A stretch of DNA of 64,000 nt from IMG/VR virus record IMGVR_UViG_3300017971_000007. The stretch is one strand, 5' to 3'. This document shows positions 1 through 64,000 of the stretch, piece by piece. Below the pieces are notes generated by a model, which had not been told where the DNA came from, made no database searches, and saw only the letters and a program-made list of their open reading frames with translations. Numbering within the stretch: the stretch's first letter is position 1; each line of letters starts with the position of its first letter. Both the position numbers and the translations under genes were made by a program. This stretch comes from a virus.

Positions 1-144
1 GCCTCCTGGCAGCGGTTGTTATCCACCCCCTTAAATGTTGCCGACACATTGGAGTCTGATGTAGATGAGCGGTCCTTTAAGGACGCTTCTTGGCAACGGC
101 TTCTTTCGACTTCCCTGAATGTAGCCGACACACTGGAATCTGAT
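1..144 (+). repeat. Two copies of a 28-aa (84-nt period) protein repeat, ASWQRLLST(P/S)LNVADTLESD
   Basis: Bases 1-60 and 85-144 encode 19/20 identical residues with many synonymous codon differences. Confidence 0.9.
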
Positions 145-1641
145 GAAGAACCATCGCGACCATTTATAGATGGTCTGTCCCCGTGTACCATAGGTTCGGA
201 ATTCAGAAACAGCGCTCTGGCTGCAGCAAAAATAAATTCCTCAGATCTTCTTGAGGTCATTACTCCTGCCCCTGGCGGTTCTGGGAGTGCGGGAGACACT
301 GTCATTATCCCGTGCGGGGACAGGGTCCCGGAATGGTATGGAACGAATCCAGAAATTGGGCAATCCCAGCCGGCTAATACTCCTGCTGGTTTGGATGACT
401 TAAAAACTATAATTACCGTGAATAGTGCCGTGATATACAAGAATGGGTCGGCGTTGGGAGGATGGACGGTAGATAAACCAGCAAACAATATCAAGGGATT
501 TAATTACGGACTGACAGGTCCTGGAGGAATACTTCCTCTCGGTTTGGTCACTATCGGCGTCTACTTAGAGGGAGTCAGAAGCGACTATTTCGAATACTCG
601 TTTACGTCCTTGGAGGGGGATCCCCCGTATATAACAAATCAAGACCCGGCACCGTCAGATACCGGAGTTCCTAGAGATAAGGTCTTGTATCTGGAAGTCG
701 TAGATGACGTATCTGGAGTAGACCTCAGTCAAACCGATTTATACGTAGAGGGAAATCTGGCTTTTGTCGGAGCGACAAGTACCTTCGTTGCTCCATATAA
801 TGGGGCCTCGTCTGCAGTAGCTTCTATAGCTAAGGGATACAGCTTTTACGTACACAAGACGTCGGATTGGGAATCATACAAAGAAATATCTGTAGGAGCG
901 GAGTCTAAGGACGGAAGCGGTAATATCCTGGAATTGGCTGCGTCGACCTACTATTTCAGGATAGAAGATTACGAGGCCCCTACATTCCACAACGAATCTC
1001 CGACTGGTGTCGGTGCTAGCAAAACAACATCTATATTCGTTGAAATCAGGGAGACATCCGGAATAGGAGTCAATACCGCAGAAATTAACGCCAATGTTAG
1101 TGGTATCTCTGCTGTCATAGGCGGCGTGTTTCAGGCTGGTTTTTCTGGATCCATCGTCCCGAACGCGTTCAACGGGTACAATCTTACGATAGACAAGGAT
1201 ACTGATTACGCCTCATTCGCGAGTATCCCTGTGTCAATATCAGCTAAGGACCTGAGCGGAAATTTGGGGTCCATAAACTGGACTTTCCAGGTCGAGGACT
1301 ATCTAGGCCCCCTTATTCTGCCAATAAATCCGATAAATGGGCAGATTCAAGTAGCTATAACAGAGAATATATCCGTGAATTTAAACGATGAAGATTCTAT
1401 AGATATGGCTACTGTTGTGATAGAAGTGGATAAAACAGGGACAGGGACATCATTTGAGGTGGCGTTTACAGGAGGCTCCTTTACACCGGATTTTGACGGC
1501 CCGAGCTCTATGATTGCTCCAGACGGCACCCCAGACGATGTCTATATCATCATAGATCCGGTGAACCTATTGCCTCCGAATACTCTCATCTATGTTAGGA
1601 TTACGGCAAGAGACCCAACAGGGAATAACGAGCGCTTGTAA
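1..1641 (+). CDS. Virion tail/baseplate-associated protein with tandem Ig-like domains; 5'-truncated by the window edge
   Basis: Frame is open from base 1. Three ~110-aa units begin PPYITNQDPAP / APTFHNESPTG / GPLILPINPING and end in V-x-A-x-D-x-x-GN, typical of bacterial Ig-like repeats. A 28-aa repeat lies at the N-end. Confidence 0.6.
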   Translation, partial: ASWQRLLSTPLNVADTLESDVDERSFKDASWQRLLSTSLNVADTLESDEEPSRPFIDGLSPCTIGSEFRNSALAAAKINSSDLLEVITPAPGGSGSAGDTVIIPCGDRVPEWYGTNPEIGQSQPANTPAGLDDLKTIITVNSAVIYKNGSALGGWTVDKPANNIKGFNYGLTGPGGILPLGLVTIGVYLEGVRSDYFEYSFTSLEGDPPYITNQDPAPSDTGVPRDKVLYLEVVDDVSGVDLSQTDLYVEGNLAFVGATSTFVAPYNGASSAVASIAKGYSFYVHKTSDWESYKEISVGAESKDGSGNILELAASTYYFRIEDYEAPTFHNESPTGVGASKTTSIFVEIRETSGIGVNTAEINANVSGISAVIGGVFQAGFSGSIVPNAFNGYNLTIDKDTDYASFASIPVSISAKDLSGNLGSINWTFQVEDYLGPLILPINPINGQIQVAITENISVNLNDEDSIDMATVVIEVDKTGTGTSFEVAFTGGSFTPDFDGPSSMIAPDGTPDDVYIIIDPVNLLPPNTLIYVRITARDPTGNNERL

Positions 1642-4600
1642 TGCCAGTAACCTATAGTTTCACTACCGAATCAATAACCGTTCCAACTTCCGACGATTTT
1701 CCATGTTTCGACATCACAGAAGGAGGAATGCCTTATTTCAGTCTCTATTCTGGGGTTGGGGTAAGCCGGGGGGCTCCATGGACGGATGTGGATGGCGACG
1801 ACTTCGTCATGACCAGCGATGATAGTATAGAAACGATAGTAACTATAAGCCTGCCCATAGGACAGAAGTTCACTCTAGAGACTCAATTTAAACCGACCGA
1901 CCTTCCGCATGATCTAAGCGCTCTCGATAAGGGAAGGTTCTTTATCGCTGTTTTTGATGCCCAAGATAATGCCGGCGGGGTTCTCCTATCCAAGACCGGA
2001 TTGGCTATAGTTTCCTCATACGGAAACACCGTCATGCCGATATTCGACAGCAATGGAATTGTGGAAGAGGGAGACGATTACTATACCCTAAGAATGGTGG
2101 TGGACGGGACCAGCAACGTAATGGATTTATACATTACGAAGACCGCGGAGTTGGATGAGACTGGACATCAACTCAGATACACGACAGCAGCCCCAATTAC
2201 CCCTTCCGGGACCCCAGACCAAGTTCGGATTGAAGTACTAGGTCATCCGAGCAAGATAACGAAGGTAGCGTTTACTACCATGAGAGTGAACTGCGTTGAC
2301 CTTCTGATTCCAAATAAACGTCCCATCGCGGATACCGGGCAGGACCAGACCGCGTCTCTCGGTTCAATTGTTGGATTGGACGGCACAAGAAGTTACGACC
2401 CTGAGGGGGAGGAACTGACCTACAAATGGTTTCTGTTTGCAGCGCCTAGCGGCTCGTCATACAGACAAGATGGAACCGGGGGATTCAGTCAAGATGACGG
2501 TGATTCTGACGGATATACGACTATATTCGAGGAGACAGGGAATCCATGGAGCGTAGAGAACTCCCCGAGTCTCCAGCCAGGTGACCTTCTAATAGTCGGC
2601 GGAAATCAATTCGAAGTAGCTGCTACAAATTGGACATATAACTCATCAACCCAATTATATGAAAGAGATGTTGGGTTTGATTCAAATAAGCTGATTCTGG
2701 TTAAGGATATTTTGCCTGATGACTTGTCGAGTTCGGCATGGACGTTGTATCACCAGACAACTTTCTTCGATGATAGAACGGACCCACAACCAGGATTCGT
2801 TCCAGACATCTACGGGATGTACGGGATTCAACTCATCGTAAATGACGGTCAACTGGATAGTCTTCCCGACCAGGGTCTAGTGAATGTCGCAGAAACGAAC
2901 ATCGCTTTCGGATATATCCCTGACGTTAATTTCATATGGGATTATCTGTCTGACGCCTGGGACATGTATTATGACAGAGGTCCCATAACAACTATATGGT
3001 CATCCATAGCTCAGATTGCATCGAACATCCTTTTAACAGCCTGGCAACTGGATTACGCCAAAAGTCTTGTTGATATCCAAAGACGTTTTCAAAGAAGATG
3101 GCTGAACTACGGGACGTTTCTGGAAGAGCCTTCCCTTTACAAGGATGACGTGGACCTGAAGCTGGTAAGAGGCAGAATTATTAGTGGAGAACTTAGCACC
3201 TCCATAGTATTCACTGAACCCGTGGAATTGATTCTAGTAAGGGATGGGATGACTACATTCACTGTATCTCTATCCGGGACAATGCACGTGTCAGAGATTG
3301 TGGATGCCATTAACTCCGCCTTAGGTGAATCATTAGCCACTACCAAGACCGCCTCATACGATGAATTTGTTGTGGTAGACATGCCTGTAACGGTATTTAT
3401 CTATCTGGAATATAGCAAATTGCTGGTCGTGGATAAGAGCGGTTCGGCGAATTCATACCTCGGATTTAGTACTGAAGAAGACACAGAGAATCGATTCCTG
3501 GGATGGAATGGGGAGATAGGCTCGTCCGTTAAAGCTTTGGACCTAGATGGATTTCCTGCGCTGATTTTTGATTTCACTGAAGAAGACATTGAGAGGCAGG
3601 ACCTTCTAATTTTTGAGGACAAGGGATTCGAGATTCAGAAAGTTGCGGGAGCGACAGAGCTAACTACGCTTCAGGACCTATCCCTTAGCTACAATCCATC
3701 TCATGACAGGTCTGAAACATGGGAAATAAGCTCGTTCATCCGTTCAAAGACAACGAACTTCACTAATGAGCTAGTTAAATTCGGGGATATCGTAACGATA
3801 GAAGCGAGGAAGACTGGGGAATTAACCTGGACAGAATTAACCTGTCTGGTCACAGGTGCTAGAGGAAACACTCTGGGATTTAATCCACGGCCGTTGTATG
3901 AACTGGCCGGTGAGGATGATATCTCCGACTATGAGGTGTCGTTGATTGGAGTCCGTAGGACAAAATCAATCCCAGTGGATGACCTAGTTATCAGCATTCC
4001 CAGGCTCCAGGAAATAATACTAGACCCTCCATCATTCCTCTCTGAAAACAGAGATTATAGAATCTACAAAGAAGATGACATAAACGGGATACATTTCGAG
4101 AACGTCTTTAGCTTCGACTCCCCTCCTCCGGATTATCTGTGGGCGGAGACTACATATTTAGACAATAGGCCTATGATAGAGACTAATTTTGGGAAAGCCG
4201 TAGATTTCACAGTAGAGAATCTGGATACGAGAACAGATGATTTAGATTATCTGTCCGCGGTACAAGGCCTATGGTATGCATTCTTTAACGGCCCCAGCTT
4301 GTGGAGAGTCAGAGTAGGAATCCAAATTCTACTAGGACTTCCGTTTGCAGAAGTTGACGGAATAGTCACTGATATAAATGAGACATACAACGCCGCGACC
4401 ATAAGAATTCTCATCCAAGATAAATCAGATTCCTCTGTCATCCGCTCGTACTTCATACCCCGGAGCGTGAATATGGAGGAGGATGGGGAATCCATGATAG
4501 AGGTGAATCCTTCTACAGGCGTTGAGTATGTTGTCGGGGATGAGGTAGAGCAATTTTCCCCCTTATCAAAAGGTGTGGAGGTCGCTGATTGGATAAAAAG

Positions 4601-5225
4601 CGAGGATTGGTGGTCTAGATATCATGGGCAGGGAGTCCTTCGTGAGCTAGATAAGTTCTTTCATCATCTGGCTATTGCAGATGTCGACGTGTTCAATATC
4701 GCCAATCTGGTGTTCGCTATAGATTTTCTGAAAACCATAAAACCTCACTACACGTTCCCGTTTTGGGTAATATTCAAAAGACTCTCCCCAGATACGATAA
4801 GTACGACAGATTATTTGCAGATGCACGGAACAAAGTATCTGTTCGACCATCCTGCGTGCGCCAAACAGATAACCGACCAGGGAGTTGGGGGAGCTTACCG
4901 GTTCGATGATGTCGATGGAGTTGGGGTCGTTAACTGGGCTTATGACGGTGACCCATTGGGCGGGAGTACCAAGCCGATGTTTCTCTATGACAGGAAGCGG
5001 TTATGCCCTGACGAGGAAATCCATGTCATCATGATTGGATATTTCTCTGGAGGAATTTTCCCGTTTGATTGGATTTGGGCGTTCGATGATGGAGGCGGGG
5101 AGGATATAATCCCGCTATCCGGCCCGGTGGCAACTTATCCTCCTCCATACGGTCCGGTTGTCGGAGCAATCAAATTTGATACATCGTATGGTGCAGGCTG
5201 GTATACTCGTGGTAAGAAATTGTAG
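1641..5225 (+). CDS. Large baseplate wedge-like protein with a PKD/Ig-like domain
   Basis: 1194 aa. PKD-like segment PIADTGQDQ...LDGTRSYDPEGEELTYKW...IQLIVNDG. C-terminal LWYAFFNGPSL...ILLGLPFA and FLKTIKPHYT resemble myophage baseplate proteins. TAATG coupling to the upstream gene. Confidence 0.55.
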   Translation: MPVTYSFTTESITVPTSDDFPCFDITEGGMPYFSLYSGVGVSRGAPWTDVDGDDFVMTSDDSIETIVTISLPIGQKFTLETQFKPTDLPHDLSALDKGRFFIAVFDAQDNAGGVLLSKTGLAIVSSYGNTVMPIFDSNGIVEEGDDYYTLRMVVDGTSNVMDLYITKTAELDETGHQLRYTTAAPITPSGTPDQVRIEVLGHPSKITKVAFTTMRVNCVDLLIPNKRPIADTGQDQTASLGSIVGLDGTRSYDPEGEELTYKWFLFAAPSGSSYRQDGTGGFSQDDGDSDGYTTIFEETGNPWSVENSPSLQPGDLLIVGGNQFEVAATNWTYNSSTQLYERDVGFDSNKLILVKDILPDDLSSSAWTLYHQTTFFDDRTDPQPGFVPDIYGMYGIQLIVNDGQLDSLPDQGLVNVAETNIAFGYIPDVNFIWDYLSDAWDMYYDRGPITTIWSSIAQIASNILLTAWQLDYAKSLVDIQRRFQRRWLNYGTFLEEPSLYKDDVDLKLVRGRIISGELSTSIVFTEPVELILVRDGMTTFTVSLSGTMHVSEIVDAINSALGESLATTKTASYDEFVVVDMPVTVFIYLEYSKLLVVDKSGSANSYLGFSTEEDTENRFLGWNGEIGSSVKALDLDGFPALIFDFTEEDIERQDLLIFEDKGFEIQKVAGATELTTLQDLSLSYNPSHDRSETWEISSFIRSKTTNFTNELVKFGDIVTIEARKTGELTWTELTCLVTGARGNTLGFNPRPLYELAGEDDISDYEVSLIGVRRTKSIPVDDLVISIPRLQEIILDPPSFLSENRDYRIYKEDDINGIHFENVFSFDSPPPDYLWAETTYLDNRPMIETNFGKAVDFTVENLDTRTDDLDYLSAVQGLWYAFFNGPSLWRVRVGIQILLGLPFAEVDGIVTDINETYNAATIRILIQDKSDSSVIRSYFIPRSVNMEEDGESMIEVNPSTGVEYVVGDEVEQFSPLSKGVEVADWIKSEDWWSRYHGQGVLRELDKFFHHLAIADVDVFNIANLVFAIDFLKTIKPHYTFPFWVIFKRLSPDTISTTDYLQMHGTKYLFDHPACAKQITDQGVGGAYRFDDVDGVGVVNWAYDGDPLGGSTKPMFLYDRKRLCPDEEIHVIMIGYFSGGIFPFDWIWAFDDGGGEDIIPLSGPVATYPPPYGPVVGAIKFDTSYGAGWYTRGKKL

Positions 5226-5234
5226 AGGTACTCG

Positions 5235-5942
5235 ATGATTTTAAGAGATTATCCGTTAAAACCTGACGGTCTACTAATCCCAAGTAATCTTGAAATTATA
5301 ACTAGGGTAAGAGGCAAGAAAGTTAGGAATCATTGCCGTAAATTTCACAATATTTGGGTCGATCTCGGGAGGGAGTATCTTGCTCGGGTTGTAGCACCGA
5401 ATGATACCCTAGATGATCACTATAACGAGCCTCCAAGAGAGTTCGTGATGTATTACGGAGTCGGTATAGGGGGAATTCATCAGACAAACCCGGCAGCGTA
5501 CCAATCTCCTCTTTCTGTGGATTATCCTCCAGCTCATGCAAGCGGATTGCCCGGGAATCCTGGTAATAGCTTTGAGGATGATGACCTGACTATCGCTTAT
5601 CTAGAGAGGCCCGTAAAAATACATCAATCAAGTTACATCTGGCTGGATAACGTAATCACACCAGTCACGTTCTTAAACAATAGTCGGACTGTAAGATTAG
5701 ATCATCTATTCACAGTCACGGATATCAATAACGCGAGGACTCCAGCGTATGACCTGGTTCCGATAAGCGAGGTTTGTCTGTGTCTATCAACACAGGACCC
5801 TGACGCGACGAACGTCTATGATTCAGGAGCCCCGAATTATGTCGGAGCTGGAAGACCTCAAATATTGGCGTATAAACCATTCAGCCCGATACCCGTGACT
5901 CTGAACTTCTCGTTGGAGTTCAGATGGGAACTGAGATTTTAG
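5235..5942 (+). CDS. Baseplate/tail-fibre attachment protein
   Basis: HNIWVDLGREYLAR ... ISEVCL ... YKPFSPIPVTLNFSLEFRWELRF pattern, located between the baseplate and tailspike genes. Confidence 0.5.
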   Translation: MILRDYPLKPDGLLIPSNLEIITRVRGKKVRNHCRKFHNIWVDLGREYLARVVAPNDTLDDHYNEPPREFVMYYGVGIGGIHQTNPAAYQSPLSVDYPPAHASGLPGNPGNSFEDDDLTIAYLERPVKIHQSSYIWLDNVITPVTFLNNSRTVRLDHLFTVTDINNARTPAYDLVPISEVCLCLSTQDPDATNVYDSGAPNYVGAGRPQILAYKPFSPIPVTLNFSLEFRWELRF

Positions 5943-5951
5943 GAGAGTAGA

Positions 5952-8900
5952 ATGACCTTACCTCATCCAAAAGATGAAACTAATCCTGGTGATTTCTTTT
6001 ATCCAGGAGCTCCAGATATCCAATTTGCTGATACTCCCGGTCCAGCCGGTTCAAGAGCAGTGGAATTCGGAGAAGATGGATTATCTTCTGCCATAAATCG
6101 AGGATTCTACGCTCTCTTAAAAAACATAGAGTATGTCTATAATCCCCTTGCAACGGACTTGGCTCGTCCGTCGTTTGTATCCTGGACCCCGGCTGGCGGA
6201 AGCGGTGTCTCATATACATTCACCGGCGTAAATCTGTTTGTGGGGCATGCAGATTTATACCTGCCGGAAACTCAAGCCATCAGAGACAGCCTAATAGGCG
6301 TATTAGATGGGAATTATAACGAGCTCATAGACCCGACAACTGGCGATAAAATCGTTGTTAAAGAGATAAAAAACAACGGTGACACGGCCACGGTTGTCGG
6401 GACTGAATTCTATGACGGTGGAGCTATCGTAAGGTTCAAAAGAGTTCATCCGGTGACTGGGGTATCCGGATCGGATTACACTATCCCGGACGGGACTGCT
6501 GTACGATTTGCTGTCGGGGTTAGAGCAATCTTAGAAAATATTCCCGACGTCACGGAAGGGAAATATCTCCAGGATATGATGTACAAGGGATTCCCGAGAG
6601 GTGTATCGGAAATCCATGCCTCATCGTTCGTGCGCGACGGCTCCAGGAAGATGCTTGGGGACATCAACATGGACTCCAATGATATCAACAACGCCGTCAT
6701 AATTAATAGCAAGTCCGCGACCCCGGCCGAGGATTTGGATATAAGAGGCTCCAACAATCTTCTCCTAAGCGCATTGGATGCCGATGCTACTGGTACCGAA
6801 GGCCTTATAAAGATTGACGACAGGCTTCTTACGTCGGCAATAAATTTCAACGACTCCGAACCATCTGTGTATGCCCCTGACTCCATAAACACGAGCGTGC
6901 TGGGGGCATTAAATAGTCACGGTAGGCAGATTGAGGCCCTGTCCGGAGTAAATCTTATTTCCTACGCCTTCTATTTCAATGATGCTACGGGAGAGATAAC
7001 CTGGGATGACATTATCTACAGTGTCGGAGGAGAGATTAGGAAAATAGATGCTGCTGGAGCTGGAAGCGGTTTCACCCCCACTTTATCGGATACGGACCTG
7101 TACCTGGTCATAGACTCCACGGGAGCCATAAACGATAGGGAAGTATCTACGGGATTCTCTTTCGGGGACATCGCCCTTTACAACATCTATTACGATTCCG
7201 GGACCCCAGAGTATTCGTACAAGACGAGTCTCACGAGATATTTCAGCACCAAATCAGATGCTCTACAACTTACCGTAGGATACAAGCCTGGTTCGGATTT
7301 CGGTGATTTGCAGAAGGCTTTGGATTTTGTGGCTCATCTTGGGACCACGTACTATATGCCGGGAGTTCCGTCCATAAAAATTCTGGACTATGTACTGTGC
7401 GGCAGCACTATCGAGGTAAAGTCCGATGTCCGGATATTTGGTTCGTATCAAGACAGCACTATCTATACCCAAGCAAATGCAGCTAATGATGGAATCAATT
7501 GCGGAAATTATCGAGTCATTATCGAGAATCTGACTCTAAGACCTCAATACGCCAGTGCCGATGGAGGAAACGCGATTTTGAATCCTGGTAGTGGCAGTAT
7601 CATACGCGACGTCTCTGTGGACGCCTCAGTCAGCAATTACAGGTACGCGTATATAGTAAAAGTTGATGGGGCGGCCAGAAAGAATATTCTGATAGATAAT
7701 ATCTACACGGTCGATGAGGTCATTCGCGGATTTGTGGATACTAATTCTGACGCCGAGAACGTGAAAATAAGGAATTGCAACTTCAGACTCGCCGGGGTCC
7801 TTATGTCTGGCAACCCGATAATATCTCTGGCTGGGAGTAATTGTACGGTCGAAGGATGTTATATCTGGGATGCGTACGAGGACCTTATCAGAATCGGGCA
7901 TAACGGTCTTGTGAAAGACTGTATTCTGCAGATGAATTTAGGCGCTAACGGTTATCCGATTGTCGTGAAAAAGTTCGTGACTGGTACAGGAATTCACACA
8001 GCGCGGATCGTTAACTGTTCCACAACAAATGGATTCTATTCTATATACATAGACTATAACTCCGAGACGAACATTTTCCTTGATGTTGAGATAAACGGAT
8101 GCACATTTGTCGGGCAGAATTTAGCTCTCTATTCCAAGTACCCGGTTGCCACGTTGGCCGAGGAAAGCTTAATTAAGTTCATCAATAACTACGTGGAAGG
8201 TGGGTACAGGTCTCTGTATTTGGAAAATACAGAACGAGTAATCATAGAAGGAAACCACTTTGAATCCGTTCCCTCAGATTCCATCCTTTACATTACTGGA
8301 AGCACGAAAGTGACGTTTGACGGAAATACCGTCTCTGACTGGCCTACGTACGGAATTGCGTATCTAAGTTCTGATACGAATAGTTACTGCAGTATCACAA
8401 ACAATGTGTTTGTGAATAAGACCGACGGAGGTTCAAGAACTTGTATCTATTCGACGGGCGTGAATTGCTCCGTTAAAAATAATCTGTTTTTAAATGATAC
8501 AGGAGTGGAGGCTGATGAGTGGGTGACAATAGAAGACTACGTCCGTGGGTGTACGGTGGATGGAAATGTATTTGATAAGACGAAGACGCATTCTGTTAAA
8601 GCAGACGATACACTGGACGCTGGTAATGAAAAGGGGTTTCTGGTTTCAAATAACTATTTCATGGGTGTTGGTGAAAACGGCTCAGCCGTTATAGTTCACG
8701 GGTTTGAGGGGAGCATAATATCTAGTAATTCATTCGTTCCTCCCGCTCTCTCTTCTGCTTCTGGCGCAGCAATAGAAATAGGCAGAAGAAGTGACTCTGC
8801 CTTGTATAAAGGAGATGAGACATTAATAATAAACAATATAATTTCAGAATATAGAGGGAAAGGTAGAGATTGGGCCAGTAATCTGGCTTCTACGATAAAC

Positions 8901-9572
8901 CTCTTTACTAGAAATTCGGATTATCCAGTAAACTGCTCGATATCGAATAATATATTGATATCGTGTGGGTCTGATACCGATTCAAAGGACTGTAAGGTGA
9001 TACGTTCTGATGGGTACTGTGATATATCATTGAATTACATATACAATCCGAAAGGGCCTGGTTCGGGCGGGAGTTTGGCGGTTATAGAATTCGGAGAATA
9101 TTCTAGAGTTTGTAATAATCACATTAAAGCTAACGCCTTATATTTAGCTCGAGACACTACTCTTCTGAGAATAAGCGGCGAGTTCAGCAAAATTTCTGAT
9201 AATTATGTAATGGTGACGGCTTCACGGGAATTAAATTTATTGCGCGGAATATCTCAATACTTGGGGAGCTCTGGTATTGGAGACGATGCAGAAAATTGTA
9301 TGATATCTAATAATTTTATTGTTGTGGACGATACTAATGTAATCACCGGAACGGCTGCTTCTATCTATTTACCTATAGCAGCAGATTACATTCAATTGCT
9401 CGGAAATAGAGCCACTGGAGATATAGATGCGGCGAATTTAAGTACATACTCCATAGTTATAGGAAATATGGGAGACACAATCTCCGCCTTACCGCAGGCA
9501 GTTACTGCGGATGATGCTAGTGCGGGCGGAACTAAAGGCGGAAATAGGCAGACAGCAGGAGGACCACTATAG
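5952..9572 (+). CDS. Tailspike/receptor-binding protein with a right-handed parallel beta-helix (pectate-lyase-like)
   Basis: 1206 aa. The C-terminal ~750 aa carry repeated I-x-N-N/C-x-F units. RBS AGGAG upstream. Confidence 0.75.
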   Translation: MTLPHPKDETNPGDFFYPGAPDIQFADTPGPAGSRAVEFGEDGLSSAINRGFYALLKNIEYVYNPLATDLARPSFVSWTPAGGSGVSYTFTGVNLFVGHADLYLPETQAIRDSLIGVLDGNYNELIDPTTGDKIVVKEIKNNGDTATVVGTEFYDGGAIVRFKRVHPVTGVSGSDYTIPDGTAVRFAVGVRAILENIPDVTEGKYLQDMMYKGFPRGVSEIHASSFVRDGSRKMLGDINMDSNDINNAVIINSKSATPAEDLDIRGSNNLLLSALDADATGTEGLIKIDDRLLTSAINFNDSEPSVYAPDSINTSVLGALNSHGRQIEALSGVNLISYAFYFNDATGEITWDDIIYSVGGEIRKIDAAGAGSGFTPTLSDTDLYLVIDSTGAINDREVSTGFSFGDIALYNIYYDSGTPEYSYKTSLTRYFSTKSDALQLTVGYKPGSDFGDLQKALDFVAHLGTTYYMPGVPSIKILDYVLCGSTIEVKSDVRIFGSYQDSTIYTQANAANDGINCGNYRVIIENLTLRPQYASADGGNAILNPGSGSIIRDVSVDASVSNYRYAYIVKVDGAARKNILIDNIYTVDEVIRGFVDTNSDAENVKIRNCNFRLAGVLMSGNPIISLAGSNCTVEGCYIWDAYEDLIRIGHNGLVKDCILQMNLGANGYPIVVKKFVTGTGIHTARIVNCSTTNGFYSIYIDYNSETNIFLDVEINGCTFVGQNLALYSKYPVATLAEESLIKFINNYVEGGYRSLYLENTERVIIEGNHFESVPSDSILYITGSTKVTFDGNTVSDWPTYGIAYLSSDTNSYCSITNNVFVNKTDGGSRTCIYSTGVNCSVKNNLFLNDTGVEADEWVTIEDYVRGCTVDGNVFDKTKTHSVKADDTLDAGNEKGFLVSNNYFMGVGENGSAVIVHGFEGSIISSNSFVPPALSSASGAAIEIGRRSDSALYKGDETLIINNIISEYRGKGRDWASNLASTINLFTRNSDYPVNCSISNNILISCGSDTDSKDCKVIRSDGYCDISLNYIYNPKGPGSGGSLAVIEFGEYSRVCNNHIKANALYLARDTTLLRISGEFSKISDNYVMVTASRELNLLRGISQYLGSSGIGDDAENCMISNNFIVVDDTNVITGTAASIYLPIAADYIQLLGNRATGDIDAANLSTYSIVIGNMGDTISALPQAVTADDASAGGTKGGNRQTAGGPL

Positions 9573-9573
9573 A

Positions 9574-9906
9574 ATGAATCAGATTGTCGAAATCCTTATA
9601 AGTTGGCAGGCTTTGTTGATATCGTTGTCGGTATCCACGATTCTGCATCTAATCAAAGCCACGTACTTGTACGACAGGAAATGGTTTAAGGCTTTCATGC
9701 CTTTGTATCCTTTCGTACTAGCAGTTGGGATAGTGCTGATTCCAGGCATAGACCCTCCAGCCCCCATCAAATCCACAGTCCCGGAGATTCTGTACGGAGT
9801 CTATGCCGGTTGGTTGTCATCGTTCTCCTTTCAGCTATTCAAGAGCGTGCTCAAGAAAGGATTCGGTCTGAAAAGTCTGAATACGGATAATGCTGGAGAA
9901 GATTAA
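9574..9906 (+). CDS. Putative holin (small multi-pass membrane protein)
   Basis: Likely start MNQIVEIL after GGAGGA. Three hydrophobic segments and a charged C-tail; follows the tailspike gene. Confidence 0.5.
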   Translation: MNQIVEILISWQALLISLSVSTILHLIKATYLYDRKWFKAFMPLYPFVLAVGIVLIPGIDPPAPIKSTVPEILYGVYAGWLSSFSFQLFKSVLKKGFGLKSLNTDNAGED

Positions 9907-10201
9907 GAAATACTGGAAATGGTTCGTGGCTGGTCTAGTATCAGCCACTATCGCTATAATGGGGGTATTGTTGTGGAGGAGAGGAAAGGTCAAAACGGAT
10001 TCTGTAACCAGCGACAAGGCCGCGGACAAACTTGAGAAGGACTTAATTGAGATTCAGAAGAAGAAAGAAGACGACCTAAAAAAATTGGAGGAGCAGCGCA
10101 AGGATAAGCTCGGTAGGATGTCAGAAGAGCAGCATGAAGAGTACGAGAAGTTGAAAAACAAACCCGTAGAGGAAGTTGCCGAATGGATAGACAAGCTCTA
10201 G
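9890..10201 (+). CDS. Single-TM coiled-coil protein, i-spanin-like
   Basis: Basic N-terminus, TM WFVAGLVSATIAIMGVLLW, then a charged coiled coil. Confidence 0.4.
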   Translation: MLEKIKKYWKWFVAGLVSATIAIMGVLLWRRGKVKTDSVTSDKAADKLEKDLIEIQKKKEDDLKKLEEQRKDKLGRMSEEQHEEYEKLKNKPVEEVAEWIDKL

Positions 10202-10947
10202 ACCTATATCCGTCATTCTTTGACGAACTAGAAAAAATCGCTGACTATAGCACAGCAGCAATTGCGCACGAATTAGGCCATGCTCAAGCTTTTGAGCAAA
10301 GCAAGATACCTGTAGGTCTAGATATTGGCGGAAGGGCGGCGATAAAATTAGTAGGCAATCTCGCATCATACCTTTCGACTCTACAAGGTAAGCCTGGTTT
10401 GGCCGCAATCTCATCGTTAGTAGCTGATTCCCCGACATTAGTAAGTGAGGGAAGAGCAAGTTACAAGGCCTTGAAGTCCCTGAAAGAAATGGGAATCAGT
10501 GAAGACGACTACAAGACTACCAGAAAGAATCTAGCCAAGGCATTCGGGACGTACATGATTCCAGCTGCAGCCAATGCTCTTACTAGAGCCGGTGCCTCGC
10601 ATTTGATGAAGAAGGGTGTCGTGGGCAGGAGCCCCGATTCATTGGCTGGGACATTAATGACTGAATCGGTTATCGGTATGTTAGGTTCTGGAGCACTGAA
10701 AAAGTCATTCGACAAAACAAGGAAAGACTCGGTGTTAAGTAGAGAGCAGGTAGAGCAGTTAAAGAAGCAGATGGGAGTAGCTACTGGATTTTACAAGGCC
10801 AAGAAATCCCTACAATCAGATGCGTATATGCCTCCTCAACCAAAAATTCTTAGGAAGCCCATCGAGAGAAGTTTAAAGCCGTACCTGAGAGAGAAATCGA
10901 AATCTAAAGAGATTGTAGAAAAAGGCGGAATATTGCTTTTGGATTAG
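10183..10947 (+). CDS. YugP-like (Zn_peptidase_2) membrane zinc metallopeptidase with N-terminal FFDELEKIA tag
   Basis: AHELGHAQ (HExxH), PTLVSEGRASYKAL (third ligand Glu) and AFGTY match the YugP-family pattern AHExGHA...ExxAS.rAl...AxTY. Confidence 0.7.
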   Translation: MDRQALDLYPSFFDELEKIADYSTAAIAHELGHAQAFEQSKIPVGLDIGGRAAIKLVGNLASYLSTLQGKPGLAAISSLVADSPTLVSEGRASYKALKSLKEMGISEDDYKTTRKNLAKAFGTYMIPAAANALTRAGASHLMKKGVVGRSPDSLAGTLMTESVIGMLGSGALKKSFDKTRKDSVLSREQVEQLKKQMGVATGFYKAKKSLQSDAYMPPQPKILRKPIERSLKPYLREKSKSKEIVEKGGILLLD

Positions 10948-10951
10948 GGCT

Positions 10952-11242
10952 ATGATTACTTCCTTACTTAGTTCCTTTCCGTTGTACGCCGAGCTGGGGA
11001 AACTTGGTATTGTCGGCGTTGTTGTGGGCGTTCTTATCTATTTATTAGTGCAGAGTCGAAAAGAGGTCAGGCATCTGCTTTCCTCGAATGAGAAGTCAGC
11101 AACTGACTACATGAAGCACATAGATGAGCTGACTAAAATCACAATAGAGACTAATTGGGAGTGCAGTAAGGCCATGACAGTACAGGCTGAGGTCCTGCGC
11201 TCATTTGAGAGAATCATCGACGGACAGAGGCGAGACAAATGA
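10952..11242 (+). CDS. Small membrane protein (one N-terminal TM plus a helical tail)
   Basis: TM LGIVGVVVGVLIYLLV. Confidence 0.5.
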   Translation: MITSLLSSFPLYAELGKLGIVGVVVGVLIYLLVQSRKEVRHLLSSNEKSATDYMKHIDELTKITIETNWECSKAMTVQAEVLRSFERIIDGQRRDK

Positions 11243-11550
11243 ACGGTTTCAAGAAAACAATCGAGAGACTTGGACTAGTAGAAAAAGGGGTAATCGATGA
11301 ACTCAAATTGGGGGGCGAGGAGCTTCTAGATTATCTCGTCCAAAAGAAGATACTTGATAGTGAGTATCTTCCAATTATCAAGGAAGTGGCCGAGGATGTA
11401 GGAAGCGAGAACCAGCTTCAAGTTCTTAGGGGGGAACAGAAGATACTGAAGGTTCAGTGCTCTCACGTGATCAAGAAATCGGCGAAGATAATTGCTAGGA
11501 TGAGAGATGCTCCTATCCCCAAGAAACATGATCTAGTGGCAGTAAAATGA
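11239..11550 (+). CDS. Hypothetical protein
   Basis: 103-aa ORF with ATGA overlaps on both sides. Confidence 0.6.
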   Translation: MNGFKKTIERLGLVEKGVIDELKLGGEELLDYLVQKKILDSEYLPIIKEVAEDVGSENQLQVLRGEQKILKVQCSHVIKKSAKIIARMRDAPIPKKHDLVAVK

Positions 11551-12947
11551 ACTCATCATTCTTCGACGAATTAACAAAGATAGCAGAAGAGCATAAACTA
11601 CAAGGACATACTAATTTCCAGGGTATTCCGATTGCCGTAGAGAATAGGAAAGGGTCTGTTAGGAAAGGAACAGATTCTGACGGGAATGAGTGGCGAACGG
11701 AGATGAAGTACCCGTACGGGTATGTGAAGGGGACGAAGGGGGCTGATGGGGAAGAAATCGATGTCTATGTCGGTCCTAATAAAGAATCCCCTAATGCTTT
11801 CGTAGTCCATCAAAAGGACAAGGATACCGGGAAGTATGACGAGGATAAATGCTTTCTTGGGTTCGATTCCAAGAAAGATACTAGAGAGGCTTTCCTGAAA
11901 CACTACGACAGCCCGAAATTTTTGGGGCCTATATCCAAGGTTCCGATAGAGAAGCTAAAAGAAAAAATAAGAGAAGGTAAGCAGCTGACGAAAATCAGTT
12001 CTTGTGTGGAATTTGAGAAAAATGCTGTCGACCCCCTCACGTTGGCCGGATTAGGGGCCTTGTCCCATGTAGGCGCGAACCTGGCCGTGAAAGCGGGACA
12101 CGGAACAAAATTTCTTAGGAATGTGAGAAGCGGAGGTCTAGCCAGAGGAATCCGTTCTGGAATAGAAGGAAAGCCGCAGGGAATCGGAAGCAGGATGCTG
12201 GAAACGTGGGCCGGTCCGGAATTGGTGGCCACAGAGCATGCTGGAAGAGGTATCGGAAAGATATTAAGAGGGAGAACTCCTCATCAGCAAAAAAGAGCAC
12301 TAAAGAAATTACGAAAAGCCGTGGCTATGAACCCAAACTTAAAACATACCCCGATAATGGAGGACGTAGTAGGAGGAGTAACTAAGGCAATAGAGGGAGG
12401 ATTACCGAAAGCTGGACCGGTTAGAGAAGCTGGAAGGCTTGCAAGAGCTGCCGCATTCGCTCCAGCACCTATTCTGGCCGCGACCGAACCCTCGGCCTTA
12501 GTTCATATGGGAATTAATGTGGCCAGAAAGGGTGTAGCTCAAAGCAAAGCAGGCAAAGAGTTCATGAGAAAGGGTATGAAACGTGGTCTAGTAGAAGGGG
12601 GAGCAGATGCTGCTCCTTCTGTTAGGGAGAGGATAATGGATGTCCTAGTTTCTCCAGCCGCCTTGCACACAGAACGTATGGGCAGAGCCATGGCGGACCT
12701 TCCTGCAACAGCTAGTAAAGAGCAGTTAGCTAGATTAACCGGAGCTAGCCATAGTTTGATGGGTCAAAAAAGATTGAGAGGTGCTATCAAGAGGGCACCT
12801 AAGGCAGCCGAAGAAAAAATTAAAGGCGAGGCAAGACAGATTAGAGGCGATATCCAGGAAATGGCCCGTCCGGCTCCAAGGAAGGCTTCTCCAGCACCTT
12901 CTGTCGGTGCTACAGATTACGGCATACCATTGGGAGTAAGATGGTGA
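11547..12947 (+). CDS. Two-domain protein: FFDELTKIA tag, inorganic-pyrophosphatase-like (InPase) domain, then a Gly/Ala-rich basic helical domain
   Basis: FQGIPIAVENRKGSVRKG..W...MKYPYGYVKGTKGADGEEIDVYVGP...HQ.....YDEDKCFLGF...A...HY matches the InPase domain of phage/plasmid polyvalent proteins. Confidence 0.75.
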   Translation: MNSSFFDELTKIAEEHKLQGHTNFQGIPIAVENRKGSVRKGTDSDGNEWRTEMKYPYGYVKGTKGADGEEIDVYVGPNKESPNAFVVHQKDKDTGKYDEDKCFLGFDSKKDTREAFLKHYDSPKFLGPISKVPIEKLKEKIREGKQLTKISSCVEFEKNAVDPLTLAGLGALSHVGANLAVKAGHGTKFLRNVRSGGLARGIRSGIEGKPQGIGSRMLETWAGPELVATEHAGRGIGKILRGRTPHQQKRALKKLRKAVAMNPNLKHTPIMEDVVGGVTKAIEGGLPKAGPVREAGRLARAAAFAPAPILAATEPSALVHMGINVARKGVAQSKAGKEFMRKGMKRGLVEGGADAAPSVRERIMDVLVSPAALHTERMGRAMADLPATASKEQLARLTGASHSLMGQKRLRGAIKRAPKAAEEKIKGEARQIRGDIQEMARPAPRKASPAPSVGATDYGIPLGVRW

Positions 12948-13516
12948 AAGCAATAACAACCGCGATTATTGTGTATTCTCTCCACATGTTCATGTTCTCC
13001 TTTATACACCCGTCAGAGATTGTCGCGCAAGAAAGGTGTCGTACGCAAAATTATGACAACGCTGACGTAGAGCCTGATTATAGTTGTCCCGGTCCTGGGG
13101 AAGATGTCATCATCCCTTCCATGTCGTATAACCCGTCTAGGGGATTGGTGAGAGGTTCTACTATCCTTCCCATGAACGGAGACAAGATAGTTCTAGGATA
13201 CGATGCGGTATTAATGGATAAAAACAAGACCATCGAACTCGGTCTGACGGTAAAGGGATTGAGGAAATTGAGATGGATGGATTTGAAGTTCGTGAAGAAG
13301 ATGTTTGAGGTTAATCTCAACGCCGAAAAATCTGTATTCAATTCGAGATTGGATTTTCAGAAAAGTAGGGTCGAAACGTGCATCAATCAGAGAGATGAGA
13401 TAAAAAAAGAGCTCGAGAGCTCGAGCAAATGGTATAAGAGCTGGCCGGTCGGTGCTATCATAGGGTCAATGGTAACAGCCGCAGTCATGACTGCGGTTTT
13501 CGCTGCCGTGGAATAG
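12941..13516 (+). CDS. Secreted/membrane protein with coiled coil and C-terminal TM, possibly a spanin component
   Basis: N-terminal signal-like segment, central coiled coil, C-terminal WYKSWPVGAIIGSMVTAAVMTAVFAA. Confidence 0.4.
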   Translation: MVKAITTAIIVYSLHMFMFSFIHPSEIVAQERCRTQNYDNADVEPDYSCPGPGEDVIIPSMSYNPSRGLVRGSTILPMNGDKIVLGYDAVLMDKNKTIELGLTVKGLRKLRWMDLKFVKKMFEVNLNAEKSVFNSRLDFQKSRVETCINQRDEIKKELESSSKWYKSWPVGAIIGSMVTAAVMTAVFAAVE

Positions 13517-13533
13517 TCTTAATTAGGTTAGTG

Positions 13534-13566
13534 AGGGGAGTCCGCGAAAACGGACTCCCCTTTTTT
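13534..13566 (+). terminator. Rho-independent terminator at the convergence of the + and - gene blocks
   Basis: GGGGAGTCCG-cgaaaa-CGGACTCCCC followed by TTTTTT. Confidence 0.9.
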
Positions 13567-13724
13567 CATTTAATCACTGCATCATTTAGAAGACGGGTTC
13601 TTAACTTGGATATTGAATCTAGATTTTTGGTAGATATCCCTATCTTATTAGCCAATTTGATGAGCTGTTTCTCAGATAGGGAATAGAATTCGTCTTCGCC
13701 TAGTTCGACGAAACTAGGCTCCAC
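13566..13724 (-). CDS. 52-aa ORF absent from the ORF track (HeH/Rho-N-like); probable -1 frameshift extension of the upstream gene
   Basis: GTG overlaps the upstream TAG. Translates as VEPSFVELGEDEFYSLSEKQLIKLANKIGISTKNLDSISKLRTRLLNDAVIK, with TGA ending at 13566. Confidence 0.75.
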   Translation of the reverse strand: MEPSFVELGEDEFYSLSEKQLIKLANKIGISTKNLDSISKLRTRLLNDAVIK

Positions 13725-13733
13725 TACTTTCCC
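13698..13733 (-). promoter_or_regulatory. Programmed -1 ribosomal frameshift signal (G GGA AAG, 7-nt spacer, 8-bp hairpin)
   Basis: Slippery heptamer 13733-13727 sits in frame just before the TAG. Stem GCCTAGTT/AACTAGGC at 13719-13698. The -1 frame is open for 53 further codons. Confidence 0.7.
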
Positions 13734-14419
13734 TCTTCCTCCTCCTCTTCGAGCTTCTCATTTATTTCTTTGTCCAAATCACTGAATCCGAGATCGTCTG
13801 GAGCGTTATCGATGGTCAGAACCTCATCGTTTTCGAGCCACGAGCCGAGATGGAAAATCATTTCTCTGGCTGCCCATGCATTATCGGCGGATTCTTTCAG
13901 AGCCTTAGTTACCTCTTTTCCTCTCGCATCTGCTGCATCGGAAAGCCCGTCTACGATTTCTCCGATGTCATCGATCTTCTTTTCTTGTCTTGTCAATCGC
14001 TCATCAATTTTCTGAAGAATTTGCACCAAATCAGACTGCTGGCTTGGGGATGAGGCTTTAGAAGACTTTTTGGATCTCTTTTCTTGTCCCTTCTCCTCTT
14101 CCTCCTCGTCCTTTGATTCTTCCTCGTCTTTCGCTTCTTCTTCATCCACTTTTCGTCCGCGTCCCCGTTTTAGCCTGGACCCGCCACTCTTCTCCTTTTT
14201 CAGCTTACTCCCTTTCCCCTTCTTCTCCTTCTTTTCCTTCTTGTCTGATTTTTCGTCTTCTTCCGCAGCCCCTCCGTCTTGGTTTTCGAAGAGCCAATCC
14301 TTAAGCTCATCAACTCCCATCTCGTTGGCTTTCTTGGCGCTGAGACCTAGCTTCTTGACCAAACGCCGGGCTTCAATCCCTGTCATATCATCGATTTCTT
14401 CTCGGCTATACTTTGACAT
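13724..14419 (-). CDS. Highly charged protein: N-terminal HeH/Rho-N-like helices, K/E-rich linker, coiled coil
   Basis: 231 aa; RBS GGAGG upstream; low-complexity linker. Confidence 0.7.
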   Translation of the reverse strand: MSKYSREEIDDMTGIEARRLVKKLGLSAKKANEMGVDELKDWLFENQDGGAAEEDEKSDKKEKKEKKGKGSKLKKEKSGGSRLKRGRGRKVDEEEAKDEEESKDEEEEEKGQEKRSKKSSKASSPSQQSDLVQILQKIDERLTRQEKKIDDIGEIVDGLSDAADARGKEVTKALKESADNAWAAREMIFHLGSWLENDEVLTIDNAPDDLGFSDLDKEINEKLEEEEEEGK

Positions 14420-14615
14420 TCTTGCCTCCTTTGACCGGTTTCACCAGTATCTGATATGCCGTTTCTCCAGCTATCTGAATTATTTCCTGTCTCGCTTGTA
14501 TGATATATTCTTCTGTGACTACCCAATCTCCACACCCTTCACAATTCCTAATCTTGTCTATGGTCGCGTCTTTGCATCTGCCCAGCTTGTCGCAGGTTTT
14601 GCAAATCTTATTCAT
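14406..14615 (-). CDS. Small Cys-rich hypothetical protein
   Basis: CKTC...C...CEGC; operon-coupled. Confidence 0.6.
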   Translation of the reverse strand: MNKICKTCDKLGRCKDATIDKIRNCEGCGDWVVTEEYIIQARQEIIQIAGETAYQILVKPVKGGKNVKV

Positions 14616-15051
14616 TTCTATCTATCAACTCCCTATTCTCCAACACACATTCCAAAACCTTCAAATCCGTGCAGTCCCAACAGCATGTATCGCATTGAAC
14701 TTGGGAGTGGATGAACTTCCAGTATTCGCATATCGCTCCCTTTAGAACATTCCTATCTTTGTGTACAGGATTTAATTTGAATTGTTTCGGAGATTCCACT
14801 CCTCTTATCAAATCCATGAGTAGTTCCCTGCCCATTCCCCTATGAATCACCTTCCACATTTCCTGTTCTTCTTTTAACGGAAGTCCGTGCAGGCACAACT
14901 CGACTAACTCACTGTCATTGAATTCATCCCACGGAATGTATGTTGTAGAATACTCAGTCTTTCCTCCTTTCTTTTTGTACTCCTGAATCAGGCAATATCT
15001 CTCATTTGTATGATTTGGTTCAGGAGGGAGTGAGGGTTCTATTTTACTCAT
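14608..15051 (-). CDS. Hypothetical protein with a C-terminal Cys cluster
   Basis: QCDTCCWDC...EC; overlaps both neighbours. Confidence 0.65.
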   Translation of the reverse strand: MSKIEPSLPPEPNHTNERYCLIQEYKKKGGKTEYSTTYIPWDEFNDSELVELCLHGLPLKEEQEMWKVIHRGMGRELLMDLIRGVESPKQFKLNPVHKDRNVLKGAICEYWKFIHSQVQCDTCCWDCTDLKVLECVLENRELIDRNE

Positions 15052-15515
15052 GTACCACTCCTAAAACATCTTAGTGATACGTTTACGGAAGGTTCTCTAA
15101 CGGTCTTGGTTTTTGCGCAAAACAAGACAAAAGTGGAACTATCATCTATCCCAGTCGCATACTTTATGGCGTCTTCAAGAAGTTTGATTCTATTGCTCAG
15201 GTCTATCCTCTTCCATTTTGAAGATGACTTTCCCTTCTCCCATCCCTTGTTTTGGATATCACTGAATTTGAAGACGAGATACAGACCGTATTGCTCAGAT
15301 AAAGAGAACTTATTTAAAACGAGGTCACCTGATTTGGATATAGTATTTACGGCTCTAGTCCTCCAAGCATATGCCTCTTTGGTCAAAGCTCTACCTTTTC
15401 CAGGTATGTTCCTGTATATCTTGTTGCTTGTGGGAGGCATGGGAAGTTCCACATCAACAACTGTTCTTGACTGGCATATGCCAGTCAAGATTCTGTCTAT
15501 CTCTTTTTTGACCAT
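15048..15515 (-). CDS. RusA-like Holliday junction resolvase
   Basis: LPMPPTSNKIYR and RIDLSNRIKLLEDAI...GIDDS follow the RusA DxxNxxKxxxDA...DD pattern. Confidence 0.8.
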   Translation of the reverse strand: MVKKEIDRILTGICQSRTVVDVELPMPPTSNKIYRNIPGKGRALTKEAYAWRTRAVNTISKSGDLVLNKFSLSEQYGLYLVFKFSDIQNKGWEKGKSSSKWKRIDLSNRIKLLEDAIKYATGIDDSSTFVLFCAKTKTVREPSVNVSLRCFRSGT

Positions 15516-16180
15516 CTTTCCTCTCTTGTGGAGCGAGATTCCCCTCTGACTGGTTTCGTGTATTTGGAATCTCTGGAAAATCCAGATACACGTGCTCGTA
15601 CCCGCTGTCTGTGATTTTCGATGAACGAGGCTCTATTGCCGTGCCTCTCCCCATCCAATGCAATAGTCACGTTTCTGGATACAGTCTTCAGTGTGGCATC
15701 GGCACAATTTACTATCGGCAGCATCAGGTCGTGCATACACTTCAGTTTCAACAATTCAGAATTAGCGTGGACATATCTCGCATCTACAATCTGTTTCGAG
15801 TCTTTCACCTTCTCTGTACCGTCTTTAGCCAATCTGACCTTCGCGCTCACGAATTTGAATACCTCCTCAGCCTCCCTCATTCTCGATATCAGACATCCTA
15901 GTTGATGAGAGACGTATTCATAATACGTGTGAGCTACCAGATACAGCTCTCCGAGTTCCTGCCATGTAAGTTGTTGTAAATTTCTCGGTATGTGAGGAGA
16001 GCCGTTTTTGAAGAATTGTGAATCAGTGAATCCAGGTTTCTCCTTGACGTATATCCCCATGCGATGGAGCTCATCCATCGCTCTATCGGATACTCTATAG
16101 GAAGCGATTGCATCTGGAATATCCGCGTACGGCTTTCCGCTCATCAACTTCTTGGCTTTAGGAGAAATCCTATCTCTCAT
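15497..16180 (-). CDS. Helical protein, possibly a UvsY-like recombination mediator
   Basis: Long amphipathic helices within the recombination cluster; the functional call is weak. Confidence 0.35.
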   Translation of the reverse strand: MRDRISPKAKKLMSGKPYADIPDAIASYRVSDRAMDELHRMGIYVKEKPGFTDSQFFKNGSPHIPRNLQQLTWQELGELYLVAHTYYEYVSHQLGCLISRMREAEEVFKFVSAKVRLAKDGTEKVKDSKQIVDARYVHANSELLKLKCMHDLMLPIVNCADATLKTVSRNVTIALDGERHGNRASFIENHRQRVRARVSGFSRDSKYTKPVRGESRSTREERWSKKR

Positions 16181-17007
16181 TTTCTCTTTCTCCTGAAACC
16201 TTCTATTATGGTCTTCTTCCCTCTCGGATTGGGTTTACAGATATGGAAGTATCTGCACTCATAACAAAACATGCTGCATTCTCTAGGAGGAGGGGAGTTT
16301 TCTATGGCGGCCATTCTGACGAACAGTATTTTCTTGGATATCGCCTTCCATATTTCTGGATCAAATACTAGTGGAAACTCTAGAATAGATGATGTGTTCT
16401 TGTTGTAATACAGGATGTTCATCAGAGGGAGGTCCAAGCACGCCATGTAAAGCGTAGACTGGACAATGTGTTCTGGTTTCGGACCGTTTAGTTTGTCGAA
16501 TAACTCGGTCTTGATGGATTTGATTTCTAGGCCGAATCTTATCTGATTCCCTAATTTTATCTCGAATATCCCATCTGTGGTTGAGACTATCTCCAGTCTA
16601 TTCGCTTCCTGGCTGGTCTTCGGAGAAATGCCTACTTCATCATTGAAGTCATATTCTTCGTTCGATCTCCTGGCTATTTCGTTCAAGTAAGCTTGTAGCT
16701 GTATATGTATTTGGGTTCCGGTATCGAAAATTCTCCTATTTCTCGGTTTCGTTCTTTGTACCGGTTCCTCTCCGATGTATCTGTAGTAAAGCATTCTTCC
16801 GCATCCCATGGGATATTTCCCACAAAGTGAGTGCCCGGTAGTCGAGCCTATATCGGATGCACTAAACACATACAAGCTTCTAGAGTTTTCTAGATTGAGG
16901 TCATCTAGATGTGAATCAATTCTCGGAAGAAGTTGGATCTCGGATTTCGCTTCTCTTATTTCTTCTGCGCTCAGTTCCTCCAGTTCTTTTATCGTCCTTA
17001 CTTTCAT
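16177..17007 (-). CDS. Cas4-like/RecB-family PD-(D/E)xK exonuclease with a 4-Cys cluster
   Basis: CGRMLYY, GTQIH, TDG, LEIKS, QSTLYM and C-terminal CYECRYFHIC. Confidence 0.8.
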   Translation of the reverse strand: MKVRTIKELEELSAEEIREAKSEIQLLPRIDSHLDDLNLENSRSLYVFSASDIGSTTGHSLCGKYPMGCGRMLYYRYIGEEPVQRTKPRNRRIFDTGTQIHIQLQAYLNEIARRSNEEYDFNDEVGISPKTSQEANRLEIVSTTDGIFEIKLGNQIRFGLEIKSIKTELFDKLNGPKPEHIVQSTLYMACLDLPLMNILYYNKNTSSILEFPLVFDPEIWKAISKKILFVRMAAIENSPPPRECSMFCYECRYFHICKPNPRGKKTIIEGFRRKRK

Positions 17008-17509
17008 TAACCATCTCCAGAAATATTTGAAGGGGAATTACAGCAAAAGATTGCCCGGCTTTCTTGAATTCCACGACCAGAACAGGAATTTCATCTCCTG
17101 TAGCTTGGTCAGAGATTTTAGACAAGTAAGAAAGTTTTAGAGGCCACTGTCTCTCATTGTCCGTGAATTTGTGCTCTATCCTAAGTTTTCCCTGAACTCT
17201 TACATCTCCTTTCGCGCCACTCAGTTCCACATTCCCAGAACCTGGCTGTCTTCTGCCCCCTACAGATTCAGCTAATCTGCTTTCCAGGTCATGAGAACTT
17301 CTGATTCTTTGCTTTCTTTCTTTTATCTTGACTCTATCAGCGGCAGGCTTGGGTGTTATCAAGTTCAATTCAAGCGAGAATTCACTATCCTGTAAACATC
17401 GGTGACAGATATAGATTACAGTGTCCGGCATCTTTATCGCTACGGTGTCCCCGACCCTCTTGCAAATTAAGCATCTATGACCGTAATCCGCAGCTTCTAT
17501 ACGAGTCAT
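16916..17509 (-). CDS. Hjc-like PD-(D/E)xK Holliday junction resolvase with an N-terminal Zn finger
   Basis: ESRLAESVGGRRQPGSG...KGDV...IEHK; CLIC...CHRC. Confidence 0.7.
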   Translation of the reverse strand: MTRIEAADYGHRCLICKRVGDTVAIKMPDTVIYICHRCLQDSEFSLELNLITPKPAADRVKIKERKQRIRSSHDLESRLAESVGGRRQPGSGNVELSGAKGDVRVQGKLRIEHKFTDNERQWPLKLSYLSKISDQATGDEIPVLVVEFKKAGQSFAVIPLQIFLEMVNESKDDKRTGGTERRRNKRSEIRDPTSSEN

Positions 17510-18876
17510 ATAAACCTCACATGCGCTAGTCCGGAGTCTATGTATGCTTTATCCAGCAACGAATCAAACAGCTCACGGTTGTTCTCTAATTCGGATATGA
17601 GCTTTCCCTTGCCGTGGATATTCTTTCCCAGGACTTTGTAGTGCCCAGACCCGTCCCCTTCAATTAATCCAAGTTTTCTGGACAGATCAATTAAGTCCGT
17701 TACAACATCCGCTTCCAATGGAGAGAAATACAGATTGAACGCGCCTTTGGCCTTTTCTCTCGCTCCTCCTTTAGCTTTTCTTATCTCCCAGTTTATCTCC
17801 TTTCCGATTATTTCATCGCTCTTCATTTTTATGAACGGGCCGGGATGCATGCTCACGCGAATGTGATACAGATGGTTAAGCATCCTCGCTCCGGTAGCAT
17901 CATACGGGCGACCCATTACTTTGCCAGTTGTTCTTATTTTCGCCCTAACCTGTCTGATGCAATAAATCGTTGTCTCGTTTATCTCTACAGCTGGGTAGAG
18001 ACCCTTCCAGTCAGAGCATTTTCCGCAGGTGTAATGGTACTTCCCTTCGTTTGAATTGATAACTTTTTTAGATACGGGAAGATGCCCACATTTTGGGCAT
18101 CTGTAGACAGGTCCCAAAGAATCTAAGATTTTCTTTCCCCATCTAGTCTGTAGCATGGAGGAAGACGCTATTTGGGGAATCTCATCCAAATCAGATGTTT
18201 CCTCTTGAGCCGTTATCATCGCATCCCAGGAATCTATACCTATCATTTGGTAGATATTGGTACTGGCTGCTTTGACTAATCCATCTAAGACACTCTCCGT
18301 ATCACTGTCAAAAATGTGGAAAGCCCCGACTTTTTCGCAGCTTATTGCCTCCTTAATTTCTTCCTTTGTTAGAGGGGGCTCGCCTCTTCTCTTTCTGGCC
18401 CTTTGTGATACAGCCACGTCATATTCGGACATCGAAATCTTGCATCCACATTGTTGGGCAAACTGTTTATCGACAAATGATTCGAAACAGGCCATCCCCA
18501 AACATGACTTATCTCCATATCTTCTCTGTATCTCAGCGAAGTGCTTATAAAGCAGAAAGTTCTTCCCGATACCTTCAGGGCCGTCAAATTGATGAACCTT
18601 TCCTGCGATGAGACCTCCACCAGCGGCTATATCCAAACTCGGTATGCCGCTTGGTCTGCGGAGATCACTTACATCCCAGGCGTTGTTGGCTGACCTAACG
18701 ACTGGCCCATAATCACCGTACCTCATATTTATGTCGCGGATGACCTCGTCCGGAGTCGGTTTGGGGAACTTATTCCAGGTACTAGGGTCTCTTACTTCGT
18801 AAGCTTCCTCAGCAGTTTCAGTCTTAGGCTCTTTAGGTTTCTTGGTTGGTTGCTTTTTCGACTTAGTCTTTCTCAT
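17506..18876 (-). CDS. recA: RecA-family recombinase with a Zn-ribbon insertion
   Basis: PSGIPSLDIAAGGGL, Walker A GPEGIGKN, Walker B IGIDSW, IRQVRAKI, ATGARMLNH. Start MRKTK follows GAGGAG. Confidence 0.85.
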   Translation of the reverse strand: MRKTKSKKQPTKKPKEPKTETAEEAYEVRDPSTWNKFPKPTPDEVIRDINMRYGDYGPVVRSANNAWDVSDLRRPSGIPSLDIAAGGGLIAGKVHQFDGPEGIGKNFLLYKHFAEIQRRYGDKSCLGMACFESFVDKQFAQQCGCKISMSEYDVAVSQRARKRRGEPPLTKEEIKEAISCEKVGAFHIFDSDTESVLDGLVKAASTNIYQMIGIDSWDAMITAQEETSDLDEIPQIASSSMLQTRWGKKILDSLGPVYRCPKCGHLPVSKKVINSNEGKYHYTCGKCSDWKGLYPAVEINETTIYCIRQVRAKIRTTGKVMGRPYDATGARMLNHLYHIRVSMHPGPFIKMKSDEIIGKEINWEIRKAKGGAREKAKGAFNLYFSPLEADVVTDLIDLSRKLGLIEGDGSGHYKVLGKNIHGKGKLISELENNRELFDSLLDKAYIDSGLAHVRFI

Positions 18877-19024
18877 CCGTCTCCTCAAAAGGTTCTGTGC
18901 CTTTATCTGGGTCATAAGGGACGTTTATTTTCGGGTTATTGTATGGTTTTCGTTCTTCTCCTTTTTTGGAAATCTTCTCTCTTTCCACCTTATCTGGGTC
19001 TATCTTCACGCCATATTTTTCCAT
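18863..19024 (-). CDS. 53-aa charged hypothetical protein
   Basis: Strong RBS AAGGAG before ATG at 19024; fills the polA-recA gap. Confidence 0.6.
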   Translation of the reverse strand: MEKYGVKIDPDKVEREKISKKGEERKPYNNPKINVPYDPDKGTEPFEETDEKD

Positions 19025-19035
19025 TGTGTCTCCTT

Positions 19036-21042
19036 CTAATGGGCTTGAGCCCACGATTCTCCTCGTCCCACGTCAACATCTAGCGGGACAGATAATTCTC
19101 TGAAGTTAAGTCCTAGTCTCTCTGGTATATCTTGAAGCGGTCTAGACATTATGTTTTTAATTCTTCCGCATGCTTCATCTAGATTCTCATTAGGAATCTC
19201 AAAGAGGATTTCATCGTGGACTTGCAGAAGTTGCTCTACTCCAAGATTTTTTAATCCACTATCATTTTCTGTGAGGATTTGGGCCAATTTTGCTATTTCT
19301 GCCGCCGTTCCTTGAATTCTGGAATTCACATCCTGACGTAGAGCTCTAGAGGCCAGAGGACCAGGTCTCTCTGGTAACATTTCTCTTGTCTTGTAATCGT
19401 ATTGAGGTTCAAGCCAATCAGAATCAGCATCAACCAATCTGCGCAATCTGCCTAGCAGTGTATCAACCTGGAGTTCGTATCTGCATCTTCTGTGCGTCTC
19501 TTCTATGAATTCCTGGACCTGCGGGAAAGGTTCGAAGAACTTCATTTTCCTGATACCGGCTTCTTCCCTGCTTATGCCTAGTTTTTTAGCTAGTGCATCG
19601 TCACCTTGTCCGTACACGATTCCAAAACCGATGGTCTTAGAATCCTGGCGATAGCCAACTATTCTAGGCACCCATTCAGGCCATTCAAGCTTGTCTATCT
19701 TCAGCCCTGACAGTCTCTTCTTCTCATTCTGAGCCTCTATTATTTTCTCGTAGGGAGTGTCGTACATAAGACTCGCGGTTCCACTGTGTATATCCCATCC
19801 CTTTCTGATAACGTTTCTCATGTTCTCGTCCCCAGAAAGGTCAGCAAGAATCCGCATTTCTAATTGTTCGTAATCAGCTGCTACTAGTGTGTATCCAGGT
19901 CTTGGGATGAAAGCTCCTCGTATAACCCAAATATCATCAGCAGGCCTCTTGAGATTTTGAAGATTAGGGTCCTTCGAGGACGTTCTTCCAGTAACAGCAA
20001 TATGCTGCTGGATTTTGGTGTGGATGCGACAGTTCTTGTCCTGTCTGGACAGCATACCGTCTACGTACGTACCTATTATTTTAGCCAGTTCCCTGTGTTT
20101 CAGAAGAATCTTGGAACACTCACATCCTTCTTTGGCCCATATCTTTAGCACATTCACGTCGACAGACGGCTGTCTGTTTCCGCTTTCTCCTCCAGATGTC
20201 CACTTCAAAGGCTTGTGCCCGAGCCTGTTAATAAATACATCAATCAGCTGTTTCGGTGATTGTAGATTTACCTCCTTTCCGGCTTTCTTAGCGAACATGT
20301 GTTCTAGCTTTCGCATCTCTTTTTCTATCGGAACTCGAATCCATTTTAAGTACCAACTCTCTACTCTCACCCCCCTTCGGATGTTGTGGTAGAGAACTTT
20401 TGTATAGGGAGCCTCAATTCCCACAAAATAGTCCCACAAGGTTATTCCTGTCCTGAGTTTTGTGGATTCGAGTTTCTGTCGCAGAAACTTATGAACGGCT
20501 AGGGATGCGAATGCGTCGAGTGAGGCATAGTCTATAGCTTTATCAGGTTCAGTATCCATTATTCGGAGAAGTGTATCCTGATAAGTCTCTTTCCCTCTTT
20601 TCTTGAAGACGGACTTGAACTCATTCATGTTCAGACTGAGGTGGTCTTTTGCCGTCTCTTTTAAACCATGCCTTCCAGTACGATTCTCGTCATATAACGC
20701 ATCCATTACTAAAGTACAGTGAATCTGACCAGCAAGCAGCGGAACCCCAGAGTTCGCCATCATGCAGTTGTCAAAATTCGCATTTGTCATTGCCCATGTA
20801 ATGGACGGGTCATTGCCTAGCTCCTCTTTGAGAATTCTGAGCATCCGTCTGGACAGGCAATACCTCTTATTAAGACTAGGACAGAGACTCCAGAAAAGGA
20901 CACTGTCTGTCATCCAGTTATCCTTTCCTGTTGTCTCTGTATCGATGCCGCACTCTTTCGTATCCCTTATCTCTCTGCAGATTTGCTGCATTCTGTATGG
21001 GTCATCTACCCATTCTGGTAAGGGAACGTCTTTATGAAGCAT
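19036..21042 (-). CDS. polA: Family A DNA polymerase (3'-5' exonuclease plus polymerase; no 5'-3' exonuclease)
   Basis: GIDTETTG; TGRTSSKDPNLQN; motif A ADYEQLEMR; motif B RQDSKTIGFGIVYG; motif C QVHDEIL. Confidence 0.95.
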   Translation of the reverse strand: MLHKDVPLPEWVDDPYRMQQICREIRDTKECGIDTETTGKDNWMTDSVLFWSLCPSLNKRYCLSRRMLRILKEELGNDPSITWAMTNANFDNCMMANSGVPLLAGQIHCTLVMDALYDENRTGRHGLKETAKDHLSLNMNEFKSVFKKRGKETYQDTLLRIMDTEPDKAIDYASLDAFASLAVHKFLRQKLESTKLRTGITLWDYFVGIEAPYTKVLYHNIRRGVRVESWYLKWIRVPIEKEMRKLEHMFAKKAGKEVNLQSPKQLIDVFINRLGHKPLKWTSGGESGNRQPSVDVNVLKIWAKEGCECSKILLKHRELAKIIGTYVDGMLSRQDKNCRIHTKIQQHIAVTGRTSSKDPNLQNLKRPADDIWVIRGAFIPRPGYTLVAADYEQLEMRILADLSGDENMRNVIRKGWDIHSGTASLMYDTPYEKIIEAQNEKKRLSGLKIDKLEWPEWVPRIVGYRQDSKTIGFGIVYGQGDDALAKKLGISREEAGIRKMKFFEPFPQVQEFIEETHRRCRYELQVDTLLGRLRRLVDADSDWLEPQYDYKTREMLPERPGPLASRALRQDVNSRIQGTAAEIAKLAQILTENDSGLKNLGVEQLLQVHDEILFEIPNENLDEACGRIKNIMSRPLQDIPERLGLNFRELSVPLDVDVGRGESWAQAH

Positions 21043-21044
21043 GT

Positions 21045-22184
21045 TTAATACTCGATGTCATCGTCATCGTATTCAACAGTTTCATCCTCATCTCTTACAT
21101 AATCTGCGGTATCCCTTCTTTCTCCCGCCCACGGGTCCTTTACCTTCAACATCTTCAATTGATAATCAATAGGGTCTCCGCAGAACGCTCTGTGAAGGTT
21201 GTCTTCGTGCTTATCTAATAGAGGAAGAACGCGCTCGTCAGGTTCCTGGACATAATATCTGCTGATGTGTATCTGAGATTGGGTGGCTTCACCGGTTTTG
21301 TATACCTCGAAGTCCACATCCCAAATTTGGACAGATTCGGCCTTATCACATTTGTCACAGAATTTGACAGGCATCAGCTCTACTACGTTCTTGCATTTTG
21401 GGCAGTCGTAGAATTCTGTCACGATGTTATAGATTTCCTCGTTAGATAATTCTTCTGAAGACTCGTCAGTAAGGTCCAGGGCTTCATACCCGCATTCCGG
21501 GCATTCGTAAACTGGGATTTCTATTCTTCCTCCACACGTACACTCGCGTTCAACTTCAGAGAGGGCAGCCGTAACTTGGTCGTAGTGCATGGGACCGAGA
21601 CTCCAATGAAGAATCTGGCCGAATACCTTGTCGTACTTTTTAAGATTCGCTCTTCCAATATCCTTTATTGCAGTGGCCTTGTTGACGAGATGGTAGATGA
21701 CATCACCGGCTTTATGATCTTTAGTGTTTCTTGTGTATTTTACCGTCCTCCCGTTTTTCTCAAACTTCGGGATTTCGTAGTACCAATCATAATGAACGAT
21801 GCTGAACGCTTTAGCATGTCTGACACTCGTGTTTTTGCTTCCATCCTCAATCATGTAACAGGACACGCACTTACCTTCAGAATAGAGCTCGCCGTCAGTA
21901 TCTCTCTTCCATATTCTTGAGCACACATGTCCTTTCTTGACCGTGGCGTTGAAGTGGTCTGCGTATTCGAAGTAGGGGACCGACGCCTTGTCGTATCCGA
22001 CGTAATTTCCAGGTATCAGTCTTATAAGAGCAGGCTTTACACTTCCTATAGGAGGGTTAAACCTCTTCCCGAATCTTATGTTCAACCACGGTTTGTTCTG
22101 TTGCTTGGCTTTGGTTCTAGCAGCCTGATTTCTCATGCGATGACCAGCATCTTTGTGCTTCCGTCTTGCGTCTCTGTATCCCAT
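21045..22184 (-). CDS. Putative single-stranded DNA-binding protein with Zn ribbons and an acidic tail
   Basis: Lies between primase and polA; LIRLIPG start; multiple CxxC; C-terminal DEDETVEYDDDDIEY. Confidence 0.55.
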   Translation of the reverse strand: MGYRDARRKHKDAGHRMRNQAARTKAKQQNKPWLNIRFGKRFNPPIGSVKPALIRLIPGNYVGYDKASVPYFEYADHFNATVKKGHVCSRIWKRDTDGELYSEGKCVSCYMIEDGSKNTSVRHAKAFSIVHYDWYYEIPKFEKNGRTVKYTRNTKDHKAGDVIYHLVNKATAIKDIGRANLKKYDKVFGQILHWSLGPMHYDQVTAALSEVERECTCGGRIEIPVYECPECGYEALDLTDESSEELSNEEIYNIVTEFYDCPKCKNVVELMPVKFCDKCDKAESVQIWDVDFEVYKTGEATQSQIHISRYYVQEPDERVLPLLDKHEDNLHRAFCGDPIDYQLKMLKVKDPWAGERRDTADYVRDEDETVEYDDDDIEY

Positions 22185-23178
22185 TTCTTCTCCATTTAGA
22201 AAATGGTTGTGCTGATTCTACAACACCAATTAGCTCATTTTTGTTCAAGCTATCCGGTTGCTCGTCTCCAATACAACGAGTTGGATACGTGCACACCCTC
22301 ACTCTATTAGACCTTCTAAGTCTTAATCCGGCATCCATTACACCTTTTCTGGCGGAGTCCGTATTATCTAGAAATATCAATATCTCCGCATCTAGTCTCT
22401 GAAGTAGCATTTGTTGGGTACTAGAGAGATAGGTCCCCATTATGGCGACCGTGTCCTTGAATCCATTCTGAATCATCCATAGAGCGGCCTTGTATCCTTC
22501 AACGACAACCACCCTACCTACTTCGACATTCCTTCTGAAGGATAGGGGGTAGATGTTATGCATGTTCCATAGATGATGCCTCTTCTCGAATCTGTGATTG
22601 GCGTAGGCTTCGTTAAATATCGCCAAGTCATTCCCTGTATAGTTCTTGTATCTCGGGGATTCGTCTATGACTGTCCTCCCAGCTATTCCGACTAGCAGCC
22701 CGAGATGATTTCTTATAGGAAACGTTATCCTTAGATTCTGCTTGTCGAACCCAACATCGTACTTTTTAAGTACTTGGATATCAAATCCCGCATCCAGTAG
22801 AACTTTCGGGCAATAATCGAAGATACCGAGAATGGCCTCACTCAATATCATTTGATCCCTAAACGGGTCCCTGATATCTGCCATCCTCTTCCTGTCCCCT
22901 CTTTTTTCAATCTGAGAGGACATGGACTTCATGACTGATTCTCGGAGTCTTCTGGGGGCTTTCACCTCCTTCAGAAAAGTGAACAAAGAACCCTTTGTCT
23001 GACACGAATGACAGATGAATAGACCGTTCATAAGGGACATATAGAACGCGCCTTCACTAGACTCCGAATGGAATGGACACGCTCCGTAGATGTTCTTTCC
23101 GTCTGACGACCTTTTCCACCATTTCAAATATTTGTTTGCTAGTTCTTCGACAACATCAGATACATCATCCATATCCAT
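22117..23178 (-). CDS. DnaG-type DNA primase (CHC2 Zn finger plus TOPRIM)
   Basis: ACPFH...CHSC; RITFPI...GIAGR...RYKN; VVVEGY; IFLDN. Confidence 0.9.
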   Translation of the reverse strand: MDMDDVSDVVEELANKYLKWWKRSSDGKNIYGACPFHSESSEGAFYMSLMNGLFICHSCQTKGSLFTFLKEVKAPRRLRESVMKSMSSQIEKRGDRKRMADIRDPFRDQMILSEAILGIFDYCPKVLLDAGFDIQVLKKYDVGFDKQNLRITFPIRNHLGLLVGIAGRTVIDESPRYKNYTGNDLAIFNEAYANHRFEKRHHLWNMHNIYPLSFRRNVEVGRVVVVEGYKAALWMIQNGFKDTVAIMGTYLSSTQQMLLQRLDAEILIFLDNTDSARKGVMDAGLRLRRSNRVRVCTYPTRCIGDEQPDSLNKNELIGVVESAQPFSKWRRNGIQRRKTEAQRCWSSHEKSGC

Positions 23179-24631
23179 CTTTCCTTTTCTGAAAAGAGTC
23201 AGTTTTTAGATGACGTCTTTTGTTTATCTCGTTCGCCGCCTCCTGTTCTTCTTTGGCCATGGCTTCTGCTTCTGCTTTGAAAACAGCCTGTAGTTGGATA
23301 GTTGAGCGATAGGCTTTAATCAAATTAAATCTGGTAGCGGGCTCGACATCTAACAGTATCCCAGGAAATTTAAATTGCCTGGCACCGGTCACGACCAAAG
23401 TAAGATGAAGAGAGCCGTCTGGTTGCTCGAGAAGAACGGTTCTAAAGACTTCATCGGCATACTGCCCGAATGCATCTGAGAATGCCAATTCAGACATCGA
23501 GGTTCCTTTTGTTTCATCTCCTTTCCTGTTTGCTTGGGTAGATACTACAATCGGTATCTTCTTGGATTTAGCCTGCTCTTTGAGGGTCCCACATACGTAT
23601 CTTATTTGTTCGTGGTGTGCTTTTTTGGACATACTATCCGCGGCAGTGTAAATGGAATCAGCTAAAACGATGTCAGGGTCGTATTCGTCGATTTTCGATA
23701 TAAGACAGGACATCCTAGCGCTGAGGGATGTTCCGCTATCAGCCGCACTAGTGAATAGTATTCCGGCATTCTTTCCCTTCTTTCTCAGTCTCTTTTCTTC
23801 GCGATTTAGGGACCTGAGTACGTATAGATAGTCTTCCTCATCATCCTGCGATAGCTTTCCGCTCAATACCTGCTCATAACTAACTCTAGCTATCCTGGCT
23901 GCCGTTCTCTCCATCAATTCCAGATGACCCATCTCCCCACTAAAGAATAAGCACTTGCAATTCTGTCTGGAGTAGCATTCATCTAGGATGTCTACCAAAA
24001 TCCAAGTCTTCATCGATTTCGGTCTTCCGTAGACTACCGTCAGATGTTCTCTTTGGATGCCTCTCGTCGCCTCATTCATCGGATGCTTATGAGAACCATT
24101 AGGATTCAACTTAGGTCTTCCGTTATCATCCATATACCCCCATCCTTTCGGATAAGGCAGGCCTATCAATCCTCCAACTTCTTTTGCAAACAGATATCTC
24201 CTCTCCAGCTCGTCTCCAGAGGCAGCAAAAAATTTATCATCGATACCGTTAGAAGATCTTAGGTTTCTAAGCCCTTCCATTAGCCCGTTTAAGGCTACAT
24301 CCGGGTCTTGTAGATCTGAGGATGCGTCTTCTATGATTTCTTCAATCTTCCTTCTCTTCCAAGATTGAATCAGCTCTTTGCACAGTGCTTTTACGGTAAG
24401 TCTTCCTGGATGAGGCATCTCCAAGGCGGGATGATTTTCTTCGATTATGTCTAGCGTAGGAACTAGATTTCTCGTGTCTCTGCCGTTGTAGTAAGAAAGT
24501 ATATCCTCGAATACCAATCTCGCTTCACTAGAACCAAATTTTGAGGCGTCTATTCCATAATTCAATACAGTTTTCAGGTCTCCCGTCTCTATTATTTTGC
24601 TTAGTAATTGAAATTCTATGTTAGCGGCCAT
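23165..24631 (-). CDS. DnaB-like (SF4) replicative helicase
   Basis: Walker A GRPKSMKT; FFSGEMG; IVLADSIY; STQANR; LAFSDAFGQYAD. Confidence 0.9.
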   Translation of the reverse strand: MAANIEFQLLSKIIETGDLKTVLNYGIDASKFGSSEARLVFEDILSYYNGRDTRNLVPTLDIIEENHPALEMPHPGRLTVKALCKELIQSWKRRKIEEIIEDASSDLQDPDVALNGLMEGLRNLRSSNGIDDKFFAASGDELERRYLFAKEVGGLIGLPYPKGWGYMDDNGRPKLNPNGSHKHPMNEATRGIQREHLTVVYGRPKSMKTWILVDILDECYSRQNCKCLFFSGEMGHLELMERTAARIARVSYEQVLSGKLSQDDEEDYLYVLRSLNREEKRLRKKGKNAGILFTSAADSGTSLSARMSCLISKIDEYDPDIVLADSIYTAADSMSKKAHHEQIRYVCGTLKEQAKSKKIPIVVSTQANRKGDETKGTSMSELAFSDAFGQYADEVFRTVLLEQPDGSLHLTLVVTGARQFKFPGILLDVEPATRFNLIKAYRSTIQLQAVFKAEAEAMAKEEQEAANEINKRRHLKTDSFQKRKDGYG

Positions 24632-24667
24632 GTAATACCTTCGAGATTCAGCATGATTCCTCCGATA

Positions 24668-24691
24668 GAGGTCCCTCTTCCGAAGGACCTC
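24668..24691. other. Intergenic hairpin between the DUF932 gene and the helicase gene
   Basis: GAGGTCC-N10-GGACCTC; no U-tract. Confidence 0.4.
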
Positions 24692-24703
24692 CGTGAGATG
24701 GTC

Positions 24704-25783
24704 TTATGCAGCTCTGAGATATTTGGAGGCCATAGCCTCTATTTCGTAGATCTTCTCGACATTTTCAGATTGTTGAGAGGCTCTGCTAATGGCTTGCAGG
24801 ACCCCAAATTTCGTCGGGTCTGGTTCCTCTTTGTAGGCATCGATAGCGTGTTGAGTTAAGAGCTTGGTTTGTTTCTGAGCGCCCATGAACTTCCTGATTT
24901 CTTCCTCAGGGTCTTCTACTGTCAGATTTTTCAGCCCCCTTATTCTGAGGTATGTCTCCTCTATTCTCCTGTCTAGAAGAGACATACCAGCTTCCAGATA
25001 ATCTTCGATATCACTGACATCTTTCGGTCTGTGCGTTAAATACACCAACCTATCGCTCTTTTCTGTGACAATTAACCCGTTGAGGCAGACTAGTCTAAGA
25101 AAACTGATACTGACGGTCAACGCCGAACATCCCACTTCCGAGTTTCTGATATGATATCCAGGAAAGACCCAGTCCTTCTTCTTGCTATAGTCCTTGTTGA
25201 GGTTCCTGGGGTCTAGAATTGCGGTGTAATTCGATGTCCGGTCGCCGTTTTCTAATCTTCCGAACCTGTTTGATATGAAATAGTGATCACTTGCCGAGCT
25301 TGGCAATTTCTCAAGAACTTCGAGATCGTCAATCGGAGCATACTTTTTCCCTACAAACGCTCTGATTTCTCCGTTGGTACCGTTGACACAACGCGACGCA
25401 TTGTGTTTAGTCCATTTCCACGCCCTAATTTTCTGCTCGACGGATCTCATTTTCATTCTAGTGGACAGCTCATCAACTGCTCTTTCTGGACCTATGTCAT
25501 TGAACCATCTGTCCCATGTGAATCCGAACATCTTTCCGATTTGTTCTTTCGCTAATGGACTCATGGATAGCAATGAAGTAGTGGGAGTAGAGACAACAAC
25601 ATCATTGTTATCCATATCCGCCACTAAGGACAAGTCGGAGATATCCACGACCTCGTCTTCGAGATACGAATCTCTTATCGCGGCCACACTTTCTAGGACA
25701 TCATCATATTTGGATATCTTCCTCGCTTTCTTCAGCAATTCCAGAGGGCTCTTTGAGCCCGACTTCTTCTGTTTCTCCTCCAT
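24704..25783 (-). CDS. DUF932-family phage/plasmid protein
   Basis: IRAFVGKKYAPIDD and IRNSEVGCSALTVSISFLRLVCLNGLI...H. Confidence 0.75.
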   Translation of the reverse strand: MEEKQKKSGSKSPLELLKKARKISKYDDVLESVAAIRDSYLEDEVVDISDLSLVADMDNNDVVVSTPTTSLLSMSPLAKEQIGKMFGFTWDRWFNDIGPERAVDELSTRMKMRSVEQKIRAWKWTKHNASRCVNGTNGEIRAFVGKKYAPIDDLEVLEKLPSSASDHYFISNRFGRLENGDRTSNYTAILDPRNLNKDYSKKKDWVFPGYHIRNSEVGCSALTVSISFLRLVCLNGLIVTEKSDRLVYLTHRPKDVSDIEDYLEAGMSLLDRRIEETYLRIRGLKNLTVEDPEEEIRKFMGAQKQTKLLTQHAIDAYKEEPDPTKFGVLQAISRASQQSENVEKIYEIEAMASKYLRAA

Positions 25784-26024
25784 TTAATCCTCCTGATAAG
25801 AAATTAGCGGCATCGGATTCCATTCTACGTATCAGCTCTTTCAATAGAGCTACGGTATTCTTTTTCATAAATGTGGGGCCGTTTAAATCGACACCGCCGA
25901 GAGCTACTCCATTTTCGGTAACGTACTTGAAATTGGAAGCGACCGAATATATCGGTCCAGCTATCTTAATAGTAACCTCCCCTAGTGCCACGCCCTCGAA
26001 CACGAACGTTCTGCATCTGATCAT
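25704..26024 (-). CDS. Hypothetical protein
   Basis: RBS GGAG; operon-embedded. Confidence 0.6.
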   Translation of the reverse strand: MIRCRTFVFEGVALGEVTIKIAGPIYSVASNFKYVTENGVALGGVDLNGPTFMKKNTVALLKELIRRMESDAANFLSGGLNGGETEEVGLKEPSGIAEESEEDIQI

Positions 26025-26346
26025 CTCCGTTTTCCTTTTTCTGCATACTTTCTTGTAGTTTTAGGCCGTTAGATAGCGAAAAATTATAGGCTAGCTTAGA
26101 TGCCGTCAGGTTTGCTTTTTCGATTTGTTCGAAATCTTGGGCACAACTCAGCGAGACTGAGCAAGTAGATTCGATTGTCTTGCCGTAGGAACCATCAGAT
26201 ACCCATTCCTTGAATCCGTGTGTAACGCACACAGAAGCTATGCCAGGTTCGACATCAACTTCGATAGTTTTTCTGGTTCTTCTGGTTCTTTTAGGCTTGT
26301 CTTTTGTGGACGCTTTCGCATCCACATTCGCTTTTCCCTTTATCAT
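25966..26346 (-). CDS. Hypothetical protein
   Basis: TGATG coupling; basic N-terminus. Confidence 0.6.
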   Translation of the reverse strand: MIKGKANVDAKASTKDKPKRTRRTRKTIEVDVEPGIASVCVTHGFKEWVSDGSYGKTIESTCSVSLSCAQDFEQIEKANLTASKLAYNFSLSNGLKLQESMQKKENGDDQMQNVRVRGRGTRGGYY

Positions 26347-26816
26347 CAGATGCTAATCAACTTCGGGCATCCAGGAACCATGGATAGTACCTGTTTGCTC
26401 GGTACTTTCGCTTTGGATACGCTATCTGCTCTCACCTCACCGAGCTCGATGAGGTGCTCCAATTCATCGACATTAACGACGTACGTTATTTTCTCTTCAG
26501 TACATCTTCTGAATGTCTTTCTATCTAGAACGCTTTTGAGGATACTCGGGTCCCATTTATATGTCGGACCCTTCTTTATGACTCCAAATCTTCCTACGTG
26601 AAGCTTACTGGCGTCTGAATCTGATAGAGAACTCTTGAGAGCTGTCTCTACCTGCTTTAAAGCGTCGTTCCTTTCTTCGACTAGTCGCCTGAGAGTTGAA
26701 GCGAAATCATCGTTCTCTTCCAGGAACTCGTTTAGTTCGCTGTCGGCTTCATCAAATTTTTTAACAGCTCTCTCAGTCAGATTCGGACTATTCTTTATTC
26801 TTTCTCTCTTCCTCAT
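26346..26816 (-). CDS. Coiled-coil protein, Gam/Gp157-like
   Basis: N-terminal coiled coil, then a K-W-D...V-N-x-D-E-L beta region; the functional call is tentative. Confidence 0.4.
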   Translation of the reverse strand: MRKRERIKNSPNLTERAVKKFDEADSELNEFLEENDDFASTLRRLVEERNDALKQVETALKSSLSDSDASKLHVGRFGVIKKGPTYKWDPSILKSVLDRKTFRRCTEEKITYVVNVDELEHLIELGEVRADSVSKAKVPSKQVLSMVPGCPKLISI

Positions 26817-27574
26817 TTAGGTAATCCTCCTTCTACTAAAAACAAGTCACTTTCTTTAAACTTTCGTTTTGGGATTTCAGTTCCGTAGTACTTGTTTTTC
26901 AATCTATCTAGCAAGTAGGCTGTTCGTTGAAAAGCTACATATTGCTTGTGCCACGGTCCGCCGTGGAAATGATCTCCGCTTCTAGCAAGGAATGCCGGAT
27001 GATACATACACATCACTGGATATTTGATGTCCTTGACTCTCTTGTTGATCACACACTCATCTACGGTTCCTTGTATGTTGTGAATAGAACTCACAGCCTT
27101 CTTAGTAAGTTCTTTTATCGCCAACTTTCCCAATCCTATTACCAAAAGTGGGTCGACGATATACAAGGCCTCCTCCCAAAGAGGCCTACACTCCCTTCGT
27201 TCTGCCGGGGTCGGGTCCCTGTTTTCTTCTCTTAATCTTCCTTTTTCGTTTTCGGTTTCTGAAAATGACCTACAAGAGACTAGGTTCGTGATGAAAGTAT
27301 CTTCTCCCCGCTTTATATTGACTGAATCTAGATATTCGTTCAGTATATCCCCGCTTTCTCCTACGAATACTCTTCCTTTCTTGTCTTCCTCGACAGCAGG
27401 AGCGGTTCCCAATATGAAAATACTTGCATCTGGATTCCCTTCCCCCATCGCCATGTTTCCAGAAAATCCATTCGTTCTCTTGTTCTTGCTTTCTCTGAGT
27501 TTTCCGAGCTCGCACCTTGTACAGCCCTTCCATTCAGAGAACAAGCCCGATAACTCCTCGTATTTATCTCTCAT
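26813..27574 (-). CDS. Family-4 (Fe-S) uracil-DNA glycosylase
   Basis: CTRCEL; GEGNPDASIFILGTAP..EEDKKGRVFVGESG; TNLVSCR; NRDPTPAERREC; YHPAFLAR. Confidence 0.9.
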   Translation of the reverse strand: MRDKYEELSGLFSEWKGCTRCELGKLRESKNKRTNGFSGNMAMGEGNPDASIFILGTAPAVEEDKKGRVFVGESGDILNEYLDSVNIKRGEDTFITNLVSCRSFSETENEKGRLREENRDPTPAERRECRPLWEEALYIVDPLLVIGLGKLAIKELTKKAVSSIHNIQGTVDECVINKRVKDIKYPVMCMYHPAFLARSGDHFHGGPWHKQYVAFQRTAYLLDRLKNKYYGTEIPKRKFKESDLFLVEGGLPK

Positions 27575-29043
27575 CTCATCCCTGATATGTCCTTGAATTT
27601 ATAAGGGCCTCCCTCATCGGCAGGCCATTTTCTCAATTGTCTACGGAGCTGATTGCACATTTTGTGGAATTGGAAAATGAGAACATCGTCGTAAATTATA
27701 ACCAATGGCTTTTTCATGCCTTCTTCGAATCTGTATCCTTGGATTCTTCCCATACCCTGTTGAAGGGCGTTCTTTCCTCCATCTGGATGACTCGACCCAA
27801 ATGGAGTCATCCAAACAAGTGTATCTAAGCTCTTTTCATCGATAGCCTCTGTGACTAGTTGGTGGGTTCCAAATACAAGTCTCTTATCCCGAAGAGCGGC
27901 CCATCTTTGCTCCACGTCAGTAATATCACCAGTACATATACCTACATCCATGTTTTCAGCTAGGGCTATTTCGTACATGATGTTCAATTGCTTCTTGCTG
28001 TGACTGAGAGCTAGAATTTTTCTTCCTTTGCTCAATATCTTCTTCAGCTCTTCTAAGAGATATGCGTTTCTTCCGGCCATTCCCCCGACATAGGTTCTCA
28101 TCTTTCCTATATTCACCTCGCCTCTTTTATCGATTATGTTTTCCTTGAAATCTTCAGGCGGTATAGGAAAGTGGATTTTTTTGAACGCTATCTCTGTGTC
28201 AACATCCTGCATCAAATTTTTATGGAATACAGGACCTATGTGGTTCTTATACACTACCTCTGTCCCGTCTTCCCTGTTTACTGTGGCCGTGAGTCCGTAT
28301 CTTCTGCCCAGAAACATGGTCGCGGTGATACAAAAATGAGGAGCACTGAGATGATGAATCTCATCCCAAACAACGACCCCGAACCACCGTCTCATGTCCG
28401 GTGTTACAGCATCTGGATTGTTGGCCAAAGTCTGCAGAGTAGCTAAAGTAATAGGATGTCTCCAGTCCCATTTTGATGGATTGCCTTGTATTATCCCTAT
28501 CTCTCCGTCAAATTTAAGGAATTCAGATATAAATCCATTCCATTGATTCAGAATCGTCTTCTGGTTGACGACTATCAATGTATTCATTCCGAATTTGGCG
28601 ATAGCATGAAGGGTAATACAAGATTTTCCTTTCCCACACGAGATATTCAATATCCCATTTCTGTGGGATATGAACTCCTCATATGCTTTTCTTTGGTCAT
28701 CTTTCTGCTGATTCAGGAAATCAAGAATCAGCGAACTCTCGAATTTGACTTTCGGAAAATCCCTGTCATCTGGAATCAGATTTACGGTTTGGAAAGGCAG
28801 TCTGTTGATATCGATGAATTCTCTGGGAACCCCTATGTGGTGCGGAGACAATTCCCATAGTTTTAGGGTCTGCTGTCCATCCGGCCCAGGCACAACGAAC
28901 TCTAAGGCAGACTTTATGGCCAAGGTATTCACTTTTCTGATAGGCAACCACAGAAGAGTTCCTAGATACGCCTTATCAGGTTCCCTTATATAGAATCTGT
29001 ATTGACCGAGCATATGGTCTATTACTAGTTTTTCCTTCGCCAT
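27571..29043 (-). CDS. SF2 DExH helicase (UvsW/XPB-like)
   Basis: ISCGKGKS; VWDEIHH; GLTAT; QGMGRIQ. Start MAKEK follows AGGA. Confidence 0.85.
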   Translation of the reverse strand: MAKEKLVIDHMLGQYRFYIREPDKAYLGTLLWLPIRKVNTLAIKSALEFVVPGPDGQQTLKLWELSPHHIGVPREFIDINRLPFQTVNLIPDDRDFPKVKFESSLILDFLNQQKDDQRKAYEEFISHRNGILNISCGKGKSCITLHAIAKFGMNTLIVVNQKTILNQWNGFISEFLKFDGEIGIIQGNPSKWDWRHPITLATLQTLANNPDAVTPDMRRWFGVVVWDEIHHLSAPHFCITATMFLGRRYGLTATVNREDGTEVVYKNHIGPVFHKNLMQDVDTEIAFKKIHFPIPPEDFKENIIDKRGEVNIGKMRTYVGGMAGRNAYLLEELKKILSKGRKILALSHSKKQLNIMYEIALAENMDVGICTGDITDVEQRWAALRDKRLVFGTHQLVTEAIDEKSLDTLVWMTPFGSSHPDGGKNALQQGMGRIQGYRFEEGMKKPLVIIYDDVLIFQFHKMCNQLRRQLRKWPADEGGPYKFKDISGMR

Positions 29044-29094
29044 TATTCCTGTTCCATTAGTTGATGATGGGCCAAGGAGGCCCATCTAAAAACA

Positions 29095-29466
29095 CTAGAA
29101 TCTAAATCTGCAGAAGAATCTATACATCTCGTACGCCATCCCTCTGCAGGCTCCTGTTAGCGAATCTTTACAAAATCTTTCAAAAGCTGATTCTCCTTCT
29201 CTTATTACTCCTGTTGGAGTTTCACCGACAGGCTCGACATATCTACTCTCCTTTACCGGAATCCCAAGTGGGCTCCCAAGCGAACTTCCAATTGATCTTC
29301 CAATTGAACTCCTCATCGGTCTTTGATTTTCGATTTCATCACTGCACTGGTCCGCATATTCGCAGTCCAGACATTCCCCACTTTCAGAGTTGTGCTGTGA
29401 CTGTCGACCGAAGCATGATGGAACTCGCGATTCCCGCTGCTTCCACCTATCTCCGTATCTTCCCAT
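29095..29466 (-). CDS. Cys-rich hypothetical protein, first gene of the replication operon
   Basis: PSCFG...ECLDCEYADQC; RBS AAGGAG. Confidence 0.7.
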   Translation of the reverse strand: MGRYGDRWKQRESRVPSCFGRQSQHNSESGECLDCEYADQCSDEIENQRPMRSSIGRSIGSSLGSPLGIPVKESRYVEPVGETPTGVIREGESAFERFCKDSLTGACRGMAYEMYRFFCRFRF

Positions 29467-29502
29467 TTACTCTCCTTTCATATTAGGTTGATATTCATGT
29501 TA

Positions 29503-29530
29503 CTTATACCGAAGGACCGATATCTTTTGC
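29503..29530 (-). promoter_or_regulatory. Putative phage-specific promoter for the replication operon (AAAA-N16-TATAAG)
   Basis: Minus strand reads GCAAAA gatatcggtccttcgg TATAAG; the same motif occurs at 36030 and 53832. Confidence 0.6.
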
Positions 29531-29534
29531 TTTG

Positions 29535-29564
29535 TTGACCGTATACTTAGGCGTAGCTTAAGAT
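29535..29564 (+). promoter_or_regulatory. Sigma70-like promoter, TTGACC-N18-TAAGAT
   Basis: Upstream of 29592 and back-to-back with the minus-strand promoter. Confidence 0.5.
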
Positions 29565-29591
29565 AAACTAAGATGATTTCGGAGCGAAGAA

Positions 29592-31064
29592 ATGAATTTG
29601 GATTTTTATGATGACGAAAACGGGACTATTCTGAAGTCTAAAATAGCATCTTTGGAAAAGATTCCCGAGTTCATAAAATCAGCAGAAAAATTGGATAAGG
29701 AATCCCTGAATAAATTGCCGGATGATGTATTCGCCTTAGTGGCTAGAAACGGCAATACGACATTCAGAAAATATGCCTGTGTGGATAGAGGAAATACGGC
29801 CCTATCAGTTCTCTATTTCATGGAGAATAGGGACAGATTACCTCTTGAAGCGCAGAAAACTGCGGCCGCGAATCTACTAACTGCGTGCAGTTGGTATGAT
29901 ATACAGCCTCCCTTAGAGCTCCAAAAATTGGCGTTCGTAGGGAAAATGATTGGAGCGGCGACTCTTCTTGGAGGAATTCCAGAAGCAAGTAAGAAGTTCA
30001 AGATGCAGAAGCAGATGCTTAATGCTGGTGTTCCTGGAAGAGAGGTAATGAAAGCCAGTGAAGTTAGTGGTACCGATGCCATGCCTTACAGCAGAGAAGT
30101 ATCAAAGAAAGCTGGAGCCAGGTGGAAGGCTTTTAAAGAAGGATTCGATATCGCAAGAGAGGCTAGAGGAGCTATCAAGGGTTTAGGAAAGACAACAAAA
30201 GAATTCGGACAGGAATCTTTGAAGGGAGAACCGCTGGCAGCCTTAGGACATAGAATCGGATATCTGGCCCCGAAAGCAGCAAAAGCTGTTGCAGGTACGG
30301 CTGCACTCGGAACCGCTTACAAAGTCGGTAAGAAGAAGGGTGAGTCCTCAAAAACAGCCAGCATGAATCCGCATATCGACATAACTGGATTAGAACCAGC
30401 TCCAAAATTTGTCAAAGAAAGCGGTTCAATTTACTGCCTCACCAGAAACGGGAAACCTTCGTATCCGATTAATACGAAGGAGCAGGTGAAGAAAGCCAAT
30501 GCCTACTTTATGGAATATAAGGACGACTTCACTCCATTCGAGAGACACCAGTATTGCGTAAAACTAGCTTCTAGAGCTAAGTCTCTGGATGTCCCCGTGG
30601 ATAAGTTGGTTGAAAAATACGGTTCCAAATCCTACGCAACTGATGCTGGAATCGCTATCTACTCCAGACAGAGATTATTTCGAGAAGGAACGTCAGAACG
30701 TTCTCTACTGGAAGAGATGAGAGATAAATACGCTTCGGTAAATCCAGAGGTAATGGCCACTGCTCTAGAAAAATTTGACAGAGAGAATAATTTAGATTTG
30801 ATGTGGGGTAGAGATATCGAAGATCCGTATCTCAGTTTGTTCGGAATGACGAAGGAAGCAGAGTACAGTTTCGTGGACAGAAACAGGATTGTGTCAGCTA
30901 GCAGGCTACAGAGATGTGCAAAAGAACAGAGAGATGGTTTAATTGATTTGTTCGGGGAAGATTTCGCAAATGAGTTTGCGGAAGACCCTGTTGGAATTTT
31001 TGAGTCAATGCCTTTAGATAAGAAGCGGATAATCATGAATTTGGCCGCTTCTGTCGAACAGTAG
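29592..31064 (+). CDS. Probable internal head protein with two DUF6582-like units and many K-x-A motifs
   Basis: LNKLPDDVFAL...RKYAC.DRGNTALSVLYF and SYPINTKEQVKKANAYF; motifs KSA, KTA, KLA, KKA, KTA, KEA. Confidence 0.5.
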   Translation: MNLDFYDDENGTILKSKIASLEKIPEFIKSAEKLDKESLNKLPDDVFALVARNGNTTFRKYACVDRGNTALSVLYFMENRDRLPLEAQKTAAANLLTACSWYDIQPPLELQKLAFVGKMIGAATLLGGIPEASKKFKMQKQMLNAGVPGREVMKASEVSGTDAMPYSREVSKKAGARWKAFKEGFDIAREARGAIKGLGKTTKEFGQESLKGEPLAALGHRIGYLAPKAAKAVAGTAALGTAYKVGKKKGESSKTASMNPHIDITGLEPAPKFVKESGSIYCLTRNGKPSYPINTKEQVKKANAYFMEYKDDFTPFERHQYCVKLASRAKSLDVPVDKLVEKYGSKSYATDAGIAIYSRQRLFREGTSERSLLEEMRDKYASVNPEVMATALEKFDRENNLDLMWGRDIEDPYLSLFGMTKEAEYSFVDRNRIVSASRLQRCAKEQRDGLIDLFGEDFANEFAEDPVGIFESMPLDKKRIIMNLAASVEQ

Positions 31065-31072
31065 GAGAAACA

Positions 31073-31822
31073 ATGGCAAAAGAGAGTAAAGCGTTTGGTT
31101 CGCAGAGGGCCAAGAAGGCACACCTCCTTCGAGGAAGTGGCGGGCTTCAAGCGGAAATATCGGACCTGAGATCAGATGTCGAAGAAGGATTCCAGAACTT
31201 CGAAGAGAGGGCCGGATTTCCAGAGCTTGATTATCATGATCTGTCCGATGGGGCCGTGGCCGCAGCCGGCGGGGACATAACATTAGTCGGAAGAAATCTT
31301 CTCCAAGACCAGACTTTCGATAGTGTGAATGTCGTTGAAGGTGCGGCAGACCTCCTGATTGAAGCCTTGAAACCTGGAGATAGCGAGATTCGGGTAATTT
31401 TCGAAACCGGTGCAGGAGCGCTGGCGGTTGACCTTACCGACGGTCTTCTAACCATCACGCTCCCGGTTGCAGGGACGGACACTGTAGCAAATATCGCGAC
31501 CGCGATTAATGCCGATGCCGCAAACTGTAACGGTATTCTTCGTGCCAACGAAGACGGAGCAGGTTCCTTGACCCAAGCCGGTGTTGGGGCGGCCGAAATC
31601 CCCCTTACCGGCGGTGTGGGTTCGTATGCGGATAACAAGGTTATGGTGGGAGGAAAAGAGGCGCTTCCGCAGAATGAGACCGGCGCAACCAGTACCGCAA
31701 AGTGGACCGATACATCAGTAAAGGTGACCACTCAGGCGGTAGGGGCAGCTGGGGATCATGCTCAAATCACCATCGCCTCAGATGGAACTCGGACCGATGC
31801 TTTAACAGCAGTGCTGACGTAA
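31073..31822 (+). CDS. Virion structural protein: short coiled coil plus an IPT/TIG-like domain with an inserted domain
   Basis: GGDITLVGRNL ... VMVGGKEA...KWTDTSVKVTT; A/G/T-rich; strong RBS. Confidence 0.5.
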   Translation: MAKESKAFGSQRAKKAHLLRGSGGLQAEISDLRSDVEEGFQNFEERAGFPELDYHDLSDGAVAAAGGDITLVGRNLLQDQTFDSVNVVEGAADLLIEALKPGDSEIRVIFETGAGALAVDLTDGLLTITLPVAGTDTVANIATAINADAANCNGILRANEDGAGSLTQAGVGAAEIPLTGGVGSYADNKVMVGGKEALPQNETGATSTAKWTDTSVKVTTQAVGAAGDHAQITIASDGTRTDALTAVLT

Positions 31823-31829
31823 ATTTTTC

Positions 31830-32636
31830 ATGGCTACTGATTATAAATCAGCTCTTCGGGACCTTCTTGAAAGTAGTGGAGGAGAATATGGGATAGCAGA
31901 TTCGAGTGACGAAACTGCTGACCATATCGAGACTACTGAAGAAGGCCCGAAGAGCAAGCCTGAAATAGAGGCTAAAAAAACCAAACCATTCTCCAAAAAG
32001 AACATGTTCGTTCATCACGATACCCATCCTATCCTCTTGGACATGATTCTCTTGGAAAAATATGAATTATCTTGGTTTGACTGGGAGCCAGAGACCGTAT
32101 GGAGGTCTATCATGAAAGACTTCCAGACTTCTTCTATAAGCGATCATGTAAAGAGCAAAATTCAGGCTGTAAGGACTACACATATTACTGATTTGTCTTT
32201 CACGAGATGGGAAACATTCTCTGTCATAACTCAGGCTCTGAACAATAATATTCCTGATTTCGAGGTCATGCGCAGACCGACAATATCACAACTATTCACC
32301 GCCGTGGATATGATGGAGTCCATCAGAAACGATGTTCCATTTTCCGAAGAAGTAGGTCTTTGGTGTGCCGCTGCTATGATAGACGCGGGAGTCATTTGTG
32401 CTCCACAACCACTAGCTTTCTGCCAGGAGTATATCCTGGAAATTCAGAAAAATAGGGGGAATCCAGTCAATCCAGATCCAGTCAAAGAAAAGTATCGCTA
32501 CTATCTGTCTACTCCCAAGGAAGAAGTGAGATTGGAAGAAACTGATGTGGATATTCAGACAGCAAAACTTATTATAGCTAGAGATTATATGACTCTTAGG
32601 AGACAGCAGCTTAGCGAACAATTAAAAATCCTATAG
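31830..32636 (+). CDS. Hypothetical protein (head module)
   Basis: 268-aa ORF within the operon. Confidence 0.7.
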   Translation: MATDYKSALRDLLESSGGEYGIADSSDETADHIETTEEGPKSKPEIEAKKTKPFSKKNMFVHHDTHPILLDMILLEKYELSWFDWEPETVWRSIMKDFQTSSISDHVKSKIQAVRTTHITDLSFTRWETFSVITQALNNNIPDFEVMRRPTISQLFTAVDMMESIRNDVPFSEEVGLWCAAAMIDAGVICAPQPLAFCQEYILEIQKNRGNPVNPDPVKEKYRYYLSTPKEEVRLEETDVDIQTAKLIIARDYMTLRRQQLSEQLKIL

Positions 32637-32644
32637 GAGCTTTC

Positions 32645-33436
32645 ATGGATGCGCTTGTTTATATTTCCTGCTCTGAGGAATTAGAGAAAACGGCTGGTCC
32701 TATTCTAAATAGGATATGGAAATCTGGATTAGGTAGGGCAGGAGTCGGAGCTCTTGGAGGAGCAGCTGCGGGGGCGCTAGCATCCCCAGAAGATAGATTA
32801 AAGGGGGCTGTTAGAGGTGGAGCTCTGGGAGCAGGACTCGGGTATGCATCTCCGCTCCTAACGGCCGCAGGCAGGAAGGGATTTGGAGAAAGAGTGAAAG
32901 ATATATATCAGGCCCAAGTTCACGGTCTAACAGGTCGTGGAAGCATGCCGAAACGTGGATTAAAAGGCAAAGACTTGGAAAGGCTTGAGAGACTGGAAAA
33001 TGCTGGTCTCACTAATATCCCTGGGGTTATGAAAGCCATTCGAAAGAATCCGAAACAGACGATTAAAGCTCTATATGATGATATGGGGACTTTGGGGAAG
33101 GGTATGATGGCTCTGGATTTGGCATCGCAGGCGCACAACGTAGCAACAAATCCAGAGGCTAGGACAGGAGAGAGTGTTGGCGGGGCACTAGGAAGTACGG
33201 TTGGGTATGCGTTGGGAGGAGCTCTTCCGTTCTCATCCAGCTCATTGCTAGGTGCAGCAGGAGGGACTGCCGGAAAGTTGGTAGGGAGGGGGATAGGAAA
33301 ATTAGTCGGCAGCAAAGAGAGCAAAGATTTATCCCTTAAACCGATCCAGAAATTTGAATCAGTTAGGCGGCTCGGGGAAAATGCATTACCGGTTAGTCGA
33401 GTATCGGCTCCATATCTAAGAATGAGCGGAGAATGA
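32645..33436 (+). CDS. Glycine-zipper protein with an N-terminal EELEKTA tag; possible ejected internal protein
   Basis: GVGALGGAAAGALA...GGALGAGLG and GGALGSTVGYALGG...GAAGGTAG. Confidence 0.55.
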   Translation: MDALVYISCSEELEKTAGPILNRIWKSGLGRAGVGALGGAAAGALASPEDRLKGAVRGGALGAGLGYASPLLTAAGRKGFGERVKDIYQAQVHGLTGRGSMPKRGLKGKDLERLERLENAGLTNIPGVMKAIRKNPKQTIKALYDDMGTLGKGMMALDLASQAHNVATNPEARTGESVGGALGSTVGYALGGALPFSSSSLLGAAGGTAGKLVGRGIGKLVGSKESKDLSLKPIQKFESVRRLGENALPVSRVSAPYLRMSGE

Positions 33437-33437
33437 G

Positions 33438-35330
33438 ATGTCATTATTGGGTGAATCGTACAGCAGGTCTCCGGTAAGAGGGCGAGTTACTGGTTCAGTA
33501 AGAGGGGTCGCTTACCCAAGTCCGTTCTTTGATATAGGCCAAACCTATATGCCGTCGTCCATCAAAGAGATGTTTAGATGGTGCAGGCATTATTTTCTTA
33601 CGCATCCAATTATAAATACAATCGCTTTCAAATTAAGCCAATATATAATAACTGATATAGTGTATATGACGGAAAATCTGAAACTCAAGGGGATGTGGTC
33701 CGAGTTTTTAGAAGAAAAGCTCAGATACAGAATATTCCAACTTGAGTCGGGTTTAGACTACAACGTATACGGAAATTGTATTGTCAGTATATTTTTTCCG
33801 TTCATTAAAATGCTGAGATGTAAGAAATGTAACTTCACTTCCGAGGCAAAGAGTTCCAAATATTACTTCAAAAATTTTGAATTCATGTGGAAGTGTCCGT
33901 CATGCGGATTCCACGGCCCAGCTTCAGCTAGTGATTATCATATTAGGAAGGCCGACGGGATCAGACTCATTAGATGGAACCCAGAAAACATAGATATTAC
34001 GTACAATGAAATAAATGGCTCTACTACGTACTTCTATAGAATGCCGCTACAGACAAAAAACGACATTATTATGGGAAAGAAGAGCGTGGTGGAGGAAGTA
34101 CCACAGCTTTACATTGAGTCCTTAAAAAGAAAAAAGGCTATCGTCTTTTCAAACGACAATCTCTTTCACTTCAAACGAGGAACCCTGGCCGGGAAGGATA
34201 GAGGATGGGGTACTCCAGCTCCATTACCAGTTCTGAAAGATGTCTACTATCTCCAAATACTAAAAAAGAGTCAGGAGTCAATCGCCTTAGAGCATATAGT
34301 TCCTCTTCGCACGATATTCCCTCAGGCAAGTTCAGGGCTCGCGGACCCATTCAAAAACGTGAATCTTGTTGATTGGAGAGACCAGATTCATGACGAGGTG
34401 AATCGTTGGAGATTTGATAACAACTACATGCCGATTCTCAGCTTCCCCATAGGGACCCAAAGTATAGGAGGGGACGGGAGAGCTCTCCTTCTCGGACAAG
34501 AAATAAGAGTTTGGCTGGAACAAATAGCTATAGGAATGGGAGTGCCGACAGAGCTGATATTTGGCGGTCTATCTTATTCCGGCAGCAATGTATCTCTTAG
34601 GATGTTAGAGAATAGCTTTATCACCAACATCCTAGAGCACGTGAGCATGCTCAACTGGTGCATCAGAAGAATCGGGACGTATATGAATTGGGAAATAGTT
34701 CAAGCTCGATTCAAACCATTTAAAATGGCTGACGACCTACAAAGAAAAGCATATAACTTGCAGCTTAATCAACTCGGAAAGATATCATCTACTACCTTAA
34801 TTGAGGACGCTGATTTTGATGCAGCTAGGGAGAATGAGCTAATAGAAACAGAAACGAATGCAATGGCTGAAGCTCAAAAGAAATCCAGGCTGGCTCAAGC
34901 CAACATCGAAGGTGAAAGCCAGATGATAATGATGAGATGGCAGTCAAAAGCCCAGGTCGAACAACAACAAATGATGTCACAGCAGGCTCCTGCTCCTGGA
35001 GAGCCCGGCGCAGAAGCAGAAGGAGTAACTCAAGAAGGAGGACAGATACCACAAGAAATGCAATCACCGTTGAACGCCGGTCAACAGCAGGCTGGAGGGA
35101 GTGCGAACTTTGACTTACTCTCCGAGGCCCAAAACATCGCTTCCCAGTTAATTCAATTGGACGAGAATTCACAGACAGCCGCTCTTCAGAATATTTCTTC
35201 CCAAAGCCCTGAGTTTGGGCAGGTAGTAGAAAGTATGCTCGTTTCGATGAAACAAGAGACCTCGCCACAGGGTGCTCCGCTACCGGAACAGAAACCACCG
35301 CGGCGAGGTCCTGGATCCTCCTTAATCTAA
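33438..35330 (+). CDS. Portal protein with a Zn-ribbon insertion and Q-rich tail
   Basis: RWCRHYFLTHPII, DYNVYGNC, RWNPENI, FHFKR...RGWGTP, IAIGMGVPTELIFGG-SYS; size and position fit a portal. Confidence 0.75.
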   Translation: MSLLGESYSRSPVRGRVTGSVRGVAYPSPFFDIGQTYMPSSIKEMFRWCRHYFLTHPIINTIAFKLSQYIITDIVYMTENLKLKGMWSEFLEEKLRYRIFQLESGLDYNVYGNCIVSIFFPFIKMLRCKKCNFTSEAKSSKYYFKNFEFMWKCPSCGFHGPASASDYHIRKADGIRLIRWNPENIDITYNEINGSTTYFYRMPLQTKNDIIMGKKSVVEEVPQLYIESLKRKKAIVFSNDNLFHFKRGTLAGKDRGWGTPAPLPVLKDVYYLQILKKSQESIALEHIVPLRTIFPQASSGLADPFKNVNLVDWRDQIHDEVNRWRFDNNYMPILSFPIGTQSIGGDGRALLLGQEIRVWLEQIAIGMGVPTELIFGGLSYSGSNVSLRMLENSFITNILEHVSMLNWCIRRIGTYMNWEIVQARFKPFKMADDLQRKAYNLQLNQLGKISSTTLIEDADFDAARENELIETETNAMAEAQKKSRLAQANIEGESQMIMMRWQSKAQVEQQQMMSQQAPAPGEPGAEAEGVTQEGGQIPQEMQSPLNAGQQQAGGSANFDLLSEAQNIASQLIQLDENSQTAALQNISSQSPEFGQVVESMLVSMKQETSPQGAPLPEQKPPRRGPGSSLI

Positions 35331-35777
35331 GTCTATTCCTAGTCTTTCTTTGGATAATTCAGAATCGTCTTCTCCAATTCCATCGAAGACACAATCCCAA
35401 CATCCGTAAAATCGACTAGGAATACCTTCGCATGAGTGAACAATCCAGCTAGTTACATCCCGAACCAAGTCAAATTGCCCACTCTCAAACTCGAAATACC
35501 TTACTTCCTCCCTTAGTGGCGTCCCACAAAAGGAGCATTTTCCTGTCCTCCTACTATCTGCGTCGGATAGATCAAACAGATCTGAGCAACCAGAGCATAT
35601 GAATTTTTGGTCTTCATCGTCATCAAAAGAATCCGGCTCGAAGACGATTGCCATTCCTCCGCGAATTCTTTTTGGAGTACCGACCCTAAGTAAAAATGCT
35701 TCTAGGCCTACACCGATTTGTCTGCCACAACAGATGCAGTACGGAGAACTGTCTCCTGGTATGTCTGAGTTAATCAT
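35322..35777 (-). CDS. Protein with two tandem CxxC...CxxC Zn-finger units
   Basis: CICCG...CSGC and CSFCG...CWDC. Confidence 0.6.
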   Translation of the reverse strand: MINSDIPGDSSPYCICCGRQIGVGLEAFLLRVGTPKRIRGGMAIVFEPDSFDDDEDQKFICSGCSDLFDLSDADSRRTGKCSFCGTPLREEVRYFEFESGQFDLVRDVTSWIVHSCEGIPSRFYGCWDCVFDGIGEDDSELSKERLGIDLD

Positions 35778-35795
35778 TACTAAAAAAAGCCACTA

Positions 35796-35830
35796 TCTCC
35801 TTGCAGCACTCGGTTAATGCTGCAAGGAGA
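35796..35830. terminator. 13-bp hairpin, likely terminator or processing site on the - strand
   Basis: TCTCCTTGCAGCA-N9-TGCTGCAAGGAGA; a T7 tract lies ~7 nt downstream on the - strand. Confidence 0.55.
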
Positions 35831-35849
35831 CCGACGAAGAACGCTATTT

Positions 35850-35999
35850 TCACTCCCCTCCGTCCTCGTCCTCGTCCTCCTTTCTCTCATCCTCATCCTG
35901 CGGATCCAACTGGCTTTCCAGCCAGTCTTCCGCATCCCCCAGGCCTGACAACATGATTATCAGAAATGACAATGCTGTTCTCGTCTTTAGTTTCCTCAA
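35850..35999 (-). CDS. 49-aa protein with a hydrophobic N-half and very acidic C-half
   Basis: TTG start after AGGAG, downstream of the TATAAG promoter; ends DPQDEDERKEDEDEDGGE. Confidence 0.55.
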   Translation of the reverse strand: MRKLKTRTALSFLIIMLSGLGDAEDWLESQLDPQDEDERKEDEDEDGGE

Positions 36000-36029
36000 T
36001 TTTCTTCTCCTAGTTACTGTTTCATTACT

Positions 36030-36057
36030 CTTATACCGAAAACGATTCACTGTTTTG
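36030..36057 (-). promoter_or_regulatory. Putative phage-specific promoter (AAAA-N17-TATAAG)
   Basis: Minus strand reads CAAAA cagtgaatcgttttcgg TATAAG. Confidence 0.6.
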
Positions 36058-36084
36058 ACTGCACATAAGGCCGTTTGCTAATCT
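36055..36084 (+). promoter_or_regulatory. Sigma70-like promoter of the RNAP gene, TTGACT-N18-TAATCT with extended -10 TG
   Basis: 55 nt upstream of the RNAP ATG; overlaps the divergent promoter. Confidence 0.55.
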
Positions 36085-36139
36085 TAGATTGAGACGAGGA
36101 TCCCGGAGAAGGGCAACCGAGGGACCCAAAGGAGATACA

Positions 36140-39100
36140 ATGTCTAGACTAGCCCCAGAAGAAAACTTCGAAGCGTTAAAAGAAAAAGTATCAGAAACAT
36201 TAAAAGGGATATTCCCTATAGAAGGGAAGAATCAGTCACTAAGGCTGGATGATGTTCTAATCAATGACGATAAAGATATCGATGATTTCAGAACACAGAA
36301 GGAGGCAAGACTGAATGGAAGGACGTGGTCCGTTCCGGTCAGCGCCTCTTTTTCGTTGATAGACAATGAGACCGGAAAAGTAATAAATACTAGGCGGCAG
36401 AAAATAATGAACCTGCCAAAAATCACAAGCAGGCACAGTTACATAGTCGATGGGCAGGAGTATCAAGTCGATAATCAATGGCGGTTGAAATATGGAGTGT
36501 ATTCCAGAAAGAACGATAAGGGAGAAATAGAGTCGACGTTTCACACGAGAGGAGCTCCTGGATTTAAACTGAGATTTGATCCAGAATCCTCAAATTTTGT
36601 GATGAAGAAAGGAAATTCTGAATTTCCTGCATACCCAATTCTCAGGGAGATGGGAGTATCTGACAGCAACATAGAGCAAATTTGGGGAAAGGAGATATTG
36701 GAGACAAACAGATCTACTGACCCTAAAAAAGCTCTTATGAGTTTCCATAGAGCCATTACTGGTACTAAAGCCCAGAATGTGGAGGAGGCGAGAGAGTATA
36801 TCAAAGATTATATGGCAAAGACTGATATGGATGAGGATGTAAACAGGATAACTCTGGGAAGGAAGCAAAGTGTAGTTGACGGGAATCTGATGCTGGAGGC
36901 GAGCGGAAAGCTGCTGGGAATAAGTCGGGGGACTAAGAAACCGGATGTAAGAGATTCTCTCATCTTTAAATCTTTCCACTCTACAGAAGATTTCATTTCC
37001 GAGGCCCTGACCAATAGATCTAGAGATATACTGAAAAAAATAAGAAATAATTTAGACAGAAAGCAGCAGGTAAAAGAAATAATCGGCACTGACTTATTCA
37101 ACAAGCCCATAGCCCACGCATTCACAAAAACATCTCTATCGAATCACGTCGATCAGACGAATCCTTTGGAGATGTTATCTGGAGCAATGAAGACAACGAT
37201 AATGGGAGAGGGCGGAATAAAGGACGCTCATAAAATAACTGATGACGCGAAATTGGTCGATGAGTCTCATCTTGGATTCCTAGACCCAATCCATACTCCA
37301 GAATCTGATAGAAGCGGGATTACGTTGCACTTACCGGTTGGGGCGTACAAGAAAGGAAATACTGTCGTAAATAAGCTTTACAACCTAAAAACCGGGAAGA
37401 TGGAAGAGGTAGACCCAGAAAAAGCCTATAATTCGAAAATAGCTCTGCCAGACCAAGTTAAATGGGTGAAAGGGAAACCGGTTGCTCTGCATGACGAGGT
37501 AAAGATGAGCGGCCAGGAGAACGAGATTATAACTGGATCGTTAAAAGATGCAGATTATGCTGTAACGTCCCCAGTTCAGCTGTTCTCCATCGCCTCGAAC
37601 ATGGTCCCATTTCTTCAAAACAATAGCGGGAACAGAGCCACGTATGCCGGAAAGCAGATGGAGCAGGCCCTGTCCTTAAAGCATAGAGAAGAACCTCTAG
37701 TCCAGACAGCTATAGTCTCTGGAAGGCCTGAATCCAGCTTAAATGAGTTTGTCGGAAGGATTAATTCCCAGAGATCTCCTATAAACGGGGAAATTGTGGA
37801 AGTAAAGAACGACGCGATTATTGTGAAGGGAGAGGATGGAAAGAATAGAGAAGTTCAAATCTATGACAATTTCCCTCTAAATGACGACAAATCATTTATG
37901 CACTCAGACCCGATTGTGAAGGTCGGAGACAAAGTAAAGAAGGGTCAGACGTTAGCTGATACGAATTTCTCGAAAAACGGGAAACTGGCGATAGGTACAA
38001 ATTTAAAAGCCGCATATATCCCGTTCAAAGGTTACAACTTCGAGGACGGGATAGTGATAAGTGAGTCCGCGGCCAAGAAACTCACTAGTGAGCATATGAA
38101 GAGAAAGTCCTTGGATGTGACTAGCGAGCATATTCAAGACAAAAATAAATTTATAGCCTATGAGAGGGCAAATATAAATCAGGAACAGGCCGACAAGCTC
38201 AGTGACGACGGGATCATAAAAAAAGGAAGTCTTGTAATGCCTGGAGATACGCTAATAGCGGCTTTAAAGAAGAGGGAGGAAACAGACGAGGCTAGAATAA
38301 AAGCCAAGATGCACAAATCCCTGGTCAAGCCCTACGATAACGTATCTGTGAAATGGGAAAGTGATTATCCGGGAGTAGTTACCGGAATCGTAAAAAAAGG
38401 TGGAAAGACTGAGGTCCATGTTAGGACGGAAGAGCCTGCTGAAATCGGAGACAAACTTTGTGGGAGGTCTGGGAACAAGGGCATTATCACAAGAATAATT
38501 CCAGACCATGAGATGCCGAAGACTAAAGATGGGGAGCATGTCGAAATAGCTCTTAACCCGACTGGTGTAGCAGGAAGAATAAATCTGGGGCAGATTCTGG
38601 AAACGGCTGCCGGAAAAATTGCTCAGAAGACAGGAAAGCCTTACACGGTTCAGAATTTCGATGGGACAGAGGATATGACAGAGAGGGTTTCCAGAGAGCT
38701 AAAAGCTCATGGCATAGAGGATAAGGAGGAATTAGTTGACCCCAAAACCGGAAAAGTTATGGGAAAGGCCTTAGTAGGTCCGCATTATATTCACAAACTA
38801 AAACACCAGGTAGAGAAAAAATTAGTAGCTAGAGCAGGAGGCCCTGGATATCTGTATGACATGAACAAGATTCCGAAGAGTGGTTCAAGACCCGGACTCG
38901 GAGCTCAGGCTATGGATGCCTTAGGCATGTACGCGATGTTAGCGCACGGAGCAAACGCTAATGTTAGGGAGATGGCCACTTATAAAAGTGATGCAGAGAA
39001 TAATGATAGGCTTTGGTCTTCGATTCAAGCTGGGGATGTTCTCCCTCCTCCAAGACCATCATTTGCGTACAACAAGTTCATTGATTTGCTGAAAGTAGCT

Positions 39101-42100
39101 GGGGTAAACACCGTAAAAGAAGGAAACTCCCTGAATCTGGTTCCCATAACTGACAAGCAGATACTTGAGATGAGTAATGGGGAAATCAAAGATGCTGGGA
39201 GAATTGTAACGGCTAAGGACATTAAAGAGGAAAAAGGCGGTCTCCTGGATAAGCAAATAACTGGAGGGGTGAGTGGAACGAAATGGTCGCACATAACACT
39301 TCCGGAAAAAATGCCCAATCCTATCTTCGAAAAAAGCATCGTCTCCCTAACTGGAATTAAGGCTAAGGAATATGAAGACATCGTATATGGCAGAAAAGCT
39401 ATCAATACCAAAACCGGGAAAATAGTTCCTCCAGAAGATGGAATATCCGGCGGTCCAGCCATAGAGCATCTTCTAAGCAAAGTAGACGTCGGAAAAGAGT
39501 TGGAGGCTGCAGAAAAACAACTGAACGACCCCAACATGAGAGCGGACAAGCTAGACCCCATAAACAAGAAAGTAAAATATCTGAAATCGCTGAAACGGCT
39601 GGACATGAATCCGGTTGAGGCTTACATGACCAAGCATGTTCCAGTTCTTCCGCCGTCTATGAGACCTATCTCAGTTATGCAGGATGGAACCCTAATCCAA
39701 GATGATATGAATGGGGTTTATAAAGGTCTGGGCCTCGTAGTAAATAAATTCAAGGACGCTGACCCTAGCGTTCTCCCGCAGGAGGATATCAATAACAGAC
39801 GAGGTTCCATATACGATGCTCTGAAGAGCGTGTCCGGGCTTGGCGGGTACATAAACAGAGAACATAAGGGAGTCCTAGATATCATAAGTGGTAAATCAGC
39901 ATCCAAAGACAGTGACCTGAAAAGCGGAAGTCCTAGAGATTCGTATTTCCAAAGCAAGCTCATAAAAAGGAAACAGGACCTGTCTATGCGCTCCACAATC
40001 ATTCCTGAGCCTGAATTAAGCCTGGACCAGGTAGGGATCCCCAGACAGGCGGCAATGGAAATCTACAAACCGTTTGTCATGAAAGAGATTAGAGGGATGA
40101 CTGGTGTGTCCCCTCTTCAAGCCCAAAAACTGGTAGAGAAGGGAGATACTCTAGCAAACAGGGCGCTGGAAAGGGTTGTAGAGAATAGACCGCTTCTAAT
40201 GAAAAGAGACCCAGTTCTTCACAAGTACGGGGTCCAGGCATTCAAGCCTATTCTCACTAGCGGAAAAGCGATAAAGATTCATCCGCTAGTGACATCAGGA
40301 TTTAATGCAGATTTCGACGGGGATCAACAAATAAACACGGTATTCGCGTTAGTTCCTAGAGATATGTATAATCACGATTCTGGATTTTGGGGTGCACGGA
40401 AAGTAGGAATGAGCGCAAGATTTAAAGAGACTGTCGGATATCTAGAGTCCATGGATGGAGAATTCGCGGTCTGTAATTTGGAAGATTTCCCTAGAGAGAA
40501 GAAATTAAAATCCAAAGATCATATCGACTTCTGGACCGTACCCAATGGAATAAAGGTCGTGGCAATGGATGAGAGGACAAATCAACCTGTTTTGGCTGAT
40601 GTCAGCGGATGGTCATTTCATAGGAAACGAAAGGTTCAGATTGTAGAGCTCGGCAGCGGCAGACAGATAATAACTGATGATGATGAGAGGGCTGTATATG
40701 GAATAGATGTATCTTCATTAAAATGGTGTAGGAAGAGACCTGATGAATCCAAGAATCAGTTTGTCCCGGTGCTGAGTAAGATCCCTGTTCCGGATGAGCT
40801 CATAACACGGATACCGCTTCCAGATTCTCCTCGTTTGAGAAAGGAAGCTCGTTTAGACGGGCAATTTGGATATTTTTTAGGAACAATGATTGGGAATGGA
40901 TGGCCTGGAATCTCAAAAGGTGTTCCTAGAGACGTCTGCTTTTCTACAGAATATGATTCCGTATATGATGCCTGGTTTGAGTCTCTCCTTTCTGTATTCA
41001 AGAAACACCCGAATATCTATTACAGGAGTACAACCAGAGGTCAATTTAAAGGATCAGAGGGGTCTGAATCGCAAATTGTTTCCTGTGCCCCGCTAGCGGT
41101 TCTAATCAAGGAGTTGATAGGAAGTGGGGCAGAGAACAAACACCTTCCCCCATTCTATATCTCCGCTCCGAACATATTTATTAAGGGATTGTTAGCTGGT
41201 TTGTGGGATACCGATGGTTCTGTTTCCTGGTCCGAAGGAAAGAGAACTCCACAATTCATGTGTTCATATACATCAAAATCCATTCGACTGGTGCAGGAGA
41301 TACAACAACTTCTAAGAATGCTAGAAATATCATCAACAATTACCTCTACAGTAACGCCTGCTGGGGAGCCGTTTTGGGTACTAAATGTTTCGATTGTTGA
41401 TTTCCATAGGTTTGGTGGATTCCCTCTTAAGAATAGAAGGAAGAAAGAGATACAGGATGAATTTCTGAGGGAGAAGCAGCCAGATTCTTCTATGTCATAT
41501 AGTCGTTACAGATTGGTTCCTGTCCCATCTGCTTTAGCAAATGAATTGAGGACTGTTCTTGGTTCGAGTTGCAGGACCTTATACGTTACTTTGTCGAAAG
41601 CTATAGAACGTCAGTATGTGTCAAAAGAGACTGCCGTGAGAATAATTAAGATAGTAGGGGAGAGATGCAGACATCCTTTATACTCTGAATGGAAATCCAT
41701 CGTTCTTATGAATAACGTCCATTTTGAGAGAGTTAAGGGAGTCAAGAAAACGGAAATAAGAGAGGACGGATACGACCTTACTGTTCCTGGATACGAGACT
41801 TTCATGTCTCTAGACGGAGTAATTCTATCAAATACAATGTCTGCCTTCGTTCCTATCTCTTCCGAGGCCGTATCAGAGGCCGCAAAAATGTTCCCGTCTA
41901 GGAACTTGTTTAATCCGGCAACAGGGTCCCTGATGTATAAACCCACACTAGAAAGTCAATTAGGACTGTACATGATGTCCAAAGACGGGGACATCAAAGA
42001 CAAGTCTTTCAAGACCTTCCAGGAGGCCGCCGATGCAGCTAAAAAAGGACAGATAGCTTTCACTGATGTAGTGAAGATAGGAAAGGATAAGACTACAGTC

Positions 42101-43855
42101 GGTAAGATGATGATAGCCAACTCTCTTCCTGAGGAGATGCGCCGGGAGATAATTACAGGCGGGGAAATGACGGGTAAGAGACAGGCAGAAATTCTTACTA
42201 GAGTAGCTAAAGAGCGTAAGGCAGATTTCGGGCAGGTAGCGGATAAGTTCAAGGATATGGGAAATACGTATTCCTCAGAAACGGCGTTCTCTCTGGGAAT
42301 AGAGGACCTAAAAACTGATAAATCCAGACGTAATAGGATACTAGAAGAAGCTGATAGACGGGTTAAACAGGCTCTAAAATCAAAAGACCCAAACAAAGCC
42401 TTGAAAGATGTGGTCAGTGTCTACGATAAAGCATCTGAGAAGATGATTGAGACCATAGAAAAGGAACACGGGAAAAAGCCGACAAACCTATTCAATATGA
42501 TGAAATCTGGAATCAAGCCTCAGATGGAAGCCTATCGACAAATCACCATGGCCCCGATGTTGGTCATGAATGCCAAGGGCGAAGTGATTCCTAATCCAAT
42601 CAGAAAATCATGGTCTGAGGGATTAGACACAGGAGACTACTGGACTCAGATGTCCGGAGCTCGAAAAGGTGTCATCCAGAAGGTCCAGTCTGTTAAAGAC
42701 CCAGGATATTTCACCAAACAAGTAGTAAATACTGTCATGAACAACAGCATCTTGGCCGAAGATTGCGGAACAAAGAGAGGGATAAGTCTGGATGTGAGTG
42801 AGAAAGATATCCTGGACAGATATCTTTCTGAGGATATCAAAGTCGGAAACAAGGTCCTGAAGAAAGACACTCTGATAACTCCAGGAGTCAGAGACACTTT
42901 GAGGAATAATAAAGTCAATAAGGTATTAGTGAGGTCACCCTTAAGATGCGAGCACGGAAGGGGTCTATGCAGTAGATGTTATGGACTGGATGAGAATGGA
43001 GAAAATGTTACCACAGGGAAGAATGTTGGAATTGTTAGTGCTCAATCTATAGGAGAGAGAGCGACCCAACTATCTATGAAGACATTCCATTCAGGTGGTG
43101 TAGCCCCTGTAGGGGAGAAGTCTAAACAACAGGCGGCGTTGACTGATGGGTTTAATAGGGTCCAGCAGTTGGTCCAGATGAACAAAACTGTTCCCGGTTC
43201 AGCTACACTAAGCACTGTGAACGGTGTCGTGGACAGTGTCAGCAAAGACAAAGCCGGAGGATATAGCGTGGTTATTAGCGGAGTCAGGCATTACATACCT
43301 CAGGATAGGGGAGAACCGATGGTTTTCTCTGGAAATAAGGCCGTTCCCATTACCAAGGGATCAAAGATTCAAAAGGGAGCGCCGCTATCTGGGGGTCCGA
43401 TAAATCCGCATGAGATGTTGCCATTGACTGGAATAAACAAGGTCCAGAGTTATGTATCTGGGGCTTTGCATGATCTATATAAGAGTGAGGGGATTAGGCG
43501 GAGAAATATCGAAACTGCAGTCAAGAGCATGACTAATCTCACCAAGATAAGAAATCCAGGAGATAACCCCGAATTCATAAGAGGGGATTTTGCGCCTACC
43601 TCATACGTGCAGGCTCTGAATAAGCAGCTAGTCAAGGACAAGCGAAAGCCTATAGAGCACACTCCCGTTATCAAGGGAGTAAAAACCATGCCCCTGGACA
43701 TTCAAACGGACTGGATGGCAAGATTAAACCATGAACGTCTGACTGATACCGTAATCGATGCAGCAAACCAGGGATGGAAGTCCGATATACACGGAACCCA
43801 TCCGATTCCGGCTCTGGTCTATGGAGCAGAGTTTGGCAAAGGAAAACCATACTAA
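36140..43855 (+). CDS. DNA-directed RNA polymerase, fused beta-beta' single polypeptide, intein-containing
   Basis: Beta motifs: DQTNPL, HLGFLDPIHTPE, PFKGYNFEDGIVISES, GDKLCGRSGNKG, KLKHQVEKK. Beta' motifs: VLPPSMRP, KRQDLSMRSTI, LMKRDPVLH, NADFDGD, GARKG, EDCGT, RSPLRC..CSRCYG, QSIGERATQLSMKTFHSGG. ATG follows AAGGAG. Confidence 0.95.
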   Translation: MSRLAPEENFEALKEKVSETLKGIFPIEGKNQSLRLDDVLINDDKDIDDFRTQKEARLNGRTWSVPVSASFSLIDNETGKVINTRRQKIMNLPKITSRHSYIVDGQEYQVDNQWRLKYGVYSRKNDKGEIESTFHTRGAPGFKLRFDPESSNFVMKKGNSEFPAYPILREMGVSDSNIEQIWGKEILETNRSTDPKKALMSFHRAITGTKAQNVEEAREYIKDYMAKTDMDEDVNRITLGRKQSVVDGNLMLEASGKLLGISRGTKKPDVRDSLIFKSFHSTEDFISEALTNRSRDILKKIRNNLDRKQQVKEIIGTDLFNKPIAHAFTKTSLSNHVDQTNPLEMLSGAMKTTIMGEGGIKDAHKITDDAKLVDESHLGFLDPIHTPESDRSGITLHLPVGAYKKGNTVVNKLYNLKTGKMEEVDPEKAYNSKIALPDQVKWVKGKPVALHDEVKMSGQENEIITGSLKDADYAVTSPVQLFSIASNMVPFLQNNSGNRATYAGKQMEQALSLKHREEPLVQTAIVSGRPESSLNEFVGRINSQRSPINGEIVEVKNDAIIVKGEDGKNREVQIYDNFPLNDDKSFMHSDPIVKVGDKVKKGQTLADTNFSKNGKLAIGTNLKAAYIPFKGYNFEDGIVISESAAKKLTSEHMKRKSLDVTSEHIQDKNKFIAYERANINQEQADKLSDDGIIKKGSLVMPGDTLIAALKKREETDEARIKAKMHKSLVKPYDNVSVKWESDYPGVVTGIVKKGGKTEVHVRTEEPAEIGDKLCGRSGNKGIITRIIPDHEMPKTKDGEHVEIALNPTGVAGRINLGQILETAAGKIAQKTGKPYTVQNFDGTEDMTERVSRELKAHGIEDKEELVDPKTGKVMGKALVGPHYIHKLKHQVEKKLVARAGGPGYLYDMNKIPKSGSRPGLGAQAMDALGMYAMLAHGANANVREMATYKSDAENNDRLWSSIQAGDVLPPPRPSFAYNKFIDLLKVAGVNTVKEGNSLNLVPITDKQILEMSNGEIKDAGRIVTAKDIKEEKGGLLDKQITGGVSGTKWSHITLPEKMPNPIFEKSIVSLTGIKAKEYEDIVYGRKAINTKTGKIVPPEDGISGGPAIEHLLSKVDVGKELEAAEKQLNDPNMRADKLDPINKKVKYLKSLKRLDMNPVEAYMTKHVPVLPPSMRPISVMQDGTLIQDDMNGVYKGLGLVVNKFKDADPSVLPQEDINNRRGSIYDALKSVSGLGGYINREHKGVLDIISGKSASKDSDLKSGSPRDSYFQSKLIKRKQDLSMRSTIIPEPELSLDQVGIPRQAAMEIYKPFVMKEIRGMTGVSPLQAQKLVEKGDTLANRALERVVENRPLLMKRDPVLHKYGVQAFKPILTSGKAIKIHPLVTSGFNADFDGDQQINTVFALVPRDMYNHDSGFWGARKVGMSARFKETVGYLESMDGEFAVCNLEDFPREKKLKSKDHIDFWTVPNGIKVVAMDERTNQPVLADVSGWSFHRKRKVQIVELGSGRQIITDDDERAVYGIDVSSLKWCRKRPDESKNQFVPVLSKIPVPDELITRIPLPDSPRLRKEARLDGQFGYFLGTMIGNGWPGISKGVPRDVCFSTEYDSVYDAWFESLLSVFKKHPNIYYRSTTRGQFKGSEGSESQIVSCAPLAVLIKELIGSGAENKHLPPFYISAPNIFIKGLLAGLWDTDGSVSWSEGKRTPQFMCSYTSKSIRLVQEIQQLLRMLEISSTITSTVTPAGEPFWVLNVSIVDFHRFGGFPLKNRRKKEIQDEFLREKQPDSSMSYSRYRLVPVPSALANELRTVLGSSCRTLYVTLSKAIERQYVSKETAVRIIKIVGERCRHPLYSEWKSIVLMNNVHFERVKGVKKTEIREDGYDLTVPGYETFMSLDGVILSNTMSAFVPISSEAVSEAAKMFPSRNLFNPATGSLMYKPTLESQLGLYMMSKDGDIKDKSFKTFQEAADAAKKGQIAFTDVVKIGKDKTTVGKMMIANSLPEEMRREIITGGEMTGKRQAEILTRVAKERKADFGQVADKFKDMGNTYSSETAFSLGIEDLKTDKSRRNRILEEADRRVKQALKSKDPNKALKDVVSVYDKASEKMIETIEKEHGKKPTNLFNMMKSGIKPQMEAYRQITMAPMLVMNAKGEVIPNPIRKSWSEGLDTGDYWTQMSGARKGVIQKVQSVKDPGYFTKQVVNTVMNNSILAEDCGTKRGISLDVSEKDILDRYLSEDIKVGNKVLKKDTLITPGVRDTLRNNKVNKVLVRSPLRCEHGRGLCSRCYGLDENGENVTTGKNVGIVSAQSIGERATQLSMKTFHSGGVAPVGEKSKQQAALTDGFNRVQQLVQMNKTVPGSATLSTVNGVVDSVSKDKAGGYSVVISGVRHYIPQDRGEPMVFSGNKAVPITKGSKIQKGAPLSGGPINPHEMLPLTGINKVQSYVSGALHDLYKSEGIRRRNIETAVKSMTNLTKIRNPGDNPEFIRGDFAPTSYVQALNKQLVKDKRKPIEHTPVIKGVKTMPLDIQTDWMARLNHERLTDTVIDAANQGWKSDIHGTHPIPALVYGAEFGKGKPY
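40325..41833 (+). mobile_element. Atypical intein (about 503 aa) with a LAGLIDADG domain, inserted directly after NADFDGD
   Basis: Removal restores NADFDGD|TMSAFVP. Ends GYDLTVPGYETF...ILSN/T. Endonuclease motifs FLGTMIGNG and LAGLWDTDG. The N-terminal boundary is uncertain. Confidence 0.85.
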
Positions 43856-44190
43856 TGGAAGACGAACTTTACATCGCAAAAATGGCTTCAGCTTTTTTGG
43901 ATGAGATGACGGAGATAGAAAAAGTGGCCTTATTGGGAGGGGCGCTGAACTTTTTCAAAGGGGGTTTAAGAGGACTATCCAAAGCCGTCTCGGCTCCAGC
44001 TGGAACCTCATTCGCAAGACGTATGGGAGTGGGAAAAACTGGATTGTGGAATCAGCTCAGTCACGCGTACAAGAGCGGAGCTCAGAAGGGGGGATTTAGG
44101 GAGGGTGCTCGTAGAGTGATGGCTCAGAAACCTGTCCAAATTGCGGGAACCGTGGCCGCTCCCGTAGCCGCGGGTTATGCTCTCGGTTAA
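43855..44190 (+). CDS. Small Gly/Ala-rich basic protein with an AFLDEMTEIEKVA tag
   Basis: TAATG coupling to the RNAP stop; hydrophobic C-end. Confidence 0.65.
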   Translation: MEDELYIAKMASAFLDEMTEIEKVALLGGALNFFKGGLRGLSKAVSAPAGTSFARRMGVGKTGLWNQLSHAYKSGAQKGGFREGARRVMAQKPVQIAGTVAAPVAAGYALG

Positions 44191-44192
44191 CA

Positions 44193-45416
44193 ATGCCTCC
44201 AGCAATAAGAGACACAAAAAACTCTCCAACCAGGTCTAGCCAAAGAGCGGCGTGGATATCAAAGGCTATCGTCACGAACGTCGACCTAAAAAACTATACC
44301 GTGGATGTCATTACTGAGTACGAGGGAAAGACATTCGACAGTATCCAAGTCGGGAGCCCGTATTTCCACACCAACAATGGAGAAGGTATCACCGCAATGC
44401 CCGAAGTCGGGGCTTTATGTGAAATATGCCAGCCCTCGGACGAGGATACTCCATTTATTTTGTCCTTTATCGGGTCCTTCGAAATGGAATTCGCCAAGCA
44501 AGATAATTTAGAGGACCTGGCCGGAGAAGCGGAAGTCGAGACCGAGGAATTAGAGAGTACCCTTAGCACCCCCACATCAACTACATCCACAGGTTCGTCT
44601 GACAAAAACGTTTCAAGTGCGTCGGCGCGAGGGGGACGCCCATTTCTTAATCCAGGGGATATTCTTCTAAGGACTAGAGACGAGAACTTCATAATTCTCA
44701 GAAGAGGTGGAGTAATCCAGATTGGCTCAACTCCGATGTGTCAATCCATTTACATCCCTCTCAAGAACTACATCAGGCATTTCTGCGAGAACATAGAAAC
44801 TAGTACTCCCGGAGGGGTTCTGACATGGAACGTTCAAAGGAAAGAGAAGGACCCTGCCGGGGAAGCACCTATCTTGTATAGATTATCTCTCAGGGATAAA
44901 GCTCAGAACGACAAGGCTGATATTCAACTAAAGATGGGTCATGTTTCCGATTCAATAAGGTATGAGTTATCGGTAGCTCCGTCAGGTATATCCACATCTA
45001 CTGGGAGTATCAACAATTCCAAATTCAAGATGGTCGTAGATAACGTCGGGAATCAGACATTTAACATGTCAGGTTCTTTAGATTACACCATCTCCGGTTC
45101 TCGGAAATTTTCTGTATCAGGTTCTGATGAGGTCTCGATAGGCTCTTCCAGGATTGTGAAGGCATCCACTGAATCTACTGAAATCACAGGAGCTCATAGC
45201 CTAAAAGCTGCCTCCAGTTCTGAGGAGATAACCGGCCTAAAAGCAATAAAAGCCACTCAAGTTTACTTGGGAAAGGCTTCGAACTTTTCTGCTGTATTGG
45301 GGGAGTTACTGGTTATTTGGCTAACCAAGCACGTTCATCCGATGTGGAACGTTCCAGATGTTCAGGTGGCGGAGTTGCCCAATATCCTTTCCAAGAATAT
45401 AAAGGTTAGTCCATGA
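44193..45416 (+). CDS. Baseplate central spike protein (gpV/gp5-like)
   Basis: N-terminal OB-like region (VTNVD...TVDV...MPEVGA), 8-residue beta-helix-like repeats and a C-terminal HVH metal-binding tip motif. Confidence 0.7.
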   Translation: MPPAIRDTKNSPTRSSQRAAWISKAIVTNVDLKNYTVDVITEYEGKTFDSIQVGSPYFHTNNGEGITAMPEVGALCEICQPSDEDTPFILSFIGSFEMEFAKQDNLEDLAGEAEVETEELESTLSTPTSTTSTGSSDKNVSSASARGGRPFLNPGDILLRTRDENFIILRRGGVIQIGSTPMCQSIYIPLKNYIRHFCENIETSTPGGVLTWNVQRKEKDPAGEAPILYRLSLRDKAQNDKADIQLKMGHVSDSIRYELSVAPSGISTSTGSINNSKFKMVVDNVGNQTFNMSGSLDYTISGSRKFSVSGSDEVSIGSSRIVKASTESTEITGAHSLKAASSSEEITGLKAIKATQVYLGKASNFSAVLGELLVIWLTKHVHPMWNVPDVQVAELPNILSKNIKVSP

Positions 45417-45772
45417 AGATATCAGAATCTGGATTAGAAAATCTTCTAGTAAAATACATAACTACCCTTAAGGCAGTCGCAAAGGATACGATAACAGGAG
45501 TGGATGTCTCAAAGGAGACACAACCGGACGGTTCCACGAAGATTAAACAAGTGCCTAGAAAAGGAGATGTCTACATCCCAAAAAATTTTGCTAGTGCCTT
45601 ATCTAAAGGAATGGCCAAGGCGATATTCGAGCATATCGTGGGATACATAAACAATCCCGTTGTGTCTAAACTCAACGAATTGATAGGACAATACAATCAG
45701 CTGCGAAGTGACTGCATTTCAGGAGGAATCATCACAACAGCCACGGCAGTCGATGAAATAACAATAAACTAG
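45413..45772 (+). CDS. Hypothetical protein next to the spike gene
   Basis: ATGA coupling. Confidence 0.6.
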   Translation: MKISESGLENLLVKYITTLKAVAKDTITGVDVSKETQPDGSTKIKQVPRKGDVYIPKNFASALSKGMAKAIFEHIVGYINNPVVSKLNELIGQYNQLRSDCISGGIITTATAVDEITIN

Positions 45773-45791
45773 CAGCTATCAGGAGAACAAA

Positions 45792-47807
45792 ATGAATCTT
45801 TTTCTGGATGATGTCACTCCTCGGATTATGGAAAAGATCAGTGCAGCTTTCGCCAGGCTGTCTGAGAATCCTGACGATTGGCAATCTGAAATTACAGATG
45901 AACTATACAGGCAAGTTCCGTTTATCGGAGATTTCGACACGAAGATAATCATGATGGAACTTGACCCAGAGAGAAGATATGCACTAGCGGCCATAAAGCT
46001 TAGCAGTAGGCTGAATAAAATCCCGAAACAGGAGAACGGACACAATCCGTATAGCAATGAAATAAGTCCAGATCTATCTGGACAAAAGACGGCAATAATA
46101 CCGGTCATCGTACAAGAGGGAAAGATGAGCCCGTTGGATGTATTTATATCCAACGGAATGTTTCAACCGCTGACGGACAAAAGGCTGAAGAAGGAAATGT
46201 TTAGGCCTCAGATGTTCGAGGCGATTGGAGAGTCACCAGGAACTAAGGACATGACCGAGATGTTGTATCCGCCATATCGAATGGGATTGGGGGGGACGAA
46301 CTCGTATATGGGGCATATGCAAAAATCCAGCTCTCCAAATAGGATAATTGACGTTATTCGACATACCCTCAATCAGAATGAGGTGGAGAAGGTATGCAGT
46401 GCTATAACCGAGGATGAAGAAACTTTGTCCCTGTTTATCAGAAATCCAGAGGCCAGTCATTTCATGGACAAGCTGGTGGAGGACGTGAAGACAGTTTCTT
46501 CTAGTGAGATGATGAAGACGGCCTCGGGGATGATCAAACCCAAAGTCATCCAAATATCAAAAATAGACGGCGGATTCCGTGTTAAGACAGCCAACCCCGA
46601 GGCTTTACTTCCAGAGGAAAATGATATCCCAAGACCGTTGGCTGAAGAAATGGCTGGAGCAGATGTGGTGAGGAAGGTGGAAAATGGGGAGACTGTGACT
46701 ATCAGTACGAACAAGGCCTCCAGAGAATCTCTGGCTGATATTACGGTCAGTGTCGTGGAAGAGTTTGGAGAATATAAGGTCAAGACAAAGGACGGTCGGG
46801 AACTAGTCGGATGGGTGTTTCCTCATGTTGTAGACCTAGACGGGACCTCACTAGATATTTCTGTTTTCACGAACGGTTCCGAATCTGCTGTCCAGGAGTC
46901 AATAGCTGGGAGTCTTGTAGGAAAGGGGACGAATTTAATAGACGAGAATCCGAGCGGATTTGGTATTTTCTATTTAGCCAGACAGGGAGGAGCTACTGCC
47001 ATAGTTCCGGTGAATATTGTGGCAGAAGCTCAATCAACAGAGCTGGTTGATGAATACATCTGCGAAACCATGCTTGGGGAAAGAGTGATTATCAAGAAGC
47101 TACCGGGTTTGGTTAAGGCCGCGCAGATAGAAGATGGTATGTACGCTATCCCAGATGATTGTGGGTGGATTCCCCTCCAAAGAATGACTGAGCTCTCAGA
47201 GAATCCGGACGAGTTTATGAAAACTTCAGCCGTGCGACTCGATTTTGATGCGGTCAAGGTCATGCATGACCACGGCTCTTATTCCATGAAGGGTCGGCAC
47301 ATTGAAAAATTAGCATCTGTGTGCCAGACGAGCGGTATTTCAGAAGACCAGGCAATATTCAATCTGGCTATTTTGGGTATCCCTTCTGATATATCCAGAG
47401 AGAAATTGGCGGAATCGAGGAAATATTCTCATTGGGTGAATATACAGGGAGCGAAACCAGTAAAGTTGTTGAGTGAGAGAATCAAAGAAGCGAGGATGAA
47501 ATCCATTGAGTTCGTGAAGAAGGTTCCGAGAATGCCGATGTTCTTGAAAGAGGCGGCATTGATTGACGACCCATCGACTGTTGATAATGTCCTCTCTCTG
47601 GGATTTCTCAATTCAGAGAATGTATCAACATTTGTGGAATACATCCCTGATTTGGAAAGAACTGTCTCGAGAATGTGCAATCTCTTGATAGCTTCCAGAT
47701 TAGGCCTGAAAAATATCATTGACGTGACTGCCCTGGAACGGCTAATTAAACATATGGATGTGGTAATTAATGGACTAAAAGAATTGTCTCAGTACACAAA
47801 TGATTAG
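45792..47807 (+). CDS. Large head-module protein with multiple K-x-A/S motifs
   Basis: EKISA, MKTAS, MKTSA, EKLAS, LKEAA; strong RBS. Confidence 0.6.
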   Translation: MNLFLDDVTPRIMEKISAAFARLSENPDDWQSEITDELYRQVPFIGDFDTKIIMMELDPERRYALAAIKLSSRLNKIPKQENGHNPYSNEISPDLSGQKTAIIPVIVQEGKMSPLDVFISNGMFQPLTDKRLKKEMFRPQMFEAIGESPGTKDMTEMLYPPYRMGLGGTNSYMGHMQKSSSPNRIIDVIRHTLNQNEVEKVCSAITEDEETLSLFIRNPEASHFMDKLVEDVKTVSSSEMMKTASGMIKPKVIQISKIDGGFRVKTANPEALLPEENDIPRPLAEEMAGADVVRKVENGETVTISTNKASRESLADITVSVVEEFGEYKVKTKDGRELVGWVFPHVVDLDGTSLDISVFTNGSESAVQESIAGSLVGKGTNLIDENPSGFGIFYLARQGGATAIVPVNIVAEAQSTELVDEYICETMLGERVIIKKLPGLVKAAQIEDGMYAIPDDCGWIPLQRMTELSENPDEFMKTSAVRLDFDAVKVMHDHGSYSMKGRHIEKLASVCQTSGISEDQAIFNLAILGIPSDISREKLAESRKYSHWVNIQGAKPVKLLSERIKEARMKSIEFVKKVPRMPMFLKEAALIDDPSTVDNVLSLGFLNSENVSTFVEYIPDLERTVSRMCNLLIASRLGLKNIIDVTALERLIKHMDVVINGLKELSQYTND

Positions 47808-48693
47808 AAGCCCCTCAGAATTTTTCCTCAGATATCTGATCTCTAGAAACGAACTAGTTACAACAGAAGAAGAGCTCAAAGAGCAAATCGATGAAATATC
47901 CAGAATAATGAACTCTATGAACCTGGAATCGATTGGTTTGGGGTACATTCAAAATCTCATAGCTGATATGACTCAAACCAGACCCGGAGATTACTTTCCA
48001 GATAATCCGCATCACAAGAAAAGCAAGGAATACCTGAAATACCACAGGATATTTGATATGTGGTATCCGACAAAGGAGGTCAGAGAATCGAATCTGATAC
48101 TCTCAGATTTGTTCTTGAGAGAGAAAATAGAACCTCTGATGTTGTCCACCATAACTCCCTCATCAATCATAAGGAAAGTAAGGAAGTACACCTCAATATC
48201 TCTGACCGTTGGTGGGATAGGAGCGTACGGACACTACTATTGGAACCGGAACTTGATGTCGAAGGGGGAATGGCTTGATTTTCTGAGATACAGAACCGGG
48301 AAAAATCCGTATATCCAGAGCCTAGTCATATCTCCTGATGTAGCTCCACAACATCTTCCATGGATTGTAGGAGTATCAGGACCCAAGAAAGTATTTAATA
48401 CGGCGGAGGCAGCCTCAAGAATAGGGCAAATAGCTTTCAAGCATGCCTTAGAATTAGAGAATCAACCGGCTAGTTTTAAGACGACATCTGCTCTAAGAAA
48501 TTGCATGTCTACGTTGAAAGATGCCGACGAAATAATGAGACGTAGTGACGCCATGCTGCAGGACGTACTGAATCAATTCCAGAAATTTAGAATGAGGTTG
48601 GATGATGCCGAAGTCATAGACGTTAATAGATTGACTGACGGGAAACATAGTCAATCTTCTGGAAGCGAGAGCGATGATGATGAGTCGTTTTAG
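47800..48693 (+). CDS. Hypothetical protein upstream of terL; small-terminase candidate
   Basis: Position and helical content only. Confidence 0.35.
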   Translation: MIRSPSEFFLRYLISRNELVTTEEELKEQIDEISRIMNSMNLESIGLGYIQNLIADMTQTRPGDYFPDNPHHKKSKEYLKYHRIFDMWYPTKEVRESNLILSDLFLREKIEPLMLSTITPSSIIRKVRKYTSISLTVGGIGAYGHYYWNRNLMSKGEWLDFLRYRTGKNPYIQSLVISPDVAPQHLPWIVGVSGPKKVFNTAEAASRIGQIAFKHALELENQPASFKTTSALRNCMSTLKDADEIMRRSDAMLQDVLNQFQKFRMRLDDAEVIDVNRLTDGKHSQSSGSESDDDESF

Positions 48694-48701
48694 AGGGTCC
48701 T

Positions 48702-49193
48702 ATGAGAGAAAATGAAGAGAAAGCTTTACTGAGTTTGGTGGAAGCTGATGAGTACACCGATGTTGATTCCTTGGAGAATGCGAGAGCTGTTGGGGAGTTA
48801 ATCTGCGATGGTGACTTCGCTCATATCAGAATGTTTCGTGAAGATGATCTTATATATCATGTCTTCAGAGGACCAAAAGTACATGAAAGGTACTGGGGAA
48901 CAGGGGAGTTCGGTCTAGATGTTTTGTCATCCATAGAATCGATTTGGCCGTCTGATTTCCCTAATGTTGATTTCGACATCAATGCAGTTAGGTTAGAAGT
49001 GTATGCGGATGAAATCGACAAACGAAGTAAATACCCGGACCATTATTACGGGGCCTATTTGGTAGCTGTCAGAAACATTCATCTGAAACCGGTTTTAAGT
49101 ACGAGAAAAATTCGACAATTCGGTGAAATCCTAGAACTTAACGTAGAAAAAAGAATGGAAATTTGGTTGAGGAATCTTGTTAGTCAATATTAG
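48702..49193 (+). CDS. Hypothetical protein
   Basis: 163-aa ORF with RBS. Confidence 0.6.
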   Translation: MRENEEKALLSLVEADEYTDVDSLENARAVGELICDGDFAHIRMFREDDLIYHVFRGPKVHERYWGTGEFGLDVLSSIESIWPSDFPNVDFDINAVRLEVYADEIDKRSKYPDHYYGAYLVAVRNIHLKPVLSTRKIRQFGEILELNVEKRMEIWLRNLVSQY

Positions 49194-52100
49194 AGAAGCA
49201 GAAGCTCTCGCTTCTAGATCAGTAGTACCCCTAAGTTACGCAACGCAGGTTGTGGGAGGGGAAAAATACACCGAACCGTTCCATGATTATAACGGCGAAG
49301 GTAGTCCTGAATATTATGGGTTTGATAACGAACCGAGGGAACCTACAGACGAGGAATTTGATGAGTTTCAGGACGGAAATTACCTCTATAACGTAAGTCC
49401 TCACGAGTTTGTAGAAACAGCTATAAACATTGGAGACGAGGGGAAGACTGTAAAGTTCTCCTTCGAAGAACGTCCCTATCTAATAAGAATCTATAACACC
49501 GGTTCCAGAAAATCTCTTCTCAAGTGTGGGCGACAGACAGAAAAGTGTGGAAGATTTCAACTACTTAGCATACTTAAAGCTTCTGGACAGCTGGTATCTG
49601 TGAAGGACCTGAAGGTTGGTGATGAAGTCATATCGCTGAGGACGTCAGGGGATAATAGATTCGGTCCTGAGCTTGGGACCGGGCCGGAACCAGTTCAGAC
49701 AGATTGGAGATTAACGAGGGATGTAGTCACAAGAATCAAGAACGTAGGCAAAAGGAGGTCCCTAAGAATAAGAACTAGAATGGGGTCAGAGCTGGAGGTC
49801 GGGGAAGACCATCCTATTTTATCGCATTGGGGATGGACGTGTGCTGGAGAAATAGAGGTAGGAGATAGAGTATCTGCAGTTCGGGGCATAGACGGGTGCG
49901 CGAAATTTGGAAATGGTTCGGGGTTACGAAATGGAGAGGTACCCTTATACGGATATTACTTAGCTGACGGAACATCCAGAAGTGGGATGTTCCAGATAAC
50001 AAAAACATATGCACGTATAAGAAAAAAAATAGAGCATCTTCTAGATTCATCCGGGAACCGATATTCAACTAACGAGAGTAGAGTAAACATAAGCAGAAGC
50101 TCTAATTTGTCGAGATTGATTAAGTCGGATGGATTGTGGGGGAAATACTCCTCAGAAAAATTCATACCTGATTGGATATTCGAGAAATGCACCAGAAATG
50201 AGACCATAGAATTCATAAAATCTCTGTGGGTTGATTGTGATAGTTCCGCAATTTATACAACTCAGGAAAAAGGGTCTGATCAATGGGACATCGTCTATGG
50301 CAGTACAAGTAAGAGATTGGCTAAACAAGTCAGAGCTCTCCTTTGGAAATTTGGCATACCCAGTAGATTCAGAAGCGGAAATCATGGTTTCTATGAAAAC
50401 GACGAAAACAAGGATAACTATCTTGTTAGAGTAGAAACCGAAGAAGGCGTAAAGAAATTCTTAAGCCTGTTCACTGATTTTGAATTTGTAGACGACAAAA
50501 AGAGTAACAGCAACAGAGACACGTTTCCCCTGTCTATAGTTCAGCCGCTAATAGACGGGATGTGCCGAAAATGTGGAATAGGAGATAAGAGAGGAAGAGG
50601 AGAGTATGACAGTTTAAGAAAAAACGGGTTTAGGAGGAAACTGAGACACCCCCCAAATAGACAGACAATTAAGAGGTACCTGGATTTCTTCGAGAGTAGA
50701 ATAGATACAGACGATTACCTGTACACATCCCTGAGAAATCTATATTTCTCGGATATCATATGGGATGAGATAGTAGAAATTGAGGACCTCGGCGAGAACG
50801 ATGTCTATCACGTCGAAACAGAAAGATTTCACAATTACTGTATAGACGGCATCATTACCCACAATTCTACATCTCTAGGAAATAAGATAATATCGTACTC
50901 GTGCCTGAATAATCACTTTCGCTCACTGTACGTATCATCTTCGGCAGAGCAAGCTAAAGTTTTTTCGAATGACAGAATATCTGAACCTATAGCTCTGTCC
51001 CCCACAGTAAAAGCTTACACGAACTCGGTACTGACGAATGCAGTATTCCACAAGAAATTCATAAACTATTCACAAATCAGGATAAGATATGCTTATCTGA
51101 ATGCCGATAGAGTAAGAGGTATACCCGCAGACCTCATATCCATTGATGAGATACAGGATATCATCGTCGATAATATCCCAGTTATAGAAGAGTGCGCTTC
51201 TCACTCTCCATTCAAAATTTTTATCTATTCAGGGACTCCTAAATCTCTGGATAACACAATCGAGTATTATTGGTCCAACTTCTCTACTCAGAATGAATGG
51301 GTCGTTCCGTGTGAGCATCACGGTACACCGAAGGATAAGAGTTCCTGGTATTGGAACATCCTGGGGGAGAGGAATATAGGGTTGAAGGGGGTCATCTGCG
51401 AAAAATGTGGGAACCTCATAGACCCCGCGCACCCGAGTGCACAATGGGCTTCATTAAATCCAGTTACGGAGGCCAATAAAGAGAGAGTCACGTTTGATGG
51501 ATATAGAATCTCTCAGCTCATGGTTCCGTGGATACTAAAAAAAGAGACAGCGTGGCTGGAACTAAGATCAAAATATGAGCGATATTCTAGACAGAAGTTC
51601 ATAAATGAAGTTCTTGGGATGAGCTATGACTCAGGTATCAGACCTATAAATAGGACCCAGGTAGAGGCCTGCTGCCAACCAGTATATTATCTTGCAGACT
51701 ACGAACACCTTCGAACCATAGTTCAAGGAAAGCCTGTGTTCGCTGGAATTGATTGGGGGTGTCATGACGAGGAAACTAGGATTCTGACTGATATCGGATG
51801 GAAATTTTTTAAGGAACTTACTGATGAAGACAAAGTCGCTCAATGGGATCCAGATACTAGGGAGATGTCTTTCGTTAAGCCGGTAGTAAGAACAGTTCGT
51901 AAGTGGAGAGATCCTCTTTATCATTTCGAAACCAAGGGCGGGATGGATTTGATGGTAACCGGCACGCATCGTATGCGGGTTAGAGGAGTAAAAAGCGGAA
52001 ATTGGGTTACGGAATCCGCAGATAAAACTGCTGAAAGAGGAGGAAACGTAAAATTTGTCGGGTACGTGTGCTGGAAAGGTGAAGAAAGAAAGTCATTCGA

Positions 52101-53409
52101 ACTTCCAGGATTACCAAAAAGTTCGGGGTATGGAGGATGTGAATCTAAGACTTTTGATATGGATGACTGGCTAGAGTTTCTCGGATATTACTTATCTGAG
52201 GGAGGAGTCTGCCTAAGGACTAGCAAGTCTGATAAATCCAAAAGAGTCCCATATGCTGTAAAGATGTCGCAAAGAGAGTCCTCATCTCCAGAAAATGTAG
52301 ACAAGATAAGATTGTGTATGATTAGATCAGACATACCGTTCTCAGAATTTCTTAATCGAGATACAAGCGATATAAATTGGTCGATAAAGGGAAAGCAGTA
52401 CTGGAAGTGGTTTTTTGAGAATGTCGGGGAAAGCACTGAATTGAAAAGGATCCCAAGAGAGTTCTTGAGATTATCAAAAAGACAGCTCCGTATACTATTC
52501 AAATCTATGATGTTGGGGGATGGGAGCGAGGATAAGAGAGACAAAAATTTCAATGGATATTACTCCTCAACCTCGAAAGGGTTGTGCGAGGATTTCCAAG
52601 AGATATGCATAAAATTAGGGCTGAGATGTTCGGTATCTCTCCATAAACACGCATCAGGAAACAGAAAAGCGATATGGAGAGCGATGTGGTCGAGAGGAAG
52701 GGATTTCCACTTCAATACACCAGCCAAAAAAATTAAAAGAGTTCCTTATAGCGGCAAAGTCTACTGCTGCAAAGTTCCTTCTGGATACATAGTAACAGAA
52801 AGAAATGGAAAGGTAGCGTATCAAGGGAATACTGGCGAGAATTCGTATACGGTAATTTCTCTTGGGTGTTATATGGGGGACGGAAACTTCACTATCTTCT
52901 GGATTCACAGATTCACTGGAGAAGACCTAGACCCAGAGATACAAATTCGAAGAGTCTCGGAGATCATAACCCATTTCAATGTAAGTATCGTTGGTTGTGA
53001 CTATGGTGGAGGATTCGACAAGAATGCTAGACTAATTCGAGAATTCGGCCCTAATAGGGTATTCAAGTTCCAGTACAATCCTGACCAGAAAAAGGGGAAG
53101 GTGTACTGGGATGAAGGCCTTATGAGATTCGCTGTTCATAGAACAGAAGTCATGACCGATATCTTCCAGGCTATGATAAGAAAAGATATCAGAGTTCCTA
53201 ACTGGAATGATTTTGCCGACCCCTACGGAAAGGACATTCTCAATATCTTCAGTGAAGAGGTTGAGGTAAGGGGGAAAAAGATGACCGTCTACAGGCATTC
53301 TCCAGGGAATACAGATGACTCATTTCATTCAATCCTGTATTGTATGCTTGCAAGCATGATTAAATATCCGCGACCGGATATAATCGTTCCGAGGAAAGAG
53401 ACAGCATAG
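49177..53409 (+). CDS. Terminase large subunit with two inteins
   Basis: Spliced Walker A GRQTEK|ST; Walker B ISIDEIQD; SGTPK; nuclease GIDWG|T, GCDYGGG and DDSFHS. Confidence 0.92.
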   Translation: MLVNIREAEALASRSVVPLSYATQVVGGEKYTEPFHDYNGEGSPEYYGFDNEPREPTDEEFDEFQDGNYLYNVSPHEFVETAINIGDEGKTVKFSFEERPYLIRIYNTGSRKSLLKCGRQTEKCGRFQLLSILKASGQLVSVKDLKVGDEVISLRTSGDNRFGPELGTGPEPVQTDWRLTRDVVTRIKNVGKRRSLRIRTRMGSELEVGEDHPILSHWGWTCAGEIEVGDRVSAVRGIDGCAKFGNGSGLRNGEVPLYGYYLADGTSRSGMFQITKTYARIRKKIEHLLDSSGNRYSTNESRVNISRSSNLSRLIKSDGLWGKYSSEKFIPDWIFEKCTRNETIEFIKSLWVDCDSSAIYTTQEKGSDQWDIVYGSTSKRLAKQVRALLWKFGIPSRFRSGNHGFYENDENKDNYLVRVETEEGVKKFLSLFTDFEFVDDKKSNSNRDTFPLSIVQPLIDGMCRKCGIGDKRGRGEYDSLRKNGFRRKLRHPPNRQTIKRYLDFFESRIDTDDYLYTSLRNLYFSDIIWDEIVEIEDLGENDVYHVETERFHNYCIDGIITHNSTSLGNKIISYSCLNNHFRSLYVSSSAEQAKVFSNDRISEPIALSPTVKAYTNSVLTNAVFHKKFINYSQIRIRYAYLNADRVRGIPADLISIDEIQDIIVDNIPVIEECASHSPFKIFIYSGTPKSLDNTIEYYWSNFSTQNEWVVPCEHHGTPKDKSSWYWNILGERNIGLKGVICEKCGNLIDPAHPSAQWASLNPVTEANKERVTFDGYRISQLMVPWILKKETAWLELRSKYERYSRQKFINEVLGMSYDSGIRPINRTQVEACCQPVYYLADYEHLRTIVQGKPVFAGIDWGCHDEETRILTDIGWKFFKELTDEDKVAQWDPDTREMSFVKPVVRTVRKWRDPLYHFETKGGMDLMVTGTHRMRVRGVKSGNWVTESADKTAERGGNVKFVGYVCWKGEERKSFELPGLPKSSGYGGCESKTFDMDDWLEFLGYYLSEGGVCLRTSKSDKSKRVPYAVKMSQRESSSPENVDKIRLCMIRSDIPFSEFLNRDTSDINWSIKGKQYWKWFFENVGESTELKRIPREFLRLSKRQLRILFKSMMLGDGSEDKRDKNFNGYYSSTSKGLCEDFQEICIKLGLRCSVSLHKHASGNRKAIWRAMWSRGRDFHFNTPAKKIKRVPYSGKVYCCKVPSGYIVTERNGKVAYQGNTGENSYTVISLGCYMGDGNFTIFWIHRFTGEDLDPEIQIRRVSEIITHFNVSIVGCDYGGGFDKNARLIREFGPNRVFKFQYNPDQKKGKVYWDEGLMRFAVHRTEVMTDIFQAMIRKDIRVPNWNDFADPYGKDILNIFSEEVEVRGKKMTVYRHSPGNTDDSFHSILYCMLASMIKYPRPDIIVPRKETA
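49546..50865 (+). mobile_element. Intein 1 of TerL (440 aa) with a LAGLIDADG domain
   Basis: C1...EDHP...YHVET..HNYCIDGIITHN/S; YGYYLADG. Confidence 0.92.
51760..52830 (+). mobile_element. Intein 2 of TerL (357 aa) with a LAGLIDADG domain
   Basis: CHDEETRIL...VTGTH...VYCCKVP...NGKVAYQGN/T; FLGYYLSEG and MMLGDG. Confidence 0.92.
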
Positions 53410-53411
53410 CT

Positions 53412-53464
53412 AAAAAGAGGGGCCAGCAATCATGATACCCGGCCGATGCTGACCCCTCTTTTTT
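53412..53464. terminator. Bidirectional terminator between convergent terL and the 110-aa gene
   Basis: AAAAAGAGGGG...CCCCTCTTTTTT outer stem with an inner CAGCA-TC/GATGCTG pairing. Confidence 0.8.
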
Positions 53465-53465
53465 C

Positions 53466-53798
53466 TTATCTACGCCACTTTGTGATGAGGCTCGAAGGCC
53501 TGCAATTAATGCCGCTTACGGCCCCAAAGGCCTCCATTAGTAGTGCAGCGATTGTCGCTGCACCAACGATCTGTGCACTTAGGGTCGCCTTCCCTTTCCA
53601 TCCTCCCCTCCATTGACTTTTCACAATGCCTCCAAAACTTCGAGACGACATAACAGTGGCAATGCTCTCTCTGACCTCCTCCCAATCCTTTCCGTACGCG
53701 TCTTTCCCTACTCGATCCACCCCCTCCTTATCCTCCGCGAAGAGATTCATCAGTTCGTCGACGGACAAAGATACATTCATTGCTTGATTTTCAGACAT
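53466..53798 (-). CDS. Small protein with a C-terminal hydrophobic helix
   Basis: RBS AAGGAG; has its own TATAAG promoter and terminator. Confidence 0.7.
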   Translation of the reverse strand: MSENQAMNVSLSVDELMNLFAEDKEGVDRVGKDAYGKDWEEVRESIATVMSSRSFGGIVKSQWRGGWKGKATLSAQIVGAATIAALLMEAFGAVSGINCRPSSLITKWRR

Positions 53799-53831
53799 TT
53801 TTTCTCCTTGTTGTTTTTCGGTTACATAATT

Positions 53832-53858
53832 CTTATACTGATAAATCAGTGTTTTTTC
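53832..53858 (-). promoter_or_regulatory. Putative phage-specific promoter (AAAA-N16-TATAAG)
   Basis: Minus strand reads GAAAA aacactgatttatcag TATAAG. Confidence 0.55.
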
Positions 53859-54600
53859 AGCAAAATAGCGCTATCTCCGTAGCTATGAATTTATCCAATG
53901 GGTTATCGCTAGAATCTAGGCCGCTGTATTTGAAATCTTTGAACGCGTTAGGATTAACTTCCGTGACGAAGATGAGAGCGGCCCGACTAATACTCTTTCT
54001 GGCCTTCTCCAGAAATCTGTACAGATTTTGCAATTTGGGGCTGTGTAAGAAATCTTCCCTGACTCTCATTTTCCCCATAAGTCCTACACATATTTTGTGA
54101 AAAGGTTTCCAAGGAAATTCATCCTTATCGTGTTCGTAAAGTCTTGCAAATTCCAATTCCGAGAACTGCATGCAGGTCCACGCCCAGTTTTTGATTTGAG
54201 CAAAATCCAAATCAAACAATCCCATTTCTACATATTTTCTAGCCTCGTCCCTTATACCGACCAAGGTCTTGATATTGGCGTCCCTCAGTGTCGACAAATC
54301 AAGCCCGTTTACATACATCAAATAGGACATCCTCTCTTCCAGTTTCCTTATTCTTATGTCTGACATCTGCACATACTCTACGAGCTCTTTCGGTCCCAAA
54401 TTCATGGAACTGATTTTTTTGACGGACTCCAGGTCCTCCTTTTTTATCCACACGCCCTTTCCACATCCCCTGAACTTCCTGGCTGGGAGTATTCCGCATT
54501 TGACATACCTTCTTACCGTTCTTGTAGATTTTCCTAAAAATTTTGAGGACTCTACCATGTCCATATAGAAATACTTTGTCTCTTTAGGTCGTCTTTTCAT
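53857..54600 (-). CDS. DNA-binding protein with an N-terminal MerR/excisionase-like HTH and coiled coil
   Basis: ESSKFLGKSTRTVRRYVKCGILPA; RBS GAGGAGG. Confidence 0.75.
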   Translation of the reverse strand: MKRRPKETKYFYMDMVESSKFLGKSTRTVRRYVKCGILPARKFRGCGKGVWIKKEDLESVKKISSMNLGPKELVEYVQMSDIRIRKLEERMSYLMYVNGLDLSTLRDANIKTLVGIRDEARKYVEMGLFDLDFAQIKNWAWTCMQFSELEFARLYEHDKDEFPWKPFHKICVGLMGKMRVREDFLHSPKLQNLYRFLEKARKSISRAALIFVTEVNPNAFKDFKYSGLDSSDNPLDKFIATEIALFC

Positions 54601-54681
54601 ATTTTGCCTCCTCGTGTTAATCTTGTTTTGAGATGGTCCATTGACCTAAGTTCCGATGAATACAATTTAACAGAGGTTAAC

Positions 54682-55545
54682 ATGCCTGCTCCAAGCGATA
54701 TCCCAGAAAGCCTTCTAGAACAGAGAGGAGTCGAAGTAGACCCCGGTGAACTTCAGATTCTAGGAAAAAAGGCGGCAAATCTTTACAAAGAAGGTCTCTC
54801 CAAATTAAGTGAGGCCGTCGTGCAGGCTATAGGCACCAAGGCCATGGGGCCTGAGCACGTAAAGCGAGTTTGTGAGTTTGCTAATCAAGAAGCTTTCCAG
54901 AATGAATGGGACAAAGGCGGGTCTGTCCGGAACATCGAGTTTGATGGAGGCCCTGCTAGCCCCTCTGATGTGCTGAGAAATCTAAACGACGGTTCCAAGC
55001 CTAAAGAACATGTAATCAGTGATTATGATGAGGAGCCTGTTAAGACGTCCTCAGTAGCATCACACAAAATAGATAGGATGCTGTTCGGCAAATTCGCGCA
55101 TCCAATGATGAGGACTCCAGCTGTATCCAATCCGCTTCCGGAAGTAAGGTCCAAAATAGCCAGTGCGAAATCAAATCTTCTGCATGATGTATCTGCATTG
55201 GAGACGGAGAAGATGATGGCTGCCGAAAAGCTGGCCAGTGTATCGACGAACGCGATTTTGGATGGGGAAACGCCGTCTAGGATAAAGGCATCTTGGGAAA
55301 GAGTCGGTGTTGATAAGTTTGCGTACAAGGAAGCGTCCAAGATCTTAGACGATAAAATGGCCAGCCGCGGCATACAGGTCAGGGAATCAGAAAAGACGTC
55401 ATCCAGAGTTCCCAACCCAGCCAATCCCGTGGTTTCTTCGTACATCCATTTCGCGAAAGTAGCTCATCTCTTGAGAGTCAAGCGCGAGGCAATGAAGATA
55501 ATGGATAACTACGAGAAGTCGGTAATGGATTCCATGAGGAAGTGA
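54682..55545 (+). CDS. Head-module protein with K-x-A/S motifs
   Basis: Start MPAPS after GAGG; VKTSS, EKLAS, YKEAS, EKTSS, AKVA. Confidence 0.6.
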   Translation: MPAPSDIPESLLEQRGVEVDPGELQILGKKAANLYKEGLSKLSEAVVQAIGTKAMGPEHVKRVCEFANQEAFQNEWDKGGSVRNIEFDGGPASPSDVLRNLNDGSKPKEHVISDYDEEPVKTSSVASHKIDRMLFGKFAHPMMRTPAVSNPLPEVRSKIASAKSNLLHDVSALETEKMMAAEKLASVSTNAILDGETPSRIKASWERVGVDKFAYKEASKILDDKMASRGIQVRESEKTSSRVPNPANPVVSSYIHFAKVAHLLRVKREAMKIMDNYEKSVMDSMRK

Positions 55546-55546
55546 A

Positions 55547-55876
55547 ATGAATAAATACAGGTTAGCGTATTCGGTCTTAATTAAAGAGGCGCAGGGACTT
55601 CCTACTGAACTCGCAAAGGGGATAATGGGGCTCGGCAAAGGAGCGACAAAGGCATTTTTCAGGTCCGGCAAAGGTTTATCAAGGGCAATGACCGAAGCAG
55701 GGGTCACAAGTCCATTGGCTCATGCCGCAGCTAAATCAATGCCATATGCAGTCGCGGCATATGGAGGAAAGAAGGCGTACGAAAGTGAACCAGCCCAACG
55801 TCTCAGATACAGAATTGCTGAGTACAAACAAAGAAAAGCATTAGAAGATGCTCAGCGGGGAGGCTACTATGGATAA
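55547..55876 (+). CDS. Small Gly/Ala-rich basic protein with an N-terminal LIKEA motif
   Basis: AYSVLIKEAQ followed by amphipathic helices. Confidence 0.6.
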   Translation: MNKYRLAYSVLIKEAQGLPTELAKGIMGLGKGATKAFFRSGKGLSRAMTEAGVTSPLAHAAAKSMPYAVAAYGGKKAYESEPAQRLRYRIAEYKQRKALEDAQRGGYYG

Positions 55877-56507
55877 TCTGAAAAAAGACCTTTCTTCCCT
55901 TGATATGGAGAGAATGAAGATTGCCGTAAACAAACATGCCGGATTTTGGCAATCCATAAAAAACGCCTTCCAAAGTCCTATGGGAAAGAGAGTCACTGGA
56001 GCATTAGGAGAGGCGGCTGCAACAGCAGCGGTCGCTGCCAGTGTAGTTGGTGCAAAGAAGGGGTATGAGGCCCTTAGAGAAAAAATAGAAAAACCCAGAT
56101 TGTACAAGAACATGTTGGAGCTAAATCCGCAGTTGAAAAACGTGGACCAAAACAGAGTGACTAACATGTTTAATACTGTCTACAACCTAAACAGGGACAT
56201 GGCCAAGGATCCTATTGTGGCTGGTTCGTTTGTTGACCGTGGTGTAAGTCAGGCAGAAGGACTTTCTAGTCTGTACATAGACCCGGCTACTACAAAACTT
56301 CTGATGAGTAGTAAAGAACGGAAAGAAGAGCCAGTCTCAACATCATTCATGAGAGCATTCGAATCTTATGGACCAGAGCATTCGGGAAATAAGTTAGAGG
56401 ATCAAAAAACTCTAAAAAGATATGAGAATATGTTGAGGGAAGAGGGAGCTCAAAGACAATTTGAACGGCAGAAAGATTTAGAAGGTTATAAGGCCTCCCT
56501 TCGTTAA
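55869..56507 (+). CDS. Head-module protein with a hydrophobic Ala-rich helix
   Basis: Start after GGAGG; MKIAVNKHAGFW; GALGEAAATAAVAASVVG. Confidence 0.6.
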   Translation: MDNLKKDLSSLDMERMKIAVNKHAGFWQSIKNAFQSPMGKRVTGALGEAAATAAVAASVVGAKKGYEALREKIEKPRLYKNMLELNPQLKNVDQNRVTNMFNTVYNLNRDMAKDPIVAGSFVDRGVSQAEGLSSLYIDPATTKLLMSSKERKEEPVSTSFMRAFESYGPEHSGNKLEDQKTLKRYENMLREEGAQRQFERQKDLEGYKASLR

Positions 56508-56511
56508 GAAA

Positions 56512-59454
56512 ATGCACACTAAACTCTGCAATTATAGACCATTCGATGATCACGGCCAGCAGGTCCTAACAATCCTTCACCATCCGGACCAACTCCATCA
56601 TTCGTATATGGATAAGCTGGCCGCTCCCTACCTTCCACAGGTAAGGGAATTCATCGATAGGTTAAAACCTGACCCAAAGTCCATCTACGCTCTAATTAAT
56701 GCACTGGGAGCGTTTGAATATTATTCCAGCAACATCAACGGCGACGCATTCGAAGAAGAGATGTTGATGCACTCAGGCCCGATATACGGGTACGAGACAT
56801 TCGTTCATTATGCGAAGCCGTTCATGCACCATTGTTTTAGGGCAGGGACAGAAGTAGTGATGGGTGATCGGATAAGGAAGCCTATCGCTCTAATCAAATC
56901 CGGAGAATTAGTAGAAACGAGATTAGGCCCTCGCCCGGTTAAACGTTCTATAAGCCGCCATTACAGCGGACCAGGTGTTCGACTATCTTTATCGGGAGTG
57001 GAAGAAGATATAGAGGGAAGCTGGGACCATCCTGTTTTTGTTTTTCAGCGGGATCAAATACATTGCTCACATAAGTACTCCAGACTCAGACCAGAGCAAC
57101 GTCATTTCGAAGAGTACCCATCATGTCTTGACAAGATTTCCCTGTCTCTAAAAGAAATCCCATTAGGAGAAGTACTTCCCGGAGACTATATGGTGTTTCC
57201 TCGTCCGCAGTTGGGAGGCGAGCAGATTCCGGACGAATTCGCAGAATTAGTCGGTTGGGTAGCATCTGAAGGATACTGTGCGGGACAGCGAGGCATGATT
57301 CAGTTCACGTTCTGCGAATTTAATCACGAGGATATAAAATCTGTCAGTGATTGTCTGAAGAACAATGGGCTGAATGTTACCAAGACTGACATACCAGATA
57401 AAGAGCAGGTAGTTTTATCGTCCTGGTCGGTTGAATTGTGGGACAGACTTCAAGAGTATGTCGTGGGCGTGAAATCTGAGAAGCATCTAACTGGAAGAGT
57501 TCTGTCGTGGAATGAGCGCGCCATAAAACTTTTATTGGGAGTTTATATTGACGGTGACGGGCATGTCCCTAAAAAAGGAAGAAACGAAGGGCAATTAAGG
57601 ATTCGATCCTCTTCCCAGCAAATGTTAAAGGTCTTATCCGACATAATACGGGCGCTGGGAATTCCCACTACTATTCAATGGGACCAAAAACCTGGATATA
57701 GAACATTTCCGAACGGGAAAACTTATTGGTGTAGCGGCAGTGGAACAGTTACGGTGACTCCACAATTCTCCCAGGAGATAACACTATATTCTAGGAAATA
57801 TTATATCAAAGACATGAAAGTTTTTAGGCCGCGTCCAGTTATAGGTAACTTTTTCCTGGTACGTGTTACTGGGAAAGAAGATACCTTTCTGGACGAGGAC
57901 TTATACAATCTTGAGGTTGATGACGTTCCAGAATATGTGGCCGGGGAAGTACTAGTCCATAACTGTAATAAGGGACCGGATGCCAGGGTGTTCGGCTCTG
58001 TGGAATTAAGTTGCTGGAATCCGAACATGCATCGGGTAGAGGTCGTAGCAAGACTCGACAGACAAATGGCTGAACTAGCCAACGCCCAGAGGGTAATTGA
58101 TAAGATAGACCATGGAGAGCTCCCAGAAACTAGCATGGGGGCGAAGGTCCTATTCGATCTCTGTTCTATCACCACCGACTGGGACGAGTATAAGAAGGCC
58201 TTAGCGACGTACAACCCAAATGTTCATAGACATCCTGGTTTTGCTGTCCTTCATTACCACAAAACAAAACGTCCTATACAAGGACTAGCCATAGACAAGG
58301 ATGAATGGACAGACATCTTTAAGACCAGAAGGAATGATATTCTTCCTGATGGCAGGAAAGTGTTTGTCTATAATCCATATCCACGATTCTTTGACATCAG
58401 TTTCGTCTTTATAGGCGCAGAAAAAACTTCGAAGGTAATGGCGAAACTAGCTTCTAGAGGATTCATATCCGTTCCAAGAAATCTTCCGCCAGTCTCCGAG
58501 TACACAGATAAATCCTATGGATTCGAGAAATCAGCATCTGTAGAAGGGGCCAGAAATTTACTCAAAGAGTTCAAGAAAAAAGCCTCACAACTAAAAAGCG
58601 CAGAGCATACAAAAAGGATTGTACCGTCCCAGTTTGGGGACAAAGCAGTTAGCTTAATTGAAAGGGCGGAACCTGATTTGCCGAGGCAATTTCTGGATAT
58701 GATGTCTGAACATCCACTTCAGGAATCCCTGTCAACCCCATGTATGGCCGGCATTACCCTGAAGCCGAAAGAGTTCCAGAGAATTGTCATTATGAGAATC
58801 GGGAACAGGGATATGGCCGATGAGTTGGATAGGGAAAATTGCGTTTTCAGAAAAGTAGATGATGTCGACAAATCGGTTCAAATCGGTCCCCAACACATCA
58901 ACGATCAAATTGCCGAAATGTTGAAGGGGTTGATTGAAGGGAGAAGCGCTTTCGGACCTGTCCTAAAAAGAAGGATGATTAAGATAGTCATCCATGGAAC
59001 CCCTGAAGAAGAACAGGAACCGAGAGAAGTCGAAGACAAGCTCCTTGATAAGATATCCGCCGCGTATAACGGGTACAGAGAGAATGTGATTGAGAAAATC
59101 TCTAGCTTGAGCGGAGAACTTCACAGGTATCCAAATTTGAGGTCTGAGATATATGGAAGGGACCTCACGGACATGTTCTCGAAAACCGCATCCCAACAAT
59201 CGAAAGAATATGAGGATATGTTGGGAGCAGTACCCGCTACTTATTTGATGACTGTCTTCGCCAGAAGACAGATGCAGAAAGATTTGAAGGCCGGAAGAGA
59301 ACCGGATATCCTTACTCAGTTATACGCAGATTATCCACAGTTAGCTAATACTGTGGTAGGTTTAACAGCGTTGAAAGCATCTGGCACATCAGTACCAGAT
59401 GAAGTAATAGCCACAGCAATTAATGCTGGTGAGAACTTGGTACAAAGTAAATAG
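56512..59454 (+). CDS. Prohead (capsid maturation) serine protease with an intein and a long C-terminal extension
   Basis: NINGDAF...YETF...PFMHH|CN...G.V...SMG.....CS...FFDISFV..GAE matches assemblin/HK97-type proteases; located upstream of scaffold-like genes and MCP. Confidence 0.8.
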   Translation: MHTKLCNYRPFDDHGQQVLTILHHPDQLHHSYMDKLAAPYLPQVREFIDRLKPDPKSIYALINALGAFEYYSSNINGDAFEEEMLMHSGPIYGYETFVHYAKPFMHHCFRAGTEVVMGDRIRKPIALIKSGELVETRLGPRPVKRSISRHYSGPGVRLSLSGVEEDIEGSWDHPVFVFQRDQIHCSHKYSRLRPEQRHFEEYPSCLDKISLSLKEIPLGEVLPGDYMVFPRPQLGGEQIPDEFAELVGWVASEGYCAGQRGMIQFTFCEFNHEDIKSVSDCLKNNGLNVTKTDIPDKEQVVLSSWSVELWDRLQEYVVGVKSEKHLTGRVLSWNERAIKLLLGVYIDGDGHVPKKGRNEGQLRIRSSSQQMLKVLSDIIRALGIPTTIQWDQKPGYRTFPNGKTYWCSGSGTVTVTPQFSQEITLYSRKYYIKDMKVFRPRPVIGNFFLVRVTGKEDTFLDEDLYNLEVDDVPEYVAGEVLVHNCNKGPDARVFGSVELSCWNPNMHRVEVVARLDRQMAELANAQRVIDKIDHGELPETSMGAKVLFDLCSITTDWDEYKKALATYNPNVHRHPGFAVLHYHKTKRPIQGLAIDKDEWTDIFKTRRNDILPDGRKVFVYNPYPRFFDISFVFIGAEKTSKVMAKLASRGFISVPRNLPPVSEYTDKSYGFEKSASVEGARNLLKEFKKKASQLKSAEHTKRIVPSQFGDKAVSLIERAEPDLPRQFLDMMSEHPLQESLSTPCMAGITLKPKEFQRIVIMRIGNRDMADELDRENCVFRKVDDVDKSVQIGPQHINDQIAEMLKGLIEGRSAFGPVLKRRMIKIVIHGTPEEEQEPREVEDKLLDKISAAYNGYRENVIEKISSLSGELHRYPNLRSEIYGRDLTDMFSKTASQQSKEYEDMLGAVPATYLMTVFARRQMQKDLKAGREPDILTQLYADYPQLANTVVGLTALKASGTSVPDEVIATAINAGENLVQSK
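56833..57963 (+). mobile_element. Intein in the prohead protease (377 aa) with a LAGLIDADG domain
   Basis: CFRAGTEV...SWDHP...LYNLEV..EYVAGEVLVHN/C; VGWVASEG and LGVYIDGDG. Confidence 0.93.
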
Positions 59455-59533
59455 ATGTGAGAATATCGATGGTAGACGGTAAAGGATTTGATGCCTTAAT
59501 GATCTCGTCACCAACTCAAACAGGAGAAAAGAA

Positions 59534-60334
59534 ATGAACGATTTTTTAGCTCAACTGTACAGCACGAACGAGATCATTAACCCCCCAAGCAAGGAAGAGC
59601 TTGAAAAACAAGCAAGCGCCGAGTTCCTTTGCAAGCTGGCAGCGGATGAAGGCGTCGACCTGAACACGTTGTCGGATGCGCAGATTTCAGAGCTCCTCCA
59701 AGAGGTGGAGAAATCGGCGTCACAACAACCGCAACAACCCAACGAGGTTGACAAAGAGGCCGCCGATAAAATGGCCGAGGCCGATTTCCTTGGACGGGCA
59801 ATGGCTCATGCCTATGTCAACGAGCTCAACGAAATCGAGAAAGAAGCCGGTAAAGCCCAGGACGCGTATCAGGCGGTCAAAGGCGCGCTCGGCAAAGCTG
59901 GGAAAGCGGCTGGAGAGTGGACAGGATTGAGTGGCATTAGGTCTGGAGCGAGACAGCGAGCAGCCGGGAAAAGATTAGCCCAGCTTGGAAAGACCAGGGG
60001 ACAGTCTGATATCGGCGTGGCTGCCGCAGAACGAGCCGGAAAAGCTGCGGCTGGTAAAATTGGGAAGGGGTCGGAGGAGATGAAAGCCGGTCTTAAGAGA
60101 CTTGGAATGAGAGTCGGCCTTCCAGCTGCTGGTTTGGCGGCTGCCGGTGTCGGGGCAAAAGCACTCGGGAGCGAGAAAAAATCCTATAACGAACAAATCG
60201 AAGAACTGGCCCAAGAACGCGCCTATCAGATGTTAGATGAAGCCGGTCTTCTCGAAAAACAAGCTTCTAATGACGTCGAACTTCGAGCTCTCCAGCTTCT
60301 CGAACAAGCCGGATACGATGTAAACTGGGGTTAA
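59534..60334 (+). CDS. Scaffold/internal head protein with repeated EKxA motifs
   Basis: EKQAS, CKLAA, EKSAS, DKEAA, DKMAE, EKEAG, EKQAS. Confidence 0.6.
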   Translation: MNDFLAQLYSTNEIINPPSKEELEKQASAEFLCKLAADEGVDLNTLSDAQISELLQEVEKSASQQPQQPNEVDKEAADKMAEADFLGRAMAHAYVNELNEIEKEAGKAQDAYQAVKGALGKAGKAAGEWTGLSGIRSGARQRAAGKRLAQLGKTRGQSDIGVAAAERAGKAAAGKIGKGSEEMKAGLKRLGMRVGLPAAGLAAAGVGAKALGSEKKSYNEQIEELAQERAYQMLDEAGLLEKQASNDVELRALQLLEQAGYDVNWG

Positions 60335-60350
60335 TCTAATCTAGCTTATG

Positions 60351-60379
60351 GATGGGGAGAGCGTGCTCTCCCCATCTTT
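60351..60379 (+). terminator. GC-rich hairpin (weak terminator or mRNA stabiliser)
   Basis: GATGGGGAGAG-cgtg-CTCTCCCCATC followed by TTT. Confidence 0.55.
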
Positions 60380-60388
60380 AGAGACAAA

Positions 60389-60670
60389 ATGATAGACGGA
60401 ATTTCAAAATCTGCTTTCTTTGACGAACTGGAGAAAATTTCTGCAGATATCGCACATTCTATTAGCGGTACACAGAGCGAAGTTCCGACTAAGCCTGGAG
60501 AGATAAAGCCTCCAATAAGTCCGGTTAAACTAAAAGCTAAAGTGATTAATCCTGCTACTAAGAAGGGGTTAAACACAAACTATACGAGATCTAACGTAGA
60601 GGCACCGGGTACAGATATCAGCGTTGGGATGAACGCCAAAATGGCCCCTCCGCCGCCCGTTAGGTACTAG
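60389..60670 (+). CDS. 93-aa Pro-rich protein with an AFFDELEKISA tag
   Basis: Tag almost identical to those at 10183 and 11547. Confidence 0.7.
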   Translation: MIDGISKSAFFDELEKISADIAHSISGTQSEVPTKPGEIKPPISPVKLKAKVINPATKKGLNTNYTRSNVEAPGTDISVGMNAKMAPPPPVRY

Positions 60671-60678
60671 GAGAGAAC

Positions 60679-61737
60679 ATGAAACTTACTCTTCAACAAA
60701 TGATTGCTAGCGCAATTGAAGAGGCTAACGAAAGGGATAAGCTGGCCCAGGCAGAAGAGGAAAACGGAAGTAAGCAGGAAGGGAAGAACGGAGAGGGTAA
60801 AAACGGAGAAGAGAAAAAGAAGGAAGAAAAGAAATCCGTTGACTCTGAAACTGTGGAAAAGACGGCCTCGGCGCTAGAATATATTCTAGGGAATATCAAG
60901 CATATCAATTGGGAGAAAACTGCCAGCGGTATCCAGCTCCCACCACAAAAACCGAATGCGCCGGAGCCGACTGTCGGGGCCGGAATAGGAGAGACGGCGA
61001 CTCCAACAAATATGGGAACACCGACTCCGGGGATGCAGAATTATGACCTCGGAGCTGCCAATAATCAATTATCGAGCGGCTCACCAAAAGATGATGCGGC
61101 GAAAGAGGATGGACAAGTTAACCCTCAAACGTCTATTCAGACCGATATGAAACATGTTCCAGGTGGAACCGGTGAGCAAGCTCAGCTTGTCGAGAATTCC
61201 AAAATCTCCACCGTAAGGAAATTTTGGAATATGAGGAAACAGGCAGAAGATGCAGTGAATCCGGCTAAAGTAAGTGCCGGCTCGGAGCCTCTAGAGAATC
61301 CGAATGCATCAGCGTCTGAAGAAAACGTCCCTCCTTCACCTCCAGCAAAAAATGCTCAAGAGTCGATGATTTCTTCGAACGAGGCAGCCATAAATTACAC
61401 CAAGGGAGATGCAAAAGCGCAGCCCAAAAAGGAGATGGGTCAGGTCCTAAATGAACCGGCCCAGACGAAATCCACGGACCCGGTTTTGCAGAATAACTTG
61501 GACGCTGCTTCATCTGCTGGAGTAAAAATTTCCTCGGTCAGGATTCAGGCATTCCGGAAATATATCCAGAAATTAGCACAGGCCGAAAAGGATGGAACCC
61601 TGACCGATGAAGAGAAGGAGAGACTCCAGAAGGTGAAAGACGCGATGGGGAAAAACGGCAAGGAGAAGCAGAGTCAGGGGATGCTCCCATCTCCAACTCC
61701 ACAGACTCCGATGATGCCGGGAACGACGGGATTCTAG
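60679..61737 (+). CDS. Largely disordered scaffold-like protein
   Basis: EKTAS twice, KLAQ twice, RKQA; P/Q/N-rich. Confidence 0.55.
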   Translation: MKLTLQQMIASAIEEANERDKLAQAEEENGSKQEGKNGEGKNGEEKKKEEKKSVDSETVEKTASALEYILGNIKHINWEKTASGIQLPPQKPNAPEPTVGAGIGETATPTNMGTPTPGMQNYDLGAANNQLSSGSPKDDAAKEDGQVNPQTSIQTDMKHVPGGTGEQAQLVENSKISTVRKFWNMRKQAEDAVNPAKVSAGSEPLENPNASASEENVPPSPPAKNAQESMISSNEAAINYTKGDAKAQPKKEMGQVLNEPAQTKSTDPVLQNNLDAASSAGVKISSVRIQAFRKYIQKLAQAEKDGTLTDEEKERLQKVKDAMGKNGKEKQSQGMLPSPTPQTPMMPGTTGF

Positions 61738-61746
61738 GAGGTAATA

Positions 61747-62127
61747 ATGGAAAAAATCAGCTCAACAAAAGTCGCCGCCGTGCTTGCAGCTGTTCCCGGA
61801 ATGTTGCGGTCTCTCAAGAATGAGCGGGACCAGCTTCGAGAGAAAACTGCTTCTCTGGAAAATGAGTTAAACCAGTACAAACAGCAAATGAGAATCGATA
61901 ATCTGGCAAAAGAGGCTGAACAGAAGGGAATCGATGTCTGGGGAGCGACTCATGCAGATAAAGTAGCAGCGATTCAAGAGAGAGTCTCCAGCGGGAACGA
62001 CATCGCTGTGTTGGAAGAAGCTATCAAGCTGTCTTCTCCGCAATACAAGATGGGGAGTCTTTCTGAGGATAAACTAGAAAACACTGGCTCACAGCTGGAA
62101 GCTTATCTAAGCGGGGCTATTGAATAG
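61747..62127 (+). CDS. Coiled-coil scaffold-like protein
   Basis: MEKISS, EKTAS; coiled coil; ends LEAYL. Confidence 0.55.
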   Translation: MEKISSTKVAAVLAAVPGMLRSLKNERDQLREKTASLENELNQYKQQMRIDNLAKEAEQKGIDVWGATHADKVAAIQERVSSGNDIAVLEEAIKLSSPQYKMGSLSEDKLENTGSQLEAYLSGAIE

Positions 62128-62141
62128 TTTAGGAGATAAAA

Positions 62142-62579
62142 ATGCCAAACGTTAGAATCTACACTCCGGTGGAGAAGATCTTCATCAAGGATTTGGTGAT
62201 GGCAGACAGGACCCTCCTTCGACCATCCAACTCAAATCCGTTGGTGGAGGGAGAATTTCTGGAGCTCGACGCCAATTATAAGGCCATTCGGTCTGGAGGA
62301 GATGCTCTCTCTTTCATGTTCTGGGCAGAAAAAGGTCGCTCAGACACCCAAGCAATCGGCAAAGTACCTACCTTGTACATGGGCGGATACGAGGCCGATA
62401 CCATCGTCTATGACTCCACGGCTTTGGGTTTGGGTAATGCGTTGATGGTGGATGATGTATCATTCGAATCCCTGACCCGCTCTGGCTTGAAAAAGCATGG
62501 TGGCGGGGACGAGCTCGTTATCGGATACGTAACCAGGGTTCTGTCAGACAGAGTCCGGTTCATGCAAGTCTTGGTCTAA
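62142..62579 (+). CDS. Probable capsid decoration (cement) protein
   Basis: 145 aa, beta-rich, immediately upstream of MCP. Confidence 0.55.
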   Translation: MPNVRIYTPVEKIFIKDLVMADRTLLRPSNSNPLVEGEFLELDANYKAIRSGGDALSFMFWAEKGRSDTQAIGKVPTLYMGGYEADTIVYDSTALGLGNALMVDDVSFESLTRSGLKKHGGGDELVIGYVTRVLSDRVRFMQVLV

Positions 62580-62594
62580 TTAAAGGAGAAAATA

Positions 62595-63716
62595 ATGGAA
62601 GCTCAATTAATGAACGAACTCTTCTCCCAAAGATTAGACAGCCATGAAGGCAGGGAGAAGGTTGCCCAATACAGCGGGAACTACATTCGTGATAAGCTGC
62701 GTGAAGTCAGCTATGCTCGTCAGATTATCCCACCAGAAGATGTGACGGCCAAGGACTGTCAGGTCAGTGTAAATCACGATACTCTCGTCAAGATCATCGA
62801 AGTCGAGCCCCAATCTCGGGCCATGGCAATCACATTCCGTGGAAGCCCTGACGCCAGATTCATCCGAGCACCGAGAGCAGAAGTTCCGTTCTTCACCATC
62901 GCTTCCGAGAAATTCGAGAAGACGGAAGAGGAACTTCTCGCCTACACCATGCCCGTGACCAAAATCATAGAGGACAATACGGCCAAAGATATGGAAGAGG
63001 TGGAAGACCGAGAATTCACAATCCATATTGAAGCCGCCGTACAAGCCCTTCAGGCCGAAGCAAATGGTGTGGCCGCAGCCCCCATTCTTAACGCAACCAC
63101 TCTTCAGGGAGCCACCCCTCCAGTTGAGTTCTCTGTCCGTAAGGGCGAGCTGGCCAGAGCAGCCACGACCAATGGTTCAGTTCCATTACCAGTCCAACGG
63201 CCTGATTTCGTGAATTTGTTCAAAATGCTGGACAATAACCGACTTCGTTGTGCCTTGGTTCTGATCGCTGAAGGTGATTGGGACGATGTCTTGCAGTGGA
63301 CTGTCGAGGACTTCGGCGACAAATTCCAGTCAGAGACAGCGGTTGATGGATACAAGTACAATACCCTTTTGGGCCGTGCTTATGTCCGAACCATCAAAAC
63401 CGATATTCTCCGTCCAGGGAATTTGTACGCGTTCACCAAACCCGAGTTCTTAGGGAAATTCTTTGTCTTGTCGAAGGCCAAGTTCTACATCGACAAGATT
63501 ATGAATCTCATCACATGGGCGTCCTGGGAAACGATTGCCATGGCGATTGTTAATATCGCGTCCGTGAGAAAGCTGGAGCTCTACTCCGGAGACGCGACCT
63601 TGAACGATAACGATGGAATTCTGTCTTCGGTCATCCCTGTGGCTGAAGAAGAGCTCGGCGCTGTCAATAACAAGGTCGAGGAAGGTCTGCATTACCCGGC
63701 TGTCGAGATGTACTAG
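62595..63716 (+). CDS. Major capsid protein (HK97 fold)
   Basis: 373 aa. IRDKLREVSYARQII...VPFFTIAS...KDMEEVEDREF recalls the capsid proteins of Bxz1-like large myoviruses (from memory, not a search). Position after protease, scaffold and decoration genes fits. Confidence 0.8.
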   Translation: MEAQLMNELFSQRLDSHEGREKVAQYSGNYIRDKLREVSYARQIIPPEDVTAKDCQVSVNHDTLVKIIEVEPQSRAMAITFRGSPDARFIRAPRAEVPFFTIASEKFEKTEEELLAYTMPVTKIIEDNTAKDMEEVEDREFTIHIEAAVQALQAEANGVAAAPILNATTLQGATPPVEFSVRKGELARAATTNGSVPLPVQRPDFVNLFKMLDNNRLRCALVLIAEGDWDDVLQWTVEDFGDKFQSETAVDGYKYNTLLGRAYVRTIKTDILRPGNLYAFTKPEFLGKFFVLSKAKFYIDKIMNLITWASWETIAMAIVNIASVRKLELYSGDATLNDNDGILSSVIPVAEEELGAVNNKVEEGLHYPAVEMY

Positions 63717-63822
63717 GTCTCGGCTTCTTCAATTTAGTCTGGTCGTGCCAGCGACCCGCTGATTGGAGGAAACAACTTCTCACTTACAACCTACTGTAGG
63801 ATAATAAATCCAGGAGATGCTT

Positions 63823-64000
63823 ATGCCTGATAAGAAGAGATTTACCATCAGGAATGTTGTAGGGAGCATTAACGGCAAAATGGCTAGAGTGACTGCTCCA
63901 ACAAGACAACGTTTCAAACAATATGTCTGCGGTGCGCGACTACTCCGCGGACAGTCTGTGAAGGTAAGCTACTCACAGATAGAAACTGAGCTTGCCTCAA
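63823..64000 (+). CDS. Hypothetical protein, 3'-truncated by the window edge
   Basis: AGGAG RBS; MPDKKRFTIRNVVGS... is open to the end. Confidence 0.6.
   Translation, partial: MPDKKRFTIRNVVGSINGKMARVTAPTRQRFKQYVCGARLLRGQSVKVSYSQIETELAS

Follow-up and report, generated by a model that had tools for sequence, protein, structure and literature searches.

A candidate K-x-A/S protease code and a shared FxDELxKIA leader as a putative capsid-loading label on unrelated phage proteins

Introduction

The head protease of phage T4 cuts after Glu in the motif L/I-x-E, and the motif of phiKZ is (S/A/G)-x-E, with cleavage again after Glu. Herpesvirus cleavage sites have a hydrophobic residue at P3. The cargo-loading peptides of encapsulins are mostly C-terminal and remain uncleaved, and the loading of the Dar proteins of phage P1 follows a protein hierarchy and not a shared leader.

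In T4, the capsid-targeting sequence (CTS) is located on the internal proteins and on Alt and is removed by gp21 (Mullaney and Black, 1996, as cited in PMC10052503). In phiKZ and SPN3US, many head and ejection proteins share one short motif, at which they are trimmed by a single protease (gp175 and gp245, respectively; PMC10052503; PMC5694885). The propeptides produced by the SPN3US protease are N-terminal, and Ser is its preferred P1′ residue (PMC10052503). In the herpesvirus assemblin pUL26, which cuts after Ala (YLQA-T, VQA-S), protease and scaffold are fused, and both release and maturation sites are present (PMC4498786).

Here, a stretch of DNA of 64,000 nucleotides (the window) from a large uncultured phage was analyzed, in which unrelated proteins share an N-terminal leader of ~10 residues of the form FxDELxKIA, which also occurs in hundreds of relatives. 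Since this tag ends in K-x-A, a motif concentrated in head-assembly proteins beside a herpesvirus-like protease, it is most likely a removable capsid-loading label.

Tagged and leader-bearing proteins in the window

The original prediction had reported similar N-terminal peptides on proteins up to 50 kb apart, together with a shorter recurring motif. All quoted peptides were recovered at their places in the checked ORF translations. The following genes carry them, apart from the further genes of the head module listed below:

10183-10947, plus strand: putative cargo 1, an HExxH zinc-peptidase-like protein with SFFDELEKIA at aa 11-20 (nt 10213-10242)
11547-12947, plus strand: putative cargo 2, an InPase-domain protein with SFFDELTKIA at aa 4-13 (nt 11556-11585)
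29592-31064, plus strand: 490-aa protein with an N-terminal F-I-K-S-A site
32645-33436, plus strand: protein with the looser leader CSEELEKTA (aa 9-17) ahead of a glycine-zipper-like region
43855-44190, plus strand: small protein with the leader AFLDEMTEIEKVA (nt 43891-43929); ORF start at 43774 or 43855
45792-47807, plus strand: 671-aa structural-block protein with IMEKISA at aa 12-18 (N-terminal) and four more motif copies
60389-60670, plus strand: tagged small protein of 93 aa inside the head module with AFFDELEKISA at aa 9-19 (nt 60413-60445)

The strict long tag occurs three times in the window, compared to zero to one time in shuffled DNA. In the 10183 protein, HELGH follows behind the tag at aa 29-33; a weak match was obtained to Pfam PF04298 (E 3.3e-5; 24 bits, under the 27-bit cut-off). 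The 11547 protein contains an InPase domain at aa 17-141 (Pfam PF18823, E 1.5e-45), which also matches PHROGs with minor head, virion structural and DarB-like annotations. The element LTKISS..FEKNA, which had been placed at an inter-domain boundary of this protein, was confirmed at aa 147-160 (nt 11985-12026), in the linker between the InPase domain and the second domain.

The InPase domain is encoded by its own tagged gene in the window, is inserted inside the protease gene between two motifs in L008 and is internal to a tagged 484-aa protein in the relative genome G006. The distance from K-x-A to the InPase domain is fixed in these three architectures, and the module is bounded by the motif. 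The orthologue of the 60389 protein in L011/L012 carries MADEMLKISA. The orthologues of the 45792 protein in G006 and G008 have K-x-[AS]-A at the same N-terminal place, and the site of the 29592 protein is conserved in orthologues as V-K-T-A and I-K-T-A.

Distribution of the long tag in phage metagenomes

The IMG/VR database was scanned with the pattern [SA]FxDELxKIA, resulting in at least 137 matches with 89 distinct peptides. Among the matches listed, 102 of 137 (74%) are located at most 13 residues from an ATG. The reversed peptide, used as a control, gave 50 matches with 11 distinct peptides, none of them next to an ATG, and in prokaryote genomes the tag pattern was N-terminal in only 16 of 123 matches. 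After removal of the tag, the 79 distinct tagged proteins among the matches listed fell into 64 unrelated clusters. They belong to diverse Pfam families, e.g., helicases (SNF2), ligases, acetyltransferases, peptidases and amidases. Many are small non-enzymes of 50-100 aa, and some of the small proteins are tandem paralogues (L011, L078). The tag is portable by this result, with many unrelated putative cargo domains carrying it at the N-terminus.

The residues F, D, E and L and the positions −4 and −2 were strongly conserved in 126 contexts. Conservation ends directly behind K-I-A, where a variable linker rich in small residues follows. All synonymous codons are in use for the fixed tag residues, and selection on the tag acts on the peptide, not on the RNA. 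The end of the tag, (E/x)-K-I-A, is the word that is enriched only in head-module proteins.

Enrichment of the short motif in the head module

The head module (54604-63716) comprises, in addition to the tagged gene 60389-60670, the following features:

54604-56507, plus strand: three head-module proteins (54604, 55547, 55848) with the motifs EKLAS, DKFAY, DKMAS, EKTSS and MKIAV
56512-59454, plus strand: predicted prohead protease with an assemblin-type fold and a C-terminal domain of ~300 aa (from predicted structure and conservation)
56833-57963 (aa 108-484), plus strand: intein in the protease gene, splitting the motif HHCNKG between HH and CNKG
Protease aa 34-37 (N-terminal), 637-640 (end of the core), 672-676 (linker) and 846-865: motif copies
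59534-60334, plus strand: scaffold-like protein with seven motif copies and an internal tag-like helix (from sequence and orthologues)
60679-62127, plus strand: scaffold-like proteins 60679 (352 aa, low complexity) and 61747 (126 aa, coiled coil)
62595-63716, plus strand: major capsid protein (PHROG 2522, E 4.5e-9)

Enrichment over background, which had been predicted for the head module but not for replication or tail proteins, was determined by shuffles and by pattern enumeration. EK.[AS] was found 18 times in the head module against 3.4 expected, a number reached by 0 of 200 per-protein shuffles, which do not keep the local composition of the E/K/A-rich scaffold-like proteins. With the same shuffles, EK.AS occurred 8 times (0.10 expected) and DK.[AS] 9 times (1.75 expected), and the control words KE.[AS] and ER.[AS] were not enriched in the head module. 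The unenriched control words speak against a composition artefact of the shuffles without excluding such an artefact. EK.[AS] occurred once in the replication block (4.7 expected), not at all in the tail block (0.65 expected) and once in the RNA polymerase (2.2 expected), i.e., without enrichment. EKVS near the N-terminus of the RNA polymerase was considered as a further motif site and rejected, since orthologues do not conserve it.

When all three-residue gapped patterns were enumerated in the head module, K.AS was at the top of the list (14 against 1.5 expected, p 1e-9), together with EK..S (12 against 1.4, p 3.5e-8); EK.A was likewise among the leading patterns. The frequency of Ser directly behind the motif was 3.8 times the background.

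The tag-like helix of the 59534 protein, AYVNELNEIEKEA, is located at aa 93-105, and the majority of the sites of this protein are kept in 5-8 of 8 orthologues. For the 60679/61747 pair, V-EKTAS-A is conserved in 11 of 13 orthologues. The sites of this pair include MEKISS at the extreme N-terminus of 61747, where a cut would free only ~5 residues, so that a binding motif fits equally well as a cut site. GREKVAQ, expected near the N-terminus of the major capsid protein, is present at aa 19-25, and its E-K-V-A (aa 21-24, nt 62655-62666) is kept as E-K-x-A in 14 of 14 aligned orthologues.

The predicted maturation protease

The product of 56512-59454, which had been proposed as the spliced protease of this phage, is an intein-bearing protein with the fold of a capsid maturation protease according to its AF2 model (pLDDT 90.6) and its structural matches. 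The four best of 48,161 chains compared by VIA were the VZV protease (Z 10.4), T4 gp21 (9.3), the HCMV protease (7.9) and the KSHV protease (5.6), whereas unrelated folds scored Z 5.4 or less. The top Foldseek match was pseudorabies assemblin with an E-value of 0.048, the best of all yet not significant. The fold was assigned by the VIA Z-scores and the identity of the top matches and not by Foldseek E-values. On this model, the gene product is a predicted capsid maturation protease with an assemblin-type fold.

The candidate catalytic residues are His107, Ser541 and His583 (His109, Ser165 and His207 in L003 numbering). Their order is His-Ser-His, and all three are invariant in 67 family sequences. 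In the same 67 family members, K38 and A40 at the N-terminus of the protease are conserved in at least 90%, and the orthologue alignment contains a conserved E-K-x-A-[SA] column in the linker that joins the protease core to the C-terminal domain. Neither the window protein nor its intein-free orthologue nor the profile gave a Pfam, PHROG or PDB-sequence match; the protease is thus considered a separate sequence family that shares the assemblin fold. This family is large and unannotated (2,760 cluster representatives) and is encoded on 9 of 9 tested contigs that bear the tag or are related. The order protease, scaffold-like genes, capsid gene is shared by the window and the 13 related loci for which the stretch covered includes the protease.

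Conservation of the motif in relatives

Of 15 related IMG/VR loci, 14 showed an approximately threefold enrichment of the motif. In the complete relative genomes G006 and G008, p<1e-3 was reached only in the 110-120 kb bin, which contains the protease and scaffold-like genes (ratios of 3.7 and 5.5, respectively). The adjoining bin of G006 with the capsid gene was also raised (ratio 2.9). The motif-richest genes of both genomes are those of the protease and of the scaffold-like orthologue. The motif lysines are conserved in 0.51 of the orthologues compared to 0.30 for other lysines (p 0.014), most sites have K-x-[AS] within three columns in the majority of orthologues, and motif positions are kept in orthologues of only ~30-40% identity.

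In the cultured Salmonella phage Arash, the motif occurs 17 times in the head module against 4.2 expected (reached by 0 of 500 shuffles). It was not enriched in the tail and polymerase genes next to the head module (3 against 3.4 expected) nor in gp1-17 and the early genes. The predicted restriction to the head module hence holds for the window phage, its relatives and Arash, and all testable in-silico predictions of the original reading came out as foreseen. For the virions of Arash, the motif-rich gp220-225 were listed with 80-100% "coverage" (PMC10585845). Read literally, these values would count against the removal of fragments; a coverage of 100%, however, cannot be literal, since it rests on 2-9 peptides. 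In the same study, 116 proteins were called virion proteins, ribonucleotide reductases included (PMC10585845).

Proposed mechanism and alternative explanations

It is fairly probable that K-x-A/S is the recognition site of the protease and that the FxDELxKIA leader is a clipped propeptide which loads cargo into the capsid. The DNA would then originate from a tailed phage of ~175-180 kb, whose head is matured by the intein-interrupted serine protease of assemblin type (56512-59454). The recognition word would be hydrophobic-(E/D)-K-x-(A/S), mostly followed by S, A or E, and would mark a short N-terminal propeptide of the capsid protein, many places in the scaffold-like proteins, the N-terminus of the protease itself and its linker to the C-terminal domain, and the borders of accessory domains. 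The sites would be cut by the protease, and the cut may fall behind A/S, as the P3-x-P1 logic of assemblin-fold proteases would suggest (in herpesviruses after Ala). The leader M-x(2-10)-[AS]-F-x-D-E-L-x-K-I-A would be an amphipathic helix that ends in a protease site, i.e., a portable propeptide with the FxDEL part as the putative targeting element, which is clipped off once it has carried unrelated proteins into the procapsid during assembly. Since the leader would bring these proteins into the procapsid, the cargo would be packaged and probably delivered with the DNA, that is, injected. Putative cargo in the window comprises the zinc peptidase-like protein, the InPase-domain protein and small proteins, and that of the relatives helicases, ligases, acetyltransferases and amidases, among others.

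The same protease site could also be combined with a leader in which FxDEL is no address, the leader being a silencing propeptide or an extended substrate handle and the cargo entering via other contacts. The HExxH of the 10183 protein lies 9 residues behind the tag, as would suit a silencing propeptide, the tag is a form of the general site that is extended at its N-terminal side and has a hydrophobic residue in front of E-K-x-A, and no tag receptor was identified in this analysis. This explanation is nevertheless unlikely, since a zymogen lock would be purposeless for the many tagged small non-enzymes and the conservation of F, D, E, L, −4 and −2 in the 126 contexts exceeds the need of the other sites of the protease. 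Motif and tag might otherwise form an uncleaved docking helix on a hub (scaffold, portal or the C-terminal domain of the protease), comparable to scaffold-coat helix contacts or encapsulin cargo peptides and without proteolysis. The amphipathic character of the tag (F1, F2, L5, I8, A9), the internal copy in the scaffold-like 59534 protein and MEKISS at the extreme N-terminus of 61747 are consistent with docking. However, the motif is found at known places of maturation proteases (capsid N-terminus, copies in scaffold-like proteins, protease termini and linker, domain borders), and conservation stops behind K-I-A, where the variable linker begins, which makes a docking helix quite unlikely.

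An address to another destination (a phage-built compartment, the membrane or secretion) or the binding of a chaperone is very improbable. The cargo does include DNA enzymes that also act in replication (SNF2 helicases, ligases), and the wider clade encodes a multisubunit RNA polymerase, like nucleus-forming phages. Against this, the tag ends in the motif of head-module proteins, the tagged genes are located in late or structural operons, one of them between scaffold-like genes, and the peptide is acidic and not a hydrophobic signal peptide. Hardly credible is an artefact of the composition bias of helical E/K/A-rich proteins and of the shared ancestry of a few paralogues, although E, K and A abound in the scaffold-like proteins and tandem paralogues (L011, L078) occur among the tagged small proteins. 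It is already contradicted by the tests of enrichment, clustering, position, conservation and codon use: control words were unenriched and the unbiased enumeration picks the motif, the tagged proteins carry the tag at the N-terminus and fall into 64 clusters that are unrelated to each other, the positions of the sites are kept, and the choice among synonymous codons is free.

Comparison with known systems

Like the CTS of T4, the leader is short, is found at the N-terminus of unrelated proteins and has the putative recognition motif of the head protease at its end. The proteases of both phages have the assemblin fold, with gp21 as the second-best structural match (Z 9.3); a membership of the window protease in the gp21 sequence family was not found (no Pfam match). 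In contrast to L/I-x-E in T4, the word is K-x-A/S, and the tag, known here from sequence, by far surpasses the T4 CTS in conservation and in breadth of distribution.

As in phiKZ and SPN3US, many head proteins share one short motif, with predicted N-terminal propeptides, multiple sites in some proteins and predicted self-cleavage of the protease, and Ser is favoured behind the site. The enriched word differs from (S/A/G)-x-E (K.AS, EK..S and EK.A in the unbiased enumeration). The genomes are ~175-200 kb in size, the protease is fused to the C-terminal domain of ~300 aa, and a conserved 10-residue leader shared by cargo proteins is present, which has not been described for phiKZ or SPN3US. A virion-associated multisubunit RNA polymerase is a further common feature of the wider clade (mass spectrometry of Arash; PMC10585845).

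The herpesvirus assemblins are the best structural match (VZV, Z 10.4; HCMV and KSHV; pseudorabies in Foldseek). The order His...Ser...His of the invariant, candidate catalytic residues agrees, as does the arrangement of an N-terminal protease domain, a linker with a candidate site and a C-terminal domain. In herpesvirus sites, P1 is Ala and P1′ is Ser or Thr, and the enriched core here is x-A-S. Differences are Lys at the candidate P3, the lack of detectable sequence similarity, and the occurrence in a bacteriophage with separate scaffold-like genes and cargo leaders.

As with encapsulins and the Dar system of phage P1, a short portable peptide or N-terminal region would send unrelated enzymes inside an HK97-fold shell, and the InPase domains match DarB-like PHROGs. 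Identity with an encapsulin-type cargo peptide was rejected, since the leader, unlike most encapsulin peptides, is N-terminal and is coupled to a protease-type motif. The principle is already known from T4 and phiKZ, while no description appears to exist of the code, of its breadth or of the protease family.

Distribution of the short motif in the window

The short motif (E/D)-K-x-(A/S) is concentrated in the head module (54604-63716), which contains the protease gene, scaffold-like genes and the gene of the major capsid protein. The window has the following layout:

Plus strand: giant tail-fibre-like proteins with beta-helix and PKD domains, then small genes
13724-29466, minus strand: replication block
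29592-63716, plus strand: long late block
36089-43855, plus strand: fused beta-beta' multisubunit RNA polymerase, a single ORF of 2,588 aa with a LAGLIDADG intein, within the late/structural operon
49177-53409, plus strand: large terminase, intein-bearing
56512-59454, plus strand: prohead protease with a 377-aa LAGLIDADG intein at aa 108-484, between HH and CNKG
62595-63716, plus strand: major capsid protein at the end of the head module (PHROG 2522, E 4.5e-9)

Inteins are present in three essential late genes of the window, namely those of the large terminase, the RNA polymerase and the prohead protease. Within the late block, no convincing gene was found on the plus strand between 53446 and 54600; a lone minus-strand ORF (53857-54600, 247 aa) gave a weak HTH_17 match (E 2.7e-5), which is below the cut-off.

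The peptides quoted in the original prediction were all found at the positions named there, and its observation that the motif is not enriched in the replication proteins was confirmed. E-K-x-[A/S] was observed 18 times in the head module with 3.4 occurrences expected, a number reached by 0 of 200 per-protein shuffles, whereas the replication block contains one occurrence (4.7 expected). The motif was likewise not enriched in the tail (0 vs. 0.65) and RNA polymerase (1 vs. 2.2) blocks. In the same type of shuffles, D-K-x-[A/S] (9 observed, 1.75 expected) and E-K-x-A-S (8 observed, 0.10 expected) were also found in excess in the head module, and the control words K-E-x-[A/S] and E-R-x-[A/S] showed no enrichment.

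As a safeguard against cherry-picking, every three-residue pattern in six gap shapes was enumerated for the head module. A pattern derived from the motif ranked first in four of the gap shapes and second in a fifth. Both K.AS (14 vs. 1.5 expected, p 1e-9) and EK..S (12 vs. 1.4 expected, p 3.5e-8) pass the correction for approximately 48,000 tests. Based on the enumeration and the shuffle counts, the core of the motif was therefore determined to be hydrophobic-(E/D)-K-x-(A/S)-(S/A). Directly behind the motif, Ser was found in 3.8-fold excess.

Conservation of the motif in related phages

The closest relatives of the window are 15 IMG/VR contigs of up to 189 kb, with a capsid-protein identity of 61-70%. 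More remote are the cultured Salmonella phage Arash and three Vibrio phages, with a capsid identity of 25-27%. Genome-wide tests were carried out on two complete relatives, G006 (186,879 bp) and G008 (177,773 bp).

An approximately threefold enrichment of the motif was seen in 14 of these 15 IMG/VR loci, in which the non-capsid head proteins share merely 30-40% identity with those of the window. When G006 and G008 were divided into bins of 10 kb, p<1e-3 was reached only in the bin containing the protease and the scaffold-like genes (ratios of 3.7 and 5.5, respectively), and the protease and the scaffold-like orthologue were the genes scoring highest for the motif. The adjoining bin with the capsid gene was also raised in G006 (ratio 2.9). 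The head module of Arash (gp218-226) contains 17 sites compared to 4.2 expected, which was reached by 0 of 500 shuffles, whereas the adjoining polymerase, helicase and tail genes contain 3 (3.4 expected); the motif was not enriched in the baseplate and early genes of this phage either.

Lysines of the motif were conserved in 0.51 of orthologues, compared to 0.30 for other lysines (p 0.014), and at most sites K-x-[A/S] is retained no more than three alignment columns away in most orthologues. At the capsid N-terminus, E-K-x-A was identified in 14 of 14 orthologues. The family of the late-block protein 60679 has a conserved V-E-K-L/T-A-S/A-A, and the N-terminal sites of two further late-block families (45792 and 29592) are kept in G006 and G008. 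A chance copy of the motif within the intein showed no conservation, as expected.

An InPase domain could be found next to the motif in different proteins. In the protein encoded at 11547, which carries the approximately 10-residue N-terminal peptide FxDELxKIA (referred to as tag), this domain starts four residues after the tag, with two motif copies following. On contig L008 (4431-6596, plus strand), an InPase domain with 44% identity to that of 11547 is inserted in the protease linker, where it is flanked by a motif copy on either side; this is a natural polyprotein arrangement. In G006 the domain is located inside a tagged protein of 484 aa, again directly after F-R-K-L-A. A motif-bordered InPase domain in three architectures is the pattern expected if domains are released from precursors at motif sites.

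The protease family

Most orthologues of the window protease lack an intein and have a length of 565-720 aa; the intein of the L013 orthologue is located at a site different from that in the window. They consist of a conserved N-terminal core (approximately 270 aa) and a C-terminal domain (approximately 300 aa), joined by a variable linker. Using a profile of the core, 2,760 representatives of clusters at 50% identity were found at E<=1e-3, and 1,009 at 1e-30. The family is an intein hot spot, since many members carry one to three inteins (2-4 separated profile matches, up to 1,691 aa). Neither the window protease nor its profile matched Pfam, PHROGs or PDB sequences, and the family is in no curated library.

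A first structure model from a 10-sequence alignment (pLDDT 59, no usable fold match) was superseded by an AlphaFold2 model based on 67 sequences with a pLDDT of 90.6. In an exhaustive structural comparison, the top four matches were the proteins of VZV (Z 10.4), T4 (gp21, Z 9.3), HCMV (Z 7.9) and KSHV (Z 5.6), all of which are capsid maturation proteases. The best Foldseek match was pseudorabies assemblin, with an E-value that was not significant. Among the invariant residues are two His and one Ser in the order known from herpesviruses (His-Ser-His); they are candidate catalytic residues. Fold, invariant residues and intein therefore justify the label of a spliced protease, which had been assigned to this intein-split gene before. 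According to the model, the protease has a maturation-protease fold, yet it stands outside every curated family.

Copies of the motif are located at the N-terminus of the protease itself, where K and A are at least 90% conserved among 67 members. Further copies were found where the core ends and in a conserved linker column. The family was found to be encoded by 9 of 9 tag-bearing or related contigs tested. In Arash, gp222 (OQ632216.1, 146737-148212), annotated just as 'structural protein', is a member (E 3e-40), so that Arash can serve as a model in culture for the entire clade.

The N-terminal tag in metagenomes

For the identification of further tagged proteins, IMG/VR was scanned using a degenerate DNA pattern for [SA]-F-x-D-E-L-x-K-I-A. 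This resulted in at least 137 matches on at least 119 stretches with at least 89 distinct peptides; among the matches listed, there were up to four per stretch and the contigs were mostly 130-210 kb in length. Of the 137 matches listed, 136 lie in open reading frames, and for 102 an ATG is located no more than 13 residues upstream. The reversed peptide, used as a control, gave 50 matches with 11 distinct peptides, none of them adjoining an ATG. The a-priori estimate of approximately 5 chance matches for the DNA pattern was thus too low, and the argument for the tag therefore rests on its N-terminal position and its diversity, not on raw counts. Within the control (L137-L186), AIKWLEDAFA accounts for 37 of the 50 matches; it represents a conserved protein family unrelated to the tag, on contigs from isolate genomes that are mostly 20-50 kb long and may be prophages.

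Scanning of the complete genomes revealed 4 (G006) and 7 (G008) matches compared to 0-1 in shuffled DNA. All of the genomic matches are on the late strand, and the majority are N-terminal. In prokaryote genomes (596 Gb), the tag was N-terminal in just 16 of 123 matches. Several of these resemble phage contigs binned into MAGs; N-terminal tags on MAG-filed contigs were seen in L294 (three tags), L227 (a 174-kb contig in a Desulfatibacillum MAG), L261, L276 and L280. Such contigs might hint at hosts, but prove nothing.

In agreement with the original prediction, which had regarded the tag as a capsid cargo label, the matches in phage metagenomes are attached to many unrelated domains. After removal of the tag, 79 distinct tagged proteins fell into 64 BLAST clusters. 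Pfam domains among 50 tagged proteins comprise Peptidase_C92, SNF2 helicases, ATP-dependent ligase/LigD, transketolase domains, GNAT, glyoxalase, DnaJ, MazG and NlpC/P60.

Every synonymous codon is in use for the fixed residues of the tag, so selection acts on the peptide. The upstream flank is biased as well, with I/V at position -4, a hydrophobic residue at -2 and Met as the commonest residue at -7. Conservation drops abruptly behind K-I-A, where a linker of variable sequence with many small residues begins. Tagged proteins, including internally tagged ones (L022, L025, L052, L059, L082), gave no match to the protease profile. A complex prediction for the protease domain of L011 and a tagged protein of 97 aa from that phage resulted in a score of 0.00; it was run without controls and speaks neither for nor against binding.

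The RNA polymerase and virion data of Arash

The fused polymerase (36089-43855) was considered as a cargo tagged via its N-terminal NFEALKEKVSE. The EKVS is not conserved in the orthologues of G006 and G008; this candidate therefore lacks support and was rejected. In mass spectra of Arash virions, polymerase subunits were the most abundant proteins (PMC10585845). The list of virion proteins was drawn up very inclusively, and the coverage values given there are not interpretable, so that it is evidence for neither side; a protease or cleavage is not mentioned in that paper (PMC10585845).

Proposed mechanism and comparison with known systems

The use of a capsid targeting sequence together with a single protease motif across many head proteins is an already known concept. 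Assemblin-fold proteases read a P3-x-P1 word, which is L/I-x-E in T4 and (S/A/G)-x-E in phiKZ. By analogy, the Lys of the motif would be P3 and the Ala/Ser P1, and the trailing Ser would correspond to P1' as in herpesviruses and SPN3US. Herpesvirus sites are described as x-x-A with Ser/Thr at P1' (PMC4498786).

The most economical reading would be the T4/phiKZ principle with a new code, in which we infer cleavage, packaging and injection. The protease may recognize h-(E/D)-K-x-(A/S) and would trim the capsid propeptide, the scaffold-like proteins and itself at motif sites. In the cargo leader, the amphipathic FxDEL helix could mediate entry into the procapsid and the K-I-A end the release, and the packaged cargo would then be injected.

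Extended to the whole clade, this reading is tentative, and we consider it somewhat more doubtful than probable. In a very large, mostly uncultured clade of phages of approximately 130-210 kb, whose protease family has 2,760 representatives and includes Arash, a universal and transferable N-terminal FxDELxKIA would bring a varying set of enzymes into the capsid for injection (SNF2 helicases, DNA ligases, acetyltransferases, MazG, amidases, peptidases and InPase). Removal of the tag would be the task of an assemblin-fold protease with herpesvirus-like Ala|Ser specificity. The packaged and injected proteome of any member would be readable from sequence, and foreign proteins could be loaded into capsids by means of the tag.

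In a literature search, no paper containing 'DELEKIA' was found, nor any description of the K-x-A/S code, a clade-wide conserved leader, its cargo diversity or the protease family. If the tag addresses the capsid, the injected cargo of hundreds of uncultured large phages, which is one of the main arenas of host takeover and anti-defence, could be listed from sequence alone. The protease would, if the assignment is true, represent a new and large sequence family of capsid maturation proteases. A portable loader of 10-17 residues with a built-in release site would be a practical handle for the packaging of foreign proteins. Arash has both the protease family and a motif-rich head module, which makes the proposal testable in culture and of clear interest for specialists in phage assembly and phage-host interaction.

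The window protease matches the layout of herpesvirus pUL26, with a protease domain, a site-bearing linker and a C-terminal domain (PMC4498786). Its putative substrate word Lys-x-Ala/Ser, often followed by Ser, is nearer to the Ala-Ser sites of herpesviruses than to the Glu sites of T4 or phiKZ, a point that bears on the evolution of specificity in the assembly machinery shared by phages and herpesviruses.

Follow-up and report, generated by a model that had tools for sequence, protein, structure and literature searches.

GGGAAAG is the slip heptamer of the phage lambda tail genes G and GT. It is read there as G_GGA_AAG and lies at the very end of the short open reading frame, and the -1 shift yields a C-terminally extended minor product. 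In G/GT and in other tail-chaperone frameshifts this arrangement is conserved despite divergence of the sequences (Xu et al., 2004, as summarized in PMC10885494). In Escherichia coli the replication-associated gene dnaX has a -1 slip on a site of the X_XXA_AAG type, with a stem–loop a few nucleotides downstream and purine-rich GGAGG runs upstream. Gene 10A/10B of phage T7 and the gene of the major head protein of phage A2 display a -1 shift near the 3' end, which adds a C-terminal extension, so that each protein exists as two isoforms in a set ratio. Annotation pipelines for phages seldom join frameshifted genes unless these encode tail chaperones.

The gene described here is found in a stretch of viral DNA of 64,000 nucleotides (IMG/VR record IMGVR_UViG_3300017971_000007), the whole of which is termed the window below. 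It encodes P0001, the founding window member of an uncharacterised phage protein family, and very probably makes two proteins from one message. The gene closes a leftward replication/recombination operon, and the probability that a programmed -1 ribosomal frameshift recodes it is put at about three in four. The mechanism is a textbook one. The gene family and the site are apparently undescribed, and full-text searches of a paper collection found neither. A sequence-only reading of the window had pointed to a lambda-type GGGAAAG at the end of a non-tail gene of 231 amino acids, and to a -1 frame that stays open from VVEPSF to the terminator. Both are borne out: the gene lies on the minus strand, the heptamer is present and in register, and the TGA of the -1 frame adjoins the terminator hairpin. 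The elements of the site, in window coordinates, are as follows.

14419..13724, minus strand: zero-frame open reading frame of 231 aa (P0001), with the 3' end GAG GGA AAG TAG
13733..13727, minus strand: slippery heptamer G_GGA_AAG, in the X_XXY_YYZ register of the 231-aa frame
13726..13720, minus strand: 7-nt spacer UAGUGGA, which includes the zero-frame stop TAG (13726..13724)
13724..13722, minus strand: GTG, a rival start that overlaps the stop as TAGTG, with GAGGG (13735..13731) 6 nt upstream
13719..13698, minus strand: putative stimulatory hairpin GCCUAGUUU-CGUC-GAACUAGGC, with a 4-nt loop
13727..13566, minus strand: -1 extension of 53 codons plus TGA (13568..13566), reading VVEPSF...LLNDAVIK
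13533..13562, strand not assigned: G+C-rich terminator hairpin between the convergent operons

The arrangement is thus that of lambda G/GT, and here also it is conserved despite sequence divergence. The P0001 family differs from G/GT in that it belongs to a replication/recombination module and not to the tail, in that the shift adds a small SAP/HeH-like domain, apparently a duplicate of the protein's own N-terminal module, and in that all of its loci examined have a hairpin 5–7 nt downstream. Whereas the dnaX shift truncates its product (tau/gamma), the P0001 shift extends it. The T7 and A2 genes encode capsid proteins, whereas the P0001 gene is non-structural by context.

The leftward operon encodes, in order, a ResIII helicase, UDG and DUF932; a DnaB-like helicase, primase and DNA polymerase A; a RecA/UvsX-like protein and a resolvase-like protein; a Cas4-like exonuclease, a 227-aa protein and RusA; and finally two small proteins and the 231-aa protein. 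The gene lies at the end of the replication operon, as had been noted. Stop and start codons often overlap in this operon. The 231-aa gene is convergent with a rightward operon that contains an InPase-domain gene. The T-run of the hairpin between the two operons serves the plus strand, and on the minus strand an A-run precedes the hairpin. Two related metagenomic loci, L001 and L004, have the Cas4-like exonuclease, RusA, the two small genes and the P0001-family gene in the same order. In L001 the gene order of the window holds from the Cas4-like gene onward; in L004 the whole stretch is retained, with the UvsX-like recombinase and the convergent InPase gene among its genes. Scans of the window for Rfam families and tRNAs gave no matches.

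An in-register XXXYYYZ heptamer in the last 12 codons, together with a long -1 extension, is found in 4 of the 89 window open reading frames of at least 100 aa. The heptamer alone is uncommon and not decisive, and it is conservation that lifts the case above chance. The hairpin proposed to lie 7 nt past the heptamer is also present; its stem has 8 Watson–Crick pairs, or 9 pairs if the closing U.G is counted. Of the 42-nt windows in the surrounding 6 kb, only 3.2% fold at least as well as the 42 nt that follow the heptamer. The GGAGG runs noted upstream do exist, 4–7 nt from the slip site, but they are simply poly-Glu codons, and a Shine–Dalgarno stimulator cannot be told apart from these. GAGG or GGAGG is found 4–13 nt upstream of the slip motif at all loci, within Glu/Asp-rich coding sequence from which it is not separable.

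Sequence relatives were sought in several collections. With P0001 as query, a word-indexed search of 5.8 billion proteins returned no match except P0001 itself. No match was found in GenBank phages by blastn or by tblastn with P0005, nor in IMG/VR with P0001 alone, alignment A4 or P0008. An exhaustive HMMER search found about 22 homologues of 178–226 aa (aligned as A1), none of them about 280 aa in length. Identity to P0001 is about 22–38% in the family alignments. Locus searches with alignments A1 and A2 failed because the sequences in them are too diverse. L001 was reached via the neighbouring Cas4-like gene, L004 and L005 via an alignment of three homologues, and L008–L011 via a search with the extension peptide. 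A metagenome scan anchored on the Cas4-like neighbour gave two contigs, both of which end short of the P0001-family gene, and scans of genome contigs with the extension gave no match. The comparison at the DNA level covers seven distinct loci on different metagenome contigs: the window, L001, L004, L008, L009, L010 and L011.

At the protein level, the extension family has 26 further small open reading frames called in other metagenomes. Gene callers give these extension frames lengths of 29–81 aa with inconsistent starts. The P0001 family is thus consistently mis-annotated as a protein of 180–230 aa plus an orphan open reading frame of 29–81 aa with an arbitrary start. The extension is in frame with the upstream protein in none of about 30 family proteins. 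A search for longer proteins that carry the extension found none, which is weak as evidence. Pfam and PHROG have no family for either P0001 or the extension.

In all seven loci a homologous extension open reading frame is situated in the -1 frame and overlaps the 3' end of the P0001-family gene. The slip motifs and the positions of the zero-frame stop are as follows.

Window: G_GGA_AAG, zero-frame stop 0 codons after the motif
L001: G_GGA_AAC, zero-frame stop 1 codon after the motif
L004 and L011: G_GGA_AAC, zero-frame stop 5 codons after the motif
L008: G_GGG_GAA, zero-frame stop 5 codons after the motif
L009 and L010: G_GGU_UCC, zero-frame stop 0 codons after the motif

A GGGAAAS motif is found in four of the seven loci, and one more is implied from overlapping proteins. 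In E. coli, AAC in the A site is much less slippery than AAG, a point against the frameshift reading. In every locus the codon that precedes the Gly codon has G as its third base (GAG, AAG, GGG, CGG, TCG, CAG, CGG), and the residues that it encodes are E, K, G, R, S, Q and R. With the non-canonical GGGGGAA and GGGUUCC, the A-site tRNA would re-pair with a central G:U pair. GGGGGAA is the 'fivetwo' motif found across about a thousand annotated actinophage frameshifts, and a 'threetwotwo' slip class works through G:U re-pairing (PMC10885494). The slip motifs of all six relatives are in register and are of classes described in that paper. Overlapping protein pairs from other contigs imply further motifs, namely GGGAAAC for P0020/P0039 and CCCCCCG for P0025/P0053. 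The DNA is nearly fully determined by such pairs, and the procedure reproduced the true DNA of L004.

A downstream hairpin is also found in all seven loci, its inner stem beginning 5–7 nt past the slip motif, as judged partly by reading of the folds. The minimum free energy of the downstream 42 nt is among the best 0.4–11% of the 42-nt windows of the respective locus. The stems belong to four unrelated sequence types: GCCUAGUUU, GGGGG, the GGCGACGAG type and GCCGGGC. L004, L008 and L011 have the hairpin 5' arm in common, and the same bases encode the ..GDE-stop tail of many family proteins; the hairpins of these three loci are therefore not independent. The hairpin would act as a frameshift stimulator. 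Both elements that had been noted in the window, the heptamer and the hairpin, have counterparts in every homologous locus read at the DNA level, with variation in the motif.

The extension peptides of the window and the six other loci (A9) align from the first post-slip codon to the end, with the consensus R.GT..P..E...T....EF..L...EL..LAD.IGVSLQG...IEQARTRLLNDA. In a comparison of L009 with L010 over the 23 codons right after the site, the extension frame has a dN of 0.094 and a dS of 1.39 (dN/dS about 0.07), and in the other two frames of the same 23 codons dN exceeds dS. For the extension overall, dN/dS is about 0.15. These values indicate purifying selection on the -1 reading frame from the slip site onward.

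In four of the seven loci no ATG, GTG or TTG precedes the conserved part of the extension. In L008 none is found in the -1 frame until 16 codons before the extension stop, in L009 the sole start is an ATG inside the first helix of the extension domain, and in L001 and L011 the first start codon comes only past the conserved linker. The absence of a start of its own is true of the family rather than strictly of the window locus, where the GTG is present. Since the extension is in frame in none of the about 30 family proteins, in-frame fusion has not replaced the signal. Such a pattern is typical of frameshifts that are retained because they fix the ratio of two isoforms.

The predicted architecture of the long product is as follows.

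14404..14282, minus strand: N-terminal SAP/HeH/Rho_N-like domain, residues about 6–46 (AlphaFold pLDDT 86–96)
14257..14063, minus strand: Lys/Glu-rich linker, predicted to be disordered, residues about 55–119 (pLDDT <50)
14047..13733, minus strand: C-terminal helical region, with helices at 125–197 (long) and 212–229
13697..13581, minus strand: second SAP/HeH-like domain, extension residues about 11–49 (model pLDDT 79)

The model of the N-terminal module has four short helices. Its top Foldseek matches are YqbF, the Rho N-terminal domain and SAP domains; owing to the small size of the module, none of these reaches significance. Structural matches in the Atlas are Rho_N clusters, and the Atlas feature search gave only hypothetical clusters below threshold. 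The linker is K/E- or K/A-rich across the family (A1), of low complexity and variable in length. The C-terminal region carries the family motif LT.DNAPD.LGF (also LT.DNAPDGLGF), after which come ..E(C).GN and an acidic tail.

The model of the extension has a helix–extended loop–helix layout. Its top match by VIA-align is the SAP domain of MANF (Z 5.7, rmsd 1.2 over 39 residues), followed by CDNF, the Rho N-terminal domain (Z 5.6), the Hcc-1 SAP domain, the emerin LEM domain, Ku70 and YqbF. The top structural matches, at Z 4–5.7 and rmsd 1.2–2.3 over 39–44 residues, are mostly SAP, HeH, LEM and Rho_N domains; as the Z-scores are modest and the domain is small (∼40 residues), the assignment is one of fold class only. 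The same two-helix and extended-loop fold is predicted as in MANF SAP (6h9u), Rho (1a62), Ku70 (1jjr) and Bacillus subtilis YqbF (2hjq). The P0001 modules differ from these domains in lacking a Pfam profile match, and with Z at most 5.7 the likeness is at the fold level only. Neither the extension nor the N-terminus matched Pfam PF02037, PF12949 or PF07498 at permissive E-values, and when the PDB was searched by sequence with A8 and A9, nothing but designed repeats or noise came up. The models thus suggest that both terminal modules have SAP/HeH/Rho_N-like folds.

The proposed resemblance of the extension to the protein's own N-terminus is not significant by BLASTP, but it is upheld by the predicted folds and by hhalign, which aligned the N-terminal and extension profiles over 34 columns in matching register (E 5.6e-5, probability 66%). 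This supports the extension being a paralogous duplicate of the N-terminal module.

The GTG that overlaps the zero-frame stop raises the question of whether the window has two separate genes, with a 52-aa frame expressed only from this GTG by reinitiation or coupling at TAGTG and a heptamer that is incidental to the Glu-Gly-Lys codons. The GAGGG upstream of the GTG has good spacing, gene callers annotate a 52-aa protein (P0050) in the window, and stop/start overlaps are, as noted, usual in this operon. Separate genes are nevertheless unlikely. A start codon at the equivalent position is found in none of the six relatives, and the -1 relation, the slip motif and the hairpin are kept in all seven loci. 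As the extension is aligned and selected from the slip site and several loci are without a start, independent initiation is not the general mechanism. In the window, initiation of a 52-aa product at the GTG may occur in addition to the frameshift. A related possibility is an overlapping gene that starts within the zero frame. Zero-frame Glu-Cys codons (GAR TGY) precede x-G-N in 15 of 24 family proteins; in the -1 frame the same bases read as an ATG or GTG that lies two codons ahead of GGG AAA, where several called extension frames begin. Ten of the called extension frames open with an M or V codon a short way before the basic linker, eight of them reading (M/V)xGK or MRRGK, and L004 has an ATG 28 nt before the zero-frame stop. 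GGG-AAA would then be kept by constrained Gly-Asn and Gly-Lys dipeptides, and dual coding could contribute to the apparent conservation of the heptamer. An internal start is possible in the Glu-Cys family members. It is absent from the window, L001, L008, L009, L010 and L011, which keep the extension, the slip motif and the hairpin, and it is therefore a secondary route at most. Moreover, the GGAGG of L004 is poorly spaced, at only 1 nt from the ATG, and the positionally conserved hairpin and the third-position G in seven of seven loci are left unexplained. As the explanation of the locus, an internal start is very unlikely.

Other explanations dispense with the signal or assign it to a different type of gene. 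Perhaps the -1 frame is an accidental one that happens to be open after a chance heptamer, with no function; that such combinations occur at 4 of 89 long window frames favours this. An accident is highly improbable, however, given that the extension is a conserved protein family under purifying selection. It had also been suggested that the two products are a displaced tail-assembly chaperone pair like lambda G/GT. The only likenesses to such a pair are the heptamer and the logic of a short and an extended product. Against it, neither P0001 nor the extension matches a tail-chaperone family in Pfam or PHROG, the gene closes a replication/recombination operon that is conserved between the window, L001 and L004, and it follows the Cas4-like and RusA genes, and the modelled SAP-like domain, disordered linker and long helix are unlike a chaperone. 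The suggestion is abandoned, its probability being next to nil. Transcriptional slippage was dropped as a candidate, there being no long homopolymer. Sequencing error was dropped as well, as seven independent assemblies with different sequences have the same -1 layout.

Programmed -1 frameshifting, with isoforms of 231 and 284 aa as initially proposed, is supported by the motif, the hairpin, the homologous and selected -1 frame and the four loci that are without a start. The sequences show the anatomy of the signal and its conservation in relatives; that slippage takes place is inferred. Most ribosomes would stop at TAG and release the 231-aa form, which would consist of the N-terminal SAP/HeH-like domain, the charged disordered linker and the long helical region. 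Some ribosomes would pause over the hairpin 7 nt downstream, and tRNA-Gly and tRNA-Lys would slip from GGA-AAG to GGG-AAA, possibly stimulated by the adjacent stop codon as well as by the hairpin. Translation would then continue in the -1 frame for 53 codons, giving a minor form of 284 aa with the predicted junction ...EEGK-VVEPSF... and SAP/HeH-like modules at both ends. Some free 52-aa product may also be made in the window via the GTG.

The protein probably relies for its function on the ratio between forms that have a single SAP/HeH module and forms that have two. Based on fold class and on the replication neighbourhood, the modules may bind and bridge nucleic acid, and the two isoforms would then be mono- and bivalent, able to cap or to bridge DNA. 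The shift also exchanges, in most relatives, an acidic tail (..NEEGDE) for an Arg-rich linker (..KRGRRRV..), because GAG GAC GGC GAC GAG is read in the -1 frame as CGA GGA CGG CGA CGA. A tentative extension of the frameshifting model is that the shift is a conserved switch of valency and charge, from a DNA-capping short form, with one SAP/HeH module and the acidic tail, to a bridging or condensing long form, with the Arg-rich linker and a second module, at a ratio set by the RNA signal. As part of the same tentative proposal, the family may document an interchange, at one orthologous position outside tail genes, of canonical (GGGAAAS, CCCCCCG) and G:U-re-pairing (GGGGGAA, GGGUUCC) slip sites. 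Such an orthologous series, with canonical and G:U-re-pairing sites and different hairpins, could serve to probe the rules that govern frameshifting in bacteria. Within it, L009 and L010 have the block GGGUUCCUGAC in common, and the flanking zero-frame protein sequences differ.

At the amino acid level, E-C-x-G-N with a conserved Cys is found at the C-termini of 15 of 24 P0001-family proteins (alignment A1; L004:4597-4609), in a tail that is otherwise acidic and of low complexity. At the nucleotide level, the Glu-Cys codons GAR TGY, when read in the −1 frame, contain an ATG or GTG located two codons upstream of the slip site. The feature under selection may be either the Cys or the hidden −1 start codon.

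Bases read in two frames are found in three homologous loci from other metagenome contigs:

L004:4609-4650, dual-frame tail/extension bases
L011:2420-2460, dual-frame tail/extension bases
L008:2432-2470, dual-frame tail/extension bases

In all three, a single set of bases encodes the zero-frame acidic tail (..NEDGDE, ..NEEGDE, ..EDEGDE) and, in the other frame, the first residues of the extension, which are rich in Arg (RGRRRV.., RRGRRV..). The 5′ arm of the putative stimulatory hairpin consists of these bases too. Thus, three overlapping constraints fall on ∼20 nt.

Another heptamer is present in the window, at the junction of two minus-strand genes:

16180..15497, minus, 227-aa ORF, 3′ end TCA AAA AAG AGA TAG
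within 15497-15520, minus, dnaX-type heptamer A_AAA_AAG, one codon ahead of the ORF stop
15515..15048, minus, RusA gene, in the −1 frame relative to the ORF at the heptamer

The motif may represent a second frameshift, fusing RusA to the 227-aa protein, or may merely be Lys codons in the RusA N-terminus. The RusA gene has its own ATG and Shine-Dalgarno sequence; the equivalent junction in L004 reads TCG AAA AAG, a non-canonical heptamer, and that in L001 has no A-run.

The P0001 gene faces a convergent operon:

13533-13562, single 12-bp G+C-rich hairpin between the two operons
11547-12947, plus, InPase-domain protein gene (Pfam PF18823, E 1.5e-45), last of its operon
L004:6080-7051, minus, InPase counterpart

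The hairpin has a T-run on the plus-strand side only; on the minus strand an A-run precedes it and there is no U-tract, such that leftward termination may depend on the hairpin alone. The convergent arrangement also occurs in L004, a 149-kb relative.

Follow-up and report, generated by a model that had tools for sequence, protein, structure and literature searches.

The magnesium-binding catalytic loop of a phage RNA polymerase encoded in the window (by which we mean the whole 64,000-nucleotide stretch of DNA that was analysed) is interrupted by an intein of 503 residues. It belongs to a large clade that is confined to a single site, NADFDGD/T, of phage multisubunit RNA polymerases (the slash here and below marks the splice junction). 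To judge from the aligned relatives, the unusual residues of this intein are conserved throughout the clade under strong purifying selection and are not products of decay. We infer from sequence that members of the clade splice, and that they probably leave their host proteins by an undescribed variant of protein-splicing chemistry, each step of which is put forward below in conditional terms.

Host gene and insertion site

The host protein is a fused beta-beta' RNA polymerase of 2571-2588 aa, encoded at 36140..43855 on the plus strand (as are all the other features described here). The longest open reading frame begins at a TTG at 36089, and the start of a counterpart from another assembly (P0003, 2571 aa, on a 174.6-kb contig, and 100% identical across the queried intein region) corresponds to the ATG at 36140. 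The frame of 2588 aa is unbroken and carries a full set of RNA polymerase domains in Pfam (Rpb2_6, E 2e-59; Rpb1_1/2/3/5). The N-extein ends with the motif NADFDGD (40304..40324), the magnesium-binding catalytic loop of RNA polymerase, which aligns to beta' of many solved RNA polymerases and supplies Asp33 as the -1 residue; D29, D31, G32 and D33 of this motif are invariant in the 119 sequences (35-62% identity) that made up our conservation set. Because the intein sits in the catalytic loop, it must be removed if the polymerase is to work.

The intein itself (40325..41833; Q1 to N503, equivalent to residues 34-536 of P0001) is inserted exactly between NADFDGD and TMSAFVP. Its boundaries are fixed exactly because 81 intein-less alleles read DGD/[T/A/Q..]M, with no residue intervening between DGD and the +1 residue (T in 43, A in 16, Q in 10, and others), and structural alignment with VIA-align agrees. 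An earlier note, made from the letters of the window, had placed an intein between these same boundaries, and its reading of the sequence was accurate: the QQINTV start, the LSN end followed by TMSAFVP, the ITDDDER, GYDLTV and MIGNG motifs, the final Ser-Asn, the Thr at +1 and the Ser30 codon at 40412 are all present.

Given at least 1921 protein clusters of relatives in databases, and boundaries fixed by 81 empty alleles, the identity of the element as an intein is far beyond chance. In every relative with an identifiable host, that host is RNA polymerase beta'. A nucleotide search of GenBank phages gave no near relative, and a protein search gave only distant LAGLIDADG and RNA polymerase matches. 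The literature that was searched contains no description of an RNA polymerase active-site intein of this type, and the paper on the mReC phage RNA polymerase (PMC7481178) does not mention inteins. Removal at the RNA level, as by a group I intron, was considered and rejected, there being no Rfam match in the window, with conservation at the protein level and a frame that is open in all relatives.

Fold and splicing blocks

An AlphaFold (AF2) model of the intein and its flanks (pLDDT 85) has a HINT fold with adjacent N- and C-termini. Foldseek matched the model to 7qss (E 2e-21), and structural superposition with VIA, over a model span of 33/34-536, gave Z scores of 16-21 to many inteins, the top matches being TliVMA, PI-TkoII and the cysteine-less Aes123 PolB1 intein (Z 18-21). 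These alignments pair model residue 33/34 with the first residue of solved inteins and 536 with their last, and the HINT prediction that the earlier note had recommended for placing residue 1 thus puts it at position 34. The Pfam Intein_splicing match is weak (E 1e-5, under the Pfam cut-off), and PDB chains searched by sequence with the intein alone gave nothing useful (a single match, E 1.3).

Among whole chains, the top matches (Z 16-21) include archaeal inteins associated with homing endonucleases and PI-SceI (TliVMA, 7qss/7qsu; PI-TkoII, 2cw7; PI-PfuI, 1dq3), in all of which, as in the window copy, the HINT domain is interrupted by a two-motif LAGLIDADG endonuclease. These are, however, canonical class 1 inteins (Cys1 or Ser1, with TxxH), their first strand is not followed by a 35-aa linker, and their identity to the window intein is 14-20%. 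The endonuclease domain of the window copy (40808..41716; Pfam LAGLIDADG_3, PF14528, E 5e-12) has its two motifs in an I-DmoI-like fold (Z 15-17 to I-DmoI and I-Tsp061I). Motif 2 (GLLAGLWDTDGS, 41186-41221) keeps its acidic residue, Asp330, as do 113 of the 119 sequences; motif 1 (GYFLGTMIGNGW, 40868-40903) has Asn224 at the acidic position, the MIGNG to which the earlier note had drawn attention, and this Asn recurs in about one-third of the clade (38 sequences, against 79 with Asp).

What, then, has become of the splicing residues? Block A, with the first HINT strand (QQINTVFALVP, 40325..40357), offers no Cys, Ser or Thr at residues 1 and 2, both of which are Gln in the window copy; the strand comprises residues 36-43 of the model, with pLDDT of 82-90 over residues 38-43. 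Across the junctions of 203 non-redundant relatives, residue 1 is variable (Q86/E27/D16/A13/L11 and others) and residue 2 is Gln in 137 (67%); Cys, Ser or Thr occupies residue 1 in 15 (7%), and one or other of the two residues in 33. Since residue 1 of the window copy has neither a hydroxyl nor a thiol, the N-O/N-S acyl shift of class 1 cannot start the reaction. Strand 1 is joined to strand 2 by a flexible, clade-specific linker (40358..40465), modelled with a pLDDT of 57-66 at residues 61-80, which holds a conserved M-S-A-R-F (40409-40423) including Ser30 (40412). In the 119 sequences, the position of this serine (63) is T47/S29/A27/P6, and position 83 is C41/V34/F17/I9.

Further along is a W-S-x-H motif (W129, S130, H132; 40610..40621), in which H132 is invariant and S130 is found in 116 of 119 sequences, and which is retained in the Ser1 sister clade discussed below. 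By its position 19-23 residues upstream of block B, and with K/R before it in only about 40% of sequences, H132 is a candidate for the NX-motif His, which in cysteine-less inteins contacts residue 1 (PMC10189870). Block B (GRQIITDDDERAVYG, 40658..40702) has Asp in place of Thr at B:7, Glu in place of His at B:10 (where most relatives have Pro), and Arg155 at B:11. The earlier note was right about ITDDDER and the missing His, and its placement of the block is corrected here by spacing from the block B Gly, which makes B:7 Asp151 and B:10 Pro/Glu154. The His is absent from all 119 sequences, D151 is present in 118, and D153 and R155 are present in every one. In the larger set of 203 relatives, the variants TDDDPR (109), TDDDER (40), SDDDPR (21) and TDNDPR (17) give a consensus of [T/S]D[D/N]D[P/E]R.

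Block F (T..EDGYDLTVPGYETF, 41750..41803) keeps Asp517 at F:4 and has Glu524 in place of the usual F:13 His, with G515, Y516, D517, L518, V520, P521 and F526 invariant or nearly so. Block G and the C-terminal junction (GVILSN/T, 41816..41836) provide a penultimate Ser535, a terminal Asn536 and Thr at +1 (41834-41836), and the element therefore ends as inteins do, with Asn (Gln or Asp in some) and then Cys, Ser or Thr. S535 and N536 are found in 119/119 sequences and T537 (the +1 residue) in 118/119, and the 203 non-redundant relatives end uniformly in LSN/T. Thr occupies +1 in 110 of 113 occupied alleles, against 43 of 81 empty ones (Fisher p 2e-14). The intein and the RNA polymerase core are about equally conserved (mean pairwise identity 0.386 and 0.383, respectively). 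Of the residues whose conservation the earlier note had proposed to check, then, the block B Asp set and SN/T are conserved and Q1 is not, it being residue 2 that is commonly Gln. The close homologues with Cys1 and TxxH that would have told against that note did not appear: relatives at 35-62% identity carry the same non-canonical set.

Relatives, mobility and natural splitting

A sister clade at the same insertion point (e.g. P0160, P0171, P0193 and P0221) has the same architecture, Thr+1, and the L.DFP, S-x-H and YDLTVP motifs. It differs in having S, C or T at residue 1 in 16 of 17 sequences (Fisher p 6e-15 for a residue-1 nucleophile, compared with the window clade), SxDH in block B ([V/C]S.DH), and a C-terminal Asp (VVWD/T) where the window clade has Asn. 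Because the sister clade keeps both Ser/Cys1 and SxDH, loss of the nucleophile can be seen to accompany loss of the block B His. S130, T509, T519 and T525 are conserved equally in this Ser1 sister clade, and the hydroxyl of S535 is invariant and peculiar to the SN clade, whose node has weak support (0.40) in the intein tree.

Protein splicing has been divided since 2010 into three mechanistic classes. When set against the published definitions (PMC2807308), the clade fits none of them, as the earlier note had argued. Class 1 has Cys or Ser at residue 1 and a block B Thr (B:7) and His (B:10), where the clade has D151 and P/E154; class 3 has the WCT triplet (Trp B:12, Cys F:4, Thr G:5), where the clade has A156, an invariant D517 and an invariant S535. 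Absence of both the N-terminal nucleophile and WCT is shared with class 2, and under the sequence rule of the same paper the clade would be class 2 by default, but in class 2 Cys+1 is combined with a block B Thr and His that activate the N-junction, and the clade has Thr+1 with neither. Direct attack has been characterised only in the KlbA inteins, where Cys+1 is the nucleophile and the block B His is required (PMC2807308). Direct attack by the +1 residue is also the route that we favour for the clade, which nevertheless has Thr+1, a variable residue 1, Asp at B:7 and Pro/Glu at B:10, whereas KlbA has Cys+1, Ala1 and block B Thr/His. Inteins of class 3 (the mycobacteriophage Bethlehem DnaB type) are alike in their variable, non-nucleophilic residue 1, Thr/Ser+1, lack of a penultimate His and frequency in phages, and in that a characteristic group of other residues changes in step with the loss of the nucleophile at residue 1. 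In the clade, however, B:12 is Ala and not Trp, F:4 is Asp and not the obligate Cys, and G:5 is Ser and not Thr, and there is no block B His, which class 3 has kept.

A different set of likenesses is seen with the cysteine-less Ser1 class 1 inteins that have an NX His (PolB16 OarG, Psp Pol-1 and Aes123 PolB1; PMC10189870; PDB 9hth). The HINT fold is shared (9hth superposes on the intein model with Z 18.3 and rmsd 2.2 over 162 residues), as are Thr+1 (Ser+1 or Thr+1 in that group), F:4 Asp and the Asn at the C-terminus. Both groups have an invariant His some 20 residues ahead of block B, and both include atypical natural splits in which the N-fragment is very short; there are Ser1 relatives at the same RNA polymerase site, and PolB16 OarG can do without its B:10 His (PMC10189870). 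The clade differs in having no Ser1, Asp and Pro/Glu for the block B Thr and His, and Glu for the F:13 His. With residue 1 being Q, E, D, A or another in place of Ser, and blocks B and F altered, the residue-1 oxyester that defines the group cannot form.

The intein is a mobile element, since it is patchily distributed on the extein tree (54 state changes over 187 leaves, with 24 of 65 cherries differing in state), intein identity in some pairs reaches 0.6 where extein identity is 0.32, and its base composition is deviant (GC3 0.38, against 0.46-0.48 in the exteins; AT skew 0.04, against 0.22-0.24). Some relatives are naturally split (loci L049, L050, L051, L053 and L014), with N-fragments of 8-40 aa and the break in the stretch linking strands 1 and 2. 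Among these split forms are Gln1 forms encoded by separate genes, with a Shine-Dalgarno sequence ahead of IntC. At L049 the polymerase is itself in several pieces, of which the C-terminal one is just 324 aa. P0341, a further candidate for a split IntC, proved to be a gene call cut short by the end of its contig, and L054, which begins at a contig edge, is uninformative. The suggestion in the earlier note that the window copy might be a re-fused split intein gains something from the location of the breaks in this same linker and from one IntC that starts exactly at MSARF. The break points vary, however (8, 13, 25 and 40 residues), and because they differ between lineages, independent splitting of cis forms fits better and is the simpler reading; re-fusion as the origin of the conserved Met62 is only partly supported.

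Candidate routes of splicing

That the intein is functional, and initiates otherwise than in class 1, seems to us quite probable, and on balance the best overall explanation is a genuine, mobile, splicing-competent intein of a large clade with direct attack by Thr+1 as the candidate route. For direct Thr+1 attack specifically our preference is tentative, falling short of an even chance. The ancestors of the clade were probably Ser1/Thr+1 'oxyester' class 1 inteins, which are still found at the same site in sister lineages. The nucleophile at residue 1 would then have been lost from the clade, together with Thr and His of block B and the histidines of block F and of the penultimate position. 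The Asn at the C-terminus, Thr+1, Asp at F:4 and the NX-like His would have been kept, and an invariant cluster of acidic and basic residues (D151-D152-D153, R155, R169 and E524) gained. In such an intein the Thr+1 hydroxyl would directly attack the amide between Asp(-1) and residue 1, probably with His132 as base and with the Asp/Arg cluster replacing the block B His by straining or polarising the scissile bond; Asn536 would then cyclise, and an O-N shift would give the peptide bond. Against this, Thr is a poor nucleophile on an amide, the characterised direct attack (in KlbA) combines Cys+1 with the block B His, and Thr+1 may owe part of its conservation not to chemistry but to the target preference of the homing endonuclease and to co-conversion. 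Some copies, moreover, may make a class 1 start, since about 7% of the clade do have Cys or Ser at residue 1 and about 10% at residue 2.

If true, either a fourth class or a Thr-based direct attack without the canonical histidines would revise the view of what a HINT fold minimally needs for catalysis. The interrupted magnesium loop belongs to a polymerase that the phage itself encodes and that would depend on the splicing reaction in order to transcribe, and splicing might therefore be a control point in infection. The large clade also offers natural mini and split versions, with N-fragments of 8-13 residues and no obligatory cysteine, features that are in demand for protein semisynthesis and for labelling in oxidising conditions.

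It is rather unlikely that splicing proceeds through an activated intermediate formed in some other way, of which three versions can be imagined. The carboxylate of the invariant extein Asp(-1) might cyclise onto its own carbonyl, in a mirror of the Asn succinimide, to give a succinic anhydride that Thr+1 captures, a route that would explain both the free residue 1 and the confinement to NADFDGD/T. Alternatively, an intein carboxylate (D151/E524) or internal hydroxyl (S130/T519/S535) might form a first branched intermediate in the manner of class 3, or a metal ion held by the DDD cluster and the acids of the extein DFDGD might polarise the scissile bond. Asp(-1) is indeed the sole invariant chemical group at the N-junction, where residue 1 is free to vary; restriction to one RNA polymerase site is as expected if the extein joins in the chemistry; six to nine carboxylates surround the junction (D151-153, D517, E524 and E513, plus D29/D31/D33); and internal nucleophiles such as the SN-specific S535 can evolve, as class 3 illustrates (PMC2807308). 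However, class 1 inteins at the same site share Asp(-1), which alone did not therefore force the change, and S130, T509, T519 and T525, being no less conserved in the Ser1 sister clade, are not new adaptations. An anhydride could moreover yield isoAsp at a catalytic Asp, with harmful effect, and the literature search turned up nothing on an Asp(-1) anhydride in inteins. As a narrower proposition, a fourth mechanistic class is unlikely, in which the first acyl intermediate would be due to carboxylate chemistry and not to a Cys, Ser or Thr at residue 1, to Cys+1 or to a block F Cys; its most striking form would be the Asp(-1) anhydride, made possibly with the help of a metal at the DDD and DFDGD acids and then captured by Thr+1.

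Decidedly more doubtful is the idea that there is no splicing, the intein being cut out at both ends with the exteins left unjoined, cleaved at Asn536 alone, or retained as a plug, to give a two-chain or trigger-dependent polymerase. It would accord with an N-junction that lacks both a nucleophile and the block B His; water might in principle be activated by the Asp-rich block B, a nick is perhaps tolerated, as related phages encode the polymerase in pieces (L049), and conservation of the intein to the level of the RNA polymerase core would also fit a retained function. But Thr+1 is near-invariant only in occupied alleles and would not be needed for Asn cyclisation alone, a 55-kDa domain is hard to fit into a catalytic loop known from RNA polymerase structure to be buried, a split assembly that was not ligated would leave intein fragments at the active site, and the frequent gain and loss, with exact empty alleles, is that of ordinary inteins. 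Conventional class 1 splicing from a cryptic nucleophile, whether Ser30 of MSARF (the alternative start in the earlier note), the Cys of AVCNLEDF or residue 2, is very improbable: although MSARFKETV...DGE resembles block A, marks the start of one split IntC, and Cys occurs in some relatives at residue 1 and in 20 of 203 at residue 2, positions 63 and 83 are variable, the window has Gln at both residues 1 and 2, and residues 61-80 lie in a low-confidence linker well beyond the first HINT strand. Empty alleles and superpositions agree in placing residue 1 at 34, and a start at Ser30 would leave 29 extra residues that are found in no empty allele. Least probable of all is that the intein is decaying, or misassembled, and its polymerase gene dead. 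The missing canonical residues and the Asn in endonuclease motif 1 might suggest as much, but the residues that stand in their place do not vary among over 100 relatives from many samples, the Asn is shared by a good part of the clade, the polymerase frame is intact with all its domains, and P0003 came from a different assembly; clade-wide conservation rules out a degenerate or misassembled copy.

An intein at the active site of a phage RNA polymerase

The window is a phage genome segment, with genes for a family A DNA polymerase, a DnaB-like helicase and a large terminase, and its single-chain β-β′ RNA polymerase (RNAP) ORF runs from TTG 36089 or ATG 36140 to 43855 (Pfam Rpb2_6, Rpb1_1, Rpb1_2, Rpb1_3 and Rpb1_5). 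The alignment of solved bacterial β′ chains to this ORF ends at NADFDGDQ and restarts at MSAFVP; the 503 residues separating the two halves contain a LAGLIDADG_3 match (Pfam, E 5e-12) and a sub-threshold match to Intein_splicing. An Rfam search of the 64-kb window detected neither a group I intron nor any further RNA family. A search with the C-extein yielded many insert-free relatives (empty alleles, about 2050–2100 aa), and in 81 of these no residues intervene between DGD and the position aligned with Thr537, the junction (marked here by a slash) reading DGD/XM, where X is T (43), A (16), Q (10), K (4) or another residue. As nothing separates DGD from that position in these alleles, the insert is exactly window 40325–41833, in accord with an earlier note which had argued from register that residue 1 (Gln34 of the numbering used here, with Asp33 as residue −1 and Asn536 as the last) is the first after DGD; the sequence details described there were all found where it placed them.

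The same note had proposed predicting the fold to place residue 1, and the outcome agrees with the empty-allele boundary. An AlphaFold model built from 47 relatives (pLDDT 85, pTM 0.83) has homing-endonuclease inteins as its top Foldseek matches (7qss, E 2e-21), and in VIA-align superpositions on many solved inteins (Z 16–21) model residue 33/34 falls onto residue 1 and 536 onto the last residue. The first HINT strand (residues 38–43) is modelled confidently. An alternative start at intein residue Ser30, in the stretch MSARFKETV, was rejected: the aligned position varies (T47, S29, A27, P6) and belongs to a linker, residues 61–80, for which the model is poor (pLDDT 57–66).

Wherever host domains of this intein's clade (the SN clade) could be identified, they were RNAP β′, fused or unfused. 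P0317, P0324, P0335 and other database proteins carry the same intein in unfused β′ N-terminal subunits of ~1000 aa, on contigs of ~200 kb, so that it spans single-chain and multi-piece phage polymerases. Many homologous fused polymerases of 3000–4700 aa (P0004, P0005, P0015, P0155 and others) have extra intein/LAGLIDADG domains at other sites, as read from the Pfam annotation of C-extein and intein search matches, and inteins seem to accumulate in this RNAP family as in a hot spot.

Unusual residues shared across the clade

Database searching gave 1921 relatives of the intein region, of which the best 120 all contain the intein (identity 35–62%) and share its non-canonical residues; close homologues with Cys1 and TxxH, which the earlier note had envisaged, were thus not what was found. 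Invariant or nearly so in 119 aligned copies are W129, S130, H132, D151, D152, D153, R155–G159, R169 and P172, and likewise G515–G522, E524, T525, F526, G531, L534, S535, N536 and T537, and mean pairwise identity is 0.386 for the intein vs 0.383 for the RNAP catalytic core. Block B reads TDDDPR (109), TDDDER (40), SDDDPR (21) or TDNDPR (17); counted from its Gly, B:7 is Asp151, B:9 Asp153 (corresponding to the common Asp of 'DH'), B:10 Pro/Glu154 and B:11 Arg155. Block F retains the F:4 Asp and has Glu where His is usual, and the penultimate residue is Ser in all copies. Conservation therefore holds for the TDDD-type block B and the SN/T terminus but not for Gln1, the third feature that the note had singled out: among 203 non-redundant N-junctions, residue 1 is Q (86), E (27), D (16), A (13), L (11), N (9), S (8), C (7) or others, Gln occupies position 2 in 137, and Cys, Ser or Thr occurs at either position in only 33. 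The non-canonical residues characterise the clade and do not reflect decay. An SN-type intein clade at the RNAP active site was not found in literature searches, and inteins go unmentioned in a paper on Caudovirales that encode an RNAP (PMC7481178).

The same RNAP site is occupied by a canonical mini-intein in P0134 (S1...VIVHN/T) and by a second full-length clade of the same architecture, with S, C or T as the first residue (16 of 17 copies), a [V/C]S.DH block B and the terminus VVWD/T, that is, Asp rather than Asn after a penultimate Trp. Members ending in Asp are P0132, P0140, P0154, P0160, P0166, P0171, P0193, P0221, P0222, P0224 and P0243; in two further relatives, P0142 and P0178, the insertion point has moved two residues (DGDKM/S...VWD/SAYVP), and Ser is found at both 1 and +1. 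On an intein tree rooted with P0134 the two clades lie apart (SN-clade node support weak, 0.40), the few Cys1 or Ser1 SN-clade members being dispersed among those beginning QQ. The losses of the residue-1 nucleophile and of the block B His go together (Fisher p 6e-15, phylogeny ignored); similar covariation led to the identification of class 3 inteins (PMC2807308). Both clades keep S-x-H, and by position H132 is probably the NX-motif His known from cysteine-less Ser1 inteins, one of which can do without its block B His (PMC10189870).

Mobility, natural splitting and a possible splicing route

Several lines of evidence suggest that the element is still functional as an intein. Occupied alleles have Thr+1 in 110 of 113 cases, empty alleles in only 43 of 81 (p 2e-14); the polymerase can do without this Thr, whereas the intein apparently needs it, and the association may partly reflect co-conversion and a preference for certain homing sites. 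On an extein tree of 187 leaves, occupied and empty alleles are intermixed (54 state changes; 24 of 65 cherries differ in intein state), in some pairs intein identity is 0.57–0.61 vs 0.31–0.34 for the exteins, and the intein differs from its exteins in GC3 (0.38 vs 0.46–0.48) and AT skew (0.04 vs 0.22–0.24), which together indicate horizontal spread.

Split relatives on other phage contigs have N-fragments of 8, 13, 25 and 40 residues, two beginning with Gln. Locus L053 (1300–1800) reads DGD/QCINSVIF-stop, with the C-fragment starting at MSARF after a 123 nt gap; to our knowledge these 8 residues, if active, would make up the shortest known natural N-fragment. In L049 (1500–3879) and L050, DGD/CQWGHVFVCIRNS-stop is followed by a 1.2 kb gap with another ORF (158 aa and unrelated in L049) and an endonuclease-free 207-aa C-fragment; L051 (3800–6070) has 40 residues from QN, then AGGAG and ATG; in L014 a stop follows in frame after 25 residues. 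The linker is clearly the region where split forms break, although the re-fused split intein suggested in the earlier note need not be invoked.

That no known class fits, as the note maintained, holds under published definitions (PMC2807308): unlike class 1 inteins, this one lacks a residue-1 nucleophile and TxxH; it has A/D/S in place of the class 3 W/C/T triplet; and it resembles class 2 in negative criteria only, lacking Cys+1 and the block B Thr/His. Tentatively, we suggest that Thr+1 would attack the amide joining Asp(−1) to residue 1, with His132 the likely base, and that cyclisation of Asn536 and an O–N shift would follow, the D151–D153/R155/E524 cluster standing in for the lost histidines. 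The tie between Thr+1 and occupancy is consistent with a branched ester on Thr+1 but not with cyclisation of Asn as the sole reaction. Other chemistry, whether through an anhydride at Asp(−1), through a nucleophile or carboxylate inside the intein, or with the help of a metal, is unlikely even when these variants are taken jointly, and excision without ligation seems distinctly improbable.

Endonuclease motif and other inteins in the window

The Asn noted at the acidic position of the first LAGLIDADG motif is confirmed and recurs in about one-third of the SN clade; impaired or nicking-only homing by the window copy is plausible. The Walker A region of the large terminase ORF (49177–53409, 1410 aa) is interrupted at about 49546–50865 by a LAGLIDADG intein of canonical class 1 type (..GRQTEK/CGRFQ ... 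GEDH ... ITHN/STSLG), so that a standard and a non-canonical intein occur in the same phage. A third is probably carried by a 980-aa ORF of unassigned family (56512–59454), with a LAGLIDADG_3 domain and a canonical C-junction (..EVLVHN/CNKG, Asn 484).
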